NCBI GenBank assembly: GCA_038214535.1
Contig: JBBQRS010000008.1
Location: 1,272 to 65,271, forward strand
Length of the DNA stretch: 64,000 bases
Source: Anaerolineae bacterium
GTDB taxonomy: Bacteria > Chloroflexota > Anaerolineae > CG2-30-64-16
Direction: 5' to 3'
In this document: positions 1-64,000 of the stretch, piece after piece
How the letters are laid out: each line of letters starts with the position of its first letter
How positions within the stretch are numbered: the stretch's first letter is position 1
Position numbers and translations under genes: made by a program
The notes under the pieces: generated by a model
What the model was told of the DNA's origin: nothing
The model's input: only the letters and a program-made list of their open reading frames with translations
Database searches by the model: none

Positions 1-2
1 GC

Positions 3-110
3 GGCGCGTGGAAGGGGTTCTTCCACCTGCCGCGCGCGCTGCTCTATTCGGTGCAGTTGCTGGCGGGGAAAGCGACGGCCGCGGCGCGCGAAGATCTGGC
101 GGAGGAGTAG
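3..110 (+). CDS. 3' end of a CDS entering from upstream of the window (product unknown)
   Basis: Too short for the ORF track. The frame starting at nt 3 reads GAWKGFFHLPRALLYSVQLLAGKATAAAREDLAEE, stop TAG 108-110. A hairpin element follows. Confidence 0.3.
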   Translation, partial: GAWKGFFHLPRALLYSVQLLAGKATAAAREDLAEE

Positions 111-128
111 CGCTATATGGTTATACTC

Positions 129-198
129 GGAGTTGAGGCTTTAGCCGGTTTGATGCATCACTTGCTGTGTTGCAAAGACCGGCTGAAGCCTCAATTCC
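129..198. repeat. Hairpin element, family A (GAGGCTTTAGCCGG / GACGGCTTTAGCCGTT type)
   Basis: ggagttgaggctttagccggt (129-149) pairs with accggctgaagcctcaattcc (178-198). Relatives at 13518-13571, 26296-26364 and 35598-35659. Confidence 0.8.
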
Positions 199-231
199 GG
201 TACATTATCCTGCGGGCGGAGTACGTTTGAC

Positions 232-1170
232 GTGATATTGCCTGCGTTGGCGAACGAAGATGCATATGCCGCGGTTTATCGCGACGCCGAGCTCTGGTTA
301 CCGGCGCTGCGCGTGATCTGCGCGCGACACGGGCTGGACGCGGGGGCGCTGGAGATCGCGCCGCCGGGGTCGCACATCGTGTTTTGGGCCGGGCCCAGGC
401 GGCTGATCAAGTTGTTCTCGCGGTTCTGGCCCGACGACGCCGTGGCCGAGCAGACCGCGCTGGGCGCGCTGACGGCGCATCCGGGCATTCCTGTCCCGCA
501 AGTCGTCGGCGGGGGCGAGCTGGAGGGCTGGCCGTATCTGGTGTTGGAGCCGCTGCCGGGCATCCCGCTGAACCAGGCCTGGGAGCAGGTGACGCCGCGC
601 GACCGGGCGGCGGTCTGCGAGACGCTGGGCGGGGTGATGGCCGCGCTGCACGCTGTGCCCACGACCAGGCTGGACGCGATTGCGGTGGACTGGCCCGCAT
701 GGCTGGCCGAGCGGCGCGCGGGGTTTGCGGCCGCGCAGACCGCGCGCGGCGCAGCGCCGGAGTGGATCGCAGCGGCGCTGGATTTTCTTGCGGAGATGTG
801 GCCGGAGATCACGACGGGCGCGCCGGTGCTGTTGAACGCCGATATCACCGACGAGCACGTGTTGCTGGCGCGTGAAGGGGATCGCTGGCGCATGACCGGG
901 TTGATTGATTTCGGCGACGCGATGCTGGGCGACGCGCTCTATGAGTTCGCCGCGCCGGTGACCTTCATCGCCGGGCGGGACGCGGGCCTGCGGCGGGCGC
1001 TCTATCGCGGTTATGGTTGGCCCGACGCCGCGCCGGACGAGGCGCTGTCGCGGCACTTGCTGGCGATGGCGCTGCTGCACCAGTTCGCGGATTTGCCGCT
1101 CTACATCCGCACGGCGGGCGAACCGACCCCGCGCGACCTGGCGGCCCTGCAAGCAGCGTTGTGGGTGTAA
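232..1170 (+). CDS. Aminoglycoside/choline-kinase-like phosphotransferase (APH family)
   Basis: 312-aa ORF with GTG start. LLNADITDEHVLL...GLIDFGDAMLGD resembles the APH catalytic loop and DFG-like motif. Stop overlaps the next start (TAATG). Confidence 0.7.
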   Translation: MILPALANEDAYAAVYRDAELWLPALRVICARHGLDAGALEIAPPGSHIVFWAGPRRLIKLFSRFWPDDAVAEQTALGALTAHPGIPVPQVVGGGELEGWPYLVLEPLPGIPLNQAWEQVTPRDRAAVCETLGGVMAALHAVPTTRLDAIAVDWPAWLAERRAGFAAAQTARGAAPEWIAAALDFLAEMWPEITTGAPVLLNADITDEHVLLAREGDRWRMTGLIDFGDAMLGDALYEFAAPVTFIAGRDAGLRRALYRGYGWPDAAPDEALSRHLLAMALLHQFADLPLYIRTAGEPTPRDLAALQAALWV

Positions 1171-2465
1171 TGGCGGCATGGCGCGCCCGCCTGTCCGCGT
1201 TGGCTCCCCGGCGCGGCGACCTGTGGCGCAACGCGGATTTCATGCGCCTGTGGGGCGCGCAGACCATCTCGGCGCTGGGCAGCCACGTCAGCGGGCTGGC
1301 CTTGCCGCTGACGGCGGCGCTCACGCTGCGCGCCACGCCCTTCGAGATGGGCTTGCTGGCCGCGGCGAGCAAGCTGCCCGCCGTGCTGCTGGGGTTGCAG
1401 GCCGGCGTCCTGGCCGATCGTCGTCGCCGTCGTCCGTTGATGGTTGCCGCCGACCTGGGCCGCATGGCGCTGCTGGGGCTGATCCCGCTGGCGGTCGTGC
1501 TGGGGACGTTGAACATCTGGCTGTTGGTCGGGGTCGCGTTCCTGGCAGGCATCCTGACGATGATGTTCGAGGTGGCGCAGCCGGCCTACCTGCCGACGCT
1601 GCTCAACCGGGGGCAGTTGGTGGAGGGCAACGCAAAGCTGCAAATGAGCAGCTCCCTGGCGATGATCGCCGGGCCGGGGCTGGGCGGGGTGTTGGTGCAG
1701 GCGCTCACCGCGCCGGTGGCCATCCTCGCCGACGCCGTGTCGTTCGGCGGGTCGGCGTTGCTGTTAGGGCGCATCCGCCAGCTGGAGCCTGTGCCTGCGC
1801 CGTCCGCGGACGGCGCAACCAGCGTGCGGCAGGACGCGGCGGCGGGGCTGCGGCTGGTCCGTAATAACCCGATCCTGCGCGCGATCACGGCGAGCCTGGC
1901 GACCTTTTTCCTCTTCACGGCGGTGCTGGAGGCGGTTTTCCTGCTCTATTTCACCCGCGAATTGGGTGTCAGTCCGGGTATCCTGGGGTTGGGACTGGGC
2001 GTGGGCAGCGCGGGATTCCTGTTGGGGGCGCTGCTGTTGCCGCGGGCCACGCGGCGCTTTGGGCTCGGCGGCGCGATGATCCGCGGGCTGGTGATGACCG
2101 GCATCGCCGACATGATCTTCCCGCTGATCGGCCCGGGGATGTCGCCCACGCTGATTGCAGGTCTGTTGTTCGTGGATCAGTTCATTTTCGGCGTGGGCAT
2201 GGCCGTTTTCAACATCAATCAGGTGAGCTTGCGGCAGGCCGTGACGCCGCTGGAATATCAGGGACGCATGAATTCGGTGGTGACGTTCGCGACGGCATGT
2301 GGCGGGCCGGTGGGCGCGTTGTTGGGCGGGGCATTGGGCGCGACGGTGGGGCTGCGCATGGCCCTCGTCGTGGGGGCGCTGGGCGAAGCGGCGGCGGTGC
2401 TCTGGTTCATCTGGTCGCCGATCCCCGCGATCCGCGATACGCAAGAGGTTGCCGTTATGGACTGA
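1170..2465 (+). CDS. MFS transporter
   Basis: ATG at 1170 overlaps the upstream stop. Starts MAAWRARLSALAPRRGDLWRNADFMRLWGAQTISALGSHVSG, followed by about 12 hydrophobic segments. The 1017 start in the track is an out-of-gene extension. Confidence 0.8.
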   Translation: MAAWRARLSALAPRRGDLWRNADFMRLWGAQTISALGSHVSGLALPLTAALTLRATPFEMGLLAAASKLPAVLLGLQAGVLADRRRRRPLMVAADLGRMALLGLIPLAVVLGTLNIWLLVGVAFLAGILTMMFEVAQPAYLPTLLNRGQLVEGNAKLQMSSSLAMIAGPGLGGVLVQALTAPVAILADAVSFGGSALLLGRIRQLEPVPAPSADGATSVRQDAAAGLRLVRNNPILRAITASLATFFLFTAVLEAVFLLYFTRELGVSPGILGLGLGVGSAGFLLGALLLPRATRRFGLGGAMIRGLVMTGIADMIFPLIGPGMSPTLIAGLLFVDQFIFGVGMAVFNINQVSLRQAVTPLEYQGRMNSVVTFATACGGPVGALLGGALGATVGLRMALVVGALGEAAAVLWFIWSPIPAIRDTQEVAVMD

Positions 2466-2517
2466 CCTATCCATCCACATTTCCCGCGGAGTGCGCATCC
2501 TCAGATGCGTCTTTGCC

Positions 2518-2574
2518 GACAGGATTTACAGGATTTACAGGACCAGAAACCCCGCGAATCCTGTAAATCCTGTC
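2518..2574. repeat. Word palindrome (ACAGGATTT words)
   Basis: gacaggatttacaggatttacagga (2518-2542) is complementary to atcctgtaaatcctgtc (2558-2574). Confidence 0.85.
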
Positions 2575-2626
2575 TGTTCCGCGAGAGGCGCGGATTGGAA
2601 GAAGGCCGATGAAGGAGGGGAGAGCA

Positions 2627-4177
2627 ATGAAACGACCGAACCTCATACTTATCATGACCGATACGCAGGCGACGAACGTCGTGGGGTGTTATGGGCGGCC
2701 CGAATTGCGCACGCCGAACATTGACCGGCTGGCCGAGACGGGGACGCGTTTCGAGCGTGCGTATACGACCTGCCCTGTTTGCACGCCGGCCCGCGCCGGG
2801 CTGTTCACGGGCATCTATCCGCATACCTCCGGCGCGTGGACCAACAATCTGCCGTTGGGGACAAACATCCACACGATGGGCGAGTTGTTCCAGGACGGCG
2901 GCTATCACACGGGCTACGTGGGCAAGTGGCATCTGGATGGGCACGACTACTTCGGCACGGGGATTTGCCCGCCCGGCTGGGACCCGGCCTACTGGTACGA
3001 CGGGCGCAACTATCTGGATGAGCTGACGGAGGATGAGATTCGCCTGTGGCGCAACGGGCTGCGCACCTACGACGATCTGGTTGCGCACGACATTCAGCCG
3101 GAGTTCACCTGGGCGCACCGCGTCTCCGACCGCGCCGTGCGCTTCCTCGAGACGCGGGACGAAGGCCCGTTCCTGCTGGTGGTCTCCTACGATGAGCCGC
3201 ACCATCCCTTCGTCTGCCCGCCGGTGTATGTTGCGCCATTTTTAGAGTATGATTATCCGCTTGGCCCTGCCGCGTTCGATACGCTGGAGGAGAAGCCGGA
3301 GCACCAGCGCGAATGGGCCGGGACAACGAACATCACACCCAACGCAAACGGCACGGTGCGTTCGCCGATGTATCTGGGATGCAACAGCTTCGTGGACGCT
3401 GAGATCGGCCGGGTGATTGACGCCGCGCACGCCCTATCGCCCAACGACACCTATATCATTTTTACCTCCGATCACGGCGAGATGCTGGGCGCGCACCGGC
3501 TGACGGGGAAGGGCGCGGCGATGTACGACGAGATCACGCGTATCCCGCTGATCATCGAGCAGCCCCGCGGTGCCGGCGCGGGTAGCGTCATCCCGGAGCC
3601 GGCCAGCCACATTGACCTGCTGCCGACCTTCCTGGCGTGGGCCAGGCTGCCCGTCCCGCCGATCCTGGAAGGTGAGAGCGTTGCGCCGCTGCTGGGCGGC
3701 GCGGAAGCGCCGGAGCGTTGCGCCTTCATCGAGTTCAACCGGTATGAGATCGAGCATGACTCGTTCGGCGGGTTTCAGCCGGTGCGCTGTATCGTGGATG
3801 GGCGCTATAAGCTCACGATCAACCTGATGACCAGCGATGAACTGTACGACCTGGAGACGGACCCGGCGGAGGTCATCAACCTGATCGAGGCCCCGGCGTA
3901 TGCGGAAATCCGCGACGGCCTGCACGGCCGGTTGCTGGCGTGGATGTATGCGCAGCGCGACCCGTTCCGCGGGTATTACTGGGAACGGCGGCCCTGGCGC
4001 GATGAGCAGCGGCTGGCGTGGAAGGGATTGTTCCGGCCCCGGCCCGCTGATGGTTATGCGCCGCCGGTGCGCGACTATGACACCGGGCTGCCCACGCAGG
4101 GCGTCAAGGTGGAACACGGCGCGACCGGGCATCAGAAACGCCAGAAACCCGGTTTCTCCGAGAAACCGGGTTTCTAA
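2627..4177 (+). CDS. Cys-type sulfatase (arylsulfatase family)
   Basis: AGGAGG RBS before ATG 2627. N-terminus NLILIMTDTQ plus C-x-P-x-R signature CTPARAGLFTG. The last 10 codons lie in a family C hairpin. Confidence 0.9.
   Translation: MKRPNLILIMTDTQATNVVGCYGRPELRTPNIDRLAETGTRFERAYTTCPVCTPARAGLFTGIYPHTSGAWTNNLPLGTNIHTMGELFQDGGYHTGYVGKWHLDGHDYFGTGICPPGWDPAYWYDGRNYLDELTEDEIRLWRNGLRTYDDLVAHDIQPEFTWAHRVSDRAVRFLETRDEGPFLLVVSYDEPHHPFVCPPVYVAPFLEYDYPLGPAAFDTLEEKPEHQREWAGTTNITPNANGTVRSPMYLGCNSFVDAEIGRVIDAAHALSPNDTYIIFTSDHGEMLGAHRLTGKGAAMYDEITRIPLIIEQPRGAGAGSVIPEPASHIDLLPTFLAWARLPVPPILEGESVAPLLGGAEAPERCAFIEFNRYEIEHDSFGGFQPVRCIVDGRYKLTINLMTSDELYDLETDPAEVINLIEAPAYAEIRDGLHGRLLAWMYAQRDPFRGYYWERRPWRDEQRLAWKGLFRPRPADGYAPPVRDYDTGLPTQGVKVEHGATGHQKRQKPGFSEKPGF
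4143..4175. repeat. Hairpin element, family C (AGAAACCCGGTTTC...GAAACCGGGTTTCT)
   Basis: Near-perfect palindrome agaaacccggtttctccgagaaaccgggtttct. It overlaps the sulfatase C-terminus, and the TAA stop is at 4175-4177. Confidence 0.85.
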
Positions 4178-4186
4178 AGGAGTCCC

Positions 4187-5656
4187 ATGGACGAACGACC
4201 ACTGGTGCTATTGACCGGGGCGACGGGGTATATCGGGGGGCGGCTGGCCCCGCGGCTGCTCGATGCGGGCTATCGGGTGCGCTGCCTGGTGCGCGACCCG
4301 GCGCGATTGCAAGGTCGCGAGTGGGTCGAGCGCGTGGAGCTGGTGACGGGCGACGTGCTGGAGCCGGAGACGCTGCCCGCGGCGATGGCGGGCGTGTCGG
4401 CGGCGTACTATCTGATTCACAGCATGGCCGGCGGCGAGGATTTCAGCGGCCGCGACGTGCGGGCGGCGCGTAACTTCAGCCGCGCCGCCGCGAGCGCCGG
4501 GGTGGAGCGCATCATCTACCTGGGCGGGTTGGGCGATTCCGACGCGGAGCTGTCGCACCATCTTCGCTCGCGGCAGGAGACGGGCGACGCGCTGCGCGAG
4601 GCAGGCGTACCGGTTACGGAGTTCCGGGCGAGCGTGATCGTGGGTTCGGGCAGCCTGTCGTTCGAGATGATCCGCTATCTGACCGAGCGGCTGCCGGTGA
4701 TGATCTGCCCGAAGTGGGTCTATACGCACACCCAGCCGATCGGCGTGCGCAACGTCATGGAGTACCTGATCGCCGCGCTGAAAACCCCGGAGAGTGTGGG
4801 CCGGATCATCGAGATCGGCGGGGCGGACGTGGTGACCTACGGCGAGATGATGGAGACCTACGCGGAGGTGCGCGGGCTGCGCCGCGCCATGATTCCCGTG
4901 CCGGTGCTGACGCCGCGGCTGTCGTCCTACTGGGTACATCTGGTGACGCCTGCGCCCGCGGCGATTGCGCGACCGCTGATCGAGGGGCTGAAGAACGAAG
5001 TGGTGGTGCAGGACGATACGGCCCGGCGGCTCTTTCCCGACATCATCCCGATGGATTATCGCACAACCGTGGTGCTGGCATTGGCCCGCGTGGGTGCGCA
5101 CACGGTGGAAACCGCGTGGAGCGATGCGCTGGTGTCGAGCCAGGGCGACGTGCCGCCGGTGACGATGACCACCGAAGAGGGCATGGTGAGCGAGCAGCGC
5201 CAGCTTGTCGTTGCGGCCTCGCCCGAGGCCGCGTATGATGCGTTTGCCGGGCTGGGCGGCGAGCGCGGCTGGCTCTACATGAACTGGGCGTGGCGGGTGC
5301 GCGGCGCGATGGACCGGTTGATCGGCGGCGTGGGGTTGCGGCGCGGCCGGCGCGACCCCGATCACATCCGCGTGGGCGACGCGCTGGACTTCTGGCGCGT
5401 GGAGGCGGCCGAGCCGGGTCGGTTGATGCGCCTGCGCGCCGAGATGAAGGTGCCGGGCAAGGCGTGGCTCGAGTTTCAAGCGTTGCCGCACGCGGGGGGT
5501 CAGACGCTGATCATCCAGACGGCGTTCTTCGAGCCGAAGGGCCTGTCGGGGTTCTTGTACTGGTACGTGCTTTATCCGTTTCACGCGTTCATCTTCAGCG
5601 GGATGATCCGCAAGGTCGCGCAGCGCGCGGAATCGGCCACGAATTTCACGAATTGA
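4187..5656 (+). CDS. NAD(P)-binding atypical SDR (NmrA-like) with a C-terminal DUF2867-like domain
   Basis: AAGGAG RBS. Rossmann motif LLTGATGYIGGRL. The C-terminal DFWRVE...RLRAEMKVPGKAWLEF matches DUF2867 as I recall it. Confidence 0.75.
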   Translation: MDERPLVLLTGATGYIGGRLAPRLLDAGYRVRCLVRDPARLQGREWVERVELVTGDVLEPETLPAAMAGVSAAYYLIHSMAGGEDFSGRDVRAARNFSRAAASAGVERIIYLGGLGDSDAELSHHLRSRQETGDALREAGVPVTEFRASVIVGSGSLSFEMIRYLTERLPVMICPKWVYTHTQPIGVRNVMEYLIAALKTPESVGRIIEIGGADVVTYGEMMETYAEVRGLRRAMIPVPVLTPRLSSYWVHLVTPAPAAIARPLIEGLKNEVVVQDDTARRLFPDIIPMDYRTTVVLALARVGAHTVETAWSDALVSSQGDVPPVTMTTEEGMVSEQRQLVVAASPEAAYDAFAGLGGERGWLYMNWAWRVRGAMDRLIGGVGLRRGRRDPDHIRVGDALDFWRVEAAEPGRLMRLRAEMKVPGKAWLEFQALPHAGGQTLIIQTAFFEPKGLSGFLYWYVLYPFHAFIFSGMIRKVAQRAESATNFTN

Positions 5657-5663
5657 CTACGAG

Positions 5664-5767
5664 GTAGGGGCAAGGCGTTCCATCAACATAGACGCATTAC
5701 GAACGATGTTGGAAAGAACACGATACATCGGTCGCGAACAAATCGCCGAGGAACGCCTTGCCCCTAC
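5664..5767. mobile_element. MITE-like element, copy 1 (18-bp terminal inverted repeats GTAGGGGCAAGGCGTTCC)
   Basis: TIRs at 5664-5681 and 5750-5767. The interior is about 80% identical to the reverse complement of the interior of 8574-8678. Confidence 0.7.
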
Positions 5768-5787
5768 TATGAATGAAAGGAATAACA

Positions 5788-6201
5788 ATGCACTTGACGA
5801 TTCATGACGAACCGGATGAAGCGGAATGGAAGGCGATTGACCGCGGGCTGGAGGCGCACAGCGTCCAGTTCGCGCCGCCATTTGAATGGCGAAAATTGGC
5901 GATCTTTCTGCGCGACGAGGAGGGCGGCTTGCTGGGCGGGCTGTTGGGCGCGACCTATTGGGGCTGGCTGTACGTCGAGACCCTCTACGTCGCAGATGAG
6001 TTGCGCGGGCAGGATTGGGGGACCAAGCTGCTGGCGGAGGGCGAGGCGGAGGCGCTGCGCCGCGGCTGTCGCGCCGTGCATCTGGACACGATGTCCTATC
6101 AGGCGCTGCCCTTCTACGAAAAGTTCGGCTACACGGTGTGGGGCACGCTGGAAAACTTCGTCGGGGGCCACGACCGCTATTTTCTGCAGAAACAGCTTTA
6201 G
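5788..6201 (+). CDS. GNAT family N-acetyltransferase
   Basis: 137-aa version from ATG 5788 (AAGGA RBS); the track start 5773 abuts the MITE. The YVADELRGQDWGTKLL...FYEKFGY pattern is GNAT-like. Confidence 0.75.
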   Translation: MHLTIHDEPDEAEWKAIDRGLEAHSVQFAPPFEWRKLAIFLRDEEGGLLGGLLGATYWGWLYVETLYVADELRGQDWGTKLLAEGEAEALRRGCRAVHLDTMSYQALPFYEKFGYTVWGTLENFVGGHDRYFLQKQL

Positions 6202-6323
6202 CCACGAATTGCACGAATTATCATGAATTTTGAGAAGCCTATTCCCTTAGGCCTCGGCTTTCTGGTTTCACTCTGGAAACCAGATCCCTCAAATGATTCG
6301 TGGCAATTCGTGCAATTCGTGGC
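6201..6323. repeat. Composite word palindrome (CACGAATT words) with an inner hairpin
   Basis: Arms gccacgaattgcacgaattatcat (6201-6224) and atgattcgtggcaattcgtgcaattcgtggc (6293-6323). Inner stem tctggttt/aaaccaga at 6261-6284. Lies between convergent genes. Confidence 0.85.
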
Positions 6324-6330
6324 TGATGGA

Positions 6331-7410
6331 TTAGCCCAGGTTCTCGTAGAGGACGAGGCCGTCTTTGCCGGGGGCCACGAGATCGAGGCGTCCGTTGCCG
6401 GTGAGATCGGCCAGGGCGAAGAGGATGCCGCAGCCCTTGCCGACGCCGGGCGGGCCGTAGACAATCACCTCTTTGCTGAACGATTCGCCGTTCCACTTGA
6501 AGTAGTAGATGCCCACGTCTTCGAACTCGCCGGGGTCGTTCCCGTTGTGAGCGCGATAACGCTGGCCGGTGATCAGCTCCGGCGCGCCGTCGCCGTCAAT
6601 GTCGGCCCATTGCAGGTCGTGATACTGTGACTTGTAGGGGTCAATGGGGTGGCGCAGCCAGGTGCGCGCGCCGTCCGCGCCGATGCGTTGTTCCCACCAG
6701 TCGAGCCCGAAGCGGTGCGCCTGACCGACGATCAGGTCGTTCAGCCCGTCGCCGTTCACGTCCACCACCAGCACCGGCACGCTGGCGTATTCCAGATCGA
6801 AATCCCCGTGGAAGACCCATTCGCCGCTCCACGGGTCGGCGGGCGCTTCCAGCCAGCCGTGCTTGAGCACGAAATCGCCGCGCCCGTCGCCGTTGATGTC
6901 GCCGAAGCCGACCCCGTGGTCCTGCTTCTCCGCGTAGATTGTATGCGCCTCGAAGCGGCCCGTGCCGCGGCGCTGCGCGTCGGTCACCAGCTTGTAGACC
7001 ACCAGCGGGCCGTTGGGCGTGTTCGGCACGATCTCGAGCTGGCCGTCGCCGTCCACGTCCCACAGGCGCACCGTCTCGATGTTGTCCATCTTGGCGATCT
7101 CATGTTCCGGCCACTGGGCGTTGGGGTCGCCGGGGTTCTCGCGCCAGTGCAGGGCGTCGCCGAACCAGCCGCCGGTGATGAAGTCGAGCCGCCCGTTCCC
7201 GTTGACATCCATCGGGAGGGTGGAGAAGTCGTCGTAGTATTCGCCATATTCAGGAATCTGGCCGATGAAATGGCGGTTGGCGATACTGGGCGTCTCGTAC
7301 CAGTACGCGCCGGAGACGATCTCTGGCTTGCCGTCGCCGTCCACGTCGAAGACGCCGGCGGATTCGTAACGTTCGAGGGCGATGAAGTGTTTGCGGAAGC
7401 GAATTGACAT
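6331..7410 (-). CDS. FG-GAP / VCBS repeat protein
   Basis: Seven D-x-[DN]-G-[DN]-G repeats (DVDGDGKPEIVSG, DVNGNGRLDFITGG, DVDGDGQLEIV, DINGDGRGDFV, DVNGDGLNDLIVG, DIDGDGAPELITG, DLTGNGRLDLVAPG). AAGGAG RBS. Confidence 0.85.
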   Translation of the reverse strand: MSIRFRKHFIALERYESAGVFDVDGDGKPEIVSGAYWYETPSIANRHFIGQIPEYGEYYDDFSTLPMDVNGNGRLDFITGGWFGDALHWRENPGDPNAQWPEHEIAKMDNIETVRLWDVDGDGQLEIVPNTPNGPLVVYKLVTDAQRRGTGRFEAHTIYAEKQDHGVGFGDINGDGRGDFVLKHGWLEAPADPWSGEWVFHGDFDLEYASVPVLVVDVNGDGLNDLIVGQAHRFGLDWWEQRIGADGARTWLRHPIDPYKSQYHDLQWADIDGDGAPELITGQRYRAHNGNDPGEFEDVGIYYFKWNGESFSKEVIVYGPPGVGKGCGILFALADLTGNGRLDLVAPGKDGLVLYENLG

Positions 7411-7495
7411 AAGCCGAATAACTCCTTTGTGGTGTTGTATGGTTCGTGGTGCGGACGGGAGTCCGCACCACGAGCAAGACGGTCTTACGAGCGCA

Positions 7496-8551
7496 CTATG
7501 AGCCGTGGATGAGCCGGATGTAGTCGCGGGCGATACGCAGGTCTTCCAGGGCCTCGGCAGCTTCGCAGGGTGGGCGCGCCTCGCCGCGAATTGCCGCGAG
7601 GAAGTTGCTCGCCTGCTGGCGCATGGCGTGAACCCACGGCAGTTGCGGGATGACCGTTTCGGGCGCGACGTCGCCGGGGTCGCGGAAGATCTCGACCCGG
7701 CCGGGACGGTTGCAGGCCAGCGGCGCGGGCAGCTCCAGCTTGATGTAGCCCCGCTCGAAGCAGATCAGCGCCGATTCCTGCCAGTCAATTGTCGTGCGGT
7801 AAGGCGACATCTCGATAGTGCACGCGACGCCGCTCTCGCTCTGCCCGGCCAGCAGCACGCCCGACGGGTCGGCGTAGGTCACGCGGTACGGCTCGCCCAG
7901 CAGATAGCGCATCAGATTGACCTGGTGGATATAGTAGTTCACGAAGGCGACGTATTGCTTGAAGGTTTCGGCGTCCATGTCGGGCGGGGCGGGATCGCGC
8001 GGCAGGTCGGGGTAGGGCGCGGGGTCGCGGATCAGGTCGTTGAAGCCGCCGGCGATCCAGTCGCCCGCGGGCATCAGGATGCGCACGTAGGTCATGTGAC
8101 CCAGCTCGCCGGTCTCCTTCAGGCGCGCGATCTCGGCGCGGGCGACAGTGGTGGCGGGGTCGCTGCGTTTGTGATAGCCCAGCATCCACCACGCGCCGCT
8201 TTCCGCGACGGCGGACACCAGCCGCTCGCCCACCGGCACGGACGCGGCCAGCGGCTTTTCCGTGAACACGGGCGTCCCGGCCTGCAACAGTTCGGGGATC
8301 AGCACGCCGTGACGGTCGAACGGCTGGGTGGCGACGATGCCGTCCAGCGTCTCCGCGGCGAGCATCTCGGCGTGAGAGGGGTAGACGCGCGGCACGCCGT
8401 AGCGCGCGGCGACCTGCTGGCCCAGCGCCGCGCGCACTTCGGCGATGGCGACAACCTCGCAGTCGGGCAGGGCGGCGTAATTCTTCAGGTGGGCGCACTG
8501 GCCCATGCTGCCCACACCGACGAAACCGATACGCACTTTGGACTCCGGCAT
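7496..8551 (-). CDS. Gfo/Idh/MocA family oxidoreductase
   Basis: Start trimmed to MPESKVRIGFVGVGSMGQ (ATG 8551, AAGGAG RBS). The track's longer start runs into the MITE-like element. Confidence 0.85.
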   Translation of the reverse strand: MPESKVRIGFVGVGSMGQCAHLKNYAALPDCEVVAIAEVRAALGQQVAARYGVPRVYPSHAEMLAAETLDGIVATQPFDRHGVLIPELLQAGTPVFTEKPLAASVPVGERLVSAVAESGAWWMLGYHKRSDPATTVARAEIARLKETGELGHMTYVRILMPAGDWIAGGFNDLIRDPAPYPDLPRDPAPPDMDAETFKQYVAFVNYYIHQVNLMRYLLGEPYRVTYADPSGVLLAGQSESGVACTIEMSPYRTTIDWQESALICFERGYIKLELPAPLACNRPGRVEIFRDPGDVAPETVIPQLPWVHAMRQQASNFLAAIRGEARPPCEAAEALEDLRIARDYIRLIHGS

Positions 8552-8573
8552 ATGGCGCTCCTTTGCGATGAGT

Positions 8574-8678
8574 GTAGGGGCAAGGCGTTCCCCGGTGATA
8601 TGTTGCGCGACCGATGTAGCGCTTTCTTTCCAACATCGCTTGTTAAGCACGCAATTGGGAGGAACGCCTTGCCCCTAC
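8574..8678. mobile_element. MITE-like element, copy 2 (same TIRs, opposite interior orientation)
   Basis: TIRs at 8574-8591 and 8661-8678 are identical to those of copy 1. Sits 22 nt upstream of the oxidoreductase start codon. Confidence 0.7.
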
Positions 8679-8747
8679 GGCTACGATTTGTGATAAGGAT
8701 AACGGGAAGATCGGGGAAGGGCAAGTTGCGCCGCGCGGATTTTTTGC

Positions 8748-8874
8748 TCACGCGGAGGCGCGGAGACGCGGAGGATTCTTTGATTTTCGGAGAGCCTGAG
8801 TCGAGGTAAGCAGGCCAATCGCACGGCGCGCGATGATTGGCTTAATTCTTCCGCGTCTCCGCGTCTCCGCGTGA
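8748..8874. repeat. Composite word palindrome (GCGGAGACGCGGAG words) with an inner hairpin
   Basis: Arms tcacgcggaggcgcggagacgcggaggattctt and aattcttccgcgtctccgcgtctccgcgtga. Inner stem gccaatc/gattggc (8814-8841). Confidence 0.85.
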
Positions 8875-8927
8875 TTGGTGTATAATGCCGCTGAAGAACA
8901 GACAACTTTCAGAGGAGCGGAGACGCG

Positions 8928-9164
8928 ATGATTAACATCTATGACGAGAGCAACGACCAGTTATTGGGGACGATCACCGAGTCGCAACTGGTCTTCCTGA
9001 CCGGGGAGATGGAGGAGGAATCCACCACCGACCGCGACTATTACGTCAATGTTGCGACGGTGGACATGATGGAAGCGGAGGGGGGCGACAAGGAGTTGAT
9101 CGCCCTCCTGCGCAAAGCGCTGGGCAAGCGTGAGGACATGGACATCCGCTGGGAGCCGGCATAG
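8928..9164 (+). CDS. Small acidic hypothetical protein (78 aa)
   Basis: ORF with GGAG RBS and a TATAAT box at 8881-8886. No motif recognised. Confidence 0.6.
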   Translation: MINIYDESNDQLLGTITESQLVFLTGEMEEESTTDRDYYVNVATVDMMEAEGGDKELIALLRKALGKREDMDIRWEPA

Positions 9165-9172
9165 CCGGAACC

Positions 9173-9451
9173 ATGAGCGCGCCGCTGTCGGATACGCCGC
9201 CGGAGGTCGAGGAAGTGCAGATCGCGTTGCTGCGCGACCTGCCGCCGTGGCATAATCTGCACGTGGCGGCCGGGATGTGGGACGCTGCCCGGCGGTTGAT
9301 GTTGGCAGGTTTACGCGCCGAGGATCCCGATGCGCCGCCGGAGGTTTTGCAACGGCGTCTGATGGACCTGCTGCTTGGGCCGGAGATCGCGGCCAGGGTG
9401 TATGGGGCCGTTGCAATGGGAGAAGGCACGTGGCGCAACAACCCGGCCTGA
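9173..9451 (+). CDS. Hypothetical protein (92 aa), possible partner of the downstream nucleotidyltransferase-fold protein
   Basis: ORF begins 9 nt after the previous stop and ends 8 nt before the next start. No motif recognised. Confidence 0.5.
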   Translation: MSAPLSDTPPEVEEVQIALLRDLPPWHNLHVAAGMWDAARRLMLAGLRAEDPDAPPEVLQRRLMDLLLGPEIAARVYGAVAMGEGTWRNNPA

Positions 9452-9459
9452 TCGAGGTG

Positions 9460-10017
9460 ATGGTGTTGGCCGCTGACGCTCTCGACGCGCTGCATGTTCC
9501 TTATTACATCGGCGGCTCGATCGCCAGCACTCACTATGGCATCGCGCGCTTCACACAGGATATTGATCTGGTTGCCGATTTGCGCCCGGAACATGCTGCA
9601 CCACTTGCAGGGCTGCTCGATAAACAGTTTTACCTGGATCGAAGCACCATTCGTCACGAGATCAACCGGCGCGGTAGCTTCAATCTGATCCATCTCGCTA
9701 CCGGCATCAAGGTGGATATCTTCGTCCAGAAGAATCGGCCATTCGAGAAATCGCAGTTTGCGCGGCGTCAGCCTGTTGACCTCGGCCTCGACCCGCCGCG
9801 CTCTCTGTCGTTCGCCAGCGTGGAAGACACGATCCTTGCCAAGCTGGAGTGGTATCGTAAGGGCGGTGAGGTCTCCGACCGCCAGTGGTCCGATGTGCAG
9901 GCGGTTCTCAAGCGACAACGCGAGCGGCTCGATCGAGATTATCTGCGCCGGTGGGCCCTGGAGTTAGGTGTCTCGGATTTGCTGGAACTCGCCCTGGTTG
10001 ACGCGGGTGTTGCGTAG
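9460..10017 (+). CDS. Nucleotidyltransferase-fold protein (MNT/AbiEii-like superfamily, uncertain)
   Basis: Start trimmed to MVLAADALDALHVPYYIGGSIASTHYGIARFTQDIDLV (GS..., D-x-D pattern). The upstream part of the track ORF is Arg/Gly-rich junk. Confidence 0.6.
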   Translation: MVLAADALDALHVPYYIGGSIASTHYGIARFTQDIDLVADLRPEHAAPLAGLLDKQFYLDRSTIRHEINRRGSFNLIHLATGIKVDIFVQKNRPFEKSQFARRQPVDLGLDPPRSLSFASVEDTILAKLEWYRKGGEVSDRQWSDVQAVLKRQRERLDRDYLRRWALELGVSDLLELALVDAGVA

Positions 10018-10119
10018 AATCCAGGGCGGGGAGACCCGCCCCTACGGGGACAAGCGTGATCGGTGGTGTAGGGGAGAGGTTTCCTCACCCTTCGCCCTGT
10101 CCCACATTCGGCGGGATCA

Positions 10120-10851
10120 TTACCTCAGCCGCTCGCCGCCGTCCACGGGCAGCAGGACGCCGGTGATGTAGGGGGCTTTGGCGAGAAAGACGACCGCATC
10201 CGCCACGTCTTCGGCTGTACCCCAGCGCCCCAGCAACGTGCGTTTGGCCGTGGCTGCGTTTTGCGCCTCGGTGTAATCGGGCGGGGGCAGCACCGGGCCG
10301 GGCGCGACGGCGTTCACCCGCACGGCGGGCGCAAGCTCCTGCGCCAGCCCATAGGTGAGGTTGAGCAACCCGGCTTTCGCGGCGGAGTGGGCGAGGAAGT
10401 TAGGGAACGGCTTGAGCGCCGACAGGTCCACGATGTTGATGATCGCGCCGTTGCCGTGCGCCGTGAGATAGGGCGAGGCGGCTTTGGCGCACAGGAATGC
10501 GCCCTTCAGATCCACGTCCACCTTGGCATCCCACATCTCCTCCGTCAACTCCTCCCACGGAGTGCGTTGCCAGACGGAGGCGCTATTTACCAGCACGTCG
10601 AGGCGACCGAAGCGTGCGATGGCCGCGTCCACCATCGCCTGCACCTGCGCGCCCTGCGCGACGTCGGCCTGGAACGCGAGCGCCTGCCGGCCACGCGCTT
10701 CGATCTCCGCGACGGTCTGTGTGGACGCGGCGGCGGAAGTGTTGTAGTTCATCACGATATCGGCCCCTGCGTCGGCCAGCGCCAGTGAGATGGCCTTGCC
10801 CACGCGGACTGCCCCGCCGGTGACCAGCGCGACTTTGCCGTTAAGATCCAT
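10120..10851 (-). CDS. SDR family oxidoreductase
   Basis: Start trimmed to MDLNGKVALVTGGAVRVGKAI (TGxxxxxG). Catalytic-region pattern SAAKAG (Y-to-S variant?). AAGGAG RBS. Confidence 0.8.
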   Translation of the reverse strand: MDLNGKVALVTGGAVRVGKAISLALADAGADIVMNYNTSAAASTQTVAEIEARGRQALAFQADVAQGAQVQAMVDAAIARFGRLDVLVNSASVWQRTPWEELTEEMWDAKVDVDLKGAFLCAKAASPYLTAHGNGAIINIVDLSALKPFPNFLAHSAAKAGLLNLTYGLAQELAPAVRVNAVAPGPVLPPPDYTEAQNAATAKRTLLGRWGTAEDVADAVVFLAKAPYITGVLLPVDGGERLR

Positions 10852-11126
10852 GGGTTTGCTCCTTTTTTGCACCGAATTACACGAATGATGCGAAGAAAAT
10901 GATAGCTTCGGTCGAGTATACCATGTCTCAGGCAGGCCGGGCGAAAGCCACGCCTGGACGTATTGCATTTTCGGGGCAACCCACCGCGGTGTCGAGCTGA
11001 GGCCCACCGTTTGGGCCGAAGCATCTCGAATTCCGAAGCGAGACCCTTCGCTAGAGACCAAGCGTAACGTGCTTTGAAGGGTTAACCCGCTCAGGGTGAC
11101 AATCTCGCTCGCTACGCCCTATGTTG

Positions 11127-11155
11127 TTGCCGGAGCGGAAATTCCCGGCTATGAT
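11127..11155 (+). promoter_or_regulatory. Candidate sigma-70-type promoter (TTGCCG-17-TATGAT)
   Basis: Hexamers at 11127-11132 and 11150-11155, about 40 nt upstream of the epimerase ATG. Confidence 0.35.
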
Positions 11156-11194
11156 AGGGCGGCTTTGCACAATCTATTCCCAATGTGAGGCGTC

Positions 11195-12229
11195 ATGCGT
11201 TTCAAGCGAATCATCTCCGCGATTGATTCACACACCGAGGGCGAGCCGGCGCGCGTGGTGATCGGCGGCGTGCCGCACGTGCCCGGCGAGACGATGCTGG
11301 ACAAGTGGCGTTGGGCCAAAACCCACCTCGATGACCTGCGCACGATGCTGATGTTCGAGCCGCGCGGCAGCGCGATCTACTCCGGCAGCATCATCACCAC
11401 GCCCGCGACGCCGGGGGCCGATCTGGGCGTGATTTTCATCGAGACCAGCGGCTTCCTGCCGATGTGCGGCCACGGCGCGATTGCTACGGCGACGGTGATC
11501 GTCGAGGCTGGGCTGGTGGAGGTGACCGAACCCGTGACGGAGCTGACGCTGGACACCCCGGCGGGGCTGGTGAAGGCGCGCATTCGCGTGGAAGATGGCA
11601 TCGCACAGGATGTGACGATCCAGAACGTGCCGTCCTTCGCCTACCGGCTCGATCAGGTCGTGGACGTGCCGGGGCTGGGCCGCGTGACGCTGGATATCGG
11701 CTACGGCGGCAACTTCTACGCCGTAGTGGACGCGGCGCAGGTGGGACTGGAGATTGACCCGGCGCACGCCCGCCAGGTGATTGACCTGGGCAATCGGATT
11801 CGCGACGCGATCTACGAGCAGGTGGAGGTGCGCCACCCGGAGAACCCGGAGATCAACACCTGTTCGCACGTGCGCTTCATCGCCGCGCCCAGGGACCCGC
11901 GCGCCACCACGCGCAACGCGGTGCTCTACTCCGCGGAGGCGATTGACCGGTCGCCGTGCGGCACGGGCACGTCGGCGGAGATGGCGGTGCGCCACGCGCG
12001 CGGCGTGCAAAAGTTGGGCGATGAGTTCGTGAGCGAAAGCATCATCGGCAGCATCTTCTACGGCAATCTGGTGGAGGAGACCAAAGTTGGGCCGTACACG
12101 GCGGTCGTGCCCACCATCCGCGGCAGCGCCTACGTCACCGGCATCCAGCAGTTCGTGCTCGACCCGCGCGACCCGTGGCCGAACGGCTTCTTCCTCGGCG
12201 CGCCCAGCCGCTGGGGCGCAGAGATTTAA
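11195..12229 (+). CDS. Proline racemase family enzyme, Cys/Cys type (4-hydroxyproline 2-epimerase or proline racemase)
   Basis: Both catalytic Cys motifs are present: PMCGHGAIA and DRSPCGTGTSA. Confidence 0.85.
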   Translation: MRFKRIISAIDSHTEGEPARVVIGGVPHVPGETMLDKWRWAKTHLDDLRTMLMFEPRGSAIYSGSIITTPATPGADLGVIFIETSGFLPMCGHGAIATATVIVEAGLVEVTEPVTELTLDTPAGLVKARIRVEDGIAQDVTIQNVPSFAYRLDQVVDVPGLGRVTLDIGYGGNFYAVVDAAQVGLEIDPAHARQVIDLGNRIRDAIYEQVEVRHPENPEINTCSHVRFIAAPRDPRATTRNAVLYSAEAIDRSPCGTGTSAEMAVRHARGVQKLGDEFVSESIIGSIFYGNLVEETKVGPYTAVVPTIRGSAYVTGIQQFVLDPRDPWPNGFFLGAPSRWGAEI

Positions 12230-12230
12230 T

Positions 12231-12321
12231 AGACAGGATTTACAGGATTTACAGGATGAAAAGGAAATCAGATTCATTGCGCCCTATTCTTCCAATCCTG
12301 TAAATCCTGTAAATCCTGTCT
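12231..12321. repeat. Word palindrome (ACAGGATTT words)
   Basis: agacaggatttacaggatttacaggat (12231-12257) pairs with atcctgtaaatcctgtaaatcctgtct (12295-12321). Confidence 0.9.
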
Positions 12322-12345
12322 TCTTTGGAAAGGGAACAAAGCCGC

Positions 12346-13506
12346 GTGTATCCTGATGTGGTGGTGATTGGCGGGGGGATCGTGGGGTGCGCGTGCGCGT
12401 ATTACCTGGCGCGCGCGGGGGTAAACGTGCGCCTGCTGGAGCGCGGGCCGCTGGGTTCCGGCGCATCGCGTGCGGGGATGAGCCACGTCGTGACGTGGGA
12501 GGAGCCGGAGCCGCACCTCGAACTGGCGCGCGCCAGCAACCGCCTTTACCAGACCCTGGGCGCCGAGCTGGACGCCGAGCTGGAATATCGCCGCACGGGC
12601 AGCATCGCCATTGTCGAGAAGCCCGAATCGCTGCCCGGCATGGCCGCGATGGTCGAGCGGTTGCAGGCGTGGGGGCTGGATTGTCGCTCCTTGAGCCGCG
12701 AGGAGTTGCTGGCGATGGAGTCGAGCCTTGCGCCCGATGTGGCCGGCGGCGCGTATTTCCCCACCGACGCCCAGGTGAACCCGCTCTACACCACGCGGGC
12801 GCTGGCCCGCGCTGCGACGGCGCTGGGGGCGTCCATCGAGCCGTTCGCCGAGGTGACGGGGATCGAGCGGAACGCCGGTGGGCGCGTGACGGGCGTGCAG
12901 ACCCGCGCCGGGCGGATACCTGCGGGGGCTGTGGTGAACGCAGCGGGCGCGTACGCGGGGCAGGTCGCCGCGTGGGCCGGGCTGGAGATCCCCATCCGCC
13001 CGCGTAAGGGGACGCTGGTGATCACGGCGCCCGCGCCCGCTAATACGATGAACTGCAAGGTGATCCTGGCGGCGGGTTATATGGACGCGGTGCGCGACGG
13101 CGGCAGTGGCGTGGCCGTCGCCGCGAACGTCCAGCAGTTGGGCAATGGCAACCTGTTGCTGGGCAGCAGCCGGCAGTTCGTCGGGTTTGACACGAGCGTA
13201 GATTCGGCGGTGGTGGGGCTGATGGTGGAGCGCTGTCTGCGGTTCTTCCCGGCGCTGGCGGGCCTGACCGCGATCCGCGTGTGGGCCGGGTTACGGCCTT
13301 ACACGCCCGACCTGTTGCCAGTAATCGGCCCCGCGCTGGGCGCGCCCGGCTTCTTCATGGCTGCGGGGCATGAGGGCATTGGCATCACGGAGGCGCCCAT
13401 CACGGGGCTATTAATAAGCCAACTATTGACGGGCGCGCCGGTGGAGGTGTCGGTGGACGCGTTCGCGCCCGCGCGCTTTGCGGTGATACTGGATACATCA
13501 CCCTGA
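12346..13506 (+). CDS. FAD-dependent oxidoreductase (DAO family; D-hydroxyproline dehydrogenase beta-like / opine oxidase B-like)
   Basis: VYPDVVVIGGGIVGCACAYYLARAG dinucleotide-binding motif. GTG 12346 preferred over the track's TTG at 12325. Confidence 0.8.
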   Translation: MYPDVVVIGGGIVGCACAYYLARAGVNVRLLERGPLGSGASRAGMSHVVTWEEPEPHLELARASNRLYQTLGAELDAELEYRRTGSIAIVEKPESLPGMAAMVERLQAWGLDCRSLSREELLAMESSLAPDVAGGAYFPTDAQVNPLYTTRALARAATALGASIEPFAEVTGIERNAGGRVTGVQTRAGRIPAGAVVNAAGAYAGQVAAWAGLEIPIRPRKGTLVITAPAPANTMNCKVILAAGYMDAVRDGGSGVAVAANVQQLGNGNLLLGSSRQFVGFDTSVDSAVVGLMVERCLRFFPALAGLTAIRVWAGLRPYTPDLLPVIGPALGAPGFFMAAGHEGIGITEAPITGLLISQLLTGAPVEVSVDAFAPARFAVILDTSP

Positions 13507-13517
13507 CCAGCCACTTT

Positions 13518-13571
13518 GTAGTGACGGCTTTAGCCGTTGTAGTGCCCACAAACGGCTAAAGCCGTCACTAC
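13518..13571. repeat. Hairpin element, family A
   Basis: gtagtgacggctttagccgtt pairs with aacggctaaagccgtcactac. Confidence 0.85.
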
Positions 13572-13631
13572 GAAGGGGAAAAACACGATGGAAAGTTATT
13601 TCGCATGATCCTGCACAAGGAGGAACAACAC

Positions 13632-14534
13632 ATGGCTCGATTTGAAGGCGTTTACGCAGTGACCTGCACGCCGTTCGATACGGAGGGCGCGGTGGATGAG
13701 GCCGCGCTGCGGCGGCACATCCGTTGGATGCTGGACGAGGGCGGCGTGCATGGCATCATTCCGACGGGCAGCACCGGCGAGTTCGCGTATCTGGATAACG
13801 ACGAGTTGCGCCGGGTGCTGGATGTCACGCTGGAAGAAGTGGACGGGCAGGTTCCGGTGATCGCCGGGGCCGCGGCCTGCGCCACGCGTGAGACCATCCG
13901 CCGCGCGCGGGATGCGGAAGAGGCCGGGGCCGACGGCGTGATGATCGTCTCGCCCTACTACGGCCACCTGGCGCAGGAGGAACTGTACGCGCACTTCCGC
14001 GCCGTCGCCGAGAGCAGCGCGCTCCCGATTATCCTCTACAACAACCCCGGCGCGTCCGGCTCTGACGTGTTGGCGGAGACGGTGGCGCGGTTGGCCGAGT
14101 TCGAGAACATCGCGGCGGTGAAGGAGAGCACCGGCGAGATGCAGCGCGTGAACGAGATCATGCGGTTGTGCGGCGACAAGATTGAGGTGCTGTGCGGGTG
14201 CGATACGCTGCCGCTAGAGATGTTCAAGATGGGCGTCCGGGGCTGGGTGGCCGCGCCCGCGAACAGTATCCCGCGGGAATGCGTGGCGCTCTATACGCTG
14301 GCTGTGGAGCGGGGCGACGACGCGGCGGCGCGGGCGCTCTACGACACGTTGCTGCCCCTCTTCGAACTGTTCGAGGGGACGGGCCAGTACGTGCAGCTCA
14401 ACAAGGCGGCGCTGGCGATGATGGGGCGGCCCATCGGCGCGCCGCGGCCCCCGTTGTTGCCCGTCAGTGAGGCGCGCCGATCTGAACTGCGCGGGATCCT
14501 CGCCGCGATCCACGCGTACGAGGTCGTGTGGTGA
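13632..14534 (+). CDS. DapA/HBPHA family lyase (candidate pyrroline-4-hydroxy-2-carboxylate deaminase)
   Basis: AAGGAGG RBS at 13617-13623. GIIPTGSTGEF and a Schiff-base Lys region AAVKES typical of the dihydrodipicolinate synthase family. Function inferred from cluster context. Confidence 0.75.
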   Translation: MARFEGVYAVTCTPFDTEGAVDEAALRRHIRWMLDEGGVHGIIPTGSTGEFAYLDNDELRRVLDVTLEEVDGQVPVIAGAAACATRETIRRARDAEEAGADGVMIVSPYYGHLAQEELYAHFRAVAESSALPIILYNNPGASGSDVLAETVARLAEFENIAAVKESTGEMQRVNEIMRLCGDKIEVLCGCDTLPLEMFKMGVRGWVAAPANSIPRECVALYTLAVERGDDAAARALYDTLLPLFELFEGTGQYVQLNKAALAMMGRPIGAPRPPLLPVSEARRSELRGILAAIHAYEVVW

Positions 14535-14836
14535 CCGCGGCGGAAAGTTCGCGGCGCTTCGGCCCTGCGCCCGAGCGTGTGCTTAATTTTACCGTGGACG
14601 GCGCGCCCTGCACCGCCTATCCCGGCGACACGATTGCCGCGGCGCTGTACGCGGCCGGGGTGCGCGCCTGGCGACGTTCGCGGCATGGCGACCTGCGCGG
14701 GCTCTTCTGCGGGATCGGCGTCTGTTATGACTGCCTGGTGACGGTGGACGGCGCGCCGAACCGGCGCGCGTGCCAGATCGAGGTGCGCGAGGGGATGGCC
14801 GTGGAGACCAACCTGGGCGACGAGGCCGTGCCGTGA
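14528..14836 (+). CDS. (2Fe-2S)-binding small subunit (opine oxidase / D-Hyp dehydrogenase gamma-like)
   Basis: GTG start overlaps the upstream stop. Cys cluster FCGIGVCYDCLVTVDG...RACQ. Confidence 0.75.
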   Translation: MVTAAESSRRFGPAPERVLNFTVDGAPCTAYPGDTIAAALYAAGVRAWRRSRHGDLRGLFCGIGVCYDCLVTVDGAPNRRACQIEVREGMAVETNLGDEAVP

Positions 14837-16212
14837 CCCTGACACCCGATGTGGCCGTGGTGGGAGGTGGGCCGGCGGGCCTGAGCGCGGCGCTGGCGGC
14901 GCGGCAGGCCGGCGCGACGGTGATCCTGTTCGACGCGGCGGCGCGTCCGGGCGGCCAGTATTATCGCCAACCCCCGGATCGGTTGCGTGGCGCGGCGTCG
15001 CACCGGCAGGCGGAAGGCCGGCGACTGTGGGAAGAGGTCGCGGCCGCAGGCGTGGAGATCCGCTCAGGGTGGCAGGCGTGGAACCTGACGCCTGAGCGTG
15101 TGCTCTCGGTGGCCGGGCCGGGGGGCAGCGAAACCTGCACGGCGCGCGCGGTCGTCGTGGCCGCGGGCGCATACGAGCGGGTGCTGCCGTTTCCCGGCTG
15201 GACCACCCCCGGCGTGATCACCGCCGGCGCGGCGCAAACGCTGCTCGACCAGGGTGTGCGACCCGGCAGGCGCGCGCTGGTCGCGGGTACGGGGCCGCTG
15301 AACCTGACGACGGCCGCGGCGTTGCTGCGCGACGGCGTGGAGGTAGTCGCTGTGCTGGAGGGATCGCCGCTTTACCGGCTCGGCGCGCGCCATGCGACCG
15401 GTTTTTGGGGCCAGTGGGAGCGGCTACGCGAGGGGACCGAGAGCGTCGCGCAGATGGCGCGCCACGGCACACCCTATCGGGTCGGGTGGGGACTGATGGC
15501 GGTGCACGGTGACGCGGGCATCGAGGGCGCGACCATCGCGCGCCTCGACGCGGAGTGGCGACCGATTTCCGGCAGCGAGCGGGAGATTACGTGCGACACC
15601 GTATGCGTTGGCTACGGGCTGACGCCGTTCTACGCGTTGGCGGCGGTGGCGGGGGCGCAACTCGAATGGCGGCCCGACCGGGGCGGGCAGGTCCCGCTGC
15701 GTGATGCAACCTTTTGCACCACCGTGCCGGGCGTGTACGCGGTCGGCGATGGCGCAGGGATCGGCGGGGCGCGCATGTCCATGCTGGAAGGCGAGGTCGC
15801 GGGGATCGCCGCGGCGGCGCTGGCGGGGCATGGGATCGCGGATGCACAAGACCGGTTGCGCGGGCTGGGGCCGGCGCTGGCGCGCGAGGAGCGGTTCCGG
15901 CGCGCATACGCGGCGCTTTTCACGCCGGGGCCGGGTGCGTTCGAGCGCGCCGACGATGCGGCGCTGATCTGTCGCTGCGAAGGCGTGACGTTGGGGATGG
16001 TGCGCGTCGCCGCCGCAGGAGGCGCGACGACGCTGGTGGAGCTTAAGGCGGCCACGCGCTGCGGGATGGGCGAATGCCAGGGGCGGATGTGCGACCATGC
16101 GGCCGCGCACGCGCTGGCGCGTTTCACCGGGCGCAGCGTGGCCGAGGTTGGCCTCAATCATCCGCGCCCGCCGGTGCTATCCCTGCCGCTGGCGCAGATA
16201 GCTGATGGCTGA
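14833..16212 (+). CDS. NAD(P)/FAD-dependent oxidoreductase (alpha-like subunit, HcnB/OoxA-like)
   Basis: GTGA start/stop overlap at 14833-14836. DVAVVGGGPAGLSAALAARQAG and a second GxGxxN motif. C-terminal Cys-rich CRCEGVT...CGMGECQGRMC. Confidence 0.8.
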   Translation: MTLTPDVAVVGGGPAGLSAALAARQAGATVILFDAAARPGGQYYRQPPDRLRGAASHRQAEGRRLWEEVAAAGVEIRSGWQAWNLTPERVLSVAGPGGSETCTARAVVVAAGAYERVLPFPGWTTPGVITAGAAQTLLDQGVRPGRRALVAGTGPLNLTTAAALLRDGVEVVAVLEGSPLYRLGARHATGFWGQWERLREGTESVAQMARHGTPYRVGWGLMAVHGDAGIEGATIARLDAEWRPISGSEREITCDTVCVGYGLTPFYALAAVAGAQLEWRPDRGGQVPLRDATFCTTVPGVYAVGDGAGIGGARMSMLEGEVAGIAAAALAGHGIADAQDRLRGLGPALAREERFRRAYAALFTPGPGAFERADDAALICRCEGVTLGMVRVAAAGGATTLVELKAATRCGMGECQGRMCDHAAAHALARFTGRSVAEVGLNHPRPPVLSLPLAQIADG

Positions 16213-16280
16213 TAGCTGATGGCAGATAGCAAAGAGTTAAGCCATCGGCCATTCGCCATCCGCCATCAGCTATCAGCCAT
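16197..16280. repeat. Word palindrome (GATAGCTGATGGC words)
   Basis: The left arm 16197-16230 overlaps the last 5 codons and stop of the upstream CDS. Right arm 16241-16280. Lies between convergent genes. Confidence 0.85.
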
Positions 16281-16283
16281 TCG

Positions 16284-17879
16284 TTACCGCGGGATGTACC
16301 CGACCATGCGGCCGTCGGCGGTGAAGTAGCCGCACGGACAGTTGGACGTATCAACGACCGGCGGCGGCGTGGGTGTGGGCGGCGGCGGCGCTGCGGGCGG
16401 GCGGAAGATCGTCGGCATGTACACGCGATGGCTCGCATCGGGTTGCGCCGCCGGCGCGTCTGGCGCAGCCGGCGCGGCCAGCTCACCCAACGCAGCCGGT
16501 GCATCCGGCGCGGCCCACGCAACTGACGCACTCGGCTCCACGAACGCAGATTGTTCATCTTCAGCGTCCGGCATTGCCGCCGGGAGGGCGCCGGTGTTGC
16601 CGTCCCAACCGGGGCCGACCTGCCGCAACGGTGTCACCGTCAACCCCGCCGCAATGGGTGTGATGCGATAGAAGTAGACCGTCAAGGTCATCACGGCGTC
16701 ATGGATGGCGTCCAGTAGCGCGCGGGGACAGCCGCCGTTGGTCATACAGGGATCGTAGGCGATGCCCGTCGGCACGAAGTATTCCGGCGCGGTCAGTTTG
16801 CTGGGATCATCGAAGAACGGGAGATAACCCGATCCGCCCGACTGATCGGCGTCGCGCCATTGCCCGTAGAACGGGATCGGCATCGTATTGATGTGATCTA
16901 CGGAGAGGCGTCCCCCGGCGCTGCGGATGCGATAGGTGCCGCCGCCGGGATAATGCGGGTTCTTGCCGTAAGGGTCTACGGGGGTTAGAGGCTGCCGCAT
17001 CATGATGTAATTCATACCGGCGGGCGGTGTGAAGGAAAGATCCTGGTGTCGCTGGCTGAACCGATCGTCCATCTGGTCCTGCAGCGAGGCCAGCATCCCG
17101 GCATAACCTGGGCCGATGTACGATTGGAAGGTGAAGTTCTGGCTGCCCAACACAGCCACGGAGACCGTGCGTGGGGTTTGAAACTTGAATTCCGCGACGA
17201 CGTTGCTGCCGGGGTTTTGCAACCAGTACCAGCAGCCGGAGTTGGCCGGGACGACGACTTCGCCCGCCGCGTTGTATTGCACCTGCCCGCCATATTCGGG
17301 GTAGCGTTGGCCCGTGCTGGGGCCGTTCGGCAGGATGAACCCGGCGGGAAAGTATTCGAAGTCCTTCCCCAGTTGCCGGGAGACATCTACGCCGTTGTCG
17401 AAGATCCGCATCGTGGATGCGGGCACGGCGACCAACCATTCATCGCGATCGCCGGGTTTGCCCAGGCACATCACGAGGTTGGGATACTGGGAGACCATCT
17501 TCGCGCGGATCGTCACCGTGTTGCCCACACGTTGGCCCGATTCGTAGAGCGCCACGCCGACGCCGGGCCAGTAGCGAATGATAGACCCGCGCAGGTGGTC
17601 TTCCGGCACTTCGCCCACCATATCCACAAAGCTCAGCCCGCGCGGTTCGAGCCATGCGGGAGCGTCCGGTGCAGCCGGCGCGACGAGCGGTTCTTGACGG
17701 AGACTTTCGCCCTGGGGTTGGGCGCGCACAGGTTGCGGCAGCATGGCCGCGATCAGGAGAATCAATCCGCTGAAGAGGCGGATGAGGGGTATCAGCCGTT
17801 TCGAGACGGTTGAAGGGTCAGGAGCGTATCGCTGTGCAGTCCTTACCTCTATTTTAGTCGTTTCAATTTGTGTTTGCAT
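16284..17879 (-). CDS. Secreted protein of unrecognised family, paralogue A (531 aa)
   Basis: Aligns end to end with 18059-19597. Hydrophobic segment LIPLIRLFSGLILLIAAMLPQPVRAQ. Conserved Cys pairs and C-terminal NCPCGYFTADGRMVG. Start chosen at MQTQ by analogy with paralogue B. Confidence 0.8.
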   Translation of the reverse strand: MQTQIETTKIEVRTAQRYAPDPSTVSKRLIPLIRLFSGLILLIAAMLPQPVRAQPQGESLRQEPLVAPAAPDAPAWLEPRGLSFVDMVGEVPEDHLRGSIIRYWPGVGVALYESGQRVGNTVTIRAKMVSQYPNLVMCLGKPGDRDEWLVAVPASTMRIFDNGVDVSRQLGKDFEYFPAGFILPNGPSTGQRYPEYGGQVQYNAAGEVVVPANSGCWYWLQNPGSNVVAEFKFQTPRTVSVAVLGSQNFTFQSYIGPGYAGMLASLQDQMDDRFSQRHQDLSFTPPAGMNYIMMRQPLTPVDPYGKNPHYPGGGTYRIRSAGGRLSVDHINTMPIPFYGQWRDADQSGGSGYLPFFDDPSKLTAPEYFVPTGIAYDPCMTNGGCPRALLDAIHDAVMTLTVYFYRITPIAAGLTVTPLRQVGPGWDGNTGALPAAMPDAEDEQSAFVEPSASVAWAAPDAPAALGELAAPAAPDAPAAQPDASHRVYMPTIFRPPAAPPPPTPTPPPVVDTSNCPCGYFTADGRMVGYIPR

Positions 17880-17945
17880 GCGCCTGTCGTCTGGATGTGA
17901 TCGTCGGCTTCCCCACATGCGCACGCATCGCTAAAGCACACGCGC

Positions 17946-17973
17946 ATTATACGTGAGGATTGTGACGTGTCAA
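17946..17973 (-). promoter_or_regulatory. Consensus sigma-70-type promoter TTGACA-16 nt-TATAAT
   Basis: On the minus strand, TTGACA is 17973-17968 and TATAAT is 17951-17946. The flanking block is conserved with 19666-19693. Confidence 0.75.
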
Positions 17974-18025
17974 ACAAGCGCGGGCCTGAGAGGCGAGTTT
18001 CCGGCCCGCGCCGTGGTCTGAACGG

Positions 18026-18051
18026 GGCGCGCGTTGCGCATCACGCGCGCC
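18026..18051 (-). terminator. GC hairpin between the two paralogue units (no U-tract)
   Basis: ggcgcgcg / cgcgcgcc 8-bp stem with a 10-nt loop, 8 nt downstream of the paralogue B stop. Confidence 0.4.
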
Positions 18052-18058
18052 GGGCCGC

Positions 18059-19597
18059 TCAGAACGGTTGGGGCAGGAAGCCCACCATGCGTCCGTCGGC
18101 GGTGAAGATGCCGCACGGACAGTTAGCGCCGGTGTAGATGATGCGCGTCGTTGCGGGGTTTGTGGCTATGGCCGGCATGTAGATGTGATGGTTCGTGTTC
18201 GCCTCGGCCGGCGCGCTGTTGGCAACAGCCGGCGCGTCATGGGTTACGGAGGCCGGGTCCCAGCCGGGGCCGACCTGGCGCAGCGGCAGAACTTTCAGCC
18301 CGGCGACCGTTGGCTGGACGTTGTAGAAGTAGACCGTGAGCGGCGTCTCCGCGTCGTGGATGGCGTTCAGCAGCGCCGATGAGCAGCCGCCGTTGGTCAT
18401 GCACGGGTCATATGAGATGCCTTGCGGGACGAAGTACTCCGGCGCGGAGATGGCGATGCCATCGGTGAAGTAAGGCAGGAAGTCCGCGCCGCCCGATTGG
18501 TCTGCGTCTTGCCATTGCCCGTAATACGGGATGCCCATCGTGTTGATGTGATCTACGGAGAGTTTGGTGTTGGGCCGGCGCACGCGATAGGTGCCGCCGC
18601 CCGGATAGTTCGGGCTGGGTCCGTAGGGGTCCACCGGGGTGAGCGGGTAGCGTACCAGCACGTAGTTCGTGCCTGCCGGTGGTGAGATGAGAAAGTTCTC
18701 GTGCCGGTTGCCGAAACGCGATTGCATCTGGCCGCGCAGGGAATCGAGCAGGCCGGCCGAGCCCGGGCCGATGTAGGAATGGAAGACCGCAGATTGGCTG
18801 CCGAGTTGCTCGACCGAGACCACGGGCGGCGAATTGAAGGTGAATTCCGCTTCCAGGTCGCCGCTGGTGTAGTGCAGGATGAAGGAGCAGCCGGTGTTGG
18901 CGGGCACGAGGGCCGCGCCGGAGGCATTGAACTGCAACTGTCCCTTGTATTCCGGGTAGCGGTAGTTATACGTGGGGGCGCTGGGTTGCGTCAGCCCTGC
19001 CGGGAAGTAGTAGAAAACCGGCGAGACCCGGTTGGTGATGTCCACGCCATGCTCGAACACCCTCATGGTGGATTCGGGCACGACGACCGGCCACTGGTCA
19101 TATTCGCCGGGCTTGCCGAGACAAAAGGCCATGCCGGGCCATTGCATCGAGTACTTCACCCGGATCGTGACCTGGTTGCCGTTGCGCCTTCCCCATTGAT
19201 ATAGCGTCAGGGAGAGGCCAGGCCAGTAGCGGATGATCGCGCCGCGCAGTTGATCTTCGGGCACGATGCCTACCAGGTCAACGATGCTCAGGCCGCGCGG
19301 CTCGACCCAGGCCGGGGTCGCGTCTACGTTTGACACGTTCGCCGGTTCAGGGATGGCCGCGCCGGTCGCGCTCGCGTAGGGCGGCTCGGTCGCGTCGGAT
19401 ACGACAGGCGGTTCCTGCGGCGCGTCCGTCTCCATAGACTGAGCGCGCGCGGTGTAGGGCAGCAGAGTTGAGGTGAGCAGGATCAGCAGGAGCAGGAGGT
19501 TCAGCCGTTTCGCGTCGGCAGGTCGGTTGAGGGAAGATTGGAATGCGTGTTGCTGGTTGGTCAGATCGAGTTGGTGTATTTTCTCTTTCTTGTCCAT
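18059..19597 (-). CDS. Secreted protein of unrecognised family, paralogue B (512 aa)
   Basis: Roughly 55-60% identical by eye to paralogue A. Hydrophobic segment LNLLLLLILLTSTLLPYTARAQ. C-terminal NCPCGIFTADGRMVG. Confidence 0.85.
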   Translation of the reverse strand: MDKKEKIHQLDLTNQQHAFQSSLNRPADAKRLNLLLLLILLTSTLLPYTARAQSMETDAPQEPPVVSDATEPPYASATGAAIPEPANVSNVDATPAWVEPRGLSIVDLVGIVPEDQLRGAIIRYWPGLSLTLYQWGRRNGNQVTIRVKYSMQWPGMAFCLGKPGEYDQWPVVVPESTMRVFEHGVDITNRVSPVFYYFPAGLTQPSAPTYNYRYPEYKGQLQFNASGAALVPANTGCSFILHYTSGDLEAEFTFNSPPVVSVEQLGSQSAVFHSYIGPGSAGLLDSLRGQMQSRFGNRHENFLISPPAGTNYVLVRYPLTPVDPYGPSPNYPGGGTYRVRRPNTKLSVDHINTMGIPYYGQWQDADQSGGADFLPYFTDGIAISAPEYFVPQGISYDPCMTNGGCSSALLNAIHDAETPLTVYFYNVQPTVAGLKVLPLRQVGPGWDPASVTHDAPAVANSAPAEANTNHHIYMPAIATNPATTRIIYTGANCPCGIFTADGRMVGFLPQPF

Positions 19598-19665
19598 GCT
19601 TATTTTGCGTAGTTAAGGCACAGGATCAGCACCCCGGCATGCGCACAACGCCAAAGCACTCAGTC

Positions 19666-19693
19666 ATTATACAAAAAGATTGTGATGTGTCAA
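19666..19693 (-). promoter_or_regulatory. Consensus sigma-70-type promoter TTGACA-16 nt-TATAAT
   Basis: On the minus strand, TTGACA is 19693-19688 and TATAAT is 19671-19666, about 60 nt upstream of the ATG at 19597. Confidence 0.75.
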
Positions 19694-19886
19694 ACAAGCG
19701 CAAGATGGCAGATAGCGAATAGCTGATGGCGGATGGTTCGTAGTCGCCCGCAAGGGCGCTGCATAGATGGCGGGCGGCGTTATGTCTCATCAGGAAAGCG
19801 TATGAATCCTGTTCGGTAAGCTATGTCACTTGTCTGGGGCTTCATATAGAGTAAGCTGAAGTCATTCCAGATAAGGAGGTATCCTG

Positions 19887-20843
19887 ATGTCTCACAGAGA
19901 TAGGCTGAAAGTTCGAGGCCGGATGCTGTTGTTGCTCGGCCTCCTGTTGGCGCTGGCGCTGCCGGGGGTCGCTGCGGCCCAGGCGCCGGTCTTCCCCGAT
20001 CTGATTCAACTCCCCGTCGGCTTTGCGCCGGAGGGCATCGCGGTGGGTCGCGGCACGAGCTTCTACACCGGCTCGCTGGCCGACGGCTCGGTTTATGGCG
20101 GCGACCTGCGCACCGGCGAGGGCGCAATCCTGGTTTCGCCGCAGGCCGGACGCATCGCCGTGGGCATGAAGGTGGACACGCGGACGAACTATCTGTTCGT
20201 CGCCGGTGGAACGGGCGGCGAGGCGTATGTTTATGACGCCGCGACCGGCGCGGAGGTGGCGGTGATCCCGCTGGGGCTGCCCGGCGCAAGCTTCATCAAT
20301 GACGTTGTCGTGACGCGTGATGCGGCGTACTTCACCAACTCGTTTGCGCCCTACTTCTACCGGGTGCGGTTGGGGCCGGGCGGCGCGCTGCCCGATCCGG
20401 TCGTCGCCGAGCCGGTGATGTTGACGGGCCAGTGGATGCAGGTCCCGGGCGCGTTTGTGTTCAACAGCAATGGCATCGCCGCAACGCCGAACGGCAAGCG
20501 CCTGATCATCGTCAACAGCGCGACGGGCAAGCTCTATCGGGTGGACCCGGCGAACGGCGGGGCCGATGAGATTGACCTGGGCGGCGAGGTGATGACCAAC
20601 GGCGACGGGATTCTGTTACACGGCAAGACGCTCTACGTGGTGCAGAATCGCTTGAACCGGATCGCCGTGATCGGCATTGCGCCCGATTACGCGTCGGGCA
20701 GCGTGGATCGCTACATCACCAATCCCAACTTCGATGTCCCGACGACCATCGCCGAATATGGGAAGTTCCTGTATGCGGTGAACGCCAAGTTCGGCACGCC
20801 GGCCCCCGGCACACCGTATGAGGTGGTGCAGGTTAGCCGATAG
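19887..20843 (+). CDS. Secreted beta-propeller-like protein (SMP-30/gluconolactonase/LRE-like fold suspected)
   Basis: AAGGAGG RBS. Signal peptide MLLLLGLLLALALPGVAAAQA. Repetitive beta-strand-rich pattern. Function not established. Confidence 0.6.
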   Translation: MSHRDRLKVRGRMLLLLGLLLALALPGVAAAQAPVFPDLIQLPVGFAPEGIAVGRGTSFYTGSLADGSVYGGDLRTGEGAILVSPQAGRIAVGMKVDTRTNYLFVAGGTGGEAYVYDAATGAEVAVIPLGLPGASFINDVVVTRDAAYFTNSFAPYFYRVRLGPGGALPDPVVAEPVMLTGQWMQVPGAFVFNSNGIAATPNGKRLIIVNSATGKLYRVDPANGGADEIDLGGEVMTNGDGILLHGKTLYVVQNRLNRIAVIGIAPDYASGSVDRYITNPNFDVPTTIAEYGKFLYAVNAKFGTPAPGTPYEVVQVSR

Positions 20844-20846
20844 CGC

Positions 20847-20883
20847 GCTCCCTCGCCCCCTGGGAGAGGGTTGGGGTGAGGGC
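20847..20883. repeat. Hairpin element, family D (CCCTCGCCC...GGGAGAGGGT.GGGGTGAGGG)
   Basis: Relatives at 41337-41373, 41383-41419 and 61237-61270 (inverted). Confidence 0.8.
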
Positions 20884-20931
20884 AGATCGCGGATAGCTGA
20901 TAGCCTGATGGCGGATAATAGCTGATAGCAG

Positions 20932-20978
20932 AAACCCCGCTCTATCGACAAGGCCGATAGAGCGGGGTTTTTGTTCTT
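20932..20978. terminator. Intrinsic terminator between convergent genes
   Basis: 16-bp stem aaaccccgctctatcg / cgatagagcggggttt, then TTGTTCTT on the plus strand. Confidence 0.75.
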
Positions 20979-20985
20979 GCCCACG

Positions 20986-21402
20986 TCATTCTATATTATT
21001 GCCATCAGTTTGACGGGCCTTCTCGGCGAGTCTTTCGTAACGCTTCTTCACTTTTTTCACATCTTCTTCATCCAGGTCTTCCAGATCCATCAGGGTCTTG
21101 TCGGTGTCCTGGATGACGCTGATCAGTTCGTTGAGCTTCACCTGCATCGCTTCGTTGCCGCGATTTTGCGTGTTTTGCACCAACAGCAGCAGCAAGACGT
21201 TGGTAATGCCGTTGGTGATCCCCATCACCTCGCGCCACGGATCTTTGAAGTTTATGATCAGACCGACAATCATCCAGATCACGATGAGCGCAACGGCCAG
21301 ACTAAAGACCCACGCCTTGCCGGCAATCATCGAGGCCGATTCGGCAAAGCTCGCATACCAGGACTGCTTTTCTTGCGGCGATTTCTCTTGTTTTGGCGAC
21401 AT
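20986..21402 (-). CDS. Low-affinity iron permease family membrane protein
   Basis: 138 aa with GGGAGGG RBS. AGKAWVFSLAVALIVIWMIVG...ITNVLLLLLVQNTQNRG...KLNELI pattern as I recall for that family. AT-richer than its surroundings. Confidence 0.6.
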   Translation of the reverse strand: MSPKQEKSPQEKQSWYASFAESASMIAGKAWVFSLAVALIVIWMIVGLIINFKDPWREVMGITNGITNVLLLLLVQNTQNRGNEAMQVKLNELISVIQDTDKTLMDLEDLDEEDVKKVKKRYERLAEKARQTDGNNIE

Positions 21403-21557
21403 GGTACCCTCCCTTCGGCGCAGCGCATGGCTTGACGATGTTTGGCGGTCAGGCCGCGAAAGCCATCTACTCCTTGGATGCTATCATCAACCTGCCGGTC
21501 GGGCCGTAGGACACGTTACGAATTGACTGCGAGGACGTTTGGCGTTGGCGCGCCCCG

Positions 21558-21588
21558 GCGCATCTGACGCCATCTCGTGGCGTGCGCA
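21558..21588. repeat. Hairpin element, family F (GCGCATCTGACGCCATC.CGTGGCGTGCGC)
   Basis: Inverted copies at 55108-55138 and (diverged) 61082-61111. Confidence 0.75.
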
Positions 21589-21606
21589 GTCCGCGATTCG
21601 CTTGCG

Positions 21607-21664
21607 TCCTTGTCTACTTATTTCCTTGTCTCCTTATTTCCTTGTCTCCTTGTTTCCTTATCCC
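21607..21664. repeat. Tandem word tract (CCTTGTCTCC / TTATTTCCTTG words)
   Basis: tccttgtctacttatttccttgtctccttatttccttgtctccttgtttccttatccc. Same word family as 51035-51087, 53168-53215, 60980-61072 and 61290-61337. Confidence 0.8.
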
Positions 21665-21710
21665 TATCCGCGGTACACTATCGCCATACACCACACCTGG
21701 GGGATATGCC

Positions 21711-23945
21711 ATGACGAAATCACGGCGCTTTGCGATTCTGGCGGAGCGGGCCATCAATAAGGAGACCTTCGTCGAGCCGTGGCCCGAGGCCGGGCTGACG
21801 GTGGCCGATAGCCCGTATGACCCCGCGCCGTCGCTCCGCATCGAGGGCGGGCGCGTGGTCGAGATGGACGGGAAGGCGCGCGCCGATTTTGACGCGCTCG
21901 ATCTCTTCATCGCCGACCATGCGCTGAATCTCAATGTAGCAGAGGAGGCGATGGCGACCCCCGCGCTGGAGATGGCGCGGATGCTGGCCGATGTGAACGT
22001 GTCGCAGGCGGAGGTGCGCCGACTGGTGAGCGGCTGCACCCCCGCGAAGCTGATGGAGATCATCCGACACATGAACGTGCTGGAGATGATGATGGGTTTC
22101 GCGAAGATGCGCGTCCGGCGCACGCCCGCCAACCAGGCCCACGTCACCAACTGGCGCGAGCATCCGGCGTTGCTGGCCGCGGACGCGGCGGAGGCCGCGC
22201 TGCGCGGCTTCGCGGAGGTGGAGACGACCGTCCGCGTGGCGCGCAACGCGCCGTTCAACGCGCTGGCGATCCTGGTGGGCGCGCAGACGGGGCGCGCGGG
22301 CGTGCTGACCCAGTGCGCCGTGGAGGAAGGGCTGGGGCTGCGGCTCGCCATCAAAGGGCTGACTACCTATGCCGAGACCCTCTCGGTTTACGGCACGGAG
22401 CGCGCGTTCACCGACGGCGACGACACCCCCTGGTCGAAGGCGTTCCTGGCGTCGGCGTATGCATCGCGTGGCGTTAAGGTGCGTTTCACGTCGGGCACAG
22501 GCTCCGAGGCGCTGATGGGGCACGCGGAGGGCTGCTCGATGCTCTATTTGGAGGCGCGCTGTCTGCTGGTGACGAAGGGCGCGGGCAGCCAGGGCGTGCA
22601 AAACGGCTCGATCTCGTGCATCGCGCTGCCCGAGTCGCTGCCGGGCGGGGTGCGCGCCGTGCTGGCCGAGAACTTGCTGGCGGCGATGCTCGGGCTGGAG
22701 GTGGCCGCGGGGAACGACGCGCTGGCGTCGCACTCCGACATCCGCAAGGCGGCCAAGCTGATGTTGCAGTTCATCCCCGGCGCGGATTTCATCTTCTCCG
22801 GTTACAGTGCGGTGCCGCGGCGTGACAACCTATTCGGCGGCGGCAACTTCGACGCCGAGGATTTTGACGATTATAACGTGCTGCAACGTGATATGCAGGT
22901 GGACGGCGGCGTGCGCCCGGTGACGGAGGATGAGGCGGTCAGCGCGCGGCGTGAGGGCGCGGCGGCGATCCAGGCGGTGTATGCGGCGTTCGGCTTCCCG
23001 GCGATCACCGACGCCGAGGTGGAGGCCGCGGCGCTGGGGCACAGCAGCGACGACATGCCCGAACGCGACCTGGTGGCCGACCTGGCCGCCGCGGACGGCT
23101 TCCTGCGCGGCGACCTGGGGATGCTCGACGTGGCGCGCGCTTTGCAGGAGCATGGCGGTTTCGCGCGGACGGCGGCGAACGTGCTGGCGATGGGCCGGCA
23201 GCGCGTGGCGGGCGACTATCTGCAACCGGCGGCGATTTTCGACGCGCAGGGCCGCGTGCTGAGCGCCATCAACGACCCGAACGACTACCTGGGGCCGGGG
23301 ACGGGCTATCGGCTGACGGGTGAGCGGTGGCAGGAGGTACAGAAAATTCCCCAGGCGGGTTCGCCGCGGGCGTTCGTGGCCCCGCACACCGGCGCGCCCT
23401 CGGCGAAGCTGGTGGAGATCGGGGATGCGCAGCCGGGCGCGCGACCGGAGGTGATCGTGGCGGTGGGGCCGGGCTGGAACACGGCGCTCACGCGCACCAT
23501 CGGCGGGCTATTTCACGAAGACGTGCTGGCGGCGATCCTGTCGGGCGTGGCCGCCGAAGGCCTGACGGCGCGCGTGGTCAAGGTATACGCGAGTTCCGAT
23601 TGCGCGGCCATCGGGCACACGGGCGCGCAACTCAGCGGGTCGGGCGTGGCGGTGGGCATCCAGTCGCGCGGCACCACGGTGATCCACCAGCGCGATCTGG
23701 CGCGGCTTAACAACCTGGAGTTGTTCCCACAGTCGCCCGCGCTGACGCTGGAGACCTATCGCGAGATCGGGCGGAACGCGGCGCGCTACGCGCAGGGCGC
23801 GGCGGTCAAGCCGGTGGCGGTACGCGTGGACAACTGGGCGCGCCTGCGGCTGATCGTGAAGACGGCGCTGCTGCACCGGACGGAGACGGACTGCGTGGCG
23901 GAGAAGCCGCCGCAAGAGTTGTTCTTCGATTGGGAGCCGGAGTGA
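21711..23945 (+). CDS. B12-dependent diol/glycerol dehydratase, large (PduC-like) and medium (PduD-like) subunits fused
   Basis: Start trimmed to MTKSRRFAILAERAINKETFVEPWPEAGL. PduC-like through about residue 550. Then PduD-like VAVGPGW...LSGSGVAVGIQSRGTTVIHQRDLARLNNLELFPQSPALTLETYREIGRNAARYA in the same ORF. Confidence 0.85.
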   Translation: MTKSRRFAILAERAINKETFVEPWPEAGLTVADSPYDPAPSLRIEGGRVVEMDGKARADFDALDLFIADHALNLNVAEEAMATPALEMARMLADVNVSQAEVRRLVSGCTPAKLMEIIRHMNVLEMMMGFAKMRVRRTPANQAHVTNWREHPALLAADAAEAALRGFAEVETTVRVARNAPFNALAILVGAQTGRAGVLTQCAVEEGLGLRLAIKGLTTYAETLSVYGTERAFTDGDDTPWSKAFLASAYASRGVKVRFTSGTGSEALMGHAEGCSMLYLEARCLLVTKGAGSQGVQNGSISCIALPESLPGGVRAVLAENLLAAMLGLEVAAGNDALASHSDIRKAAKLMLQFIPGADFIFSGYSAVPRRDNLFGGGNFDAEDFDDYNVLQRDMQVDGGVRPVTEDEAVSARREGAAAIQAVYAAFGFPAITDAEVEAAALGHSSDDMPERDLVADLAAADGFLRGDLGMLDVARALQEHGGFARTAANVLAMGRQRVAGDYLQPAAIFDAQGRVLSAINDPNDYLGPGTGYRLTGERWQEVQKIPQAGSPRAFVAPHTGAPSAKLVEIGDAQPGARPEVIVAVGPGWNTALTRTIGGLFHEDVLAAILSGVAAEGLTARVVKVYASSDCAAIGHTGAQLSGSGVAVGIQSRGTTVIHQRDLARLNNLELFPQSPALTLETYREIGRNAARYAQGAAVKPVAVRVDNWARLRLIVKTALLHRTETDCVAEKPPQELFFDWEPE

Positions 23946-23994
23946 ATGCCACCACGAAGGCACGAAGACACGAAGAGAAGACAAGGAAACAAGG

Positions 23995-24396
23995 ATGAGT
24001 GAGTATCCGTTGATGGAGAACGGTGGGGAGATGTTGCGGGCGGCGAGCGGGCGCGGGGTGGAGGAGATTACGCCGGAGGCGCTGGCCGCGGGGGAGTTGA
24101 CGGCGGATGATTTGCGAATCCGTGTGGAGACGCTGCGCGCGCAGGCGGAGATTGCCGCGGCGGGCGGTTATCCGCAATTGGCGGCCAACCTGCGCCGCGC
24201 GGCGGAGTTGACGGCGCTGCCCAATGAGGAGCTGCTGCGCGCCTATGAGACCTTGCGGCCTGGGCGCGCGACCGCGGGTGAGTTGCACGCGCTGGCCGAC
24301 CGGCTTGAGCGGGAGTACGCGGCGACGGAGACGGCCGCGTTCGTGCGCGAGGCCGCGGAGGTGTACGCGGGGCGGGGGCTGGCCAACACGGATTAG
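23995..24396 (+). CDS. Diol/glycerol dehydratase small subunit (PduE-like)
   Basis: EYPLMENG...ITPEALAAGELTADDLRIRVETLRAQAEIA...NLRRAAELTALPNEELLRAYETLRPGRAT...AFVREAAEVY matches the PduE pattern. Confidence 0.85.
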   Translation: MSEYPLMENGGEMLRAASGRGVEEITPEALAAGELTADDLRIRVETLRAQAEIAAAGGYPQLAANLRRAAELTALPNEELLRAYETLRPGRATAGELHALADRLEREYAATETAAFVREAAEVYAGRGLANTD

Positions 24397-24500
24397 CGAA
24401 CACGGATTGCCAACACGGATGCACGGATGGGCCAACACGGATGAGCCCACACGGATTTCACGGATGGCGGGCACGTATTCTCACACGGATGCACGGATTG
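24385..24500. repeat. Direct array of nine CACGGAT words
   Basis: Copies start at 24387, 24401, 24414, 24422, 24436, 24450, 24459, 24484 and 24492. The first overlaps the last codons of the pduE-like gene. Confidence 0.9.
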
Positions 24501-24570
24501 GGGTAATCCAATCCTGTAGATCATGTGAATCCTGTCTGCAAGGCGGATATGGGATAAGGAGGGAATCGCG

Positions 24571-26202
24571 ATGACGATACCGCTAGGGGTGTCGGGGCTG
24601 TTGTATTCGCAGATCGGTTATGATCTGGGGTGTCCGATGCGGGCGGTGATGCGGGGCGCGACGTCGGATGCGCGCTGGGTATTGCGCCGGGCCGCGACGG
24701 ATGAGGTGGTGTTGGAAGGGCCGGTCGTCTACTGGGGCGAACTCTGGCACAGCCATTGGTGGGTCGCGGATTTTTCAGCGCTGATGGAGGCGGGGGAGTA
24801 CCGGATTGGCCTGGCCTCTGTCGGAAAGGAAATCGCTGCGACCGAACCCTTCCGCGTGGGGCCGCATCTGTTGTGGGACGAGACGATACAAGCGGTCGCG
24901 CTGGATCAGTTGGAGGAGCGCGCCCGGCTGGCGCGCAACGGTCAGGGCTGGAAGGATTGCGGCACCGCCTGGCGCGAGGTCAACAGCCACGCCACCACGA
25001 TCATCGCGCTGTGCGACCTGTGGAACCTGGGCTACGAGTGGTTGAGCGCCGAGGATATACGGCGGCTGGCGGCGCAGGTGATCGTCGGCTGCGACTACAT
25101 CGCCGCGTGCCAGGATCGGGCGCGCGACGTGGGGCTGGGCCGCGGCGCCATCGTCCACGAGATGCCCAACCACGAAACCGTGATCCCCGGCGATCTGGCG
25201 CAGAGCGTGGTGGCGCTGGCGCAAGCCTCACGGTTGCTCTATGAGACCGATCGGCGGCGCAGCGTGGATTACCTGAAGCGGGCGGAGCGCGCCTTTCGCT
25301 ACTTGATGCGCAGCCGACCCTATGGCCCCGCAGGCTTCTCGGCGATGAACCACGGCGCGCCGCCGGACTATCGCCCGCGCAGTTGGATGACCCGCGACCT
25401 GTTGATGATGACGTGGGGCGCGGTCGAGCTGTGGATCGCGGGGCGGCCCGATTATCGCGACACCGCGGTGAAGCTGGCGCGCAAGGTGATGCGGCGGCAG
25501 GTGCGACGGGACGCGCCGGAAGGGGAACTCTACGGCCACTTCTACGCGTTCCGGGATCGCGTCTTCACCGAGAAGGCCAACACGCATCATCACGTGGGGC
25601 ACGATACGGGCGCAACGTTCCCGCATTACATCACGCCGCTGGTGGAGATGGCGCGGCGCTGGCCCGATCATCCCGACGCCCCGCGCTGGCGGCAGACGAT
25701 CAGCGATTTTGCATATGGCTATCTCTTGCCCGCCTGTCGAGCCAACCCGTTTTATCTGTTGCCCGAAGGCTACTTCGCCGGGCAAGGGCTGCTGACGTTC
25801 TGCGGGCCGTGGCACGGGTTCAACACCACTTATGGGTTCGCCGCGGCGTTGGCGGCGGAGCTGGAGTTGTTCCTGGGCGACGGCGATTTCCGGCAGATCG
25901 CGACCGGCAACATCCAGTGGATCGCAGGGCTACACGCGGGGGTGACGCGCGAGTCGCTGGACGGGTGCTTCTTCTGGCATGACGAGATTCCGGAGGGCGT
26001 GGCGCTCCCCTACAGCCAGATACTCGGGGTGGGGCGTCGGTGGACGGGCGGTTGGACCGCCATCCGCGGGACTATCGTCAACGGGTTCTGCACCAATCCG
26101 CAGTTCCAACTGTCGTTGAGCCGACGGTCGAGAACGACGCGCCGCGGTTGTATCACGATGAGGATTGGATTCCCCACGGGGCGGGCTGGGTCAGCGCGCT
26201 GA
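24571..26202 (+). CDS. (alpha/alpha)6-barrel glycoside-hydrolase-like protein (GH9-like with N-terminal Ig-like domain); apparent frameshift near 26100-26112
   Basis: AAGGAGG RBS. N-terminal YSQIGYDLGCPMRAV resembles the CelD_N pattern. The tail SLSRRSRTTRRG looks out of frame, and the frame of 26040-26237 continues plausibly. Confidence 0.6.
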   Translation: MTIPLGVSGLLYSQIGYDLGCPMRAVMRGATSDARWVLRRAATDEVVLEGPVVYWGELWHSHWWVADFSALMEAGEYRIGLASVGKEIAATEPFRVGPHLLWDETIQAVALDQLEERARLARNGQGWKDCGTAWREVNSHATTIIALCDLWNLGYEWLSAEDIRRLAAQVIVGCDYIAACQDRARDVGLGRGAIVHEMPNHETVIPGDLAQSVVALAQASRLLYETDRRRSVDYLKRAERAFRYLMRSRPYGPAGFSAMNHGAPPDYRPRSWMTRDLLMMTWGAVELWIAGRPDYRDTAVKLARKVMRRQVRRDAPEGELYGHFYAFRDRVFTEKANTHHHVGHDTGATFPHYITPLVEMARRWPDHPDAPRWRQTISDFAYGYLLPACRANPFYLLPEGYFAGQGLLTFCGPWHGFNTTYGFAAALAAELELFLGDGDFRQIATGNIQWIAGLHAGVTRESLDGCFFWHDEIPEGVALPYSQILGVGRRWTGGWTAIRGTIVNGFCTNPQFQLSLSRRSRTTRRGCITMRIGFPTGRAGSAR

Positions 26203-26238
26203 CCAAACTGCGTTACACGCAGTGGTTTCGGCGGTAAT

Positions 26239-26434
26239 AGACAGGATTTACGGGATTTTGCCACGAATGCGAAACGTAGGCGCTTGTCAGGCGCGGAGTC
26301 GAGGCTTTAGCCGGTTTTTGTGGTTACAAGAGTCGAGGACGTAACCGGCTAAAGCCTCGATTCCAAGTGCGTTTGGAATTTCTGGGATTTTTGCCCCGGT
26401 TTTCCCAATCCTGTTCATCCTGTAAATTCTGTCT
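26239..26434. repeat. Composite palindrome: ACAGGATTT-word arms enclosing a family A hairpin (26296-26364)
   Basis: The left arm agacaggatttacgggatttt is complementary to the right arm aatcctgttcatcctgtaaattctgtct (26407-26434). Confidence 0.75.
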
Positions 26435-26502
26435 CTTTCCGGGATAGGAAGTCCGGCTACTGTGATCGGTGGCCGGATTTTGTTTAATTTATACATAAGA
26501 AT

Positions 26503-26531
26503 TTGACTAAAACAAGGCGTTGCGGTATGAT
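26503..26531 (+). promoter_or_regulatory. Candidate promoter TTGACT-17-TATGAT upstream of the sufR-like gene
   Basis: Hexamers at 26503-26508 and 26526-26531. The ATG at 26556 implies a short leader. Confidence 0.55.
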
Positions 26532-26555
26532 GGGGACGAAAGACGAGGCGAGTAT

Positions 26556-27221
26556 ATGATTCCTAAACAGATGACCGGCAGTCCGGCGGGGCAGGTGTTG
26601 ATTGCCTTGCAGCGCAAGGGCGCGGCCACCGTCAGAGATCTTGAAGACACCCTCGGGGTCACCACGACCGCCGTGCGCCAGCAACTCGTGCAGTTGATGG
26701 CGGATGGCTACGTGGAACAGGAGGTCGAGCGGAACGACGGCCGCGGCCGGCCGCGCCACGTGTATTCATTGACCACCGAGGGACGTTCGCTCTTCCCGCA
26801 TCATTACGACGAGTTCACCAACGGCCTGTTGCGCGAAATTCTCATCAGCGAGGGGCCTGAGAAGGTGGGGGTGTTGTTGCAGCGCATCGGGCAGCGGCTC
26901 GCGGCGCAGTACGCGGGGCAGATCACGGTGGATGCTCCTGCGGCGCGCGCGGCGGCGCTGACGGAATTGCTCAACGCCCGCGGCATTATGGCCGAGATCA
27001 CTGAAGGTCCCGATTTTATTCAAGTACACGAATATACGTGCCCCTATTACGAGTTGGCGCGCGAGCATCGGGCGATCTGCGATATGGAGCAGGAGATGAT
27101 GACGCACGTGATCCGGCAGCCGGTGGCGCTGGTGTCGTGCTCGCTGGACGGGCATCACGGGTGTGAGTTTCGGATCGAGGGCACGCCCGTTGTCGCCCCG
27201 CCGCCGCCCACCGGTGGTTGA
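26556..27221 (+). CDS. sufR: SufR-like HTH transcriptional regulator with a C-terminal Cys cluster
   Basis: Winged-helix region GAATVRDLEDTLGVTTTAVRQQLVQLMADGYV. C-terminal Cys residues (C-x12-C ... C ... C). Immediately upstream of sufCBD. Confidence 0.65.
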   Translation: MIPKQMTGSPAGQVLIALQRKGAATVRDLEDTLGVTTTAVRQQLVQLMADGYVEQEVERNDGRGRPRHVYSLTTEGRSLFPHHYDEFTNGLLREILISEGPEKVGVLLQRIGQRLAAQYAGQITVDAPAARAAALTELLNARGIMAEITEGPDFIQVHEYTCPYYELAREHRAICDMEQEMMTHVIRQPVALVSCSLDGHHGCEFRIEGTPVVAPPPPTGG

Positions 27222-27262
27222 AACCACCGACTAGTACAGGTGAAAACCCGTTGAAACGGGTT
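27213..27262 (+). promoter_or_regulatory. Two short palindromes sharing a GTTGAAAC core (operator or terminator candidates)
   Basis: ggtggttgaaaccacc (27213-27228, overlaps the sufR stop) and aacccgttgaaacgggtt (27245-27262). Confidence 0.4.
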
Positions 27263-27313
27263 CCGATAGAAGATAACAAAAAGTTTTATTGATTGCAAGG
27301 AGCAAGGGACCAC

Positions 27314-28168
27314 ATGGGATCTGAACTGGAGATCAAGGACCTCCACGTCAACGTGGAAGGCAAGGAAATTTTGCAGGGCGTCAACCTGGTCATCAAGCAG
27401 GGCGAAGTGCATGCGATGATGGGGCCGAACGGCTCGGGCAAGAGCACGCTGGCCTATGCGATTGCGGGGCATCCGCATTACGAGGTGACGAGCGGCGACA
27501 TCCTGCTGGACGGCGTGAGCGTGCTGGAGATGGAACCGGACGAGCGCGCCAAGGCGGGCATCTTCCTGGCCTTCCAGTACCCGACGGCGATCCCGGGCGT
27601 GAGCATGGCGAACTTCCTGCGCCAGGCCGTCAGCGCGGTGCGCGGCTACACCGATCGCGCCAAGGTCACGGCGTCCGAGGGCGGGAGCAAAGGCCCGATC
27701 GGTTCGGAGCTGATGCCGATGCGCGAGTTCCGCAAGGAACTGACGGACAAGATGGAGGAGTTGCACATTGATCCGTCATTCGCCCGGCGCTATCTGAACG
27801 ATGGCTTTTCCGGCGGCGAGAAGAAGCGCGCCGAAATCCTGCAAATGGCGATGCTCGCCCCCAGGTTCGCGGTGCTGGACGAGACGGATTCGGGCCTCGA
27901 TATTGACGCGCTGCGCGTGGTGGCCGAGGGCGTGAACAGCCTCATCGGGCCGGATTTGGGCGTCCTGCTCATCACGCATTACCAGCGGTTGCTCGATTAC
28001 ATCAAGCCCGATTACGTACACGTCTTCTACAACGGCAAGATCGTGATGTCAGGCGGGCCGGAACTGGCGCTCGACCTGGAGGCCAGGGGCTATCAGTGGA
28101 TTCGCGAGCAGTTTGGCCCCGCGATCTTCGGCGAAGAAGAAGAGACAAAGGCAACGCCTGTACTGTAG
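27314..28168 (+). CDS. sufC: Fe-S cluster assembly ATPase SufC
   Basis: [19 protein letters not shown], Walker [13 protein letters not shown] signature FSGGEKKR, Walker [12 protein letters not shown]. Confidence 0.92.
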
Positions 28169-28236
28169 TGTAGGGCTTGTGCCCGCAGACGCCCACGAGG
28201 GGCTAAACTACGGTTAGACCTTTAACGGAGAAAACC

Positions 28237-29655
28237 ATGACTGTACCTAATTCCGATCACGAAACGCTTGCGGGTCTGAAGACCGATTATAAATACGGCT
28301 GGAGCCAGCCCGAAGACTACGTTTTCAAGGCGCGCAAGGGGCTTGACCACGATATCGTTGAGCAGATCAGCCGCATGAAGAAAGAGCCGGACTGGATGCG
28401 CCAACTGCGCCACGAGGCGCTGGACATCTTCCTGTCCAAGCCGATCCCTACCTGGGGCGCGGACCTCAGCGAGATCAACTACGACGAAATCTACTACTAC
28501 ATCAAGCCGACCGAGTCACAGGGCAAGACGTGGGACGACGTACCGGCGGACATCAAGGAAACGTTCGACAAGCTGGGCATCCCCGAAGCGGAACGCAAGT
28601 TCCTGGCGGGCGTGGGCGCGCAATATGAGTCCGAGGCGATCTACCACTCGCTGAAAGAGGAGTGGGAGAAGCTGGGCGTGATCTTCATGGACAGCGACAG
28701 CGGGCTGCGCGAGCATGAAGATATCTACCGCGAGTACTTCGGCACCGTGATTCCCTCGACCGACAACACCTTTGCGGCGATGAACACCGCGGTGTGGTCG
28801 GGTGGGTCGTTCGTCTACGTGCCGCCGGGCGTGCATCTGGACATCCCGTTGCAGGCCTATTTCCGCATCAACGCGCAGAGCATGGGCCAGTTCGAGCGCA
28901 CGCTGATCATCGTGGATGAGGGCGCGAGCGTCCACTATGTGGAAGGTTGCACCGCGCCGACCTACGCCAAGGATTCGCTGCACAGCGGCGTGATCGAGAT
29001 TATCGTCCGCAAGAATGCCCGTTGCCGCTACACCACCATTCAGAACTGGTCCACCAACGTCTATAACCTGGTGACGCAGCGTTCGCTGGTGGCCGAGGGC
29101 GCGACGATGGAATGGGTGGACGCGAACCTGGGCAGTAAGGTCACAATGAAGTACCCGTCGGTCTATCTGATGGGTGAGAAGGCGCACGGCCAGATCCTCA
29201 GCATGGCGTTCGCGGGGCCGGGGCAACACCTGGACACGGGCGGTAAGCTGGTGCATGGCGCGCCAAACACGTCGAGCCAGTTGATCTCGAAGTCCATCAG
29301 CAAGGGTGGCGGGCGCGCGTCGTATCGCGGCCTGCTGAAGGTCGGCAAGGGGGCGCACGGCAGCCGCTCGAACGTGGTATGCGATGCGTTGCTGCTCGAC
29401 CCCGAAAGCCGCAGCGACACCTATCCGTACATCGAGATTGACGAGGATGACGTGACGGTGGGCCATGAGGCATCGGTGAGCAAGATCGGCGAGGAGCAGC
29501 TCTTCTACCTGATGAGCCGCGGCCTGTCGGAAGACGAGGCCAGCGCCATGATCGTCTCCGGCTTCATCGAGCCGATGGTGAAGGAATTGCCGATGGAGTA
29601 CGCCATCGAGATGAACCGGCTGATCCAGTTGCAAATGGAAGGCTCGATTGGGTAA
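28237..29655 (+). CDS. sufB: Fe-S cluster assembly protein SufB
   Basis: 472 aa. Typical SufB blocks (YKYGW, FRINA...[30 protein letters not shown]). Confidence 0.92.
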
Positions 29656-29664
29656 GGGAAACAG

Positions 29665-30972
29665 ATGACAACACAAACATTGACTACTGAGAATATTTCC
29701 CAATCGGCGGTGGAAGCCCTTTCTAAGAGCAAAGGCGAGCCGAGCTGGATGCTGGATTTGCGTCTGAAGGCGTGGCGGTTCTTCGAGGAGATGCCGTGGC
29801 CGACGGGCAAGGAAGAGACCTGGCGGCGCACGCGGCTGACCGGCTTTAATCTGGACGAGTACCAACCGCTGACCGGCGGTGCGCAGCCGGGTGACGTGCC
29901 GGCGGATGTGCAGAAGACGCTGGATGAGATTGACAGCGTGGGGCACATCGCATTTGTGGATGCGGCGGCGGTGGAACACCGGCTGGACGCGGGGCTGGCG
30001 GCGAAGGGCGTGATCTTTACCGACCTCGGCACGGCGGTGCGTGAGCATCCCGAACTGGTGCAGAAGTACTACGGCAGCGTGGTGGCGACGGACGAGAACA
30101 AGTTCAGTGCGCTGCACTATGCGCTGTGGAACAGCGGCGCGTTCGTCTACGTGCCGCGCAACGTGGTCATCGAGCGACCGTTACAGACGGTGATCGCACA
30201 GCGCGCGGGCAAGTACGCCGGGCTGCATCACACGATCGTTGCCACGGACGAGGGGTCGGCGGTGAGCCTGGCCGAGGACTTCATCGGCGCGGATGGCGGG
30301 ATGCAGGATAGCGTGGTCGAGTTGGCTGCGGGTCGGAACAGCCAGTTGCACTATCTGCACCTGCAGAACCTGGCCGATTCGGCCTGGAACTTCAGCACGC
30401 AGCGAATGCACGTCACGCGCGACGCGCTGTTGCGCTATTTCATCGGTTCGTGGGGCAGCCGCCTGACCAAGGCCTGGCTGAACATGGAGATGATCGGCGA
30501 GGGCGGGCACGGCGAGTTGCTGGGGCTCTACTTCCCCGGCGGACGCCAGCACCTCGATCATCACACCAACCAGTTGCATAAATCGGCGCAGGCCACCAGC
30601 GATCTGCTCATCAAGGGCGCGCTGAAGGATCGGGCGCGGTCGGTGTACCAGGGCTACATCAAGGTGTATCCCGGCGCGCAGAAGACCAACGCCTACCAGG
30701 CCAACCGCAACCTGATGCTGAGCCACAACGCGCGGGCCGACAGCATCCCCGGCCTGGAGATCGAGGCCGACGACGTGCGCTGCACGCACGGCGCGACGGC
30801 GGGCCAGGTGCCGGAAGAGTACATCTTCTACCTGATGGCGCGCGGCCTCAACCGATCGAACGCCGAGCGGATGGTGGTGCAGGGCTTCTTCGAGGAAGTG
30901 CTGAACCGCATCCCGGTGGAAGGCGTGCGCAACAAACTGGAAACCGAAATCGCCCGCAAGCTGGGGCTATAG
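29665..30972 (+). CDS. sufD: Fe-S cluster assembly protein SufD
   Basis: 435 aa. SufB/D-fold C-terminal blocks (ADDVRCTHGATAGQV..EEYIFYLMARGL). Position after sufB. Confidence 0.88.
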   Translation: MTTQTLTTENISQSAVEALSKSKGEPSWMLDLRLKAWRFFEEMPWPTGKEETWRRTRLTGFNLDEYQPLTGGAQPGDVPADVQKTLDEIDSVGHIAFVDAAAVEHRLDAGLAAKGVIFTDLGTAVREHPELVQKYYGSVVATDENKFSALHYALWNSGAFVYVPRNVVIERPLQTVIAQRAGKYAGLHHTIVATDEGSAVSLAEDFIGADGGMQDSVVELAAGRNSQLHYLHLQNLADSAWNFSTQRMHVTRDALLRYFIGSWGSRLTKAWLNMEMIGEGGHGELLGLYFPGGRQHLDHHTNQLHKSAQATSDLLIKGALKDRARSVYQGYIKVYPGAQKTNAYQANRNLMLSHNARADSIPGLEIEADDVRCTHGATAGQVPEEYIFYLMARGLNRSNAERMVVQGFFEEVLNRIPVEGVRNKLETEIARKLGL

Positions 30973-30975
30973 GAG

Positions 30976-31833
30976 ATGACGAACCCGATGGGCTACGTAT
31001 CGCCGGACAAGCTGGTCAGCACGGAATGGGTGGCCGAGCATCTGAATGACCCGAAGGTGCGCATCGTTGAATCAAACGAGGACTTGCTGCTCTACGACCG
31101 GGGCCACGTGCCCGGCGCGGTGCAGATTGACTGGGTGGGTGACCTCAACGACCCCATCCGGCGCGACTATCTGGATCGGGCGCAGTTCGAGGCGCTGATG
31201 CGGCGTAACGGCATCGCCAACGATACCTTCGTGGTGTTCTATGGCGACAAGAGCAACTGGTGGGCGTGTTACGCGCTGTGGGTGTTCGAGCTGTTCGGTC
31301 ACACGAAGACCGCGGTGATGAACGGTGGGCGGCTAAAGTGGGAGAAAGAGGGCCGGCCTCTGACGAAGGAGACGCCGACCTATGCGGAGACCGAGTACGT
31401 CGCCAACGAGCGCGCGGACTATAAAATCCGCGCCTATCGCGACGACGTGATGACGCACATCGCCGCGGGCCGCCCGCTGGTGGACGTGCGCAGCCCCGGC
31501 GAGTATACCGGCGAGCTGCATCACATGGAGGGTTATCCGCAGGAAGGCGCGTTGCGGACGGGCCACATCCGCGGCGCGGTGAACGTGCCGTGGGCGAAGG
31601 CCGCGAACCCTGAGGACGGCACGTTCCGCTCGGCGGAGGAGTTGCGCGACCTGTACGAAGCGCAGCAGGGGTTGAAGCCCAGCGATAACGTCATTGCCTA
31701 TTGCCGGATCGGCGAGCGCAGCAGCCACACGTGGTTCGTGCTCAAGTACCTGCTGGGCTACGACAGCGTGCGGAATTACGACGGCAGTTGGACGGAATGG
31801 GGCAACCTGGTCGGCGCGCCGATCGAGCGGTAA
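30976..31833 (+). CDS. Two-domain rhodanese (thiosulfate/3-mercaptopyruvate sulfurtransferase)
   Basis: Active-site loop [14 protein letters not shown]. Tandem rhodanese architecture. Confidence 0.85.
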
Positions 31834-31961
31834 ATACGCGGCGGGATATGACAAAGGTCGTTTGCGCGGCCTTCCCGGTCGCGCTATACTGAGGCGGCAA
31901 GGTGATCGGTGTTGGATCAATGCCGGTCGCTTTCCGACGCCTGAGACAAACGAGGTAAGCT

Positions 31962-32354
31962 GTGGATCGGCAGGCGCAGATAGATTTCATATTGGATCAT
32001 TACGAAAGCCCGCGGCATTACGGCGCGCTGGCCGACGCGACCGTTGAACAGAAGGGCGGCAATCCGGGCTGCGGCGACATCGTGACCCTCTACCTGAAGG
32101 TGGATGGCGATGGGCGCATCGAGGAGATTTCATTCGAGGGCGATGGTTGCACCATCAGCCAGGCCGGGTCTTCGATGGTGACGGAGATGTTTCTCGGCAA
32201 GACGCTGGCGGACGTGGAGAACACGCCCAACGACGTGATGCTGGAGATGATGGGCCGGGAGATCGCCGGGACACGGCTGAAGTGCGCCACGCTGGGGATC
32301 AACACGACGAAGGCCGCGGTGCGCGCGCTGCGTCAGCAGGAGATGCAGGAGTAG
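31962..32354 (+). CDS. sufU: SufU/IscU-like Fe-S scaffold or sulfur acceptor, copy 1
   Basis: GTG start with GAGG RBS. Three conserved Cys: NPGCGD, GDGCTISQAGSSM, LKCATL. Confidence 0.8.
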   Translation: MDRQAQIDFILDHYESPRHYGALADATVEQKGGNPGCGDIVTLYLKVDGDGRIEEISFEGDGCTISQAGSSMVTEMFLGKTLADVENTPNDVMLEMMGREIAGTRLKCATLGINTTKAAVRALRQQEMQE

Positions 32355-32364
32355 GAGTATTGAA

Positions 32365-32556
32365 ATGGAAGCGCTAAATGAGCAGTATGTCATTGATGCC
32401 ACGGGCAAGAAGGTGAGCGTCATTTTGCCCGTCAAACAATACGAGCAACTGATGGAAGACTTGCACGACCTGGCCGTAGTAGCCGAGCGCCGGAATGAAA
32501 AACCGATCACTCTTGCTGAAATGAAAGCGCGATTGGTCGAAGATGGCCTCTTATGA
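32365..32556 (+). CDS. Type II antitoxin (small, precedes and overlaps the RelE/ParE toxin gene)
   Basis: 63 aa with AGGAG RBS. 14-nt overlap with the toxin ORF. AT-richer than the flanks. Confidence 0.75.
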   Translation: MEALNEQYVIDATGKKVSVILPVKQYEQLMEDLHDLAVVAERRNEKPITLAEMKARLVEDGLL

Positions 32557-32809
32557 AGTCCAATTTAGGCCATCTGTTGACAAAGATCTTCGATCTCTGC
32601 CACGAGCTACTATTGTCCGTGTGATCGAGCGCATCGAGGCATTGGCCGAAGAGCCTTTTCCACACGGTATGCGGAAGTTATCAGGGGCAGAGCAACTCTA
32701 TCGTCTGCGTGTAGGTGACTATCGTATTGTTTATGAAGTTGACACACCGTCTAGGACGATAACTATTCACTATGTTCGTCACCGTCGCGAAGCATATCGG
32801 GACCTTTGA
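32543..32809 (+). CDS. RelE/ParE family type II toxin
   Basis: 88 aa. KDLRSLP...RIEALAEEPFPHG.RKL.G...YRLRVGDYRIVYEVD....ITIHYVRHRREAY is the classic RelE/ParE pattern. Confidence 0.85.
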   Translation: MASYEVQFRPSVDKDLRSLPRATIVRVIERIEALAEEPFPHGMRKLSGAEQLYRLRVGDYRIVYEVDTPSRTITIHYVRHRREAYRDL

Positions 32810-32826
32810 GAATCGAAGCGCAGAAA

Positions 32827-33036
32827 ATGCACTATTTCGCAGCGGTTGTTGAAAAAGACGTTGAAACGGATTTGTTTGTCGGGTATGTGCCCGGATTTCC
32901 CGGAGCGCACACCCAGGCAGATTCTCTCGACAAGCTGCACGTCAATCTTCGAGAGGCTATTGAGATGCTTCTCGAAGACGGTGAACCGGTCCTGGACTCC
33001 CAATTTGTGGGCATCCAGATGATCGGAGTGCGGTGA
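32827..33036 (+). CDS. HicB-like (UPF0150) antitoxin-fold protein with no adjacent HicA
   Basis: MHYFAAVVEKDVETDLFVGYVPGFPGAHTQADSLDKLHVNLREAIEMLLE matches the HicB N-terminal domain pattern. The track start at 32806 is TTG. Confidence 0.65.
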   Translation: MHYFAAVVEKDVETDLFVGYVPGFPGAHTQADSLDKLHVNLREAIEMLLEDGEPVLDSQFVGIQMIGVR

Positions 33037-33049
33037 AGGGATACGAACG

Positions 33050-34309
33050 ATGAGTCAGACAATATTCGATATGGCCGTCACGGCGACGGCGTTGGACGCG
33101 GCGAAGATCCGGGGCGATTTCCCGATTCTCGATCAGACCGTCAACGGCAAGCCGCTGGTCTATCTGGACAGCGCGGCCAGCAGCCAGAAGCCGGTGCAGG
33201 TGCTGGATGCGATGGACACGTATTACAGGACCACGAACGCTAACGTGCATCGTGGCGTCCACACGCTCAGCGAGCAGGCCACGGCGCAATATGAAGCCGC
33301 GCGCGCCAAACTATCGCAGTTCCTCAACGCATGTTGTCCTAAAGAGGTGATCTGGACGCGCAACGCGACCGAGGCGATCAACCTGGTGGCATACACCTGG
33401 GGGCGCGCCAACCTGAAGCCGGGCGACCGCATCCTGCTCACCGAGATGGAGCACCACGCGAACCTCGTGCCGTGGCAAATCATCGCGAGCCAGACCGGCG
33501 CGGTGCTGGATTTCGTCCGTGTGGCCGACGATGGCACGCTGATCCTGGACGAGCTGCCGGGCCTGTTGACGGAACGCACCAAAATATTTGCCTTCTCGGC
33601 GGCGTCGAACGTGGTTGGCACGATCAACCCGGTGAAGGAGTTGGCGGCCGCGGCGCACCGGGTGGGCGCGCTGGCGCTGGCCGACGGCGCGCAGTCCGCG
33701 CCGCACATGCCGGTGGACGTGCAGGACCTCGACATTGATTTCATGGCGATCTCGGGGCACAAGATGCTGGGGCCGACAGGGATCGGGGCGCTGTGGGGCC
33801 GCCGCGAGCTGCTGAACGCCATGCCGCCGTTCATGGGTGGGGGCGACATGATCCGCGAGGTGCATCTGCGCGAGTCGCGCTGGAACGAACTGCCGTGGAA
33901 GTTCGAGGCGGGCACGCCGGCCATCGCGGAGGCGATCGGGTTCGGCGCGGCGGTGGATTACCTGAACGCGCTGGGCATGGAGGCCGTGCACGCCCATGAA
34001 CAACAGATCACCAACTACGCGCTGGAGCGGATGGCCGAGGTGGAGGGTCTGCGCATCCTGGGGCCGGGCGCGGGGCTGCGTGGCGGGCTGGTCAGCTTCA
34101 CGTTGGGCAATATCCATCCGCACGACATCGCCGGCATCCTCGACAGCATGGGCATTGCGGTGCGCGCCGGCCATCATTGCGCGCAACCGCTGCACGAGCG
34201 CTACGGCATCCCGGCCAGCGCGCGCGCCAGTTTCTACGTCTACACGACGCCCGATGAGGTTGACGTCTTGGTGGAAGGGCTGAACAAGGTCGTCGCGCTG
34301 TTAGGATAA
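33050..34309 (+). CDS. sufS: Cysteine desulfurase SufS (group II)
   Basis: 419 aa. PLP-Lys region ISGHKMLGPTGIGAL. Active-site loop RAGHHCAQP. Confidence 0.92.
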   Translation: MSQTIFDMAVTATALDAAKIRGDFPILDQTVNGKPLVYLDSAASSQKPVQVLDAMDTYYRTTNANVHRGVHTLSEQATAQYEAARAKLSQFLNACCPKEVIWTRNATEAINLVAYTWGRANLKPGDRILLTEMEHHANLVPWQIIASQTGAVLDFVRVADDGTLILDELPGLLTERTKIFAFSAASNVVGTINPVKELAAAAHRVGALALADGAQSAPHMPVDVQDLDIDFMAISGHKMLGPTGIGALWGRRELLNAMPPFMGGGDMIREVHLRESRWNELPWKFEAGTPAIAEAIGFGAAVDYLNALGMEAVHAHEQQITNYALERMAEVEGLRILGPGAGLRGGLVSFTLGNIHPHDIAGILDSMGIAVRAGHHCAQPLHERYGIPASARASFYVYTTPDEVDVLVEGLNKVVALLG

Positions 34310-34316
34310 GCAAAAT

Positions 34317-34359
34317 AGAGAAACCCGGTTTCTCCGGCGAAGCCGGAAACCGGGTTTCT
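34317..34359. repeat. Hairpin element, family C
   Basis: agagaaacccggtttctccggcgaagccggaaaccgggtttct, between sufS and sufU copy 2. Confidence 0.85.
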
Positions 34360-34380
34360 GGAGTTTGATGAGGCAGGAAT

Positions 34381-34755
34381 ATGGACCTTTACGCCGAAGA
34401 TATCCTCGACCATTACAAGAACCCGCGGCACCACGGGCATCTCGACAACCCGACGCTGACGTATCACGACACGAACCCGTTCTGCGGCGACGAGATCACC
34501 ATGGAACTGCTGATCGAAGACGACCGGGTGGCGGATATCGCGTTCAGCGGGCAGGGGTGCGCGATCAGCCAGGCGACGGCTTCGATGATGGCCGAGGAGT
34601 TGATGGGTAAGACGCTGGAAGAGATCAAGGCGTGGGACAAGGACAAAGTCCTCGACCTGGTCGGCATCCCGCTGGGGCCGGTGCGCCTGAAGTGCGCGCT
34701 GCTGCCGTTGAAGGCGTTGAAGGCCGCGGTGTGGGGATTAGAAGACGAAGAATAA
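34381..34755 (+). CDS. sufU: SufU/IscU-like protein, copy 2
   Basis: NPFCGDEIT, GQGCAISQATASMM, RLKCALLP. Canonical position after sufS. Confidence 0.85.
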   Translation: MDLYAEDILDHYKNPRHHGHLDNPTLTYHDTNPFCGDEITMELLIEDDRVADIAFSGQGCAISQATASMMAEELMGKTLEEIKAWDKDKVLDLVGIPLGPVRLKCALLPLKALKAAVWGLEDEE

Positions 34756-34756
34756 T

Positions 34757-34830
34757 CACGAATTAAGAATTAGGAATTACGAATTGTCGCAAGAAGCTAC
34801 AGGATCATTCGTAATTCCTAATCCGTAATT
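34757..34830. repeat. Word palindrome (ACGAATT/AGGAATT words)
   Basis: cacgaattaagaattaggaattacgaatt is complementary to cattcgtaattcctaatccgtaatt. Confidence 0.8.
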
Positions 34831-34844
34831 GAAAGGTTTTTTGC

Positions 34845-35156
34845 ATGGCTGGATTCGTTAAAGTAGCGCGGGCGGACGAGATTGCGCCCGGCGAGAAGGT
34901 GATCGTGGACGTGGACGGCGTGCTGGTGGTCATCGTCAATTGCGACGGCGCGTTCTACGCCATCGAAGATGTTTGCACGCACGACGGCGGCCCGCTGGGC
35001 GAGGGTGACCTGGAGGGCTGTGAGTTGATCTGCCCGCGGCACGGGGCGCGCTTCGATGTGCGCACCGGCGACGCGCTGACCCTGCCGGCCTTTGAGCCTG
35101 CGCCGACGTATGCGGTGCGAGTGGAAAATGGCGACGTGCTGGTCGAATCGTATTGA
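34845..35156 (+). CDS. Rieske (2Fe-2S) ferredoxin-type protein
   Basis: CTHDGGPL ... CPRHGARF Rieske motifs. Confidence 0.88.
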   Translation: MAGFVKVARADEIAPGEKVIVDVDGVLVVIVNCDGAFYAIEDVCTHDGGPLGEGDLEGCELICPRHGARFDVRTGDALTLPAFEPAPTYAVRVENGDVLVESY

Positions 35157-35185
35157 GTGCGAAACTGGATTAAGGGGTGAATGAT

Positions 35186-35503
35186 ATGACAGTGCCAACC
35201 GCAGATGATGTGCGCGAGGTAATTCGCAAAAATGTGTTTGACCCGGAGATCGGGATCAACATCGTGGATATCGGGCTGGTTTATGAGGTGGAAGTGCCGG
35301 AAGATACCAACACCGTCGAGGTGAAGATGACGCTGACGAGCCCCGGCTGCCCCGTGGGGCCGCAGATTATCGGGGGTGTGCAGAGCTTCATCAAGCATAC
35401 GTATCCCGACCTGGAAGCGATCAACGTGCATATCGTCTGGAGCCCGTTGTGGAACCCGGACATGATGTCACAAGAAGCCAAAGACATGCTGGGGTTCTAT
35501 TAG
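35186..35503 (+). CDS. sufT: DUF59/MIP18 family Fe-S assembly protein (SufT-like)
   Basis: DPEIGINIVDIGLVY...TLTSPGCPVG pattern. ATG 35186 is preferred over the track's GTG 35177. Confidence 0.8.
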   Translation: MTVPTADDVREVIRKNVFDPEIGINIVDIGLVYEVEVPEDTNTVEVKMTLTSPGCPVGPQIIGGVQSFIKHTYPDLEAINVHIVWSPLWNPDMMSQEAKDMLGFY

Positions 35504-35597
35504 TAGACAGGATGTGACCGCACAGACCCGGTTTCCTGTCGCTTATCTTGGCGGGGGACCGGTCTTTAGTATCTATCCGAAACTGCGCGTCGCTCTT

Positions 35598-35659
35598 CTT
35601 CGTCGTGACGGCTTCAGCCGTTGGGGAGCACTACAACGGCTAAAGCCGTCACGACGAAG
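35598..35659. repeat. Hairpin element, family A
   Basis: cttcgtcgtgacggcttcagccgtt pairs with aacggctaaagccgtcacgacgaag. Confidence 0.85.
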
Positions 35660-35720
35660 GAACAGACATGATGTTCTGGGCGTATCGAATAGATTCTTAG
35701 TTCAGGCGCGAGAGGACGAC

Positions 35721-36116
35721 ATGGAAATCACGATCACGCAAGAGCAGGGACGCGTCCCCGTCACGGTGTTGTACCTCGCGGGGCAACTGGACGCAACTAC
35801 TGCGGATCAGTTGCAGGCGGCCGCGCAGCAGCAGATTGACGGCGGCGCGCATGACCTGTTGCTGGACCTGAAGGCGACCCGCTACATTTCGAGCGCCGGG
35901 CTACGTGCGCTCAACGCGATTTTCGTCGCCCTGCGCGACAATGCGGGGGAAGACGCCGGGCGCGTCGGCCAGGGGTTGCGCGACGGCTCCTACCGTTCGC
36001 CGCACTTGAAGTTGGTCAACGCCTCGCCCGAGGTGATGCGCGTGCTCAGCACGGCGGGGTTCGACATGTTCCTCGATACGTATAAGGATATGCGCACTGC
36101 GGTGGCGTCGTACTGA
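35721..36116 (+). CDS. STAS domain protein (anti-sigma-factor antagonist-like)
   Basis: Start trimmed to MEITITQEQGRVPVTVLYLAGQLDATTADQL...YISSAGLRAL. The upstream part of the track ORF crosses repeats. Confidence 0.75.
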   Translation: MEITITQEQGRVPVTVLYLAGQLDATTADQLQAAAQQQIDGGAHDLLLDLKATRYISSAGLRALNAIFVALRDNAGEDAGRVGQGLRDGSYRSPHLKLVNASPEVMRVLSTAGFDMFLDTYKDMRTAVASY

Positions 36117-36123
36117 GAGGCGG

Positions 36124-36253
36124 GGAGCGGGGATCAGGTATCGGGGAACGGGAACAGGGATCGAGGAGTTGCAGGGTAGTCTTGCCTTTCCTGTATCGCT
36201 GATACCCAATACCAGATACCTGATCCCTGATACCTGCTCCCTGACACCTGACA
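36124..36253. repeat. Word palindrome (GATACCTGATCCC words)
   Basis: ggggatcaggtatc (36129-36142) is complementary to gatacctgatccc (36215-36227). Tandem tgatacc/tgatccc/tgacacc words on the right arm. Confidence 0.75.
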
Positions 36254-36261
36254 ACTACACC

Positions 36262-37032
36262 ATGAACTTTTATCTCGGCACACAGGGCTGGAGCTACCCG
36301 TCGTGGGTGGGGCCGTTTTACCCCGACGGGACGGCTGCGGCGAAGTATCTGGAGCATTACGCTACACAGTTCAATACCGTCGAGCTGGATACTACCTTCT
36401 ACGCCGTGCCGCGCGCCTCGACCATCGCCGGCTGGCGCGAGCGTACGCCGTCCGGCTTCCGCTTCGCCGCGAAGTTCCCCAAACAGATCACCCACGAGAA
36501 GGGCCTGGCCGATTGCCGCGACGACGCCCGCTATTTTGTCGAGGCGCTGAGCGCGCTGGACGAGAAGCTGGGGCCGCTGTTGTTGCAGATGCCGCCATCG
36601 TGGCCTGCTGCGCAGATGGAGACGCTGGCAACCTTCCTGCGTGAGTTGCCGCCCGGTTTCCGCTATGCGTTGGAAGTGCGGCACCGGAGCTGGCTGGCCG
36701 CGGAGACCTTGCCGAAGCTGCTGGCGCTGTTGCAGGGGCAGGGCGTAGCGCTGTGCCTGGTGCAACACGCCTGGATGCCTCACGTCGACGAGATCACCGC
36801 GCCGTTCACTTACATCCGCTGGCTGGGTCGCCGCGAAGATATCCCCGACGACGACTTCTCGCACATCCGCATCCCGCGCGACAAGCAGCTCGATGAGTGG
36901 GCCGCGCAGGTCGCGCGCTACGTGCGCGAGGACGTCGAGGTCTACGGTTATTTCAATAACCACTACCAGGGGCACTCGCCCGACTCGGCGCGCGGGTTGC
37001 AGCGGCGGTTGTTTGAGATGGGGGTGGAGTGA
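36262..37032 (+). CDS. DUF72 family protein
   Basis: MNFYLGTQGWSYPSWVGPFYP...YATQFNTVELDTTFY is the typical DUF72 N-terminus. Confidence 0.8.
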   Translation: MNFYLGTQGWSYPSWVGPFYPDGTAAAKYLEHYATQFNTVELDTTFYAVPRASTIAGWRERTPSGFRFAAKFPKQITHEKGLADCRDDARYFVEALSALDEKLGPLLLQMPPSWPAAQMETLATFLRELPPGFRYALEVRHRSWLAAETLPKLLALLQGQGVALCLVQHAWMPHVDEITAPFTYIRWLGRREDIPDDDFSHIRIPRDKQLDEWAAQVARYVREDVEVYGYFNNHYQGHSPDSARGLQRRLFEMGVE

Positions 37033-37238
37033 TGCGGGTGATTTACGATCTCTCGACGGATACGCTGACGATTATCTTCACGGACGCGCCGGTCGCAGAG
37101 AGCGATGAGGATAAGCCCGGTGTAATTCTCGACTATGACGCCGATGGCAATCTCGTGTCTCTGGAGATGCTGGACGCCTCACAGCGCATGTCTTCACCGT
37201 CGCGTATGGAGTATCAGGTATCCGCGCCTGCCGTGTGA
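37032..37238 (+). CDS. DUF2283 family small protein
   Basis: MRVIYDLSTDTLTIIFTD...GVILDYDADGNLVSLEMLDAS. ATG overlaps the upstream TGA. Confidence 0.75.
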   Translation: MRVIYDLSTDTLTIIFTDAPVAESDEDKPGVILDYDADGNLVSLEMLDASQRMSSPSRMEYQVSAPAV

Positions 37239-37330
37239 GATTTCTGGCCCTGTGATAGAATCCCTCCATAGTTGTCTCTTCTCAAACGGTCGTATCATAT
37301 CTTCGCGCAGATGACCCGGCGTTTTGACCG

Positions 37331-39901
37331 ATGAGTGTTTTATACAGCGTACACAGATCTGGCGCATATAGCCTGGCGGACGAAGCTTTCGAACAAGAGG
37401 CATCCGGCAGGCAGCTTAGTCGTGGCGGAGACCTGGTTGGAGGCGTCGAGCAGGCAGGGCTCAACGCATTAGGCCAACTCAGCCGGGTTCAGCGCGCCGC
37501 ATCAGGGCAGTATTTCACACCCGCGCCGGTTGCTCGCTTCATGGCCTCGTTGTTCAGCGATACGGAAAGTGAGGTTGACCTTCTGGATGCCGGCGCCGGC
37601 GTCGGCATGTTGACGGCCGCTTTCACCGAAAGTGTTTGCTCACGGGGAGTGAAACCACCGAAGATTCGAGCCGTGGTTTACGAGCAAGAACCGCAACTCA
37701 GCGATGACCTCGAAGATACACTCCGGGCCTGCGAGACCTATGCAAAACTGAACAGCGTTGACATGCGTGGGGAAGTCCTGACGACCGACTTTGTCGCTGC
37801 GGGGGTCGCGCAACTTCGCCAGGATTTATTTGCTCCGAAGTTACGAAGCTTCAATCGCGCTATCTTGAATCCACCCTATAAAAAGATTCGGAGCGATTCG
37901 GACTACCGCGCCTTATTGCATGAAATCGGCATTGAGACCAGCAACCTGTACACGGCTTTTCTCGCGATTGTGATTGAGTTGTTGGAGGACGGCGGCGAGC
38001 TTGTGGCGATCACCCCGCGGAGTTTCTGCAACGGTCCCTATTTCAAGCCCTTCCGCGAACTCCTGATCGGCAAAACTGCTATCAAGCGCATCCATCTGTT
38101 TGAGTCGCGTGAAGCGGCGTTCAGTCAAGATGAAGTGCTTCAAGAGAATGTTATCTTTCATTTGGTGAAGTTTGGGACCTCGGATCGGGTCACGCTTTCT
38201 CGAACGCAAGGGGTTGACGATCACACGATGACCCTGCGCGAGGTTTCGTATTCGCAGATCATTCATCCTGACGATTCAGGGCTGGTCATTCACATCCCAG
38301 TGGATGGGTTGGACGCATCCGTTCGGGATCGTTTGAGATTCTTCAACGCGTCTCTTGATGATTTGGGCGTGAGCGTATCAACCGGTAAGGTGGTGGATTT
38401 TCGCGTGGCCGCGGCGTTGCGACAGGAGCCTGCACCGGATACTGTGCCGCTGATTTATCCGGCGCACATGAAGGATGGCGTCGTTCGGTGGCCGAATCCG
38501 AAGCACGAAAAACCGCAATCTCTGTTGGTATCCGAGGAAACGCGCCGCATGTTGTTGCCGCAGGGTTACTATGTTCTCGTCAAACGATTTTCTTCTAAGG
38601 AGGAGCCGCGCCGAATCGTCGCCGCGGTGCTCGATGCGAACATCCTTCCTGCCTCACAGGTTGCTGTTGAAAACCATGTCAACGTCTTCCATGCCGCCAA
38701 TGCCGGCTTACCGCCGGATGTGGCGTGCGGTCTGGCGTCGTACCTGAACTCGACGCTCGTTGACGTCTATTTCCGTCAGTTCAGCGGGCATACCCAGGTC
38801 AATGCAACTGATTTGAGAATGCTGCGATACCCCGATTACGAGATGCTGGCGCGGTTGGGGGCGCGGGCGGATACCACATTTGCACAGGCCGAGATTGACG
38901 CGTTGCTTGAAGAGGAGCTTCATCGCATGAACGATCTTGACACGCCTGATCCCGTCGCCGCCAAACAAAAGATTGCCGAAGCGTTGGAGGTTCTCCGGGC
39001 GTTGGGAATGCCGAAGGCGCAGTTCAATGACCGTTCCGCGCTCACCCTTCTTGCGTTACTTGATCTGCAACCGGATATGTCGTGGAGCAAGGCGTCTAAC
39101 CCGCGCATTGGCATCACGCCGATCATGGACTTTTGCCGTGATTACTACGGCACGCGACATGCGCCCAACACGCGTGAGACTTTTCGGCGCTATACGATGC
39201 ACCAGTTCATCCAGGCTTTCCTTGTCGTCGAGAATCCCGATCAGCCGGACCGACCGACCAACAGCCCAAAGTGGTGTTACCAGGTCGAGCCGAAGGCTTT
39301 GGCCCTCATGCAGGCCTTTGGGACGGAACAGTGGCGCGAGGCTCTGGCTCAATGGCAGACAACCGTCGTTGGCGTGAAGCAGCGATATGATCGGGAACGC
39401 GAGATGAACAAGGTTCCGCTGCAGCTTGCGGACGGCCAGGAGCATTACCTCAGCCCGGGCAATCACAGCAAGCTCATTCGTGAGGTTGTGGAAGAGTTCG
39501 CGCCGCGATTTGTGCCGGGCGGTCAGGTTATCTACATTGGCGACACCGACGACAAGTGGTCTTACTTCAATGAAGATCGGTTGCTTGCCCTTGGCGTGGC
39601 CGTGGATGAACACGGAAAGATGCCGGATGTCGTGATCTATGACGAAACGCGCGATTGGCTGGTTCTTGTCGAGGCCGTGACGAGTCATGGCCCGGTGGAC
39701 GCGAAGCGCCGCGAAGAACTGGCGCGCCTGTTTGCCACGGCAAAGCCGGGCCTGGTCTATGTGACGGCGTTCCTCTCGCGGCGCGACATGACGCGCTACC
39801 TGGCAGACATCTCATGGGAAACCGAAGTCTGGGTTGCTGAGGCGCAGACGCATCTGATTCATTTCAACGGCGAACGTTATTTGGGGCCATACGAGACCTG
39901 A
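37331..39901 (+). CDS. Single-chain fusion: gamma-class N6-adenine DNA methyltransferase plus BsuBI/PstI-type restriction endonuclease domain
   Basis: MTase motifs QYFTPAPVARFMASLF, LLDAGAGVGMLTAAF, AILNPPYKKI. C-terminal half has YAPNTRETFRRYTMHQF, NSPKWCYQ and PDVVIYDETRDWLVLVEAVTSHGPV. 856 aa with no internal stop. AT-richer than the flanks. Confidence 0.75.
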   Translation: MSVLYSVHRSGAYSLADEAFEQEASGRQLSRGGDLVGGVEQAGLNALGQLSRVQRAASGQYFTPAPVARFMASLFSDTESEVDLLDAGAGVGMLTAAFTESVCSRGVKPPKIRAVVYEQEPQLSDDLEDTLRACETYAKLNSVDMRGEVLTTDFVAAGVAQLRQDLFAPKLRSFNRAILNPPYKKIRSDSDYRALLHEIGIETSNLYTAFLAIVIELLEDGGELVAITPRSFCNGPYFKPFRELLIGKTAIKRIHLFESREAAFSQDEVLQENVIFHLVKFGTSDRVTLSRTQGVDDHTMTLREVSYSQIIHPDDSGLVIHIPVDGLDASVRDRLRFFNASLDDLGVSVSTGKVVDFRVAAALRQEPAPDTVPLIYPAHMKDGVVRWPNPKHEKPQSLLVSEETRRMLLPQGYYVLVKRFSSKEEPRRIVAAVLDANILPASQVAVENHVNVFHAANAGLPPDVACGLASYLNSTLVDVYFRQFSGHTQVNATDLRMLRYPDYEMLARLGARADTTFAQAEIDALLEEELHRMNDLDTPDPVAAKQKIAEALEVLRALGMPKAQFNDRSALTLLALLDLQPDMSWSKASNPRIGITPIMDFCRDYYGTRHAPNTRETFRRYTMHQFIQAFLVVENPDQPDRPTNSPKWCYQVEPKALALMQAFGTEQWREALAQWQTTVVGVKQRYDREREMNKVPLQLADGQEHYLSPGNHSKLIREVVEEFAPRFVPGGQVIYIGDTDDKWSYFNEDRLLALGVAVDEHGKMPDVVIYDETRDWLVLVEAVTSHGPVDAKRREELARLFATAKPGLVYVTAFLSRRDMTRYLADISWETEVWVAEAQTHLIHFNGERYLGPYET

Positions 39902-39927
39902 CAGGTTTCCCAAAACCTGTCAGGTCT
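39894..39927. repeat. Hairpin element, family B (AGACCTGACAGGTTT..AAACCTGTCAGGTCT)
   Basis: Contains the TGA stop of the RM fusion gene. Relatives at 42221-42254, 57835-57868, 60825-60857 and 61194-61226. Confidence 0.9.
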
Positions 39928-39943
39928 GAAATAAGGAGCATCC

Positions 39944-41314
39944 ATGACACTACAACGACCGAACATCATCCTCTTCAACTGCGACGACCTGGGGTACGGC
40001 GACCTGGGGTGCTATGGCTCGGAGGTCAACCGGACGCCGTATCTGGATCGCATGGCCGCCGAAGGGATGCGCTTCACCGATTTCTACATGGTCGCGTCGC
40101 TCTGCTCGCCGTCGCGCGGGGGGATGTTGACCGGCTGCTACCCGCGGCGGATCGGGTTCGGCACGTTCGACGGCGAGGGCGTGCTGTTTCCGGGGATGGG
40201 CCTCGGGCTGAACCCCGACGAGACCACGATTGCGGAGCTGCTCAAGGCGCAGGGCTACGCCACCAAGATGGTCGGCAAGTGGCATTGCGGCGACCAGCCG
40301 GAGTTCCTGCCCACGCGCCACGGGTTCGACTCCTATTTCGGCCTGCCCTACTCGAACGACATGGGCATCCAGGCGAGCGATGCCATCGGGCCGATGCCGC
40401 CCTTGCCCCTGCTGCGCGATGAGGAGGTGATCCAGGAGCAGCCCGACCAGTCCGCGCTGACCGAGCGCTACGTGGACGAGTCGTTGCAGTTCATCCGGGC
40501 GCACCGCGATGGGCCGTTCTTCCTCTATTTCGCGCACATGTACGTCCACGTGCCGATCTACCCGCCGTGGCGTTTCCTGCGCGAGAGCATCAACGGGCCA
40601 TATGGCGCGGCGGTGGCGGCGGTGGATTGGAGCGTCGGCGTGCTGCTGGATGCGCTCAAGCAATTGGGGCTGGACGAGCAGACGTTGGTGATCTTCACCT
40701 CGGATAACGGGGCGCGCGGCGACCGCGGCGGCACGAACCGCCCGTTGCGCGGCGGCAAGTTCTCCACGTGGGAGGGCGGGCTGCGACTGCCGTGCATCAT
40801 GCGCTGGCCGGGCGTGATCCCCGCGGGGACGACGAGCGCGGAGGTGGTCGCGTCCATGGACTTCCTGCCGACGTTCGCCGGGTTGGCCGGGGCGGAGTTG
40901 CCGGCGGATCGGGTCATAGACGGGCGCGATATTGGGCCGCTCATGCGCGGCGAGCCGGACGCGCGCAGCCCGCACGAGGCATTCTTCTATTATATGAAGG
41001 ATTGGCTGCAAGCCGTCAGGTCGGGGCCGTGGAAGCTGCACGTCGCGCGGGATGGCGCGCCCGTGCGCGAGCTTTACAACCTGGAGACGGACATCTGGGA
41101 GCGGCAGGATGTGGCGGAGGAGCATCCTGATGTCGTGCGCCGGTTGGAGGGCTATGCCGACATGGCGCGGCTCGATCTGGGCGACGCGGTGTTGGGGTTC
41201 GAGGGCAATGGCTGTCGCCCCGCGGGCCGCGTGGAGAACCCGCAAACGCTGACGCACTATAACCCCGATCACCCATACATGATGGCGATGTACGACCTGC
41301 CGGATCGCGGATAG
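39944..41314 (+). CDS. Cys-type sulfatase (arylsulfatase A family)
   Basis: AAGGAG RBS. NIILFNCDDLGYGDLG and CSPSRGGMLTG signature. Confidence 0.9.
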   Translation: MTLQRPNIILFNCDDLGYGDLGCYGSEVNRTPYLDRMAAEGMRFTDFYMVASLCSPSRGGMLTGCYPRRIGFGTFDGEGVLFPGMGLGLNPDETTIAELLKAQGYATKMVGKWHCGDQPEFLPTRHGFDSYFGLPYSNDMGIQASDAIGPMPPLPLLRDEEVIQEQPDQSALTERYVDESLQFIRAHRDGPFFLYFAHMYVHVPIYPPWRFLRESINGPYGAAVAAVDWSVGVLLDALKQLGLDEQTLVIFTSDNGARGDRGGTNRPLRGGKFSTWEGGLRLPCIMRWPGVIPAGTTSAEVVASMDFLPTFAGLAGAELPADRVIDGRDIGPLMRGEPDARSPHEAFFYYMKDWLQAVRSGPWKLHVARDGAPVRELYNLETDIWERQDVAEEHPDVVRRLEGYADMARLDLGDAVLGFEGNGCRPAGRVENPQTLTHYNPDHPYMMAMYDLPDRG

Positions 41315-41419
41315 CTGATAGCAGATGGCTGATGGCGCTCCCTCGCCCTTCGGGAGAGGGTCGGGGTGAGGGCCGATGGCCGGCTCCCTCGCCCTTTGGG
41401 AGAGGGTCGGGGTGAGGGC
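41309..41419. repeat. GATAGCTGATGGC word tract followed by two tandem family D hairpins
   Basis: Words at 41309-41337 include the sulfatase TAG stop. Family D copies at 41337-41373 and 41383-41419. Confidence 0.85.
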
Positions 41420-41447
41420 AGACAGTCAATCGCAGGGGAGGAATTGG

Positions 41448-42215
41448 ATGACAGTGACCGATGCGACGCAGCGGTTCTCTTCGCGGGCTGATAACTATGC
41501 AAAGTACCGGCCTTCTTATCCCGCCGCGGTGGTGGAGTTACTCAAGCAGGAATGCAGCCTGACGCCGGACGCGACTATCGTGGACATCGGTTCGGGCACG
41601 GGGATTTCCACGGAGTTGTTCCTGCGGAACGGCAATCGCGTCTACGCGGTGGAGCCGAACGACGCGATGCGCGCCTATGCCGAAGGCAAGCTGGCGCGCT
41701 ATCCCGGTTTCGTCAGCGTGCCGGCGCGCGCCGAGGCGACGACGCTGCCGGATGCCGGCGTCGGTTTTGTGACGGCCGGCCAGGCATTCCACTGGTTCGA
41801 GCCGGTGGCGACGCGGGCCGAGTGGGCGCGCATCCTCACGCCGGGCGGCTGGGTCGCCCTGATCTGGAACTCGCGGCAGGAGGACGCCGGCGCGTTCGCG
41901 CGTGGCTATGAGGCGCTGCTCGACCGGTACAGCCTGGACTACCGGCAGGTGAGCCACCACAACATTGACGACGCCGAACTGGACGCGTTCTTCGGCGCAG
42001 GGGCTTGGCAGCTGGCGACCTTCGATAATCCGCAGGTGCGCGACTGGGAGGCGCTGGCGGGCGGGCTGCAATCCGGCTCGTACACGCCGGAGCCGGGCCA
42101 CCCGAATTACGCGCCGATGATGGCCGGGCTGCGCGAGTTGTTCGACGCGCACCAGGTGGCTGGCCGCGTGGCGATGCCGACGGTGACGAACGTTTACTAC
42201 GGGCAGTTGGGGTGA
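41448..42215 (+). CDS. Class I SAM-dependent methyltransferase
   Basis: Start trimmed to MTVTDATQRF (GGGGAGGA RBS). Motif I IVDIGSGTGISTE. Confidence 0.8.
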   Translation: MTVTDATQRFSSRADNYAKYRPSYPAAVVELLKQECSLTPDATIVDIGSGTGISTELFLRNGNRVYAVEPNDAMRAYAEGKLARYPGFVSVPARAEATTLPDAGVGFVTAGQAFHWFEPVATRAEWARILTPGGWVALIWNSRQEDAGAFARGYEALLDRYSLDYRQVSHHNIDDAELDAFFGAGAWQLATFDNPQVRDWEALAGGLQSGSYTPEPGHPNYAPMMAGLRELFDAHQVAGRVAMPTVTNVYYGQLG

Positions 42216-42220
42216 ACACA

Positions 42221-42254
42221 AGACCTGACAGGTTTTCGGAAACCTGTCAGGTCT
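42221..42254. repeat. Hairpin element, family B
   Basis: agacctgacaggttttcggaaacctgtcaggtct. Confidence 0.9.
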
Positions 42255-42272
42255 GGCGCATGGAAGGACACA

Positions 42273-42689
42273 ATGGCCGAACTCAAGACGCAGCGAAACG
42301 ATGGGGATGTCGAGGCGTTCCTGAACGCGATTCCGGACGAGAAGAAGCGCGCGGACGCCTTCGCCGTGCTGGAACTGATGAAGCGGGCCACCGGTGAGGA
42401 GCCGGTGATGTGGGGCGACGCCATCGTCGGGTTTGGCGCGTATCACTATCGCTATGCGAGCGGGCGCGAGGGCGATTGGTTCCTGGTCGGGTTCTCGCCG
42501 CGCAAACAGAACCTGACGCTCTACATCATGGCGGGTTTCGATGACTACGACGCGCTGATGACGCGCCTGGGGAAGCACAAGACCGGCAAGTCGTGTCTTT
42601 ACATCAACAAACTGGCCGACGTGGACCCCGCGGCGCTGGAGGAGTTGGTGCGCCGGTCGGTGGTGCATGTGCGGGAGACGAACGCGTGA
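42273..42689 (+). CDS. DUF1801 (YdhG-like) domain protein
   Basis: DVEAFLNAIPDEKKRADAFAVLELM...FSPRKQNLTLYI pattern. Confidence 0.7.
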   Translation: MAELKTQRNDGDVEAFLNAIPDEKKRADAFAVLELMKRATGEEPVMWGDAIVGFGAYHYRYASGREGDWFLVGFSPRKQNLTLYIMAGFDDYDALMTRLGKHKTGKSCLYINKLADVDPAALEELVRRSVVHVRETNA

Positions 42690-42733
42690 ACTGGAATCCC
42701 GGAAAGTAAGGGATGCTCTTTTGGCGGGAGACT

Positions 42734-43201
42734 ATGGCGAAGTTTTCGGATGCACTTCGAGGCTATGCGTATGATGTGCTGAAACGTGATAACTTCACAT
42801 GTCGCTATTGTGGCGCTGATGGGCGGCGATCCTTTGACGCCTGGTTAAGTCTCTCCTGGGATCACTTGTTGCCAAAGGGACACTCGGACAGAGACAACCC
42901 GGACTTCATCGTCGCTGCGTGTAACTTCTGTAATTGCGCCGATAACCACTACTTCGAGCACGCCGAAGAGCGGGGACTGAAATTCGATGGGCTGACGCCT
43001 GACGAGTTGGCAGCGCAGCGCCTTCCCTATGTGGAACGTACTCGGCTAAGCTACCGGGAGTTCTGGGCCGACAATGTCCGTGATCTTGGGGATACCCTTC
43101 CTTCTCCACTCGCAGTTGAGGAGGTTGACCTTGAAATGAGTCGGGACGAAATCGTGGCCTTTGTGCGTGAGGGCCGGCGTGAGTACGACGTGGGGTCGTA
43201 A
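42734..43201 (+). CDS. HNH endonuclease domain protein
   Basis: CRYCGADG...SWDHLLPKGH...AACNFCN (HNH/zinc-ribbon pattern). AT-richer than the flanks. Confidence 0.75.
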   Translation: MAKFSDALRGYAYDVLKRDNFTCRYCGADGRRSFDAWLSLSWDHLLPKGHSDRDNPDFIVAACNFCNCADNHYFEHAEERGLKFDGLTPDELAAQRLPYVERTRLSYREFWADNVRDLGDTLPSPLAVEEVDLEMSRDEIVAFVREGRREYDVGS

Positions 43202-43229
43202 ATGACCTATTCTCGCGTGAGATTCTGGA

Positions 43230-43266
43230 AGACCTTCGGGGTTTGCCAAACTCCGAAGGTCTTTTA
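43230..43266 (+). terminator. Intrinsic terminator after the HNH gene
   Basis: Stem gaccttcgg / ccgaaggtc (43231-43239 / 43253-43261) followed by TTTTAC. Confidence 0.7.
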
Positions 43267-43277
43267 CAATTCTCCCC

Positions 43278-45881
43278 ATGATTCAACTCTCTGATCTGCT
43301 GGCGGCGACGGGCGGGCGGCTGCATGGGCCGGCAGCGGTCACCGCCTTCGATGCCTTCTGCTACGATTCGCGGCTCGTGCAGCCGGGGCAACTTTTCATC
43401 GCCGTGAAGACGGAGCGCGCCGACGGGCACGCATACATCCGCGACGCTGTGGCGGGCGGCGTGACCGGCGTGCTTTGCCAGACACCTATTGACATAAGCG
43501 ACGCGGCAGTGACCTGCGTGGTCGTGCCCGATACGCGGCTGGCGCTTCAGGCGTGGGCGCAGTATGTCCTGGCGCGGCAGGGCGTCGCGGTGATCGGCGT
43601 GACGGGCAGCGTGGGCAAGACCACCACGAAAGAAGCGATCGCCGCGGTGCTGGATGGCGAGATGCCCATCTTCAGGAACCGGGCTAACTACAACGGCCTC
43701 TATGGACTTCCCATCGCGCTAGGCGAACTGCGCCCCGAACAACGATTGGCGGTGCTGGAGCTGGCCGCCGATCACGCGGGCGAGATCGCGCGCCTGTGCG
43801 CAATCACTCGGCCGCGCGTAGGGGTGGTCACTACGGTCGAGCCGGCGCATCTGGCGACGTTCGGCGACCTGGCGGCGATTGCCCGCGAGAAGGGCGAGTT
43901 GGTGGCCGCGCTGCCCGCCAATGGGCTGGCCGTGCTCAACGCCGATGACCCGCGCGTGGCGGCGATGGCGGCGCGTTCGGCTGCGCCCGTGATCCGTTAT
44001 GGCACAGACCGCAACGCAACGGCCGCGTGCTGCGACATCTACGCCTCGGAGATCATCGTCACGCGCGAGGGCGTGCATTTCCACGTCGAGACGCCTGCAG
44101 GCCGAGGCCACGTGCGCCTGCCGCTGTTGGGGCGGCATCAGGTGTATGCGGCGCTGGCCGCGCTGGCCGTTGGGTTGCACCATGGCGTCGCGCTGGATGC
44201 GATCACGGCGCGGTTGGAGGCGCTGCCGCGCTTGCCGGGGCGGTTGAACCCGCTGCCCGGACGCCGCGGCAGCCTGATCCTCGATGATTCCTACAGCGCC
44301 AGCCCCGCCGCAGTGGAAGCCGCGCTGGAGACGCTGGCGGCGTTGGAGGCGCGGCGGCGCGTGGCCGTGCTCGGTGACATGCTGGAGCTGGGCGACTATG
44401 AGGCCGCCGGGCATGAGGTCGTGGGTCAACGCGCCGCGCAGACGGTGGATCGGCTGATCACGCGCGGCAACCGGGCGCGGCAGACGGCGGACGCGGCGCG
44501 GGCCGCGGGGCTGGCCGCAGATCAGGTCGTGGTGACGTATACGGCGGAGGACGCGGCGGAGGCGGCGCTTGAGGGGCTGGGGCCGGGCGACGTGGTGCTG
44601 GTGAAGGGGTCGCTGGCGACGCGCATGGAGCAGGTGACGCGCCTGCTGATGGCCGAACCGGAACAGGCCGCGGATCATCTGGTGCGCCAGGATGCGGCCT
44701 GGCGGCAGACCATCACCGTCAGCCCCGACCGGCCCACCTGGTTGGAGATTGATCTGGGGGCCATCGCCAATAACGTGCGCCGGTTGAAGGCGCTGGCGGG
44801 CGAGGGGGGAATCCTCATCTCGTTGAAGGCGGACGCGTACGGGCATGGCGCGATCCAGGTGGCGCAGACGGCGCTGCTGAACGGCGCGAGCTGGCTGGGC
44901 GTGGCCTGCCTGAGCGAAGGGGCCGCGTTGCGCGACGCGGGGATCGCCGCGCCGATCCTGGTGCTGGGCTACACCCCCGCGTGGCAGGCGCGTGACGTGC
45001 TGCGCCGTGACCTGACGCCCGCGATCTTCGACCTGGACACGGCGACGGCGTACTCGCATGCGGCGCAGGCGCTCGACCGGACGGCGCGCGTTCACGTGAA
45101 GGTGGACACGGGGATGGGCCGGCTGGGGGTGTTCCCCGCAGACGCGCCCGCGTTCGTGGCGGCTGTCCGCGCGCTGCCCGGCGTCGAGGTGGAGGGCATC
45201 TTCACGCATCTCTCAGTGGCCGACGGGGATACGGAGTGGGAGGCAGACCACACCGCGGGCCAACTCGCCGCGTTCGACGGGGTATTGGAGGCTTTAGCGC
45301 GTGATGGTGTCATCATTCCACTTGTACACGCCGAGAATAGCGCCGGTCTCCTCCGCTCCTCTGCCCCTCCGCGCCTCCGTTCCTCCGCGCCTCCGCCCCT
45401 CCGCTCCAACATCCTCTTCCGCACCGGCATCGCGGTCTACGGGCTGCACCCGTCGCTAGGCGTGCAGTTGCCCGCGGGGTTCCGACCCGCGCTGGCATGG
45501 AAGACGCTGATCGCCCAGGTGAAGGAGCATCCGGCGGGCAGCCCCGTGGGCTATGGCGCGACTTATCGCACGGCAGGAGTCGAGCGGATTGCCGTGATCC
45601 CGGTGGGCTACGCGGACGGGTTCCGCCGCGCGCCGCAGAACTGGGGCGAGGTGTTGGTGCGCGGCCGCCGCGCGCCCATCGTGGGCCGCGTCTGCATGGA
45701 TCAGGCGATGATCAACGTGACGGAGATTCCCGGCGTGCAGCAGGGCGATGAGGTGGTGCTGATCGGCGCGCAGGGTGAGGATCGCATCACCGTAGAGGAG
45801 GTCGCCGCGCGGCTGGGGACGATCAACTACGAGGTGGTGTCGGGCATCCTGGCGCGCGTCCCGCGCGAGACGCCGGTGTAG
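43278..45881 (+). CDS. murF-alr: Bifunctional MurF (UDP-MurNAc-tripeptide--D-Ala-D-Ala ligase) / alanine racemase fusion
   Basis: N-terminal Mur ligase with GVTGSVGKTTTKE. C-terminal Alr with PLP-Lys region LKADAYGHGA and ...ENSAG...YGL. Single 867-aa ORF. Confidence 0.88.
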   Translation: MIQLSDLLAATGGRLHGPAAVTAFDAFCYDSRLVQPGQLFIAVKTERADGHAYIRDAVAGGVTGVLCQTPIDISDAAVTCVVVPDTRLALQAWAQYVLARQGVAVIGVTGSVGKTTTKEAIAAVLDGEMPIFRNRANYNGLYGLPIALGELRPEQRLAVLELAADHAGEIARLCAITRPRVGVVTTVEPAHLATFGDLAAIAREKGELVAALPANGLAVLNADDPRVAAMAARSAAPVIRYGTDRNATAACCDIYASEIIVTREGVHFHVETPAGRGHVRLPLLGRHQVYAALAALAVGLHHGVALDAITARLEALPRLPGRLNPLPGRRGSLILDDSYSASPAAVEAALETLAALEARRRVAVLGDMLELGDYEAAGHEVVGQRAAQTVDRLITRGNRARQTADAARAAGLAADQVVVTYTAEDAAEAALEGLGPGDVVLVKGSLATRMEQVTRLLMAEPEQAADHLVRQDAAWRQTITVSPDRPTWLEIDLGAIANNVRRLKALAGEGGILISLKADAYGHGAIQVAQTALLNGASWLGVACLSEGAALRDAGIAAPILVLGYTPAWQARDVLRRDLTPAIFDLDTATAYSHAAQALDRTARVHVKVDTGMGRLGVFPADAPAFVAAVRALPGVEVEGIFTHLSVADGDTEWEADHTAGQLAAFDGVLEALARDGVIIPLVHAENSAGLLRSSAPPRLRSSAPPPLRSNILFRTGIAVYGLHPSLGVQLPAGFRPALAWKTLIAQVKEHPAGSPVGYGATYRTAGVERIAVIPVGYADGFRRAPQNWGEVLVRGRRAPIVGRVCMDQAMINVTEIPGVQQGDEVVLIGAQGEDRITVEEVAARLGTINYEVVSGILARVPRETPV
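45351..45407 (+). repeat. In-frame 24-nt tandem repeat (LRSSAPPR x 2.4) inside the Alr domain
   Basis: ctccgctcctctgcccctccgcgc / ctccgttcctccgcgcctccgccc / ctccgctcc. CTCCGC-rich, like the intergenic GCGGAG word family. Confidence 0.85.
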
Positions 45882-45965
45882 GAAGACGGCCACGAATCGC
45901 ACGAATTGAACGAATTTGCCTTAGGCCTCAGATTGTGAGCAGCCGGACAAAGTACGTAGGACGCG

Positions 45966-46604
45966 TCACCCCCGCGCCAACCACAACAGGCCGACCGTGA
46001 CCACCCCGCCGAGCAGCGCGCCGGCGACCGTTTGCGCGGGGGTGTGGCGCACGAGCCGGACGCGCGACCAGCCCACCAGCCCGACCAGCGGGGTTGTCAG
46101 AAGCGCGATGGGGCCGAGCATGGCGATGAACATCGCGGAGAGAGATGCGGCGGCGGCGCTGTGGATGCTGATTTTCCAACGCAGGGTGATCACCATCACC
46201 AGGGCAAGCTGCGCCCAGATGATCGCGCTCCACGCGGCCAGCAGGCGCGGCGCGCCGCCCAGCCACAGCACGATCCCCGCGCCGCCCATGCAGACCAGCG
46301 TGAAGAGCATCGGTCGTAGCCGTTCTTCGCGACGTGAGACGTCGAGGTCGCTCACCAGCCCGCGGCGATAGAGAAACAGGATGTAAAGCAGGGGCAGGCC
46401 GACGCCCAGCGCGACGTAAAGCGCCAGCCAGTCAAACGCGCCGGCCTGGCCGACGAAGCGCGCCAGCCACGCGAAGGCGACCAACAGCAACACCGGCGGG
46501 CTGGCGACCGCCGATATCAAAGCGGGAAACGTGATGTCGGCGGCGTCCCGGCGGGCGCCCTGCAGACGGTCTGTGATTGCCTGGCGGTTCATGGTGATAG
46601 CCAC
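45966..46604 (-). CDS. PAP2 superfamily membrane phosphatase-like protein
   Basis: Multi-TM. KISIHSA (SxH) and SRVRLVRHTPAQ (SRxxxxxH) motifs. GTG start 5 nt after AAGGAGG. Confidence 0.7.
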   Translation of the reverse strand: MAITMNRQAITDRLQGARRDAADITFPALISAVASPPVLLLVAFAWLARFVGQAGAFDWLALYVALGVGLPLLYILFLYRRGLVSDLDVSRREERLRPMLFTLVCMGGAGIVLWLGGAPRLLAAWSAIIWAQLALVMVITLRWKISIHSAAAASLSAMFIAMLGPIALLTTPLVGLVGWSRVRLVRHTPAQTVAGALLGGVVTVGLLWLARG

Positions 46605-46826
46605 GACCCCCTCCTTATGTCCTTCATGTCTTTCCCTTTGTGACCGGTCAGGTCACGGAGGGGAGCGATGCGCAGGTTTCGGGCCAGCTTCTTACTCAGC
46701 CAGGGTCACGTGATGGATGGTGACTGCGCTGAAAAAAATGCGCCGGACGCTGGTTGAGCGCCCGGCGCTTTGGTTCGTTGGTGTTCAGGTGCTAACGCTG
46801 CGGCAGGCGAGCCTTGCCCGCGTCTA

Positions 46827-48176
46827 TCAGGTCTCCGGCGAGATCCCAGCCATGCTGGGCCGCGCCGCCAACCGTGCCGGCGGTCCTGCCGACGACCGGC
46901 CCGATAAAGCCGGTGGCTTTACCCACTGCCGACCCGACGCCGTCCGTGGCTTTATCACCGCCGATCCGATGCCATCCGCGGCCTTACCGACCACCGGCCC
47001 GACGGTCCCGGCGACATCCGGCAGGTCGCCGGAGACTTTACCCTCTAGTTCACGTTCGCTCAACGGCGTGGCGAGATGCCTTTCCAGCGAGTAACCCGCT
47101 TCGCCAACCTCTGCGCCCGCGCCCGCAGATACCTTGATGATGGGCGCTTCCACGTTGGCCTCGACGCGGGCGTAGCCGCCTTCCTGGCCGCCGGGGAACG
47201 GTACAAATGCCTGGATGCGCGCCCCGCTGTCAAACACGATCTCCGGTTGCACGCTCGAAGCGAGCACGCCGTCAACCTTCACGCCGTCGCGGCTCACGGT
47301 CATTTCGCCTTCCAACTGCACCGGTTCCGCTTCAATCCCCAGCCGGGTCGCGATCAAACCGCCATCCATGCGATACGCGCCGCTCAGCGTCAGGTAGCTC
47401 TCGCTCAGGTCTTTGCTGAACTTGCCCGACAGCCCGAATTGCGTGCGCTCACGAATCGGCAACGAATCGGGGACGTAGGCGCCGACCCCCGTGCTTTCCA
47501 GCACACCGCCCAGCAGGGCGACCTGATCTATGTTCGAAAGCGTGACCTGGCCGTCAAGATAGGCCACGGCCTCTTCGGTATCAATCACCAGCCGCGCCCG
47601 CTGGCCCGGCTCCAGCCCGAGCGAAAACTCGTTGGCGTTGCCGGGTGTCCGGCCCGCCACGTCGAAGGCGGAGTCAACGTCGAAGAACAGATAGGACCGC
47701 TCCGGGTCGAGCTCCAGCCCCGTGTTCGCCAGGTTCTTGCCCAGGTCCTGGCCCACTTCGGCGCACGCCGGGGTGACGATGCGCACATCGTCGAGCAGGC
47801 CAAAGGTCGGGAATGGCATGTCCGCCGTGCCGCGCAGTTGCTCGATTGAGCCGTCTTCAGCCAGATTCACCATCAGTCGGGCGTCGGTCAGTTTCACGTC
47901 GCCGATGGGCAGCGCCAGGGTGATGTCCTGGTTGATGGCGACGGCCGCACCGTCCTGGTTGAAGGGTAGCAGGCTTAGCGCCAGGTTGGCGCCGTTGCGG
48001 AGCGCCACGGGCAAGCTCTCGGCGTCTACTTGTAGCCGGCAAGCGCCGGAATCGCAATTCAGGGAGAGCTTGTTGGGTTCGGGTGGGGCGGCAGACGCCG
48101 CGGCCGGGCCGACGACCGAAATGCTCAACGCTGTGACAATCAGCAGCGCAGGCACGACTTTTTTCAAGAATGACAT
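46827..48176 (-). CDS. Secreted hypothetical protein; C-terminus probably frameshifted (true end likely 46792)
   Basis: Signal peptide MSFLKKVVPALLIVTALSISVVGPAAASA. The tail after ...GKAADGIGSAV turns Arg/Pro-rich, while an alternative frame repeats the KA.DG.GSAV motif. Confidence 0.65.
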   Translation of the reverse strand: MSFLKKVVPALLIVTALSISVVGPAAASAAPPEPNKLSLNCDSGACRLQVDAESLPVALRNGANLALSLLPFNQDGAAVAINQDITLALPIGDVKLTDARLMVNLAEDGSIEQLRGTADMPFPTFGLLDDVRIVTPACAEVGQDLGKNLANTGLELDPERSYLFFDVDSAFDVAGRTPGNANEFSLGLEPGQRARLVIDTEEAVAYLDGQVTLSNIDQVALLGGVLESTGVGAYVPDSLPIRERTQFGLSGKFSKDLSESYLTLSGAYRMDGGLIATRLGIEAEPVQLEGEMTVSRDGVKVDGVLASSVQPEIVFDSGARIQAFVPFPGGQEGGYARVEANVEAPIIKVSAGAGAEVGEAGYSLERHLATPLSERELEGKVSGDLPDVAGTVGPVVGKAADGIGSAVIKPRTASGRQWVKPPALSGRSSAGPPARLAARPSMAGISPET

Positions 48177-48366
48177 CTATTGATACCTTTCGTTAGATAT
48201 GGCCGGCGGGCGCAGCCGAATGATGATGAATGAATAAATCTTGCCCGTAGAGATAACACGTCGCCGGATCATCTCCAGCGACTTACAACAATTATATCAC
48301 GTTATTGTTAGCAATACATAAGAAAAATGCCGACATCGCAGCGACATTTGGCCGACAGCGGCCGCG

Positions 48367-48885
48367 TCAGTCGGTGTCGGTGGCGCAGAGCAGCGTCCAG
48401 ACATCGGCCGCGGCGTCTATCGCGAGGACCGTGCGATCCCACGGGCCGCCCATGAACCAGCCCGACCACGGAGCGCGCGAGAAGTAGGCGCGTAACGCCA
48501 TCCGAGCCGTATCGGCCAACGCATCCACAGCGTTGACGGCCAGTTGGCGCGCTGCCGGCGCGTTCTCGAAACGGCGGTATGCGCCGCCTTCCATCAATAT
48601 TTCGGCCAGCGCGCCTTCCAGCGCATACGCTCCCAGCAGGCAGTAAGCGGGCATCCCCGAAGGGCCGATGGGCGGCGCCTTGGGGGTGGCGGCGAGGAAC
48701 GCGGCCAGCGCGGGCGCGGCGGACGCCGGGGCATGCAGGCTGAAGCGCGGGACGGGGCCGGAGACTTGCCGGTAGCTTTGCAATATGACCCGGCCATTGA
48801 GATAAAGTGCGGCCACCGCGTCGCGATAGGCCAGCAGGCGCGCATCGGTGACCGGGATTGGAACGAATTTCGGCGTGGCCGACAT
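48367..48885 (-). CDS. Hypothetical cytoplasmic protein (172 aa)
   Basis: Start trimmed to MSATPKFVPIPV (AAGGAAG RBS). No motif recognised. Confidence 0.6.
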   Translation of the reverse strand: MSATPKFVPIPVTDARLLAYRDAVAALYLNGRVILQSYRQVSGPVPRFSLHAPASAAPALAAFLAATPKAPPIGPSGMPAYCLLGAYALEGALAEILMEGGAYRRFENAPAARQLAVNAVDALADTARMALRAYFSRAPWSGWFMGGPWDRTVLAIDAAADVWTLLCATDTD

Positions 48886-48912
48886 GCGGCTTCCTTTTAA
48901 TATGTTAATGGC

Positions 48913-49074
48913 AGGAATTCCAAATATAGGCGAAACAAGTGCTGTCACGGTAACGTGAGCGAGTTAACCATGCGACGTTCGTTACGGCGAGGTTCGAGCG
49001 AAGAATCTCTTGCTCGTGAGGCCGAGATGCTTCACTCCGTTCACGGTACCGTGACAGGCTACATTGGAATTCCT
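48913..49074. mobile_element. MITE-like insertion with 11-bp flanking direct repeats
   Basis: Ends AGGAATTCCAAAT / CATTGGAATTCCT are inverted repeats. ATGTTAATGGC is present at 48902-48912 and 49076-49086. Internal long stem ctgtcacggta.. / ..taccgtgacag. Confidence 0.6.
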
Positions 49075-49147
49075 GATGTTAATGGCGGTATGTTAGATCA
49101 ATGGAACCCGGATACGGTATAATGCGTCTTGATGATATCACAGATGG

Positions 49148-49780
49148 ATGAAAGGCAGCCCGGTTGACATGACTCGCGCCGCAACGGACCCGCTCTCGGC
49201 CTTCCACCGCGTCTTCGATCTCTTCTACCCGACGATCCGTCTGGTCTATGAGAAGGGGTTCGGGAACCGGTGGTTCGATCGCATCACGCCCACGGACGAG
49301 ATCCCGGAAGAAATCTGGCTGGGCGGCGCGCCGACCTATGACCGCGACTATGCCTTCCTGAAGGATGCGGGGATTGCGGCGGTGATGAACATCCGCGCCG
49401 AACGCCCCGATGATACCGCGCTGTATGACGCGCATGATATCACCCACGTGCGCTACTTCGTGCCGGATGTCGGCGTGCCGCCCGATGATGTGTTGACGGA
49501 CGGCGTCGCCTGGATTAACAAGCAGGTGAAGGCGGGTCGCCCCGTGTTGGTGCATTGCGCCAAAGGCCGCGGCCGGTCGGCGGCGATGCTGGCGGCGTAT
49601 CTGATGGGTTGTCACGGCATGTCGTTCGATGAGGTTGAGTTGCTGCTCACCTCACGGCGCAAGCTGGTGAAGTTGGAGTCGCGTCATCGCACGAAGCTCG
49701 AGGCGTGGTTGCGCGGGGCGAAGAATGCCGACGCGCGCCACGCCGTCAACTGCACGGAAGCGCCGACCGCAGGCGGATAA
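49148..49780 (+). CDS. Dual-specificity / Cys-based protein phosphatase
   Basis: Active site VLVHCAKGRGRSAAM (HCxxGxxRS). Confidence 0.8.
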   Translation: MKGSPVDMTRAATDPLSAFHRVFDLFYPTIRLVYEKGFGNRWFDRITPTDEIPEEIWLGGAPTYDRDYAFLKDAGIAAVMNIRAERPDDTALYDAHDITHVRYFVPDVGVPPDDVLTDGVAWINKQVKAGRPVLVHCAKGRGRSAAMLAAYLMGCHGMSFDEVELLLTSRRKLVKLESRHRTKLEAWLRGAKNADARHAVNCTEAPTAGG

Positions 49781-49823
49781 TTTCTCCTCAGGTTTTACCG
49801 TTTGTAGTGCGTAAGCCCGCCGG

Positions 49824-49879
49824 GCGCTCTCACGAGCGTGCTACGAACAAGCTGCGCTCTCACGAGCGCACTACGAACA
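49824..49879. repeat. Two tandem 26-nt units (period 30), each with a small GC hairpin
   Basis: gcgctctcacgagcgtgctacgaaca and gcgctctcacgagcgcactacgaaca, between convergent genes. Confidence 0.8.
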
Positions 49880-49887
49880 GGATGCAT

Positions 49888-50808
49888 TCAGGTTATAGCA
49901 TAGGTGCGTACGTCGGCAAAGTGGCGGCGCAGGGCGGCGTGATGCTTGATCGCCGGGTGGCCAAAGATGACGACCAGTCCCTGTTGGGCTTTCGGCGGCA
50001 AGCCGTATTTCGCCTGGAGCGCCTTGTTCTGCTTCATGGCATAGCCGGGGAAACCCAACATGCAGCCGCCCAACCCCAGCGCGTGGCCCGCGAGCATGGC
50101 GTAGGTTGCGGGGATGAAGGGGTCGGCCATATCGGCGGCCCCGGACGCGTAGAAATAGAACGCCAGCGGAGCGTCATAGAAGAACCAGTCCTCGCCCTCT
50201 CGATCACCTTCAACGTACTTCTCGATGGCGGGCAGGACGAACTCTTGCATGGCGGCGTAATCTGCGTGCGACATGAAGGGGCGCAGCGCGAGGCCCAGCG
50301 GTGGGGCGAACATGCGTCGCCACCCCGCGAGCACGTGCAGCAGGTCATCGCGAAAGGCGCGCACCGCGGCGCGCCCCTCGAACACCAGCACGCCCACCTC
50401 GCTGGGGGGCAGGCCCATCGGCGCGGTCGCGGCGGCATCCAGGATGCGCTCGACCAGGCCGTGCTCCACCTCCGCAGCGCGGAATTCGCGCACGCTGCGT
50501 CGCGCCAGCATGAGATCGTACAGTGCGTCATAGGTTGCTCGCTGCGCGACGGGCGGCAGGGCCAGCATATCCTCCGGCCCGAAATCGCGCCCGCGCACGG
50601 TGATCGCGTTGTTCGGACAAACGGTCATGCAGTGGCCGCAGGCCATGCACCCGAACACCCGCGTTTGGTCCACACGCACGCGCCCATCCTCCAGATAGAG
50701 CGGCGCACCCTTGCACACGCGCACGCACAGCCCGCACGCGTTGCAACGCGCTGCGTCAATCGTGACGTCTGCGACCCCGCCGCCGCGCCCAAAGTTCAAA
50801 CCGGTCAT
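49888..50808 (-). CDS. Nitroreductase family protein with an N-terminal 2x[4Fe-4S] ferredoxin domain
   Basis: Start trimmed to MTGLNFGRGGG (AGGAGGA RBS). CNACGLCVRVC and CMACGHCMTVCP, then a nitroreductase-like C-terminal domain. Confidence 0.75.
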   Translation of the reverse strand: MTGLNFGRGGGVADVTIDAARCNACGLCVRVCKGAPLYLEDGRVRVDQTRVFGCMACGHCMTVCPNNAITVRGRDFGPEDMLALPPVAQRATYDALYDLMLARRSVREFRAAEVEHGLVERILDAAATAPMGLPPSEVGVLVFEGRAAVRAFRDDLLHVLAGWRRMFAPPLGLALRPFMSHADYAAMQEFVLPAIEKYVEGDREGEDWFFYDAPLAFYFYASGAADMADPFIPATYAMLAGHALGLGGCMLGFPGYAMKQNKALQAKYGLPPKAQQGLVVIFGHPAIKHHAALRRHFADVRTYAIT

Positions 50809-51034
50809 GGCGTCCTCCTGCTGAGGTAACAAGCCCATCTCGTCGTTGATGTTGCGCATCAGCTTATCTCTATTTTACTGTAAATCGGGGCGCGTGGATA
50901 GTTATCTCGCCACGGCGCACCGGGGATGCCATCGGGCGAACCGACCGCGGCTCAGGCCGCGACTGAAGCGCCGGTCGCCGTGCTGACGGATTACCCTCAG
51001 GGGCAGGCTCTCTCTGGATTTGACCACTAGACAA

Positions 51035-51087
51035 GTAGACAAGGAAACAAGGAGAACGCCAGGAGCTCCTCTTGTTTCCTTGTCTAC
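51035..51087. repeat. Word palindrome (GACAAGGAAAC words)
   Basis: gtagacaaggaaacaaggag pairs with ctcctcttgtttccttgtctac. The right arm contains the DinB stop codon. Confidence 0.85.
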
Positions 51088-51587
51088 CTATTTCCTTGCT
51101 CCTGCACGAAGATAATGAAATCCAGGTTGCCGGGCGACTCGCCGTAGGCCGTGAGCAGGATGGCAGCCTCGGAGCGATGCTGGATGCCGTGCAAGACGAT
51201 GTAGATCAGCGCCTGCCACAATACCTCGTCGCGCCAGGCCCCGCGCGATACCACGTAGCGAAATTTCTCCGCAAGTTGTTCATCTGTGATCCCCGCCAGA
51301 TACTCGCGCATCGCGACTTGCTGGGCATCCCACGCGTCGTTGAGCGCGGCGACCGTAGTGATCCCCTCCAGGTCGGCCAGGTCTGTCAGCTTACCGCCAT
51401 CGCGCGCGCGTTGCAGCCAGACGCGTTCGGCGGCGAGCGAGTGCACGAGGGTTGCCAGCAGGCTGCCGTGCGGCGCGGGGCCGGTTGCAGTCAGTTGCTC
51501 CGGCGTGCAGCGTTCGGCGGCGTCCAGCACGCGGCGGGTGGCCCAGCAGTGATAGTCATAGAGTCGCTGTAACGATGCAACGTCCAT
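51084..51587 (-). CDS. DinB family protein
   Basis: YDYHCWATRRVL...LVHSLAAERVW...HGIQHRSE His-triad pattern. Confidence 0.8.
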   Translation of the reverse strand: MDVASLQRLYDYHCWATRRVLDAAERCTPEQLTATGPAPHGSLLATLVHSLAAERVWLQRARDGGKLTDLADLEGITTVAALNDAWDAQQVAMREYLAGITDEQLAEKFRYVVSRGAWRDEVLWQALIYIVLHGIQHRSEAAILLTAYGESPGNLDFIIFVQEQGNR

Positions 51588-51772
51588 ATACAGCCCTCCT
51601 GTAGAAATTTGATGATCGGCATAGGTTACATGCGCGGCGGGCGGCTGTCAAGATGGCGGATCAAAACACTATCCACCGCGCCGGCGCGCTTGTCGCGTGC
51701 GCCAGCGAGCAGGATGGTTTGCTGCTATAATAGATCTCATAACGTGTGCAATCCGTGAGGAGCGAGAATCGT

Positions 51773-54700
51773 ATGTCCACAACCGAGTATCGAGATACCT
51801 ATCTGGGGGCCGACCTGGGCGTGATTGACCCCGATATTGACGCCATCATCGAACATGAGGCGGAGCGTCAGGCGCGCAAACTGATTATGATCCCCTCCGA
51901 ATCTATCGCGCCGCTGGCGGTGCGGCAGGCGTTGGGCTCCGTCTTCAACAACGTCTACGCGGAGGGCTATCCGCCGCTGCGGATGACGCGGGATGAGGAG
52001 GAGATGCTCCTGGACATCGCCCACCAACTCGTCGCGTATCGGCGCTACGCCGACCGGCGCTTCTACAAGGGCGTGGATTTCGTCAACTTCATCGAGACGC
52101 TGGCGCAACGGCGCGCGGCGGATTGCCTCGCCAACGACCGCGTCGCCTCCCCCGAAATTTACGTCAACGTGCAGCCGCTTTCGGGCGCGGCCGCCAACCT
52201 CGCCGTGTATGACACGCTGCTGGACGTGGGCGACACCGTGATGGGCATGGACCTGTATCAGGGCGGCCACCTGACGCACGGCAGCGAGTTCAACTTTTCC
52301 GGCAAGCGCTATCACGTGGCGAGCTATGGCGTCAGCCGCGAGACGAGCCGGTTGGATTATGACGCGATCCGCGAGCTGGCGCAGCGCGCGCGCCCGAAGA
52401 TGATCATCGCCGGGTTCACCTCATACACCTGGGTCCCCGACTGGGAACTTTTCGCCGAGATCGCGCACGAGGTCGGCGCGAAGCTGCTGGCCGACATCAG
52501 CCACCCCGCGGGGATGGCGATTGCCGGGGCCTACCCCAGCCCGGTGGGCATCGCCGACGTGATCACGTTTACGACACACAAGACGCTGTGCGGGCCGCGC
52601 GGTGCGGTGATCGTCAGTACCGACGAGGAGCTGGCGCATCGGGTTGACATGGCCGTCTTCCCCGGTGAGCAGGGCGGGCCGCACACGCAGAAGTTCGCGG
52701 CAATGGCCGTGGCCTTCAAGATTGCGCAGACGGAGACCTTCCGGCGGATGATGTTTCAGATCGTCGAGAACGCGCGGGCGCTGGCCGATGGTTTGGTGAA
52801 CCGCGGGCTGAAGCTGGCCTATGGCGGCACGGACACGCACTTCTGCGTGCTCGACCTGAACAGCGTAGGCGACCACAAGGGATCGCCGCTACGGGGAGAG
52901 CCTGCCGTGCGTATCCTCGATCTGGCGGGGATCGTGGCGAACAAGAACACCATCCCCGGCGACACGCAAACGGCGCTGGCGATGGGGATCCGGCTGGGGT
53001 CGCCGTGGCTGACGCAGCGCGGCTTCGGGCCGGCGGAGATGGACGCGGTCGCCGGGCTGATCCATCGGGTGGTGACGAACATTCGCCCCTTCTCGTACAC
53101 CGGGCTGTCGGGCGAGTTGCCGCGCGGCAAGATTGACGCGAGCGTGCTGGCCGAGGTGCGTGCATACGTAGACAGGGAAACAGGGAAACAAGGAGACAAG
53201 GAAATGGGGAAACACGGAGACACGGAGGGCACGGCGAAAAGAGAAGAAATATCTTCTCTTGGTGTCCTTGGTGATCTTCGTGTCTTGGTGGTGAAAGGGG
53301 AGCGCGCAGAGCCGGCGCTGAATCAGATCGTGACGTGTGATGTGGCGGCGCTGACGGCGGGGATGCAGGCCCGCGGGTTCATACTCGACCCTGACGGCGT
53401 GATGATGAGCGAGGTGCGCGTGACCCGGCTGGAACCGGACGCTTACGGGCGCGACCGCTTTGTGCTGCGCGTCCCGCCGGAGAACGGTGACCGCGTGGCC
53501 GGGTGGCTGCGTGACCTGGCCGATGGCTACGTGCTGTTCGACCGAGAGGAGTTGCTGCGGAAGGTCGAGGGGCCGTTCACCGTAGAGGAATGGTCTAGGG
53601 AAGAGATCGCGCCGGACATTGCGGCGACGTTACGCGCGGATGTGCGCACGCCGGATGACGTCGCGGCCACGCCGGGCGCGACCGGGTTGGCGTTATATCA
53701 GGGGGGCGCGGCGTCCCGTTTCGAGCTGCGTAAGCCGTACTTCGTCGGTCACCAAACACTGGACGCGGTGCGCGAGCATCCTGAGTTGCCTGTCTTTTTC
53801 TATGAATCGCCAGCCGACGCGCCTCTGCGTCGCACGCCGCTTTACGACTGGCACCGGGCGCACACCAGTCACATTGTCCCATTCGCCGGGTGGGAGATGC
53901 CCGTATGGTACACGGGCGTGCTGGACGAGCACAATGCCGTGCGCAAGGCGGCTGGGCTGTTCGACGTGGCGCACATGGGCGTCTTCGAGTGCCGCGGCCC
54001 GCACGCCGTTGAGTTCCTCGATCTGGTCTGCACGAACTACGTGCGCTGGTATGCCCCCGGCGAGAGTTTTTACTCCTACCTGTTGGACGCCGACGGCAAG
54101 GTGATTGACGATCTGCTGGTCTATCGCCGGGCGGCGGATCGGTTCCTGATTGTGGTGAACGCCGCCAACGCCGAGAAGGACTGGGCGTGGCTGAACGCCG
54201 TCAACGCGGGGCGTGTGCTGCTCGACCCGGCGCGGCCCGATCTGCGCGTGTTGCGGCCCGCCGAGTTGCGCGATCTCAAGGGTCCCGCCGCAGGGTCGGA
54301 GATGCGCGTGGACCTGGCGCTGCAAGGCCCCGCCGCGCTGCGCACGCTCCAGGCGCTCACGGACGACCCGCGCCTGCGCGACCGCCTCGCGCGCGTCCGC
54401 AAGACAGGGCTGATCGAATGCGACCTGGGCAGCTTCGATCTGGTGATCGCCCGCACCGGCTACACCGGCGAAGACGTGGGGTATGAGATTTTCGTCCATC
54501 CCGACCGCGCGGTCGCGCTGTGGGAGGCGCTGTTGGAGGCCGGGCAGCCGTTCGGCGTGCAACCTGCCGGGCTGGCCGCGCGCGACAGCACGCGCACCGA
54601 GGCGGGGTTGCCGCTCTACGGGCACGAGCTGGCCGGGCCGTTCGACATTTCGCCCGCGGGCGCGCGCTTTGCGGGCTACGTCAAGCTGCACAAGCCTTAT

Positions 54701-55102
54701 TTCATCGGGCGACCTGCGTATCTGGCGGCGGAGCAAGCGCGCACGATGGAGGTCGCGCGGTTCCGCATGAAGGCGCGCGGCGTGCGGATGCCCAAGACGG
54801 GCGATCCGGTGGTGAATGCGCGCGGACAGGCGGTCGGCTGGGTGACGAGCGCCGCGGTGGACGTGAACGGCGTGATCCTGGGGCTGGCCTACGTGCAGAG
54901 CCGCTATGCGCGGCCCGGCGATGAGATCGGCGTGTTCAACCTGCCCGCGAAGCCGCTGACCGAGAAGGGTAACAAGGCCGAGTTGGAGCCCGGCGACAAG
55001 GTCGCGCTGGCCGATTGGGCCGTGTTGCTGCCGCGTTTCCCGGATGCGGTCGAGCGCGCGGGGTGGCGGGATAGCGGATGGCGGATGGCTGATAGCATAT
55101 AG
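51773..55102 (+). CDS. glyA: Serine hydroxymethyltransferase fused in frame to a GcvT-like aminomethyltransferase (1109 aa)
   Basis: GAGGAG RBS and ATG 51773. SHMT blocks (PSESIAP, YAEGYP, TTHKTLCGPRG) up to about 53160. Repeat-derived linker. GcvT blocks (TPLYDWH...FAGWEMPVWY, LFDVAHMG) up to the stop at 55102. No stop codon in between. Confidence 0.75.
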   Translation: MSTTEYRDTYLGADLGVIDPDIDAIIEHEAERQARKLIMIPSESIAPLAVRQALGSVFNNVYAEGYPPLRMTRDEEEMLLDIAHQLVAYRRYADRRFYKGVDFVNFIETLAQRRAADCLANDRVASPEIYVNVQPLSGAAANLAVYDTLLDVGDTVMGMDLYQGGHLTHGSEFNFSGKRYHVASYGVSRETSRLDYDAIRELAQRARPKMIIAGFTSYTWVPDWELFAEIAHEVGAKLLADISHPAGMAIAGAYPSPVGIADVITFTTHKTLCGPRGAVIVSTDEELAHRVDMAVFPGEQGGPHTQKFAAMAVAFKIAQTETFRRMMFQIVENARALADGLVNRGLKLAYGGTDTHFCVLDLNSVGDHKGSPLRGEPAVRILDLAGIVANKNTIPGDTQTALAMGIRLGSPWLTQRGFGPAEMDAVAGLIHRVVTNIRPFSYTGLSGELPRGKIDASVLAEVRAYVDRETGKQGDKEMGKHGDTEGTAKREEISSLGVLGDLRVLVVKGERAEPALNQIVTCDVAALTAGMQARGFILDPDGVMMSEVRVTRLEPDAYGRDRFVLRVPPENGDRVAGWLRDLADGYVLFDREELLRKVEGPFTVEEWSREEIAPDIAATLRADVRTPDDVAATPGATGLALYQGGAASRFELRKPYFVGHQTLDAVREHPELPVFFYESPADAPLRRTPLYDWHRAHTSHIVPFAGWEMPVWYTGVLDEHNAVRKAAGLFDVAHMGVFECRGPHAVEFLDLVCTNYVRWYAPGESFYSYLLDADGKVIDDLLVYRRAADRFLIVVNAANAEKDWAWLNAVNAGRVLLDPARPDLRVLRPAELRDLKGPAAGSEMRVDLALQGPAALRTLQALTDDPRLRDRLARVRKTGLIECDLGSFDLVIARTGYTGEDVGYEIFVHPDRAVALWEALLEAGQPFGVQPAGLAARDSTRTEAGLPLYGHELAGPFDISPAGARFAGYVKLHKPYFIGRPAYLAAEQARTMEVARFRMKARGVRMPKTGDPVVNARGQAVGWVTSAAVDVNGVILGLAYVQSRYARPGDEIGVFNLPAKPLTEKGNKAELEPGDKVALADWAVLLPRFPDAVERAGWRDSGWRMADSI
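53168..53300. repeat. Word-repeat element translated as the SHMT-GcvT linker
   Basis: gtagacagggaaacagggaaacaaggagacaaggaa... plus an inner palindrome aagagaag/cttctctt (53239-53260) and ggtgtccttggtgatcttcgtgtcttggtg. Internal AAGGAG-8 nt-ATG at 53204. Confidence 0.8.
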
Positions 55103-55107
55103 CGGAG

Positions 55108-55138
55108 TGCGCACGCCACGCGATGGCGTCAGATGCGC
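55108..55138. repeat. Hairpin element, family F (inverted copy)
   Basis: tgcgcacgccacgcgatggcgtcagatgcgc is close to the reverse complement of 21558-21588. Confidence 0.75.
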
Positions 55139-55224
55139 AGGGGCGTTTGGAACACGAAGACCGCGAAACGGCGCGAAGGGCGCGAAACGCGAAGGGCGCG
55201 AAGGGGAAGACCGACGATTGCTTA

Positions 55225-55233
55225 TGGTATAAT
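55225..55233 (+). promoter_or_regulatory. Extended -10 box TGGTATAAT
   Basis: TGnTATAAT ends 6 nt before the ATG at 55240, compatible with a leaderless or near-leaderless transcript. Confidence 0.4.
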
Positions 55234-55239
55234 TCGGCC

Positions 55240-55523
55240 ATGGAAGAACGCTTGCCAAATGCCGATAATGCCCGCACTATGGAAAACACATTGGAGTTGC
55301 TTGATACGGTCATTACCACCGTTAACTTGCCGGATCATGATGTCCTTGCCGGTGACCTGGGGGCATCGTTGAAGTGTATGTCACGCCGACCCTGGCTTAC
55401 GAGGTCGAGTTCATCAACCCGGATGGGACGACGCGTGCTCTGCTGACTTTGGCCCCGCACCAGGTGCGACGGCTCGCGCCAACCGATGTCTTGACGACGC
55501 GGCAGCTTCTGCTCGCGGCGTAG
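55240..55523 (+). pseudogene. DUF4926-like small gene interrupted by a 1-nt frameshift near 55359-55365
   Basis: Frame 1 gives ...LLDTVITTVNLPDHDVLAGDLGA, then nonsense. The next frame continues IVEVYVTPTLAYEVEFINPDGTTRALLTLAPHQVRRL... to TAG 55521-55523. An alternative start is ATG 55279. Confidence 0.6.
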
Positions 55524-55543
55524 CTTTTCGGACTTTATACTTT

Positions 55544-55948
55544 ATGATGAACTCCACGGACATAAATAGCATTCGCGAGGTGCTGACGGCCCACTTGAGC
55601 GACAGGCCGGAAATCCTCTTTGCGATCCTCTATGGCTCGGCTAGCGAGGGCGGCGCGTTTCGTGATCTGGACGTGGCGGTGTGGGTGGATCGGGCGGCGG
55701 TTTCCGTCGAAGCTGAGTTGGCGTATGGCTTTGACTTGGCTGACGAGTTGGAGAAAGTAGTGCGTTTCCCGGTAGACGTGCGCATCATCAATGACGCGCC
55801 GCTGCCCTATCGCTACAACGTCAGCCGCGGGCAAAAGCTGGGCGCGCGCGATGAGGAGGCGTATTACACCTTCATCGAGCGCACCCGTTTGGCATGGTGG
55901 GACTTCGAGCCGGTCGCGATGGCCTATCTACGAGAGATGAAATCATGA
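55544..55948 (+). CDS. mntA: MntA-like minimal nucleotidyltransferase antitoxin
   Basis: LYGSASEGGAFRDLDVAV (GS-x9-DxD NTase motif). ATGA overlap with the downstream HEPN gene. Confidence 0.8.
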   Translation: MMNSTDINSIREVLTAHLSDRPEILFAILYGSASEGGAFRDLDVAVWVDRAAVSVEAELAYGFDLADELEKVVRFPVDVRIINDAPLPYRYNVSRGQKLGARDEEAYYTFIERTRLAWWDFEPVAMAYLREMKS

Positions 55949-56367
55949 CCGTAGATGCGATACGAATACGCGAGCGGCTTGGCCTTATTGCCGATACCGA
56001 ACGTCGCCTGCGCGAGTTGAGCGCCCTGACCGAGGAAGCGTTTCTGGCTGACTTTCGCAACACGGAAAGCGCCAAGTATTTGCTCATTGTGGCGACGGAA
56101 GCGGCGATTGACGTTTGTAATCACGTTGCGGCTCGTCGGGGTGGACGCTCACCGGAGGGCTATGCGGATTGCTTCACGGTTCTTGCAGAACTCGGCTTGA
56201 TCACCGGCGAACTGGCAGGTCGTTTGCGGCAAATGGCAAGATTCCGCAATTTTCTCGTGCACCTGTACTGGCAGGTGGACAACGGGCGCATCTATACGAT
56301 TTTGCAGGACAATCTCACAGACCTGAGCGCTTTCCGGGAGCAGCTTGTTCTGTCGCTGGGCCTCTGA
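55945..56367 (+). CDS. hepT: HepT-like HEPN (DUF86) toxin
   Basis: Start trimmed to MTVDAIRIRERL. R-x4-H motif in RFRNFLVHLY. Confidence 0.8.
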   Translation: MTVDAIRIRERLGLIADTERRLRELSALTEEAFLADFRNTESAKYLLIVATEAAIDVCNHVAARRGGRSPEGYADCFTVLAELGLITGELAGRLRQMARFRNFLVHLYWQVDNGRIYTILQDNLTDLSAFREQLVLSLGL

Positions 56368-56443
56368 ATGCGTCGTAAACTCTGTTTCAGCATAACGTGT
56401 TGATAAAGTGTGCGAAGCCGGGTATGAGTGTGCATGGGGAACT

Positions 56444-56512
56444 ATTTTGCACGCGGAGACGCGGAGGACGCGGAGATTTTTTAGCATTTCTCAGCGTCTC
56501 CGCGTGCAAAAT
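56444..56512. repeat. Word palindrome (GCGGAGACGCGGAG words) between convergent hepT and rho
   Basis: attttgcacgcggagacgcggaggacgcggag pairs with gcgtctccgcgtgcaaaat. Confidence 0.85.
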
Positions 56513-56518
56513 GTGATG

Positions 56519-57640
56519 TTACAGACTGGGTTTGAGCGCGGCGAGCAGTTGGGGGTTGGTGGGGTATTTGTCGAGGAGCTGCAACAACTTGAGCATCCCC
56601 TCTTTGGGTTGATACTGGGCCAGCCCGCGCCGCAGGGTGCGCAGGCGCGCCATCTCATCGGGCGGGTAGAGCAGTTCTTCGCGGCGCGTGCCCGACGCGT
56701 TGATGTTGATCGCGGGGAAGATGCGCGCCTCGGCCAGCGCGCGGTCGAGCACGACCTCGCTGTTGCCGGTGGCCTTCAACTCCTCGAAGATCACCTGATC
56801 GAGCCGCGATTCGGTGTCTACCAGCACCGACGCCAGCACCGTGACCGAGCCGCCGCCCTCGATGTTGCGCGCCAGCCCGAAGAAACGCCGCGGCATCTCC
56901 ATCGCGCTCGCCTCGAGCCCGCCGGAGAGGCTGCGCCCGCGCCCCGGCGCGCCCAGGTTGAAGGCCCGCGCCAGCCGCGTCAGGCTATCCAGCACGACCA
57001 CCACGTCGCGGCCGCATTCCAGCTCCACGCGGATGTGCGCCAGCATCAGCTCCATCAGCGCCATGTGCTCCTGCGTGGGGCGGTCGCTGGATGAGGCGAT
57101 CACCTCCGCGCCCGCGGCCCGCCGGAAATAGGTTACTTCCTCCGGGCGCTCGTCAATCAGCAGCACGATGACGCGCGTTTCGGGGGCGATGCCCGCGATG
57201 CCGGTCGCCAGCTTGCTGAGCAGCGTGGTTTTGCCGGCCTTGGGCGGCGAGACGATCAGCCCGCGCGTGCCCTTGCCGATGGGCGCGACCAAGTCTACCG
57301 AGCGCAGCGTGATATCGGGCAGACTGCCGAAATCGAGGCGCGCGTTGGGGTCAATGGGGATCAGGTCTTCGAAGTCGGGCCGCGCGGCAAACGCCTCCGG
57401 CGTCAGCCCCGAGATGCAGGCGATATCGGTCAGCGTGAGGACGCCGTTAACCCGGCGCGTCGGGCCTTCGACCAGCGCGCCTTCCGGCAGGCCATAGTCG
57501 CGGATCAACGCCGCAGGGACGACGGGGTCGCGCGGCGTGGCCCGGAATGAGCGCGCGGGATCGAGCAACTTGCCGTCGCGCCGGCCTTCGAGCTTCAGCA
57601 CGCCTTCGGCGCGGTCCGTGGGAAGAGATGGTTTCGTCAT
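56519..57640 (-). CDS. rho: Transcription termination factor Rho (short form, 373 aa)
   Basis: Walker A PPKAGKTTLL, LIDERPEEV, DSLTRLARA, PAININASGTRREELL. The N-terminus starts at the OB/CSD-like domain. Confidence 0.9.
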   Translation of the reverse strand: MTKPSLPTDRAEGVLKLEGRRDGKLLDPARSFRATPRDPVVPAALIRDYGLPEGALVEGPTRRVNGVLTLTDIACISGLTPEAFAARPDFEDLIPIDPNARLDFGSLPDITLRSVDLVAPIGKGTRGLIVSPPKAGKTTLLSKLATGIAGIAPETRVIVLLIDERPEEVTYFRRAAGAEVIASSSDRPTQEHMALMELMLAHIRVELECGRDVVVVLDSLTRLARAFNLGAPGRGRSLSGGLEASAMEMPRRFFGLARNIEGGGSVTVLASVLVDTESRLDQVIFEELKATGNSEVVLDRALAEARIFPAININASGTRREELLYPPDEMARLRTLRRGLAQYQPKEGMLKLLQLLDKYPTNPQLLAALKPSL

Positions 57641-57688
57641 CAGTGGATAGCTTCAGCTTACCACGTTGTGGCGACAAACACAAGCGCG

Positions 57689-57804
57689 TTCACCACGAAG
57701 AAACGGGGAAGAAAAGTAGGCATGGGAACATGGATAGATAAGGTTCCCTTTTTGTTGTTTGCGTATGAAAAAGAATCTTCGTTTCTTCGTTCCTTCGTGG
57801 TGAA
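57689..57804. repeat. Composite word palindrome (CACGAAG/AACGAAG words) with an inner hairpin
   Basis: ttcaccacgaagaaacg pairs with cgtttcttcgttccttcgtggtgaa. Inner stem gggaac/gttccc (57724-57748). Confidence 0.85.
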
Positions 57805-57834
57805 TAAAAGTCAGGGTGAGGGTGTGCGGTATCC

Positions 57835-57868
57835 AGACCTGACAGGTTTGCGCAAACCTGTCAGGTCT
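57835..57868. repeat. Hairpin element, family B
   Basis: agacctgacaggtttgcgcaaacctgtcaggtct. Confidence 0.9.
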
Positions 57869-57879
57869 TGCGCGTAGTT

Positions 57880-57919
57880 AGAAACCCGGTTTCCGGCTTC
57901 GCCGAGAAACCGGGTTTCT
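57880..57919. repeat. Hairpin element, family C
   Basis: agaaacccggtttccggcttcgccgagaaaccgggtttct, 10 nt downstream of the patatin stop. Confidence 0.9.
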
Positions 57920-57929
57920 TGTTGCACGC

Positions 57930-58841
57930 TTATCGCAGGTCGGGCGGGACGTATTCGCGGAGGCCGGGGGCGGCCGGCGCGGGCGCCTGATCCATGACCG
58001 GCCGGACGTCGAGCGGGGCGGGGTTTTCGAGATAGCGGTCGGTGGCCGCCTTGCCCGCGGCGAACATCTCGTTAATGTGGTCGAAGTCGTTGAACGGCAG
58101 GTGCGAGAAGTCGGTGATATGGATGTGGTGCAGCTCGACCCGCGGATCGTCCGCGGCGCGTTTGAGGTCGGCGAAGAGCGATTGCCCGATGAAGGTGTCA
58201 ATGGTGCGCATCAGGATGTTCAGGATGCCGCTGACGCGCGGCAAGGCTTCCGTGCCGTGAGCCACGTTGATCGCGTAGATCACGTCCGCGCCCTTGTCTA
58301 TCGCCACGCTGCACGGCACGCACGCCACCACCCCGCCATCCACCAGTTGCAGGTCGCCGTAGTCCACGGGATCCTGGTAGACCGGGATCGAGCTGCTCGC
58401 CATGATCGCATCCACCAGCGGCGCGGCGGGGTCTTCGCCGAACAGGTAGAGCCGGCGGCTGATGAGGTCGGCGGCGGTGAGATAGGCCGGGCACTTGAGG
58501 TGGCCGAAGGTCGTCGCCCCGGCGGGCAGGTTGTCCGCAATGAGTTTGCGCATCCCCTCGCTGGGGAAGGCGCTGTCCTCGCCGGTCAGGGCGCGCCAGG
58601 CGATGGTGAAGGCGTTGCCGGGGTAGACCACGTCCCGCGTGCCTTTACGCCAGGCCGCTTCAAGGTTCGGGATCGCGTCCAGGTCAGGTCCGCGCGCGGC
58701 CATGAAGCCTGAGTTGATAGAGCCTGCGGACGTGCCGACGAAGAAGTCGGGTTTGATGCCGTGCTCCAGCAGCGAGCGCAGCGCGCCCACCTGGAGCGGC
58801 CCGCGAATGCCGCCCCCGCTGAGGACAAAGGCTGTCGTCAT
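57930..58841 (-). CDS. Patatin-like phospholipase
   Basis: Oxyanion GGGIRG, nucleophile GTSAG (GxSxG), catalytic Asp in LVDGG. GGAGG RBS. Confidence 0.88.
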   Translation of the reverse strand: MTTAFVLSGGGIRGPLQVGALRSLLEHGIKPDFFVGTSAGSINSGFMAARGPDLDAIPNLEAAWRKGTRDVVYPGNAFTIAWRALTGEDSAFPSEGMRKLIADNLPAGATTFGHLKCPAYLTAADLISRRLYLFGEDPAAPLVDAIMASSSIPVYQDPVDYGDLQLVDGGVVACVPCSVAIDKGADVIYAINVAHGTEALPRVSGILNILMRTIDTFIGQSLFADLKRAADDPRVELHHIHITDFSHLPFNDFDHINEMFAAGKAATDRYLENPAPLDVRPVMDQAPAPAAPGLREYVPPDLR

Positions 58842-59047
58842 TGTTGCCTCCGTGGATATTGTTATTTCGCCGGCAGGGTACGCAACGAATGCTGACTTAG
58901 GATCTCCAGTACCTATTTTGGATTCGTCGCGCGATTGTTCTGTTTTTGCACCAGACTCACTATATCAAAGGTCGCACGAATAGTAAAGCGCTTCATTCAC
59001 GGATTGCCCGGGTCGCGCGCGCAGCGCGGCGCCATCAGATAGCGGGG

Positions 59048-59104
59048 CAGCGGATAAACGGATAAAACGCACTTCCCATCCGCTTATCTGTTTTCATCCG
59101 CTGC
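59048..59104. repeat. Hairpin (CGGATAA words) downstream of 59109-60038
   Basis: gcagcggat (59048-59056) pairs with atccgctgc (59096-59104). Confidence 0.6.
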
Positions 59105-59108
59105 CCTT

Positions 59109-60038
59109 TCACCCCACCGGAATCCCCAGATCGCTTGCGCCACGCGGCGAGGCGATCGCCTCTGGGAAGTAGCGGCGCAGCATGTCCACGGCGATGGCGG
59201 CGCGGTGGACGCGCTCGCGGGCCATGAGGACGGCCATCGCCTCGTAGTGCAGCCCGCTCGGGTAGATGTTGGGTGCGTTGCGCAGGCCCAGCTTGACGTA
59301 CATCGGCGCGGCGACGCGCACCATCTCCGGGACTTCGTAATGGCGGATGAACCCGCCGAAGTCGTCCGGCGCTTCGACGTATACGTCCAGCGGCAGCGAG
59401 ACGGCTTGGCGCACCGCGGCCAGTTGCGGCAGGGTGAGATCGGTGGGCACGTTGTACGTCCCCGCGCCGAGTTGCTCCATCCAGCGGACGGCGAGCGGGT
59501 TGGCCGGCCCCATCTGCACCGAGATCTTCAGCACCAGCTCCGCGGGCAAGTCTCCCGTGCGCTTCATCTCCGCGGCCAGCCACAACAGCCCCTCATCGGC
59601 CACCAGCACCGAGCGGATGCCCAGCGCACACGCGCGCCGGATGTCCTCAACGGCGTAGATCACCTGCTCCATGCCGCGCAGGCGCGCGCCCAGGTTCTTG
59701 CCGCCCGCCGCGGTGATCTGCGCGCCGGTGTCCCATGCGGCGCGTGGCCCGACGAAGAGGCTCACCTCGATGCCGGCCGCGTGGCCCAGTTGCGCCATCT
59801 CGCGGATTTCGGCGTCGGTGAGGAGCATGATGCCGCTGCCCTGCGACACGCGCTGGATCAGCACCTCCTGGCGCTCTGCTTCCTCCAGCACGGCGGCCAG
59901 CGCCCGCGGCCCCTCGACGCTGGGGATCTCCACGCGATAATGCGCCCCGTCGGGGAAGCGCAACAACGAATCGGGCAGGTCATACGCGTCGCCGATCGGC
60001 AGGCCGCGCGCCCTCAAAAACTCTCGAACTTCCTTCAT
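59109..60038 (-). CDS. Conserved hypothetical protein (309 aa, function unknown)
   Basis: Long ORF with a coding-like composition. No catalytic motif recognised. Confidence 0.7.
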   Translation of the reverse strand: MKEVREFLRARGLPIGDAYDLPDSLLRFPDGAHYRVEIPSVEGPRALAAVLEEAERQEVLIQRVSQGSGIMLLTDAEIREMAQLGHAAGIEVSLFVGPRAAWDTGAQITAAGGKNLGARLRGMEQVIYAVEDIRRACALGIRSVLVADEGLLWLAAEMKRTGDLPAELVLKISVQMGPANPLAVRWMEQLGAGTYNVPTDLTLPQLAAVRQAVSLPLDVYVEAPDDFGGFIRHYEVPEMVRVAAPMYVKLGLRNAPNIYPSGLHYEAMAVLMARERVHRAAIAVDMLRRYFPEAIASPRGASDLGIPVG

Positions 60039-60057
60039 AGCTCTACCTTTCTATTTT

Positions 60058-60134
60058 TCTCACCACGAAGGAACGAAGAAACGAAGATTCTCTAAAAAAA
60101 TTCTTCTGCGTTTCTTCGCTCCTTCGTGGTGAAT
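60058..60134. repeat. Word palindrome (CACGAAGG/AACGAAGA words) between fpg and the downstream gene
   Basis: tctcaccacgaaggaacgaagaaacgaagattct pairs with aattcttctgcgtttcttcgctccttcgtggtgaat. Confidence 0.9.
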
Positions 60135-60136
60135 CT

Positions 60137-60961
60137 TCAACGATCTATCATGAGTCCCGGTTGGCAGGCGCGGCAGAAGTTGGTGACGCGCTTTTGGCGC
60201 TTGACCTCGCTGATGGGGCCGCCGCAACGGGGGCAGGGTTCGCCGGTTTTGCCGTGTATGGCGAGGAAGTCGCGCACTTCCATCTCGATGCGCTCGCCCA
60301 CGCGGTCGCGCAGGGTGTCAATCGCCTTTTCAAGCACGGTCCACATACAGCCGTAGAGCCGCTCGCTCTCGGCCGCGCTGAGACTCGCGCGGCGACGGAA
60401 CGGGTAAATCTGCGCGCACCAGAGGATCTCGTCGGCGTAGGCGTTGCCGATACCCGCGACGAACGCCTGGTTGGTCAGCGTGCCCTTGATCTCGCCGGGG
60501 TGGCGCTTGATCCGCTCGCGGAACACGTCAAGAGTCAGCGTGGGGTCGTCGGCGTCCGGCCCCAGTTCGGCGAAAGCGGGCACGGCGTTCAGGTCGTCCG
60601 TGACGTAGATCTTCCCCATGTCCATCGGGTCGTTATAGCGCAGCTCGGCGCCGTCGGCCAGCCGCAGCACCAGCGCGTCACGCGTACGGTCTTTGGCGAG
60701 GGGCGCGCCATAACGCAGCCGCCCCGCCAGCATCGGGTTGATGACGATGGTCGGCCCGTCCTCCAGCGCCAGCAGCAGGAACTTGCCGCGCCGCGCGACG
60801 CCGGTGAAGCGCTTGCCGGTCAATAGACCTGACAGGTTTCCCAAACCTGTCAGGTCTCGCGTGATCAACGGCCGGCGCACGTCCACCGCGGCGATCTCGG
60901 CCCCCGCCAGCCGCGGCGCCAGCACCTCGCGAATGATCTCCAGATCGGGCAGTTCAGGCAT
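60137..60961 (-). CDS. mutM: Formamidopyrimidine-DNA glycosylase (Fpg/MutM family)
   Basis: Start trimmed to MPELPDLEI (catalytic N-terminal Pro). RRGKFLLL. C-terminal zinc finger CPRCGGPI...FCRACQ. The track's N-terminal extension is translated repeat. Confidence 0.88.
   Translation of the reverse strand: MPELPDLEIIREVLAPRLAGAEIAAVDVRRPLITRDLTGLGNLSGLLTGKRFTGVARRGKFLLLALEDGPTIVINPMLAGRLRYGAPLAKDRTRDALVLRLADGAELRYNDPMDMGKIYVTDDLNAVPAFAELGPDADDPTLTLDVFRERIKRHPGEIKGTLTNQAFVAGIGNAYADEILWCAQIYPFRRRASLSAAESERLYGCMWTVLEKAIDTLRDRVGERIEMEVRDFLAIHGKTGEPCPRCGGPISEVKRQKRVTNFCRACQPGLMIDR
60825..60857. repeat. Family B hairpin copy inside the fpg CDS, in frame
   Basis: agacctgacaggtttcccaaacctgtcaggtct. 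Its reverse complement encodes DLTGLGNLSGL in ...ITRDLTGLGNLSGLLTGKRF... Confidence 0.9.
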
Positions 60962-60979
60962 GGCGGTGCTCCAGTTTTT

Positions 60980-61337
60980 ACCACGAAGGAACGAAGTAAG
61001 GATACAAGGAAATAAGGAAACAGGGAAACAAGTAGACAAGGAGGCAAGGAGACAGGTAGACAAGGAGACAAGCTGAGGAGTGAGCACGCTACGAGGTGGC
61101 GTCAGATGCGAACGATGGGGTAGAGGCGCTGAGGCTTAGTCGTTCGCGTAGGGGTGTGGTCGCCACGCCCTGGCCGCGGCGCGCTTTCTTCCCAGACCTG
61201 ACAGGTTTCGCAAACCTGTCAGGTCTTGCGCGTCCAGCCCTCACCCTAACCCTGTCCCAAAGGGCGAGGGAACCAGACCCCCTCTTCCCCTCTACTTGCC
61301 TACTTGTTTACTTGTCTCCTTGTCTCCTTGCCTACTG
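60980..61337. repeat. Intergenic region built almost entirely of repeats
   Basis: Word tract 60980-61072, family F 61082-61111, family B 61194-61226, family D 61237-61270, and an inverted word tract 61290-61337 that contains the stop of the lipoprotein gene. Confidence 0.85.
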
Positions 61338-62024
61338 TCCTGGGACGCAGGCGTCGGCGGCGACGGTGAAGGCGCGTTCGCCTTCCGCCAGCGGGATGCC
61401 GTTTGCCCCATAGGCAGTGACGACCCAGGTGTAGGAGCGGCCCGGCGATAGCACGGGAGCCGTGACCTCGGTCTGCGATAGCGTCTTGTCGAGCAGGAGT
61501 TCCGTGGTTCCGGCGTCAATCACCATGACGCGATAGCCGTCCGTAGGTTTGGCTTCGACGAACGGCTCCCAGCGCAACACGGGGACGGCGTTCGTCAGGC
61601 AATCGGCGGCAGGCTCGACCAGCGTCAGGGTGCGCTCCAGCGGGACGACGAGATCGGTGATGCTCTGCCCCGGTGCGAGGGTCACCGCGGGCCAGCCGCC
61701 TTGATCCTCTTCGCCATCGGGAAAGACGCCGATCACGCTGAAATCGCCCACGGGTGGGTGATCCATCACGAAGATGCCGTCCGGCCCAGTGGTCGTCTCG
61801 GCCACGGTCATGCCGGCGGGGTCGGTCTGCCAGCCGGGGGTGCGCAGCGACACGCGTGCGTCGGCTACGGGCTGTCCGCCATAGGTGGCGACGCCCGACA
61901 GGCGCGCGCCGGTCGCGGCGGGTATCTGACCGGGCATCGGCACGCACGCACCGAGGAGCAGCGCAACGATCAGAAGGCCGGCGAACGCAGTTGTCCTCGT
62001 GGTGAGGTGATCCATGGTGTGCAT
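61332..62024 (-). CDS. Lipoprotein with a carboxypeptidase-regulatory-like/Ig-like beta domain (function unknown)
   Basis: Lipobox LLLGAC after a hydrophobic N-terminus. Beta-rich sequence. Confidence 0.65.
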   Translation of the reverse strand: MHTMDHLTTRTTAFAGLLIVALLLGACVPMPGQIPAATGARLSGVATYGGQPVADARVSLRTPGWQTDPAGMTVAETTTGPDGIFVMDHPPVGDFSVIGVFPDGEEDQGGWPAVTLAPGQSITDLVVPLERTLTLVEPAADCLTNAVPVLRWEPFVEAKPTDGYRVMVIDAGTTELLLDKTLSQTEVTAPVLSPGRSYTWVVTAYGANGIPLAEGERAFTVAADACVPGQ

Positions 62025-62035
62025 AGTCTCCCTGT

Positions 62036-64000
62036 CTACTTGTCTCCTTCGATGAGACGCAACGAGCGGACCGCTGCGACGGCATCCTCGCGAGTGTTGA
62101 CGCCGAGTTTGGTGTAAATGCGGGTGGTGTGGTTGCGGACCGTGAAGTATGAAATATCGAGCAGCGCGGCGATCTCTTTGTTGGTCAGCTTTCCCGCCAG
62201 CAGTTCCAGCACTTCCAGCTCGCGTTCCGTCAGCGGGTCTATCAGGGGCAGGTCGGGTTGGCGTGCTGCGGCGGCGCGGGCGACCTCCGCCAGCATTTCA
62301 CGGGCAGCTTCGGCCTGCCGGCCCAGGCGCGCCAGTTCATAGAGCATGGTTCTTACGTCGGCCCCGCCCTCGATGAAGCAACGGACGTAGCCGCGCGGGG
62401 CCGCCGGAGCCAATGCTGCCTCCAGCACGTCCAGCGCCTGCTGCCGAGAGCCGCGCCGCCACAACATGCGCGCCAGCAGGACGCCGCCTTCGATCTGCAC
62501 GTACACCTGGCGTTCTCCGCCGGCATGGCGCAAGACCTCGCGCACCATTTCGATCATCCGTTTAAGGTCGGCGTCTGTCCCGACCGCCAGACCGATTTGC
62601 GCCCGAATCAGCAGTATGTCATAGGCCCGCGGGGTCTCAAGGCCCAGGGCCGAGGTTTCGAGCCAACGCCGTGCCGCAGCCTGATCGCCGCGCGCCAGCG
62701 CGGGGAAAAGCGCCAGCGCGTCCGCTGCTGCGGCCAGGGTCGAGCCGCCGGCGCGGGCGGCCAATTCGCGCACCCGCCTGACGACCTCATCCGCGCGCGC
62801 AAGCGCCCTGCGCTCGATATGGATGCTAACCAGCGGAAACGCGCAGGCCATCGCGGCTTCCAATTGCCCCTCATGCGCACCGTTGAGCCCCGCAGAGAAA
62901 TAGGTGACCGCTTTGTCCAGGTTGTTCATGGCATAGTACGCTTGCGCGATCCCGTGGCGCGCCCATAGAATACTGCTGGTCATCACGCAGGTTTCGGCCA
63001 GTTGCAGGTAGCGGTACGCCGCCGGGAGTAAGAGCGATGGCGAAGCATCGCGGCGGTAAAGGGTGACCAGCGAGTAATGCAGGCGCGTCAGGAAGGGTGT
63101 GGGGCGCGGCCCGGCCTGGTCGCTGAGCTCACGAAAGGTGCGCAGCGCTTCGGCCATCTGCCCCAATTCGTGCAGCCGCAGCAGTTTCTGGTTGATGACA
63201 AACGCATGGAGCCAGGAATTGGGCGCGATGTTTGCCAACGCCTCGTCTGCCGCCTCGATCTGCTGTGCCGGCGTGAGACTGGCATACAGGTTCGAGCTAC
63301 GCATGGCGGCGATTTGCCCGCGCCAGTAATTGACGGCGAAGTCGTCTTCGCCGGGCTCCCATTGCGTCAGCAGCGCCTCGGCGCGCGTCACCAGCGGCGG
63401 CACGCGGTCATGGCGGTAGTTCCAGTTGAGCGTCCAGCATTGCGCAATGAGCAAACCGGGGCGCGCTTCGATCAGGTCGCGCGACAACAGCGCCAGCCAG
63501 TCGGTCAGCTCGGCGAACGATTCGGCTTCCTGAACGTCCGCGAGGCGATGTTCGATGAGGCGGGCGGCTGCGGGCGCGTCATCGCCCGCCAGATAATGCT
63601 GCAATGCCTCCTCGATTTCGCCTTCTTGCGCGAGCCGGGCGGCTGCGCGCCGGTGCAGCGCGGCCACATCTGACTGCGCCATGGATTGCTCCAGGCGATA
63701 GCGTAACAGTTCGCCGAAGATATAGTGATAGCGATACCGGCGGCGGTGCCGGTCCAACGGCGTCACGAACACGTTGCGCCGTTCCAGGTCTTCCAGCATG
63801 GCCTGATACGTGCCGGGTCGGGCTTCGCCGAAAATCGCGGCGCACTTCTCCGCGGTCAATTCTGAGAAGACGGAAGTCTCCAGGAGGATGCGCTGGATGT
63901 GATCCGGTTGGAGGGTGAGCGCCTGTTCGGTCAAATAGTCGGCCACATGGCGATCTACGTGTGTCTCGAAGTCATGCACGTAGGCCGCCGGGTCATCGGC
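62036..64000 (-). CDS. LuxR/MalT-type (LAL) transcriptional regulator; N-terminus lies outside the window
   Basis: C-terminal LuxR HTH LTERELEVLELLAGKLTNKEIAALLDISYFTVRNHTTRIYTKLGV with TPR-like helical repeats upstream. The frame stays open to nt 64000. Confidence 0.8.
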   Translation of the reverse strand, partial: ADDPAAYVHDFETHVDRHVADYLTEQALTLQPDHIQRILLETSVFSELTAEKCAAIFGEARPGTYQAMLEDLERRNVFVTPLDRHRRRYRYHYIFGELLRYRLEQSMAQSDVAALHRRAAARLAQEGEIEEALQHYLAGDDAPAAARLIEHRLADVQEAESFAELTDWLALLSRDLIEARPGLLIAQCWTLNWNYRHDRVPPLVTRAEALLTQWEPGEDDFAVNYWRGQIAAMRSSNLYASLTPAQQIEAADEALANIAPNSWLHAFVINQKLLRLHELGQMAEALRTFRELSDQAGPRPTPFLTRLHYSLVTLYRRDASPSLLLPAAYRYLQLAETCVMTSSILWARHGIAQAYYAMNNLDKAVTYFSAGLNGAHEGQLEAAMACAFPLVSIHIERRALARADEVVRRVRELAARAGGSTLAAAADALALFPALARGDQAAARRWLETSALGLETPRAYDILLIRAQIGLAVGTDADLKRMIEMVREVLRHAGGERQVYVQIEGGVLLARMLWRRGSRQQALDVLEAALAPAAPRGYVRCFIEGGADVRTMLYELARLGRQAEAAREMLAEVARAAAARQPDLPLIDPLTERELEVLELLAGKLTNKEIAALLDISYFTVRNHTTRIYTKLGVNTREDAVAAVRSLRLIEGDK

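Follow-up and report, generated by a model that had tools for sequence, protein, structure and literature searches.

The DNA analysed here (the window, a whole stretch of 64,000 nt) raises the question of what its many hairpins and palindromes between genes are: mobile repeats, structural RNA signals selected in the host, or a product of chance and assembly.

Repeat families and their enrichment

The motif families listed by the first-pass annotation were recovered at or near their coordinates using regular expressions, inverted-repeat listing, TRF and folding of every gap, and the word arrays with their inverted partner arms were verified in the window. That nearly every gap is occupied proved overstated: a perfect inverted repeat of ≥ 11 bp was found in 23 of the 45 intergenic gaps of ≥ 40 nt, which is about half, or more when imperfect hairpins are included. 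Length-matched coding controls averaged 0.65 (maximum 2) and shuffled gaps 0.15. The CACCACGAAGRAACG terminus occurs six times, with 0 occurrences expected. Chance or an assembly artefact is refuted as the source of the pattern, its likelihood being practically nil, since such controls yield hardly any repeats of this kind and the same elements, the family B hairpin among them, are found in independent assemblies, including isolate genomes. Most elements are intergenic as proposed, except for several copies which lie in or overlap genes (B at 60825, C at 4143, B at 39894 and a word palindrome at 53168-53295).

Family A has four copies: a hairpin at 128-199 (GGAGTTGAGGCTTTAGCCGGT and its inverted arm), a GTAG...CTAC double-foot form at 13511-13578 (GTAGTGACGGCTTTAGCCGTT), a hairpin at 35598-35659 (GTCGTGACGGCTTCAGCCGTTG) and one at 26295-26364, enclosed by word arms (ACAGGATTT, CCACGAAT) in a composite spanning 26239-26434. 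A further family, absent from the first-pass annotation, comprises a GTAG-tagged REPIN-like element of 104 nt, GTAGGGGCAAGGCGTTCC...GGAACGCCTTGCCCCTAC, at 5664-5767 (two inverted 18-nt arms, GTAGGGGCAAGGCGTTCC, with a 68-nt spacer) and a second copy at 8574-8678 with its core in the opposite orientation. Family A and this GTAGGGGC element, both with the GTAG...CTAC "double foot", plausibly represent classical GTAG-tagged REP/REPINs. An imperfect GTAGTGCG...CGCACTAC hairpin of the double-foot type is located in a convergent gap (49804-49874).

Family D, present in three exact copies and one reverse-complement variant, forms a hairpin with a G.U pair, and all four copies are in sense orientation. 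The copy at 20847-20882 is followed by a GATAGCT word run and a T-tract hairpin at 20929-20973 (20847-20973, plus strand), and at 41309-41418 (plus strand) a GATAGCT word run precedes two tandem copies (41337-41372, 41383-41418). Family F is found at 21558-21590, followed by a one-armed word array (TCCTTGTCTCCTTATT x3.3; 21558-21661, plus strand), in reverse complement at 55104-55140, between GATGGCG and CGCGAAGGG words (55064-55205), and as a variant of about 80% identity at 61082. No partner protein was identified for families D and F.

Families B and C and RAYT-type transposases

Families B and C are hairpins of 33-41 nt in which each 15-nt arm is itself a small palindrome (6 + 3 + 6 nt, consensus about ARACCYNNNRGGTYT); the 33-nt unit consists of two inverted arms with a spacer of 3-4 nt. 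This arm-within-arm design is that of REP doublets (REPIN-like). The five B hairpins of the window are all perfect (10 of 10 arms, 0 expected in shuffles) and decayed copies were not found there. One supplies the TGA stop of a methylase-endonuclease (R-M) fusion gene at 37541-39901 (39894-39927), and another is placed 5 nt past a stop codon (42221-42254). The copy at 60825-60857 lies inside the coding region of fpg and is translated as RDLTGLGNLSGL; existing codons were replaced and the protein length is unchanged, which is not what simple insertion predicts. Family C has three copies, of which 4143 and 57880 were placed correctly before, whereas the one given as 34317 starts at 34319. The canonical 33-nt form (AGAAACCCGGTTTCT-CCG-AGAAACCGGGTTTCT; 4143-4175) is contained in the last codons of a sulfatase ORF (2654-4177). 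The copy at 34319-34359, 9 nt past the sufS stop codon, carries a mini-hairpin of 11-13 nt nested in its loop. The third (57880-57919) belongs to a three-element cluster (57689-57919) together with a CACCACGAAG word palindrome with a 72-nt core (57689-57804) and B (57835-57868).

At least 120 reference-genome stretches, from Chloroflexota, Bacteroidota, Gammaproteobacteria and Rhodothermota/Balneolaceae, contain the exact B hairpin, and word palindromes occur in other Chloroflexota and in metagenome contigs; the proposed restriction to this lineage therefore does not hold. The 33 bases of B are identical letter for letter across at least four bacterial phyla, in hosts of 29-69% GC. A relative, L141, likewise has B without a single difference from the window, though the surrounding DNA is 89% identical. 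Because of this match with L141 and the perfect state of the copies, selection or homogenisation fits better than neutral selfish DNA.

Five of 129 loci, chosen only for carrying B, encode a gene of about 200 aa with an HUH motif (NHFH), a Y motif (YIHNNP) and a Pfam Y1_Tnp match. B is located 15-90 nt from both ends of this gene and in three cases also inside it. A Thermoflexales MAG, an Anaerolineae MAG and a metagenome contig of 67% GC share this arrangement; overall, genes for RAYT-type Y1 (HUH) tyrosine transposases (TnpA_REP) bracketed by B/C hairpins, often with one in frame, occur in Bacteroidota, Chloroflexota MAGs and metagenomes. Homologues are labelled "REP element-mobilizing transposase RayT" by JGI, and REP_Tyr_transpos is the sole NCBIfam family matched. 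Such hairpins are in or adjoin the gene in 52 of 80 metagenomic homologues, at a density of 1.77/kb in the gene flanks vs. 0.12/kb elsewhere. Arms were self-complementary in 40 of 78 (about 1 in shuffles), with compensatory arm variants at L159, L160 and L173, and family C arms were found at the RAYT-type loci L195 and L191. The hairpin sequence differs from one RAYT lineage to the next, and the genes are single-copy. A tblastn search found no RAYT gene within the 64-kb window. Of the several mobile families of REP or MITE kind suggested earlier, REP is supported for B and C and plausible for A and GTAGGGGC; classical MITEs gain no support.

The closest TnpA_Y1 subclasses, assigned from motifs and not from phylogeny, are 2.4/2.6 (Quentin et al. 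2018; Bertels groups 4/5). In subclass 2.4, REPs flank the gene and further ones sit in frame inside it (PMC6006769). Group 4 RAYTs are common among Caldilineae (PMC5581495), and GTAG REPs of Chloroflexi are nested in palindromes and found inside ORFs (PMC3733652). The elements share with REP/REPIN-RAYT systems short, mostly extragenic palindromes at high local density, inverted doublets folding into a single long hairpin, a single-copy RAYT-type gene bracketed by the same hairpins, and a spread over Bacteroidota, Cyanobacteria and Caldilineae-type Chloroflexota. In contrast, the GTAG/GTGG foot, the defining mark of canonical REPs, is missing from B and C, whose 15-nt units are separated by 3-4 nt, whereas the spacers of Pseudomonas REPINs measure about 70 nt. 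Proteobacterial REPs vary between species, but the B stem is invariant across phyla although its cognate proteins are only 40-62% identical.

Word palindromes

The arms of the word palindromes are tandem words of 7-9 nt. Examples are 2518-2574 (ACAGGATTT words), 34757-34830 (GAATTAN heptamers) and 36120-36251 (GGGGAWC / CTGATAC heptamers). The palindrome at 6200-6324 (CACGAATTG words, 67-nt core) occupies the whole of a convergent gap between two stop codons, and that at 8748-8874 (GCGGAGAC words, 71-nt core) is in a divergent gap. Others adjoin or overlap stop codons: 12231-12321 (ACAGGATTT x3, 27-bp perfect arms) lies 1 nt past one, 16194-16283 (GATAGCT/GATGGCT heptamers) overlaps one and is 3 nt short of the other, 51035-51087 (GACAAGGAAAC) overlaps one, 56444-56512 (GCGGAGAC) lies 6 nt past that of rho, and 60058-60134 (CACCACGAAG) directly follows that of fpg, with an orthologous element in L141 and L142. 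The palindrome at 53168-53295 (plus strand) is read in frame and encodes the linker of an SHMT-GcvT fusion protein; two genomes have a palindrome as this linker, built from different words. One-armed arrays occur at 21607, 23950 and 45888, of which 23950-23990 (plus strand; CACGAAGG / CACGAAGA / GACAAGG) fills the diol-dehydratase intergenic gap up to the start codon. An array of CACGGATG/GCCAACACGGAT words with a partial inverted arm (24382-24540) has the same words in L141. Finally, long word arms at 60972-61343 surround an F-like hairpin (~61082-61112), B (61194-61226) and a reverse-complement D (61237-61270), at a site where L141 has a simple 70-nt palindrome. Among the window, L141 and L142, the palindrome downstream of fpg keeps its terminus while word number and spelling vary and the two arms do not always stay in register. 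By sequence comparison, word palindromes are kept at orthologous sites while being remodelled in place, and they harbour nested small hairpins.

Tandem heptamer repeats of cyanobacteria (STRR) with nested small dispersed repeats (SDR) were reportedly described by Elhai et al. in 2008. The window resembles the STRR/P6b/SDR systems in stems of tandem 7-nt words, whole-word length changes (PMC4476775 for P6b), small hairpins at the centre of larger ones and several families per genome. It differs in that the host is a chloroflexotan of 64% GC, that the words have 7-9 nt and other sequences, and that the elements are found right after stop codons and once inside an ORF. Direct TAACTGA heptamer repeats are known from Beggiatoaceae, Cyanobacteria and Bacteroidetes (MacGregor 2015, PMC4679880); these intergenic arrays are patchy over the same unusual set of phyla that shares B, and some reach the start codon, as does 23950-23990. 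They are, however, direct repeats 5' of genes with one inverted example reported (PMC4679880), whereas in the window most arrays are located 3' of genes and have an inverted partner. As with Rickettsia palindromic elements (RPE) and REPs in ORFs (Di Nocera 2013, PMC3733652), in-frame palindromes are tolerated in genes (fpg, SHMT-GcvT linker, RAYT gene), but RPEs are insertions of 100-150 bp which lengthen the protein, unlike the length-neutral B in fpg.

Position at gene ends and rival explanations

An element was present within ≤ 15 nt of the stop codon at 18 of 58 gene 3' ends, vs. 4 of 54 gene 5' ends. Like intrinsic (Rho-independent) terminators, these are GC-containing hairpins just downstream of stop codons; unlike them, they belong to repeat families and have much longer stems (15-29 bp), and a U-tract (≥ 5 T in the 8-nt tail) was absent from all 20 elements next to stop codons. 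Classical terminator-like sites were not enriched in positions 1-20000 (9 found, 12.8 expected). The earlier statements that most elements lack U-tracts and that a rho gene is present were both borne out (56519-57640, minus strand; NF006886, 375.6 bits, cut-off 315). A role in termination or mRNA stability would fit the stop-adjacent placement, as would a simple insertion or tolerance bias for such sites.

That the hairpins are chiefly host-selected RNA elements (U-tract-free terminators acting with or beside Rho, 3' exonuclease barriers or intercistronic processing and stability signals) with incidental repetitiveness is rather unlikely. The bias towards 3' ends, convergent gaps filled from stop to stop, the sense orientation of D with its G.U pair, the SHMT-GcvT linker kept palindromic with different words and the perfect B copies all speak for it. 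Orthologous gaps of relatives are likewise occupied by hairpins of differing sequence, as a host-selected structural role predicts, but with about half of all gaps occupied, such shared occupancy is weak evidence. Moreover, structure alone needs no sequence-identical stem across four phyla and 29-69% GC, and elements also occur in divergent gaps (8574, 8748, 48912), within coding regions (60825, 53168, 4143) and on either side of RAYT genes or within them. Far less probable still are classical MITEs, which would derive by deletion from insertion sequences of the DDE type and carry terminal inverted repeats and target-site duplications. Outer termini are indeed conserved among the larger palindromes (TTCACCACGAAG...CTTCGTGGTGAA), whose cores of 37-72 nt are unique; yet these cores are unrelated to one another, the CACCACGAAG copies of the window, L141 and L142 showed no consistent target-site duplication at their ends, Pfam scans detected no transposase gene in the window, and B and C have just 33 nt and are tied to a Y1 rather than a DDE transposase.

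For the word palindromes, an origin unrelated to RAYT has somewhat less than an even chance: in-place slippage of short words, with hairpin-templated repair or template switching keeping the arms alike, a mechanism put forward for P6b of the Nostoc trnL intron, whose stem is made of heptamer repeats (PMC4476775). In Nostoc, the P6b stems are based on 7-nt motifs and show indels of repeat units as well as inserted side hairpins (PMC4476775), and both the variation downstream of fpg and the one-armed arrays agree with such a process. On the other hand, the same words recur at 3-6 separate loci of the window and at non-orthologous loci of relatives, so that copying between loci is needed; spacer lengths in the larger elements group around 67-72 nt, like those of the GTAG REPIN copies of the window; and the RAYT gene of L187 has three word-arm palindromes in its flanks, which is suggestive of a link to RAYT at this one locus.

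The preferred reading, with a probability of about 0.7, is an uncultured Chloroflexota genome with several co-resident REP-type palindromic repeat families, in which B and C are REP doublets tied to RAYT and the word palindromes are remodelled in place. Most of the elements fit a known selfish kind, REP/REPIN hairpins spread by RAYT transposases. B and C hairpins would fold in single-stranded DNA at replication forks, be cut and rejoined by a RAYT encoded elsewhere in the genome, and so spread in trans, persisting where tolerated, mostly a few bases past stop codons and inside other hairpins. Word palindromes would be inherited at orthologous sites, gain, lose and exchange words, and serve as landing pads for nested small hairpins. 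When transcribed, elements of all families would form stable U-tract-free hairpins at mRNA 3' ends, where a secondary effect on the host, through mRNA decay, Rho access or translation termination, is possible.

Gene content and placement of the hairpin elements

Codon-bias gene calling divided the window (64% GC) into 58 genes and 48 gaps, the latter making up 13.8% of the sequence. According to Pfam scans, the genes are ordinary housekeeping and metabolic genes, including the suf operon, a diol dehydratase, MurF-Alr, fpg, rho and an R-M fusion, and no transposase was detected in the window. The nearest named homologues of SufS belong to uncultured Chloroflexota MAGs (76-78% identity). The large and medium subunits of the diol/glycerol dehydratase are fused in one ORF (21711-23945); the small-subunit gene follows after a gap of 49 nt, which consists of repeat words throughout. 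Two perfect σ70 consensus promoters (TTGACA, 16 nt, TATAAT; 12/12 matches) are present on the minus strand at 17946-17973 and 19666-19693, within similar upstream regions of ~70 nt of two neighbouring genes encoding ~500 AA (16284-17765 and 18059-19597), for which neither Pfam nor NCBIfam gave a match. A tRNA-His called by ARAGORN at 41740-41814 falls within the ORF of a methyltransferase (41454-42215) and has no Rfam tRNA match; it is probably a false positive.

All motif families named by the first-pass annotation were located at or beside the positions it had reported. Perfect inverted repeats of at least 11 bp occur in 23 of the 45 gaps having a length of at least 40 nt, compared to a mean of 0.65 for length-matched coding sequences and 0.15 for shuffled gaps. 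The enrichment of hairpins is real, whereas the claim that nearly every gap is occupied was overstated, as about half of them are. Within the 64 kb, five copies of B, three of C, four of A and two of the GTAG-tagged GTAGGGGC element were counted, where shuffled sequences let none be expected. The 15-nt arm of B is found ten times and the 15-nt terminus of the CACGAAG palindromes six times, neither of them appearing in shuffles. Most copies are intergenic as first described, but not those at 4143, 39894, 53168 and 60825. The GTAGGGGC element, GTAGGGGCAAGGCGTTCC...GGAACGCCTTGCCCCTAC, had been overlooked; its two copies (5664-5767 and 8574-8678) are in opposite orientation and consist of two 18-nt arms separated by a spacer of 68-69 nt, which is also the geometry of Pseudomonas REPINs.

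The elements are not placed at random with respect to genes: an inverted-repeat element begins no more than 15 nt from the stop codon at 18 of 58 gene 3' ends, versus 4 of 54 gene 5' ends. In some convergent gaps, the element reaches from one stop codon to the other (6200-6324, 16194-16283). Divergent gaps hold elements as well (8574, 8748 and 48912), so the elements are not confined to gene 3' ends. The methylase-endonuclease fusion gene ends in a TGA stop codon that is part of a B hairpin (39894-39927), and a C hairpin (4143-4175) makes up the final 11 codons of a sulfatase ORF; thus, repeats define or extend the C-termini of proteins.

Placement behind stop codons would suit intrinsic terminators, and this reading was ruled out by missing U-tracts and by the lack of enrichment of classical sites. 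In agreement with the first-pass annotation, none of 20 stop-adjacent elements carries a U-tract (at least 5 T in 8 nt), and a rho gene is present; sites with a terminator-like consensus numbered 9 compared to 12.8 expected. The exceptions (20929-20973 and 43222-43270) belong to no repeat family. Rfam covariance models gave no match at the gathering score, and at E ≤ 1 only spurious miRNA-precursor matches and one CRISPR-DR match (E = 0.38), located on long hairpins. A secondary role of the elements as structures of mRNA 3' ends is conceivable from their position. The Rho factor itself (56519-57640, minus strand) is short (373 AA), without the usual N-terminal extension; the model match begins at about position 52, and there is a partial match to a "short form" Rho paralogue model.

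Design and distribution of B and C and their association with RAYT genes

The arm of B has 15 nt and forms the quasi-palindrome AGACCT-GAC-AGGTTT; the arm of C is the quasi-palindrome GAAACC-C-GGTTTC. These arms are 6+3+6 palindromes, and two inverted arms make one unit. Since the arm itself is palindromic, the unit is a doublet of small hairpins, corresponding to the REPIN design. All five B copies of the window are perfect and no decayed relatives were found therein. The C copies at 34319-34359 and 57880-57919 share an 11-nt mini-hairpin, CGGCGAAGCCG, in the loop in opposite orientations, while C at 4143 has a plain 3-nt loop; the copies with the mini-hairpin are a derived subfamily carrying a nested insertion.

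A search for the exact B hairpin in one genome per species retrieved at least 120 stretches. Among the matches listed are Chloroflexota (Anaerolineales, Caldilineaceae, Ardenticatenaceae, Thermoflexales), Bacteroidota (Flavobacterium, Saprospiraceae, Cyclobacterium and others), Gammaproteobacteria (Thioploca, Marithrix, Halobeggiatoa, Methylococcaceae) as well as Rhodothermales and Balneolaceae, which contradicts the proposal of a code specific to this lineage. The B loci listed range from 29% to 69% GC, have unrelated flanks and a freely varying loop of 3-5 nt; stem identity across these loci holds by construction, because the query was the exact hairpin. Carrier genomes also contain other hairpins of B design (AGATTGGTCCAATCT-loop-AGATTGGACCAATCT and AGACTCCCGGAGTCT-loop-AGACTCCGGGAGTCT) and word palindromes built from other heptamers. 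C, F and the word motifs of the window are essentially absent from the 120 B loci listed, so that spread across phyla is shown for B alone. Viral contigs yielded nine stretches with B, eight with A and none with C, counts which do not point to a phage origin of the hairpins. On one IMG/VR contig (L127, 12948-13082), three B hairpins form a tandem with a period of 51 nt and the same 18-nt spacer after each, i.e., a small array from duplication of the hairpin and its flank. A full-text literature search using the B sequence gave unrelated eukaryotic primer matches only.

For identification of genes linked to B, the ORFs within 1.5 kb of B were clustered across 129 B-selected loci. A single recurrent ORF family was obtained, which tblastn extended to five loci; other recurrent neighbours (ABC-transporter ATPases and other large families) were judged to be due to chance. 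The encoded protein of ~200 AA has the motifs NHFH (HUH) and YIHNNP (Tyr), and in the alignment of the B-linked proteins NHFH and YIH(N/Q)NP are invariant. For Pfam Y1_Tnp, the protein of L074 reached 27.6 bits (cut-off 23), the others being weaker; NCBIfam REP_Tyr_transpos scored 54.7 and 70.7 bits, which is under the cut-off of 80, yet it was the sole family match. In each of the five loci, B or a close variant of it is situated 15-90 nt from every available gene end, and three of the five have an additional B copy in frame within the RAYT-like gene. B keeps an identical stem from phylum to phylum, with RAYT-like proteins of only 40-62% identity.

Altogether, RAYT genes flanked by B were found at L001, L002, L048, L070, L074, L151, L224 and L225, and RAYT genes with arms of family C at L191 and L195, all loci from other genomes or metagenomes. 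The B-carrying metagenome contig L151 has 67% GC; its protein has more than 4,000 homologues, under the JGI name "REP element-mobilizing transposase RayT"; for some of them, the NCBI name is "transposase [Anaerolineae/Thermoflexales bacterium]". In two Chloroflexota MAGs (L224 and L225, from Thermoflexales and Anaerolineae), perfect B hairpins again flank the gene, and another lies inside it. Here, the gene is located between hsdM and hsdS in a type I restriction-modification operon, and further B copies are found within or next to hsdM and hsdR. The gene's own flanking hairpin often occurs in frame between the HUH and the Tyr motif (L001, L048, L070, L151, L224 and L225), and a DLTG...-type peptide is present in 32 of 120 RAYT-like homologues (P0241-P0360).

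A metagenome search with the alignment of the B-linked proteins retrieved 508 relatives, of which the best 80 were examined. Perfect short-loop hairpins were present in or beside the gene in 52 of these 80, and on both sides of the gene in 22 of 66. Hairpin density among the same best 80 was 1.77 per kb in the RAYT flanks versus 0.12 per kb in the remainder of the loci. The hairpin sequence shifts with the protein lineage while the design is kept: of 78 arms from the RAYT loci, 40 are self-complementary compared to ~1 in shuffled sequences, and some variants are compensatory.

TnpA_Y1 subclass 2.4 (Bertels group 4) is described as having NH[IFV]H, YIxNNP and ~194 AA (PMC6006769), and its REPs flank the gene and sit in frame inside it (Quentin 2018, PMC6006769). 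Members of Bertels group 4 are frequent in Cyanobacteria, Chlorobia and Caldilineae (PMC5581495). B and C resemble REPs and REPINs, which are short imperfect palindromes (~15-40 nt) with many copies in mainly extragenic positions, in being repeated and mostly intergenic, in forming inverted doublets able to fold as one hairpin and, in other genomes, in flanking a RAYT gene with the same REP. They differ in missing the conserved 5' GT[AG]G foot, in whose place B has AGAC and C has AGAA; for subclass 2.6, "atypical secondary structures" without this foot have been reported (Quentin 2018, PMC6006769). We conclude that B and C are probably REP/REPIN-type elements of RAYT systems. By analogy to IS200/IS605 and TnpA_REP, the small hairpins would be recognised in single-stranded DNA, cut and rejoined in trans by a Y1 enzyme. 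No RAYT-like ORF was detected within the 64-kb window by tblastn or Pfam.

The first-pass annotation had also suggested several co-resident mobile families of MITE or REP type. The REP part of this proposal is upheld for B and C by the flanked RAYT genes elsewhere. Classical MITEs would account for the conserved termini, but this reading was rejected because consistent target-site duplications were absent from the copies in the window and in its relatives L141 and L142. Neither a parent insertion sequence nor a DDE transposase was found in the window. Evidence for mobility driven by RAYT, as expected for REP-type elements, is indirect and consists of element turnover between relatives.

Remaining families, word palindromes and elements in coding regions

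The GT[AG]G foot is restricted to the GTAGGGGC element, to subtype b of family A (13518, GTAGTGAC...) and to the hairpin located at 49804. These three bear the GTAG...CTAC "double foot" (GTAGTGACGGCTTTAGCCGT...CTAC in subtype b) that has been described for REPs of subclass 2.4. Hairpins with a GGCTTTAGCC core and variable outer stems occur on unrelated contigs. Family D contains a G.U pair and has all four copies in sense orientation; three copies of the bulged F hairpin are present.

The arms of the word palindromes are tandem words with a period of 7, 8 or 9, or a compound period of 14 or 16 (TRF), and pair with the inverted array on the other side of a 10-72 nt core. Comparison of orthologous gaps, as the first-pass annotation had proposed, revealed inheritance at sites, turnover and nesting. 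In L140, with a SufS identity of 78%, hairpins are found as well in the gaps downstream of sufS, of the second nifU and of the FeS-assembly gene; they belong to other families, among them a 33-nt AGAAGTCGGGTTTCT doublet and word palindromes of GTAGACAAG, GTCAGGN and GTACTGC; for one compared gap, only L140 has a hairpin. Downstream of the fpg stop codon, the window, L141 and L142 share a CACCACGAAG palindrome, with words differing in number and spelling. Upstream of fpg, a nested composite of 370 nt in the window is a simple palindrome of 70 nt in L141 (ENA ERZ25039527; ~90% nucleotide identity). Instead of the cluster at 57689-57919, L141 has a CACGGATG palindrome and two extra genes. The comparison with these relatives indicates that word hairpins have been passed down at orthologous positions and remodelled there, and that they serve small hairpins as landing sites.

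This pattern matches that of the small dispersed repeats of Nostoc, reportedly described by Elhai in 2008. Words of ~7 nt, an inverted array, length differences of entire words and insertions at the centre, as in the cyanobacterial STRR/P6b type, are all present here, the match being one of architecture only. Likewise, the P6b stem of Nostoc trnL introns (PMC4476775) is built from heptamers and remodelled in place. The same words recur at several loci of the present data and spacers cluster at 67-72 nt. At L187, three palindromes having arms of ACGTTTN words around a single AAACCTCTAAGGTTT unit flank a RAYT gene. These features hint that the word palindromes could be linked to the same machinery as the RAYT hairpins.

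Within fpg (60137-60961, minus strand), a B copy at 60825-60857 is translated as RDLTGLGNLSGL. The identical 33 nt are present in fpg of L141 (9876-9908). In L142 and L143 (76-80% protein identity), the site is occupied by DNA of the same length, in which the left arm matches at 13 of 15 positions and the right arm is unmatched. As the fpg orthologues equal the gene of the window in length, simple in-frame insertion was ruled out; together with the partial left arm, this argues that B arose by replacing existing sequence. B seems to have been overwritten onto existing codons, suggesting a conversion-like origin. A word palindrome encodes the linker (53168-53295) of an SHMT (GlyA)-GcvT fusion of ~1,110 AA (51746-55102, plus strand). 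The fusion is kept in L140 (13463-16807) at 74% identity, and its linker there (~14925-14990) is also encoded by a word palindrome, with different words.

Interpretation and relevance

The core of these observations is explained by known kinds of elements, namely REP/REPIN-RAYT systems and heptamer-repeat hairpins. They occur here in a little-studied phylum, at unusually high density and diversity, and are not a lineage-specific code. A more far-reaching model, to which we would assign a small probability of roughly one in seven, treats B as a pan-phylum, sequence-invariant REP doublet of 33 nt. It would spread by insertion and by templated conversion over a half-site (as in fpg, where 33 nt were replaced at unchanged length) and be kept perfect by selection or RAYT-linked homogenisation. 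The word arms would be by-products or substrates of the same ssDNA machinery, and the whole would be a shared system of stop-adjacent hairpins passing by horizontal transfer between Chloroflexota, Bacteroidota, large sulfur bacteria and methanotrophs.

To our knowledge, work on REPIN-RAYT systems has been done almost wholly in Proteobacteria, where they are viewed as vertically inherited and species-specific. Here, at least eight hairpin families reside together on one Chloroflexota contig, about one element per 2 kb. In practice, such repeats break metagenome assemblies and give rise to small ORFs that are spurious as well as to false calls of tRNAs or miRNA-like RNAs, and they may mislead terminator predictors. 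Their main interest lies in the pan-phylum invariance of B and in the events in coding regions. The stem of B is identical in four phyla while the transposases have diverged to 40-60% identity, which makes it possible to ask if conservation or exchange of REP sequences can extend over several phyla. The elements also offer a system for asking how REPs enter coding regions with protein length unchanged, and whether stop-adjacent hairpins without U-tracts shape mRNA 3' ends in the Chloroflexota, whose termination signals are barely known.

Follow-up and report, generated by a model that had tools for sequence, protein, structure and literature searches.

The tandem gene pair

Two genes, here called A and B, lie in tandem on the minus strand of the 64-kb stretch of DNA analysed in this study (the window), which comes from an uncultured filamentous Chloroflexota bacterium, and their features are collected in Table 1. 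The initial annotation had described them as alignable paralogues of 531 and 512 aa; both open reading frames were recovered, and their products were 52% identical over 469 aa in BLASTP (E 4e-177). Both proteins contain all of the shared sequence blocks that it had listed, H.[IV]YMP.I and NCPCG.FTADGRMVG among them. The open frame of gene A extends further upstream to a GTG at 17924, and the N-terminus of the orthologue P0004 supports the ATG at 17879 as its probable start; P0007, the corresponding entry among the database gene calls, begins only at M46 and truncates the signal peptide. The earlier description of both signals as ending in A[RQ]AQ applied to gene B but not to gene A, in which the predicted cleavage follows VRA. 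Tat export was rejected, as KR rather than RR is found ahead of the hydrophobic segment, and so was lipoprotein status, as no Cys lies near the cleavage site.

Table 1. Features of the gene pair and its surroundings, by position in the window
Feature	Position	Strand	Details
Imperfect palindrome	16194-16283	.	37-nt arms, 81% complementary; GATAGCT/GATGGCT heptamers
Gene A	16284-17879	minus	531-aa precursor, counted from ATG; orphan family; ORF list, BLASTP vs gene B
Gene A tail, NCPCGYFTADGRMVGYIPR	16287-16343	minus	
Gene A VYMPTI motif	16407-16424	minus	
Gene A Pro/Ala-rich spacer		minus	after core
Gene A conserved core	16602-17660	minus	~residues 74-426
Gene A signal peptide	17721-17879	minus	~residues 1-53; predicted cleavage between VRA and Q
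Gene A leader, GTGCTTTAGCGATGCGTGCGCATG		minus	downstream of A promoter; same block 5' of L001 orthologue
Gene A promoter and conserved leader start	17921-17981	minus	-35 TTGACA 17968-17973, -10 TATAAT 17946-17951; 16-nt spacer; 12/12 consensus (17946-17973)
GC-rich hairpin	18020-18060	minus	inner 9-bp stem 18026-18051; immediately 3' of gene B stop
Gene B	18059-19597	minus	512-aa paralogue of gene A; ORF list, BLASTP, AlphaFold2
Gene B tail, NCPCGIFTADGRMVGFLPQPF	18062-18124	minus	
Gene B IYMPAI motif	18167-18184	minus	3' of spacer
Gene B core	18233-19324	minus	residues 92-455
Gene B disordered stretch		minus	residues 53-91
Gene B signal peptide	19442-19597	minus	residues 1-52; predicted cleavage between ARA and Q
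Gene B promoter and conserved leader start	19641-19701	minus	-35 19688-19693, -10 19666-19671; 16-nt spacer; 12/12 consensus (19666-19693)
Divergent 318-aa secreted protein	19887-20843	plus	conserved partner of family gene in A/B subclade

A stem follows each gene. The GC hairpin that had been reported between the two units folded with a dG of -26.9 kcal/mol (z -3.2), a stability equalled by 1 of 200 shuffles. It has no U tract, is retained in locus L001 5' of the gene A promoter, and is probably a transcription stop or an RNA-stabilising stem that separates the A and B units. The palindrome immediately 3' of the gene A stop lies between convergent genes, belongs to a repeat type found genome-wide and is probably a bidirectional terminator-like stem; the single Rfam match in the window at E<=1, to mir-3119, fell on its hairpin and is spurious. 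The heptamer repeats flanking the pair were rejected as ends of a mobile unit, as three further intergenic sites carry them in the window.

Promoters and leaders

Both genes are preceded by exact consensus hexamers of the sigma-70 type (TTGACA and TATAAT, 16-18 nt apart and 5' of a gene), and these are predicted promoters on that basis. They had been the only such pairs noticed in the window, and a search of its 64 kb for TTGACA-N15-19-TATAAT indeed returned these two sites only, against 0.00 in 100 shuffles. The end of the -10 hexamer lies 66 nt from the start codon of gene A and 68 nt from that of gene B. The common block, GCGCTTGTTTGACAC.TCACAATC....GTATAATG with the leader GTGCTTT.GCG.TG..GTGCGCATG, had also been noticed before each gene; aligned, the promoter and leader start are 79% identical over 61 nt, which puts the conservation of this non-coding block on a par with that of the best coding blocks (70-85%), and the flanking non-coding DNA beyond it is without similarity between the two. 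Additionally, the gene B leader includes a mini-ORF of four codons before its stop (ATG CCG GGG TGC TGA, MPGC).

The B-type leader is kept in L001, L045/46 and L049, and in the more distant L047, where a protein ~55% identical to gene B is preceded by TTGACA-17-TACAAT and the leader. Near-consensus promoters (10-11/12) were found 5' of distant members at 6 of 40 loci, compared with 0.015 expected per 300 nt. The leader was rejected as a riboswitch or any other kind of structured RNA: no Rfam family reached its gathering score in the window, single-sequence folds were no better than shuffles (z -0.3, 0.1 and -1.7), and nine aligned leaders gave -4.2 kcal/mol in RNAalifold with zero compensatory pairs or covariation.

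The paralogues are old, with a protein identity of 52-57% and a tree in which gene B branches outside a clade of A-like orthologues. This bears on the explanation that the similar promoters and leaders are a functionless relic of a recent duplication or gene conversion, with a coincidental match to the consensus. Such an explanation would suit the limitation of the exact block to a handful of close sequences and a leader showing neither RNA structure nor covariation, but it is very improbable given that old paralogues share a 79% identical block between dissimilar flanks, that L047 has retained both elements at its greater distance, and that two 12/12 sites against 0.00 expected are not due to chance. 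The sequences of the two promoters suggest very high expression of both genes.

The family and its predicted structure

The matches support the placement of A and B, as tandem paralogues, in an undescribed family that is represented in no library searched. The absence of a known domain, as first proposed, was borne out by Pfam (zero families, none at E<=1), NCBIfam (a noise match at E 0.3, and none to the sorting-signal models), PHROGs (zero families) and PDB sequences (no phmmer match; best E of the family profile 1.1). Neither SLH, CWB2 nor any other known anchoring domain was found in A or B with Pfam and NCBIfam at E<=1.

When 1.84 billion representatives were searched exhaustively with a profile, 179 family clusters emerged and no remote relatives outside the family; P0253, a Big_2-repeat protein matched in several stretches, was rejected as a relative because the match looks like low-complexity noise. 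All records are MAGs or metagenomes, and all record titles that name a taxon carry Caldilineales, Anaerolineae or other Chloroflexota labels. The names of the cultured species Litorilinea aerophila and Caldilinea aerophila were absent among the family matches and, because no match is named for a cultured species, the family cannot be the general surface layer of Caldilineaceae.

Family members begin with a signal peptide, followed by an acidic core rich in beta structure and by a spacer of 40-441 aa rich in Pro/Ala(/Thr); a [YF]LP motif and the CPCGWF..GRM tail come last, with 18-22 residues between [YF]LP.[IV] and CPCGWF..GRM. Export signals and conserved cysteines, both suggested for the pair at the outset, proved to be family traits: an N-terminal hydrophobic segment is present in 132 of the 141 full-length members, with an A-x-A site in A and B, and exactly six Cys occur in 128 of them. 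None of the outcomes named at the outset as refuting the proposal was encountered. The mature part has a median pI of 5.0 among full-length members. C159, C237, C399 and C405, which make up two Cys pairs, are conserved together with a CPC pair that co-varies, and many polar residues are invariant: D167, R213, N234, R298, R338, D349, D364, D366 and E387.

The tail (CPCG.F..DGRM.....P) is polar, with no hydrophobic stretch and no helix plus basic tail of the sortase, exosortase or rhombosortase type. A six-frame regular-expression search over 460 kb of loci found it in the family only, and a tail profile searched against the database, of low sensitivity and with 234 candidates scored, matched only family members or short fragments; the idea of the tail as a modular signal that other proteins also carry was rejected on these results.

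AlphaFold2 modelled gene B with an overall pLDDT of 83.8, the core exceeding 90 and the C-terminal hairpin reaching 86-92, while residues 49-91 and 455-484 stayed below 50; the C-terminal half modelled separately gave 77.9. The structural check proposed with the initial annotation revealed no neighbour above TM 0.21 in PDB or BFVD. For the full model the best values were 0.16 (PDB) and 0.15 (BFVD), below the ~0.5 expected of a structural neighbour, and the C-terminal half reached 0.21 in PDB at E 0.1. The sole Foldseek matches were beta-sandwich parts of glycosidases and lectins and proteins of the jelly-roll, cupin and double-jelly-roll type (11S globulins, PRD1 P3, GH86 accessory domains), with probabilities mostly <0.5 and E >=1e-3, values that suggest a general beta-sandwich character and not kinship. 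A virus-capsid (double jelly-roll) origin was rejected in view of TM <=0.18, the signal peptide and the negative PHROGs search.

Gene neighbourhoods and possible functions

At 19 or more of ~41 independent loci the family gene adjoins GT-C-type membrane glycosyltransferases, GT4, a methyltransferase or Wzt. GT4, polytopic membrane proteins and a methyltransferase are the neighbours at L002, 5, 7, 8/43, 9, 34 and 41; PMT/TMEM260-like GT-C proteins, a Glyco_hydro_cc-like protein and Wzt at L014-16, 18, 22, 27, 32 and 37; a polytopic membrane protein at L029-31; and GT2, YfhO and GT4 at L051. At about half of the loci glycan neighbours are absent within 4 kb; the genes around the pair in the window are catabolic, and no glycosyltransferase lies within 10 kb. 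Some members have additional domains: in P0152 three DUF11/CLIPPER surface repeats, and in P0154 a 130-aa PT repeat, stand between core and tail, and in P0180 a polytopic membrane domain replaces the signal peptide and is fused to the core. The neighbourhoods elsewhere, together with two fusion proteins, point to a probable tie between the family and the cell envelope and its glycans.

One way to explain such a tie is an extracytoplasmic role for the family, as an accessory or acceptor-binding module of GT-C membrane glycosyltransferases. The mycobacterial Emb and Aft GT-C enzymes have soluble, extracytoplasmic C-terminal carbohydrate-binding domains of beta-sandwich type, and the modelled family core is likewise a beta-sandwich-like module, linked to a polytopic membrane domain by the P0180 fusion and elsewhere by adjacency; PMT_2, TMEM260-like, DUF6311, YfhO and faint AftB-like neighbours recur in varied arrangements in several clades. 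In contrast to the Emb/Aft domains, to which homology was not detectable, the family member is normally a separate signal-peptide protein with its own, predictedly strong promoter, for which a catalytic helper has no need. The fusion is a single case from one MAG, possibly a lost stop codon, and its membrane part has neither a Pfam family nor BLAST similarity to the adjacent membrane proteins. With the glycosyltransferase-free surroundings in the window also against it, we regard this explanation as improbable.

We tentatively prefer, at somewhat less than even confidence, to interpret the family as an abundant cell-surface protein tied to the envelope glycan machinery; a (glyco)protein of surface-layer or sheath type is the likeliest form. 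A and B would each be transcribed singly from their own near-ideal sigma-70-type promoter; the promoter sequences and the hairpin after each gene are directly seen, and the promoter strength and both transcript ends (5' and 3') are predictions. The precursor would be exported by Sec and its signal peptide cut after A-x-A, leaving a mature protein of ~45-49 kDa with a beta-rich core whose predicted fold has no recognised relative. The conservation of C159, C237, C399 and C405 and of the CPC pair suggests that they form disulfides. The spacer may serve as a stalk, possibly O-glycosylated by GT-C enzymes encoded next to it, and the [YF]LP.[IV] and CPCGWF..GRM end piece may anchor the protein to the envelope or lock onto its own or a neighbour's core.

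The apparent family-wide export signal, six Cys and acidic mature part support this surface-protein interpretation, as do the predicted promoters, unique in the window and kept between old paralogues and in L001, L047 and L049, the near-consensus promoters of distant members, the glycan-related neighbourhoods, and the fusions in P0180, P0152 and P0154. Sequence change is faster in the family gene than in the genes syntenic with it, and three related strains have lost gene B through at least two deletions with different junctions, so that one paralogue is dispensable; fast evolution and repeated loss both fit surface exposure. Against the same interpretation, the six Cys and invariant polar residues look more like a putative ligand-binding or active site, the fusion in P0180 to what may be a membrane-enzyme domain fits a subunit better than a substrate, and the predicted proteins have no known anchoring domain, catabolic rather than glycan neighbours in the window, and no glycan gene at about half of the loci.

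Classic S-layer proteins are usually Cys-free and fast-diverging. SgsE of Geobacillus stearothermophilus NRS 2004/3a shares with the A/B family a signal peptide, an acidic character and a monocistronic gene with its own promoter. Structural genes of S-layers are monocistronic, each with its own promoter, and some adjoin glycosylation clusters in which glycosyltransferases occur with a methyltransferase, a polytopic transferase and Wzm/Wzt (PMC2943079). Genes of the SgsE type and of the A/B family both adjoin glycosyltransferases, a methyltransferase, a Wzt-type exporter and a polytopic transferase in some genomes (PMC2943079), whereas the membrane transferases are PMT/YfhO/DUF6311-type near the family and Wzy_C-type in the SgsE system. 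The family, known here from sequence, also differs from SgsE in lacking any sequence or fold similarity to it and SLH or another known anchor, in its six conserved Cys and in being far more conserved across genera. Monoderm wall-anchored proteins have the same layout of signal, globular domain, Pro/Ala/Thr spacer (in the family sometimes with Ig-like repeats) and C-terminal piece, but the family piece has no hydrophobic helix, basic tail, LPXTG, PEP-CTERM or GlyGly-CTERM. In a cultured Caldilineaceae filament, cryo-ET revealed a lattice-like protein layer on the outer layer, its protein not yet identified (PMC13319060). No family homologue was found in that species, L. aerophila, so its surface-fraction proteomics (PMC13319060, Table 2) gave no link.

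The main rival of the surface-protein interpretation holds that the family is secreted and enzymatic, with a new fold: a glycan hydrolase, lyase or transglycosylase, for example, or a peptide-active enzyme. It would act on the cell's own envelope polysaccharide or an external polymer, and the promoters would reflect heavy demand. We consider it rather unlikely. Strong conservation of LSVDH.N, GQWQDADQSGG, PEYFVP.G and YDPCMTNGGC, with invariant Asp, Glu, His and Arg among ~40%-identical members, would be expected of it, and six conserved Cys are typical for extracellular enzymes. GH97, a Glyco_hydro_cc-like protein and S8 peptidases among the neighbours, a hydroxyproline catabolism cluster near the genes of the A/B subclade, and the weak Foldseek matches to glycosidases, lectins and cupins are also in its favour. 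Nevertheless, no enzyme family was matched by sequence or structure, the "VDH" block is lost in a divergent subfamily (the P0152 and L051 copies) and is thus not a universal catalytic motif, and both the long, stalk-like spacers and the DUF11 repeats that separate core from tail are better suited to display or anchoring than to free diffusion.

Many members come from MAGs of Caldilineaceae or related filaments, several of them from sludge, a digester or a bioreactor according to record titles. Activated sludge, soils and sponges commonly harbour Caldilineaceae-type filaments, which influence floc structure and bulking; to our knowledge their envelope proteins are essentially unknown. A lineage-specific exported family with an unmatched confident model and a repeated GT-C link offers a specific candidate for a main component of the cell surface, to which its probable high expression adds. 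It could serve as a handle on uncultivable organisms, as an antibody or FISH-tag target and a phage-receptor candidate, and would add a new structural family, possibly with a new C-terminal attachment motif; should it prove to be an enzyme, that enzyme would represent a new class, with polymers of the envelope or the environment as its targets. A bolder version of the surface-protein interpretation, which we consider doubtful, would make it the outer-layer or sheath subunit of uncultured Caldilineaceae filaments, with an unseen fold, a helix-free C-terminal signal ([YF]LP.[IV]-spacer-CPCGWF..GRM), a GT-C-glycosylated stalk and the MPGC mini-ORF tuning output.

The divergent 318-aa protein upstream of gene B matches residues 177-436 of PDB chain 9m58, deposited as Cu-Zn "SodC", at E 2e-25. 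Its gene and the family gene are adjacent in the window and in L044-L050, and in L049 the two stay together though they lie on the opposite side of the hydroxyproline cluster.

A lineage-restricted family of modular proteins with export signals

Genes A and B encode paralogous proteins (52% identity over 469 residues, E 4e-177), and all of the motifs listed for them in the initial annotation were found in both. Searches of Pfam, NCBIfam and PHROGs with the family proteins gave no match; neither did PDB sequences with a single protein, and the family profile reached a best E of 1.1. A word-indexed search recovered 193 homologues, all unnamed or "hypothetical", whose named sources were MAGs labelled Caldilineaceae, and searching 1.84 billion representative proteins exhaustively with a profile returned only 179 clusters. 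When one genome was scanned for each GTDB species, 38 loci were located, all in MAGs (labelled Caldilineaceae, Caldilineales, Litorilinea, Caldilinea, Ca. Fredericiella, Anaerolineae or Chloroflexota), and none of the homologues found was named for a cultured species. The copy at L004 comes from a MAG of Ca. Fredericiella danica.

The family is lineage-restricted and, judging by its sequences, exported and disulfide-bearing; its predicted fold is unmatched, and its layout is modular, with a core, a stalk and a tail. Amongst 141 full-length members, 132 had an N-terminal hydrophobic segment and 128 exactly six cysteines, with a median pI of 5.0 for the mature part. The spacer between core and tail had a median length of 53 residues (range 40-441; 30% Pro+Ala, 14% Ser+Thr), and a [YF][LM]P motif was located 18-22 residues upstream of the CPCG tail. 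The homologue P0051 was the one aligned member without the CPC cysteines; because both were lost together while the other four were kept, the sequences suggest a paired role for C493 and C495. C159-C237 and C399-C405 are candidate disulfide pairs.

A 32-sequence alignment gave a confident AlphaFold2 model (mean pLDDT 83.8, core residues 92-450 mostly >90, pTM 0.76), in which the mature N-terminus is disordered, the core is rich in beta structure, the spacer with its YMP/YLP motif is again disordered, and the C-terminal hairpin is predicted with confidence. Foldseek comparison of the full model with PDB and BFVD gave only generic beta-sandwich, jelly-roll and cupin matches with TM-scores of at most 0.16, and the separately modelled C-terminal half (pLDDT 77.9) did no better (best E 0.1, TM 0.21). 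The predicted fold would be new relative to solved structures and viral models only.

In the public annotation, gene A is called as P0007 (486 aa) and begins at Met46, within the signal peptide (window 17742-17879). Comparison with orthologues supported the ATG at 17879 as the probable start instead.

Coordinates of features in the window and at loci of related genomes
Feature	Position	Strand	Remarks
Gene A	16284-17879 from ATG	minus	531 aa; open frame extends upstream to GTG at 17924
Gene B	18059-19597	minus	512 aa
Exact TTGACA-16-TATAAT, gene A	17946-17973		upstream of gene A
Exact TTGACA-16-TATAAT, gene B	19666-19693		upstream of gene B
MPGC* upstream ORF	19628-19642	minus	equivalent position in L001, L046, L047, L049
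Palindrome, 37-nt arms	16194-16283		after gene A; heptamer repeats
Five-gene catabolic cluster	11195-16212	plus	convergent with gene A; proline-racemase family, DAO, DHDPS-like, Fer2_4, FAD oxidase subunit
318-aa secreted protein	19887-20843	plus	no Pfam match; divergent partner of family gene
Gene B remnants	L001 3700-4180; L045 860-1245; L046 1555-1940; L049 4530-4830		promoter, leader, N-terminus kept; most coding region lost
L051 family pair	6001-8835; 10774-12612		inside GT4/GT2/YfhO/GT4 cluster of distant MAG
Tandem repeat sites	16194-16283; 19703-19748; 20885-20933; 41303-41333; 55070-55100		intergenic
Further tandem repeat sites	2519-2542; 12233-12319; 21607-21661; 36190-36251; 53170-53226; 60998-61072; 61291-61336		intergenic

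Consensus promoters and a conserved leader

The perfect promoters initially reported before each gene were present and were the only two TTGACA/TATAAT sites in the 64-kb window (0.00 expected, 100 shuffles). Each lies in a 61-nt block common to both genes (17921-17981 and 19641-19701, 79% identical) that starts some 8 nt ahead of the -35 hexamer and reaches about 25 nt into the leader, and similarity between the upstream regions vanishes on either side of it. In the family tree, A and B fell within one subclade, where B with P0006, another homologue, split off before the group of A-like orthologues (66-88% identity to A). The duplication is therefore old, and the likeness of promoter and leader is very unlikely to be a leftover of recent copying. 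Consensus promoter and leader are under selection.

The GC hairpin described between the two genes proved real (18026-18051; dG -26.9 kcal/mol, z -3.2) and carries no U tract. Given this hairpin, the palindrome after gene A and the separate promoters, each gene looks like its own transcription unit.

Alignment of nine leaders, the stretches downstream of these promoters and their counterparts, revealed invariant GTGC, GCG, GC.CATG and GCTGA segments, and an upstream ATG was retained in all nine. In all five B-type leaders (window, L001, L046, L047 and L049), this ATG opens the four-codon ORF ATG CCG GGG TGC TGA (MPGC*); ATG TGA occupies that position in two A-type leaders, and in the leader of gene A in the window the upstream ATG shares the reading frame of the main ORF. 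No clear Shine-Dalgarno sequence was found at the main start codons of A and B. The nine leaders yielded no consensus structure or covariation (-4.2 kcal/mol; zero compensatory pairs), and an Rfam search gave no match for the leader. Additionally, the A-type leaders (window 17870-17940; L001 4303-4372) have a conserved 5' segment, UGCGUGCGC, able to pair with the start-codon region, GCGCAUGCA; neither fold was significantly more stable than its shuffled controls (z -0.3 and -1.7).

Gene neighborhoods and strain variation

In the window, the pair is placed between a catabolic cluster typical of hydroxyproline or opine catabolism and the divergently transcribed 318-aa secreted protein, beyond which an iron permease and a dehydratase are found. 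The cluster is also linked to the family gene at loci L001, L047 and L049 of other genomes, in L049 with the family gene on its other side. The 318-aa partner (70-77% identity in L047 and L049) adjoins the family gene throughout the subclade, even where the pair has switched side of the cluster, and its sequence aligns (E 2e-25) with residues 177-436 of a chain in PDB entry 9m58, which was deposited as Cu-Zn "SodC".

In more distant lineages, envelope-glycan genes recur as neighbors in differing arrangements, at no fewer than 19 of some 41 independent loci, which constitutes a recurrent link of the family to GT-C-type envelope glycosylation genes. In L002, L041, L043 and relatives, a methyltransferase and the family gene occur together with a 610-707-aa protein predicted to have 9-14 membrane helices, GT4, and either PMT_2 or a different polytopic protein; eight loci combine a PMT/TMEM260-like GT-C and a Glyco_hydro_cc-like protein with the family gene and a Wzt ATPase that bears a Wzt_C domain. 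L029-31 have a polytopic neighbor with a faint arabinofuranosyltransferase-like match, and in L051 the order is GT4, GT2, YfhO, family gene, GT4. Further weight comes from two architectures: three DUF11/CLIPPER surface repeats (P0152) or a 130-residue PT repeat (P0154) are inserted between core and YLP-CPCG tail, and in P0180 (GCA_042580265.1, JBHOVU010000009.1) a polytopic membrane domain of about 480 residues replaces the signal peptide, a fusion that a lost stop codon might mimic.

The Glyco_hydro_cc-like neighbor found in one clade (L015 2342-3619, L022 2344-3699, L027 111-1358) shares the short motif of the family, as [IV][YF]LP[LIV]V just after its membrane anchor, e.g., VFLPIVYRDFG. Across 99 kb-equivalents of other ORFs this pattern occurred five times against about one expected, three of the five in this neighbor, and it may serve in processing or attachment specific to the lineage.

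Divergence of the family gene is above average, and one paralogue has been lost repeatedly. In L001, family gene identity was 76% versus 90-96% for syntenic neighbors, and in L047 and L049 54-61% versus about 63-92%. L001 keeps both promoters, its gene B is internally deleted, and the locus is flanked by insertion sequences, rve and IS66 transposase genes lying to either side. Gene B is reduced to a 90-aa remnant in L045/L046, and L049 holds another disrupted remnant; at least two different deletion junctions were observed among related strains, e.g., ..EPRRINIIDLVGFLPQLY* and ..EPRDLSIEWSSPGRMMSFLSGSS*, and gene A is intact in the strains with B remnants. L047 has a single copy, its protein about 55% identical to B, preceded by TTGACA-17-TACAAT and the same leader. 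Tandem pairs have arisen elsewhere too, as in L051, where the copies lie about 2 kb apart and share only about 30% identity with the proteins of the window; the first is fused to a polytopic membrane domain of about 480 aa and has lost several otherwise conserved motifs.

A probable cell-surface role, and tandem repeats in the window

The family is genuine and so far undescribed, and an envelope role is likely for it. Because it is an exported orphan family with a selected promoter and leader, a core-stalk-tail layout, a GT-C link, above-average divergence and paralogue loss, we infer from these sequence traits an abundant cell-surface protein. It would most resemble an S-layer or sheath (glyco)protein whose gene adjoins its glycosylation locus, as described for Geobacillus (PMC2943079). 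A surface protein would also fit the lattice-like protein layer observed on a cultured Caldilineaceae filament (PMC13319060). Points against an S-layer or sheath assignment are the conserved cysteines and the numerous invariant polar residues, both atypical of S-layer proteins, the lack of a known anchor domain, the absence of the family from cultured species and the lack of glycan neighbors in the window. Serious alternatives are a secreted glycan-active enzyme, only somewhat less probable, and, less probable still, an accessory module of GT-C enzymes. Altogether, the tandem paralogues, promoters, hairpin and unrecognized family of the initial annotation stood, and its interpretation as a major envelope, sheath or S-layer-like component or an abundant secreted enzyme found support only in part.

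Short tandem repeats, with 7-9-nt units and in one case a 16-nt unit, occur in intergenic regions across the window. The GATAGCT/GATGGCT heptamer family had 18 matches versus 0.4 expected, and other units include ACAGGATTT, CTGATAC, ACAGGGAA, AAGGAGAC, TCTACTTG and TCCTTGTCTCCTTATT. Filamentous cyanobacteria have similar elements, the short tandemly repeated repetitive (STRR) sequences; here the repeats are a feature of the genome as a whole, separate from the protein family.

Follow-up and report, generated by a model that had tools for sequence, protein, structure and literature searches.

The window (the whole stretch of DNA analysed, 64,000 nucleotides) carries on its forward strand, at 51773..55102, a gene that fuses serine hydroxymethyltransferase (SHMT), a middle module designated GcvT′ and the aminomethyltransferase GcvT into a single polypeptide of 1109 aa. 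The open-reading-frame listing gives an uninterrupted frame from 51746 or 51773 (1118 or 1109 aa) to the stop codon at 55100-55102. Pfam and NCBIfam profiles place SHMT at residues 92-430, GCV_T at 690-955 and GCV_T_C at 997-1054. An earlier inspection of the letters without database searches (the sequence-only reading) had described one stop-free frame through two complete enzymes and had suggested mapping their domain boundaries; the description holds, and the mapping gives the boundaries just listed. The catalytic motifs of both enzymes line up with solved SHMT and GcvT structures.

The SHMT domain occupies residues 1-465 (51773..53167, + strand). Its match to PF00464 over residues 92-430 has an E-value of 3.6e-113 (378.6 bits; cut-off 27), and the NCBIfam SHMT model NF000586 scores 408.2 bits (cut-off 335). 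The domain has the fold-type-I PLP architecture of stand-alone GlyA from B. stearothermophilus (1kkj) and E. coli (1dfo), whose TTHKT lysine, GGHLTHGS, D..H and carboxylate-binding arginine align with the window protein. In the structure-sequence alignment with 1kkj, the PLP lysine lies within TTHKTLCGPRG (TTHKTLRGPRG in B. stearothermophilus), and the SE, YAEGYP, GGHLTHGS, D..H and GIR.G motifs also match up. Unlike GlyA, the window protein carries a family-specific insert of ∼26 aa between AEGYPP and RRFYKG and extends for ∼640 additional C-terminal residues, which comprise GcvT′ and GcvT. It also has a leucine (Leu136, in QPLSG) where the B. stearothermophilus and E. coli enzymes have the histidine of QPHSG; this leucine is invariant throughout the fusion family and not peculiar to the window copy. 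We take the replaced histidine to be a PLP-stacking residue of SHMT, and its loss means that canonical SHMT chemistry is only assumed for the fusion family.

The GcvT domain is complete (53816..54940, +). Its GCV_T portion (53840-54637; residues 690-955) matches with an E-value of 1.1e-83, and the C-terminal GCV_T_C barrel (PF08669; 54761-54934; residues 997-1054) matches weakly, at 22.9 bits, under the cut-off of 25.9. The gcvT equivalog model TIGR00528 gives 273.2 bits (cut-off 235.85), and PRK00389 falls marginally under its threshold (299.5 against 300). Stand-alone GcvT from B. subtilis (1yx2) and T. maritima (1woo) matches over its full length, and the genome also encodes the partner proteins GcvH and GcvP. 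In contrast to those proteins, the window GcvT lies outside a gcvT-H-P operon, is preceded in the polypeptide by SHMT and by a degenerate copy of its own sequence, and has an insert of ∼27 aa and a C-terminal tail of ∼50 aa.

That degenerate copy is the middle module, GcvT′ (53279..53632, +), which the sequence-only reading had noticed as an extra stretch of ∼110 aa between the enzymes. It is a truncated version of the GcvT folate-binding domain, matching positions 49-127 of Pfam GCV_T with an E-value of 4.5e-8. When the family's middle module was aligned to its own GcvT domain with hhalign, the match covered 239 columns with 99.8% probability and an E-value of 7.9e-28; by these profile comparisons, GcvT′ is derived from GcvT. 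AlphaFold models GcvT′ confidently, with a pLDDT of 85-93. An internal deletion leaves the window's GcvT′ ∼70-90 residues shorter than in its closest relatives, P0002 and G001. A second variable linker follows (53633..53815, +), in which family alignments identify a conserved RFELRKPYFVG segment as the end of the GcvT′ duplicate. Compared with the same-genus relative G001, dN/dS is 0.115 for SHMT, 0.06-0.07 for GcvT and 0.375 for the middle module. On this comparison of coding sequences, purifying selection acts on the fusion gene.

The junction between SHMT and GcvT′ is of a different kind. Here lies, in frame, a dispersed hairpin element built of octamer words (53168..53296, +; codons 466-508, the DRETGKQGDKEMGKHGDTEGTAKREEISSLGVLGDLRVLVVKG region), recognized by its GC3, periodicity, fold and copy count. 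At 129 nt, or 43 codons, it keeps the frame and is free of stops. Its purine-rich arm (53170..53233, +) is made of tandem 8-nt words (AGACAGGG, AAACAGGG, AAACAAGG, AGACAAGG, AAATGGGG, AAACACGG, AGACACGG), and the repeat analysis delimits the word array at 53162-53225. The tip of the hairpin is a central, perfect 9-nt palindrome, AAGAGAAGA-aata-TCTTCTCTT (53239..53260, +), and a pyrimidine-rich arm (53257..53290, +) forms an imperfect complement of the octamer array, the inverted pairs I1 and I2 being 75-79% complementary. The composition of the element departs sharply from that of its surroundings: GC is 0.49 at the junction against about 0.67 in the flanks, and in-frame GC3 is 0.44 against 0.84-0.92. 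As RNA, it folds at -43 kcal/mol (z = -5.05). The word GACAGGGAAAC, allowing at most one mismatch, occurs seven times in the window against an expectation of 0.72, and strict copies of the word family number 25 in the genome against one in the reversed-genome control. When the coding context of these copies was assessed with 90-nt padding around each, the junction copy alone lay in a coding frame and the other 24 lay outside coding frames. The proposal that the junction is a translated intergenic-type repeat is thus borne out by GC3 and by the 25 dispersed copies. The repeat-coded residues 479-500 have an AlphaFold pLDDT below 50, whereas the neighbouring domains are modelled with confidence.

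Alignment to relatives indicates that the element substituted for existing sequence instead of being cleanly inserted. The conserved family linker after the SHMT domain reads AALAAxGAAET..GYPH, and its YPH motif is present in 104 of 106 full-length relatives. The motif is missing from the window protein because the repeat took its place. A repeat search showed no flanking direct duplication, and no terminal inverted repeats were seen at the element, whose arms are inverted word arrays. A scan of the junction for terminators and promoters gave none.

In-frame insertions in protein genes are documented for Rickettsia palindromic elements (RPEs) and other MITE/REP-type elements (review PMC10969869). 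The window element resembles an RPE in being a dispersed palindromic repeat that sits in an essential metabolic gene, keeps the frame and is translated between structured parts of the protein. It differs in that its building blocks are tandem 8-nt words and not one unit of ∼150 bp, in having replaced older sequence rather than merely adding to it, and in that only one of its 25 copies lies in a coding frame.

The fusion itself is widespread. The same SHMT plus GCV_T architecture is found in >2400 database proteins, nearly all of 1100-1230 aa with PF00464 and PF01571, and relatives are encoded in at least 540 species-representative genomes. The family occurs chiefly in the Chloroflexota classes Anaerolineae and Thermoflexia. 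Each of the 31 genomes of the class that were searched carries the fusion, usually as two paralog types. The window protein is 68-80% identical over its full length to 74 members (70-80% to relatives of 1100-1230 aa), and the repeat is missing from nearly all fusion-family proteins. Its closest full-length relative, P0002, is a single ORF that retains the GYPH linker. Other Anaerolineae and Thermoflexia fusions (P0002, P0008, P0015) have the same SHMT-GcvT′-GcvT order, the SHMT insert and the catalytic motifs; compared with these, the window protein has the octamer-word hairpin element, lacks AALAAxGAAET..GYPH and has a shorter GcvT′. A second fused paralog in the same genome, on contig C66, is 49% identical and is without the repeat. 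Because the architecture is widespread without the repeat and this divergent paralog is fused too, the repeat must have entered an already existing linker: as far as comparative sequence can tell, the fusion is old and the repeat did not create it. Databases label such fusions either 'glycine cleavage system aminomethyltransferase GcvT' or 'glycine hydroxymethyltransferase'.

We regard the architecture, its distribution, the identity of the repeat, the reading frame and purifying selection as established. Very probably the ORF represents an old three-part family in intact form and acquired its repeat-coded linker later, the fusion itself not being made by the repeat. In an ancestor of the genus, the element would have displaced the AALAAxGAAET..GYPH linker together with the first strand of GcvT′, and it would since have been translated as a low-complexity spacer, mostly predicted to be disordered. 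We infer that the repeat in the linker is neutral or tolerated. The linker is a permissive site, and in several orthologs from related genera it carries a hairpin made of the respective genome's own word repeats.

The rest of the genome bears on what this protein does. A profile search of the 99.9%-complete genome returned no stand-alone SHMT besides the two fused paralogs, and no stand-alone GcvT; the only further GCV_T-like gene is of the YgfZ/CAF17 type. A gcvH, gcvPA and gcvPB cluster lies at C86:10316-13872 with no gcvT in it, and in one relative the fused gene is three genes away from gcvH-PA-PB. Since the two fused paralogs are the sole SHMT and the sole T-protein genes, the window protein most likely performs both reactions. 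The SHMT domain would interconvert serine and tetrahydrofolate (THF) with glycine and CH2-THF. The T-protein domain, acting with GcvH, GcvPA and GcvPB, which are products of separate genes, would interconvert aminomethyl-H-protein and THF with CH2-THF, NH3 and reduced H-protein. Two methylene-THF-handling sites on one chain could thereby couple glycine cleavage or synthesis to serine/glycine interconversion.

Covalent pairing of folate enzymes has precedents. DHFR-TS, formiminotransferase-cyclodeaminase and those dimethylglycine or sarcosine oxidases that have a GcvT-like folate domain are natural bifunctional folate enzymes whose sites are coupled. Like them, the window protein places two folate-dependent steps on one polypeptide, an analogy that suggests that a THF/CH2-THF intermediate may be handed over within the fusion protein. 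Our literature search found no description of a natural SHMT-GcvT fusion, no activity, transcript or peptide data for any member and no biochemical characterization of the SHMT and T-protein combination. Members of a large bacterial class, most of it uncultured, very commonly have the fusion. As a natural covalent bridge from the glycine cleavage system to SHMT, it is relevant to how glycine, serine and C1 fluxes are coupled and to engineering of the reductive glycine pathway.

An unlikely alternative is that the hairpin functions in RNA or translation, as a pause site at which domains fold co-translationally, as a site of RNase processing or as a point of internal initiation from which GcvT′-GcvT is made separately. 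Its stable fold and its SD-like and ATG signals speak for such a role, as does the recurrence of hairpins at exactly the SHMT/GcvT′ boundary in several genera. In other genera, (RAGGYT)n hairpins fill the linker site; this word family has 46-70 sites in genomes G009, G014 and G016, and none in G000 or in the control. When linker z-scores were taken against a control segment for 44 relatives, z fell below -3 in six of the 44 linkers and in none of the 44 control segments. A sliding-window minimum free energy (MFE) scan of 50 homologous genes was uninformative, since coding sequence of high GC content folds no less well than hairpins of lower GC. However, hairpins are present in only 6-8 of the 44 relatives, and their sequences belong to the repeats dispersed through the genome concerned. 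In the majority of relatives the linker is ordinary peptide sequence, and in some the site is filled by another repeat family.

Internal initiation had been raised by the sequence-only reading, which pointed to an AAGGAG-8 nt-ATG arrangement from which the second enzyme might be made on its own. The signal is indeed there (53190..53206, +), with AAGGAG at 53190-53195 and an in-frame ATG at 53204. Separate production of the second enzyme nonetheless finds no support, because G001 has AAGAAG and ACA at these positions and because the ATG is base-paired, sequestered in the stem at the foot of the -43 kcal/mol hairpin. The repeat words themselves probably give rise to the AAGGAG-ATG incidentally. 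Among the RNA runs searched, none held the locus, which was found in metagenomic DNA contigs alone.

A bolder version of a functional hairpin, to which we likewise give little credence, is that the SHMT/GcvT′ boundary is kept occupied in this clade by a strong, selected mRNA or DNA hairpin that is repeatedly renewed from each genome's own word repeats, namely the octamers of the window genome, the RAGGYT hexamers of G009, G014 and G016 and the ACGAAG words of P0002. If true, the hairpin could act as a translational pause, giving SHMT time to fold or dimerize ahead of the GcvT domains, or as a site of processing or initiation through which the two enzymes are made in unequal amounts. In a milder version, the word-repeat hairpins dispersed through a genome may evolve concertedly, and an old insertion would then follow the current family.

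It is more doubtful still that the window paralog is decaying toward a pseudogene. Linker and GcvT′ indels would then be tolerated because the C66 paralog covers its functions. The loss of YPH, the internal deletion in GcvT′ relative to G001 and P0002, the higher dN/dS of the middle module and the frame breaks in the G001 ortholog (described below) would all fit. Decay is hard to reconcile with an intact frame of 3.3 kb that has coding GC3 everywhere but in the repeat, with dN/dS of only 0.06-0.12 in both catalytic domains, and with the retention of both paralog types in nearly all genomes of the class. The YPH loss and the shortening of GcvT′ could nonetheless mean that the window paralog is under relaxed constraint.

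Very little now favours an assembly artefact, in which an indel in the low-complexity repeat masks a stop codon or frameshift between two real proteins, as the sequence-only reading had feared. Tandem 8-nt words are liable to mis-assembly, and G001 seems at first to offer a case. Aligned on its minus strand, the G001 locus has a homologous element at the same site, making it the sole ortholog to share the window's element. As deposited, its frame changes inside the repeat, leaving separate ORFs across the element, and its length difference from the window there is not a multiple of three. The G001 frame is also broken in the conserved GcvT segments, where dN/dS is lowest, and in an adjacent DinB-like gene, so that its frame breaks are best read as indel errors of that assembly; we therefore rejected G001 as proof of two separate genes. 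For the window itself, a Logan contig of run X1 (5441 nt, depth 24) showed no differences and no gaps over the 801 nt of 52900-53700, although it is not fully independent of the MAG, as it was probably built from the same reads. The frames on either side of the element also fit the single-ORF relatives.

Least probable of all is the original proposal that neighbouring glyA and gcvT-like genes were joined because an intergenic repeat between them happened to be stop-free and frame-keeping: the intergenic-type, non-coding composition of the junction and the separate ORFs of G001 as deposited would suit it, but comparison with orthologous loci, which that reading had recommended, shows hundreds of relatives fused through a common conserved peptide linker without the repeat, the single-ORF P0002 with its GYPH among them, the C66 paralog is likewise fused without the repeat, and the family distribution has already refuted it.

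The preferred reading, a late repeat in an old fusion, offers a clear case, from outside Rickettsia, of an intergenic repeat that is translated within an essential metabolic gene, where a motif found in 98% of relatives was replaced with the gene left unbroken. It also carries a warning for annotation. Word-repeat elements of these genomes may occupy coding linkers, and they can mimic gene boundaries, SD-ATG signals and, in error-prone assemblies, frameshifts.

The fused gene occupies a single open frame on the forward strand, running from an ATG at 51773 (alternative GTG, 51746) to a stop at 55100-55102 in the ORF listing of the window and encoding 1109 aa. As the sequence-only reading had proposed, SHMT and GcvT share this stop-free frame, and both pass curated NCBIfam cut-offs: SHMT scores 408 with NF000586 (cut-off 335) and GcvT scores 273 with the gcvT equivalog TIGR00528 (cut-off 235.85). 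Profile searches place the SHMT domain at residues 92-430 (Pfam E 3.6e-113) and GCV_T at residues 690-955 (E 1.1e-83), with a weak Pfam match to GCV_T_C at residues 997-1054. The active-site motifs of the SHMT part, including the PLP-lysine motif, match those of B. stearothermophilus SHMT in an alignment, and solved T-proteins can be aligned to the GcvT part from end to end. A structure search matched the window protein to no solved structure longer than stand-alone SHMT. The fusion family has QPLSG throughout, where stand-alone SHMTs show QPHSG (here Leu136, 52178-52180); the His of QPHSG stacks on PLP. A 26-aa insert follows AEGYPP in the SHMT part (residues 69-94, 51977-52054). Against the same-genus relative G001, dN/dS is 0.115 for SHMT, 0.06-0.07 for GcvT and 0.375 for the module between them, values that show strong purifying selection on both catalytic domains and relaxation in the middle module.

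The extra module noticed between the enzymes is indeed present and is a degenerate GcvT duplicate (GcvT'). It matches Pfam GCV_T at profile positions 49-127 (E 4.5e-8), and a middle-module profile of 70 long-form relatives aligns over 239 columns to the profile of their C-terminal GcvT domain (99.8% probability, E 7.9e-28). Members of the family are thus built of SHMT, then a degenerate second copy of the GcvT folate domain, then a complete GcvT. The GcvT' of the window protein is a remnant: alignments show that its first strand region (...AELAAARxGAALLDVSxCG) is missing, and ∼70-90 residues kept by the closest relatives, P0002 (80% identity) and the G001 protein, are absent. Residues 503-607 still fold confidently (pLDDT 85-93; AlphaFold2, 75-sequence alignment).

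A search with residues 380-760 hit more than 2400 proteins, and almost all of them are 1100-1230 aa long with PF00464 and PF01571; labels on the named matches among them are Anaerolineae or Chloroflexi. The fused gene was found in 31/31 genomes searched of the same class, most of which have one paralog type that is 70-90% identical to the query and another at about 48%. A genome scan found relatives encoded in at least 540 species-representative genomes, mainly in Anaerolineae and Thermoflexia, with some MAGs labelled Myxococcota, Bipolaricaulota and others. In the window's own genome, G000, contig C66 encodes another fused paralog (49% identity, in a frame of 1115 aa); its linker has GYPH and no repeat. 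In alignments of relatives, a common peptide linker (...EVAALAAxGAAETxxRGxGYPH...) follows the SHMT domain and leads into the conserved middle module. The sequence-only reading had explained the gene as two neighbours fused by a stop-free repeat, an account that suits the junction itself but fails against this distribution: because nearly all fused relatives and the C66 paralog lack this repeat and the peptide linker is shared, SHMT and GcvT must have been joined long before the repeat arrived. The fusion family, in which the window gene is an ordinary member, is large and annotated in databases but biochemically unstudied; a literature search found no paper on a natural SHMT-GcvT fusion. Types A and B (about 48% identical) are both kept in nearly every class genome (G001-G030), which implies an old duplication and possibly differing roles. 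Stand-alone SHMT or GcvT genes are present in some class genomes and absent from G000.

The window gene is unusual in one detail: a translated intergenic hairpin repeat has overwritten the linker between the domains (53168-53296, codons 466-508). An array of 8-nt words (AGACAGGG, AAACAGGG, AAACAAGG, AGACAAGG, AAATGGGG, AAACACGG and AGACACGG) spans 53162-53225; next come the perfect palindrome AAGAGAAGA/TCTTCTCTT and, after it, an arm that is rich in pyrimidines and complementary in part to the array. GC is 0.49 at the junction versus about 0.67 in its surroundings, and in-frame GC3 is 0.44 at 53168-53296 versus 0.84-0.92 throughout the rest of the gene. The junction RNA folds at -43 kcal/mol (z = -5.05). 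Repeat words, palindrome and the internal start signal, AAGGAG followed after 8 nt by the in-frame ATG at 53204, are all as originally described. The element is translated as DRETGKQGDKEMGKHGDTEGTAKREEISSLGVLGDL, and pLDDT drops below 50 at residues 479-500 of the AlphaFold2 model. Since the YPH motif is found in 104/106 full-length relatives but is missing here, the element replaced conserved linker sequence and was not a mere addition.

Short word arrays abound in G000: TRF reports 591 of period 8 and 984 of period 9, of which 261 are strongly purine- or pyrimidine-biased and 45 form purine-arm/pyrimidine-arm hairpins. The junction word family, defined as at least three consecutive RRAYRVGR units, has 25 sites versus one in a reversed-genome control, and the junction copy is the longest. 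No other copy has flanks of coding type and is crossed by an open frame; the element is thus an intergenic-type repeat lying within a gene, in line with the earlier view. Among described cases, Rickettsia palindromic elements inserted in frame come nearest (PMC10969869). Frames of 518-1030 aa contain further purine- or pyrimidine-word arrays, with coding-type GC3 to either side (C113:7477-7507, C208:1356-1397, C28:10243-10282, C34:7159-7213, C85:751-794 and window 45348-45407). Apparently these arrays are translated too, so that in-frame repeat insertion seems recurrent in G000. About 50 nt past the stop of the fused gene, a GCGAAGG-type array begins (55150-55215), and a GACAAGGA-type hairpin (51028-51090) occupies the upstream intergenic gap beside a DinB-like gene.

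A homologous octamer element occupies the matching position in G001, with a left arm about 85% alike and 38 extra nt upstream, and the fused gene of G001 also lacks YPH. These common features place the event before the split of the two species (dS about 0.35-0.56). Other genera carry hairpins of a different word at the corresponding site, directly after GYPH[FY]: (RAGGYT)n in the linkers of G009, G016, G014, L046 and L040, translated EAKVKAEAK...TLTLTSTSTL, and ACGAAG-type words in those of P0002 and L035. Sites with three RAGGYT units number 46-70 in G009, G014 and G016, and zero in both G000 and the control. Linker folds reach z < -3 in 6/44 non-redundant linkers, with -2.7 and -2.9 in two more; 0/44 control segments reach such values. 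Hairpins built from each genome's own words, together with these folds, show a permissive linker, repeatedly occupied in a sub-clade whose genomes carry such elements. A selected RNA function, which such folds might suggest, is unlikely, given that hairpins are absent from this site in most relatives. Production of the second enzyme alone from the internal AAGGAG-ATG is not supported: in G001 the signals read AAGAAG and ACA, and the ATG at 53204 is paired within the hairpin stem. We regard both signals as probable by-products of the repeat words. An assembly indel hiding a stop is made unlikely by a contig from a different assembler (run X1, probably the source sample), which covers 52900-53700 at depth 24 with 0 differences and 0 gaps; the repeat arms recruit many unrelated contigs, as expected of a dispersed family.

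G001 as deposited changes frame within the element, and two further frame changes fall in conserved GcvT segments; its locus (L024, G001:C28:92990-97453) has several breaks in the fused and adjacent DinB-like genes despite dN/dS of 0.06-0.12. Breaks that also strike conserved GcvT and the DinB-like gene were rejected as a sign of separate genes and taken as probable indel error. Gene calls from this 63%-complete and probably indel-prone assembly need care.

A search of G000 (99.9% complete) found no SHMT besides the fused proteins. The one further GCV_T-like gene fits the YgfZ/CAF17 model and scores far under GcvT cut-offs, and gcvH, gcvPA and gcvPB are grouped on contig C86 without gcvT. The window protein probably serves G000 as SHMT and T-protein, and fusion would couple both methylene-THF reactions. 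In a relative, L115, a gcvH-gcvPA-gcvPB cluster lies three genes from the fused gene (contig_2045:251064-266390; fused gene, bipA, fpg, gcvPB, gcvPA, gcvH). In the window, fpg is still present about 5.7 kb downstream of the fused gene, with the gcvH-P cluster on another contig. This order and the retained fpg suggest an ancestral neighbourhood tying the fusion to glycine cleavage genes. The gcvPB-like frame (L034, G000:C86:12121-13872) contains stretches such as LSLWERAGVRG and NPLPRGEGTDLFLPFPAGEGRGEG, which resemble a further dispersed repeat translated in frame.
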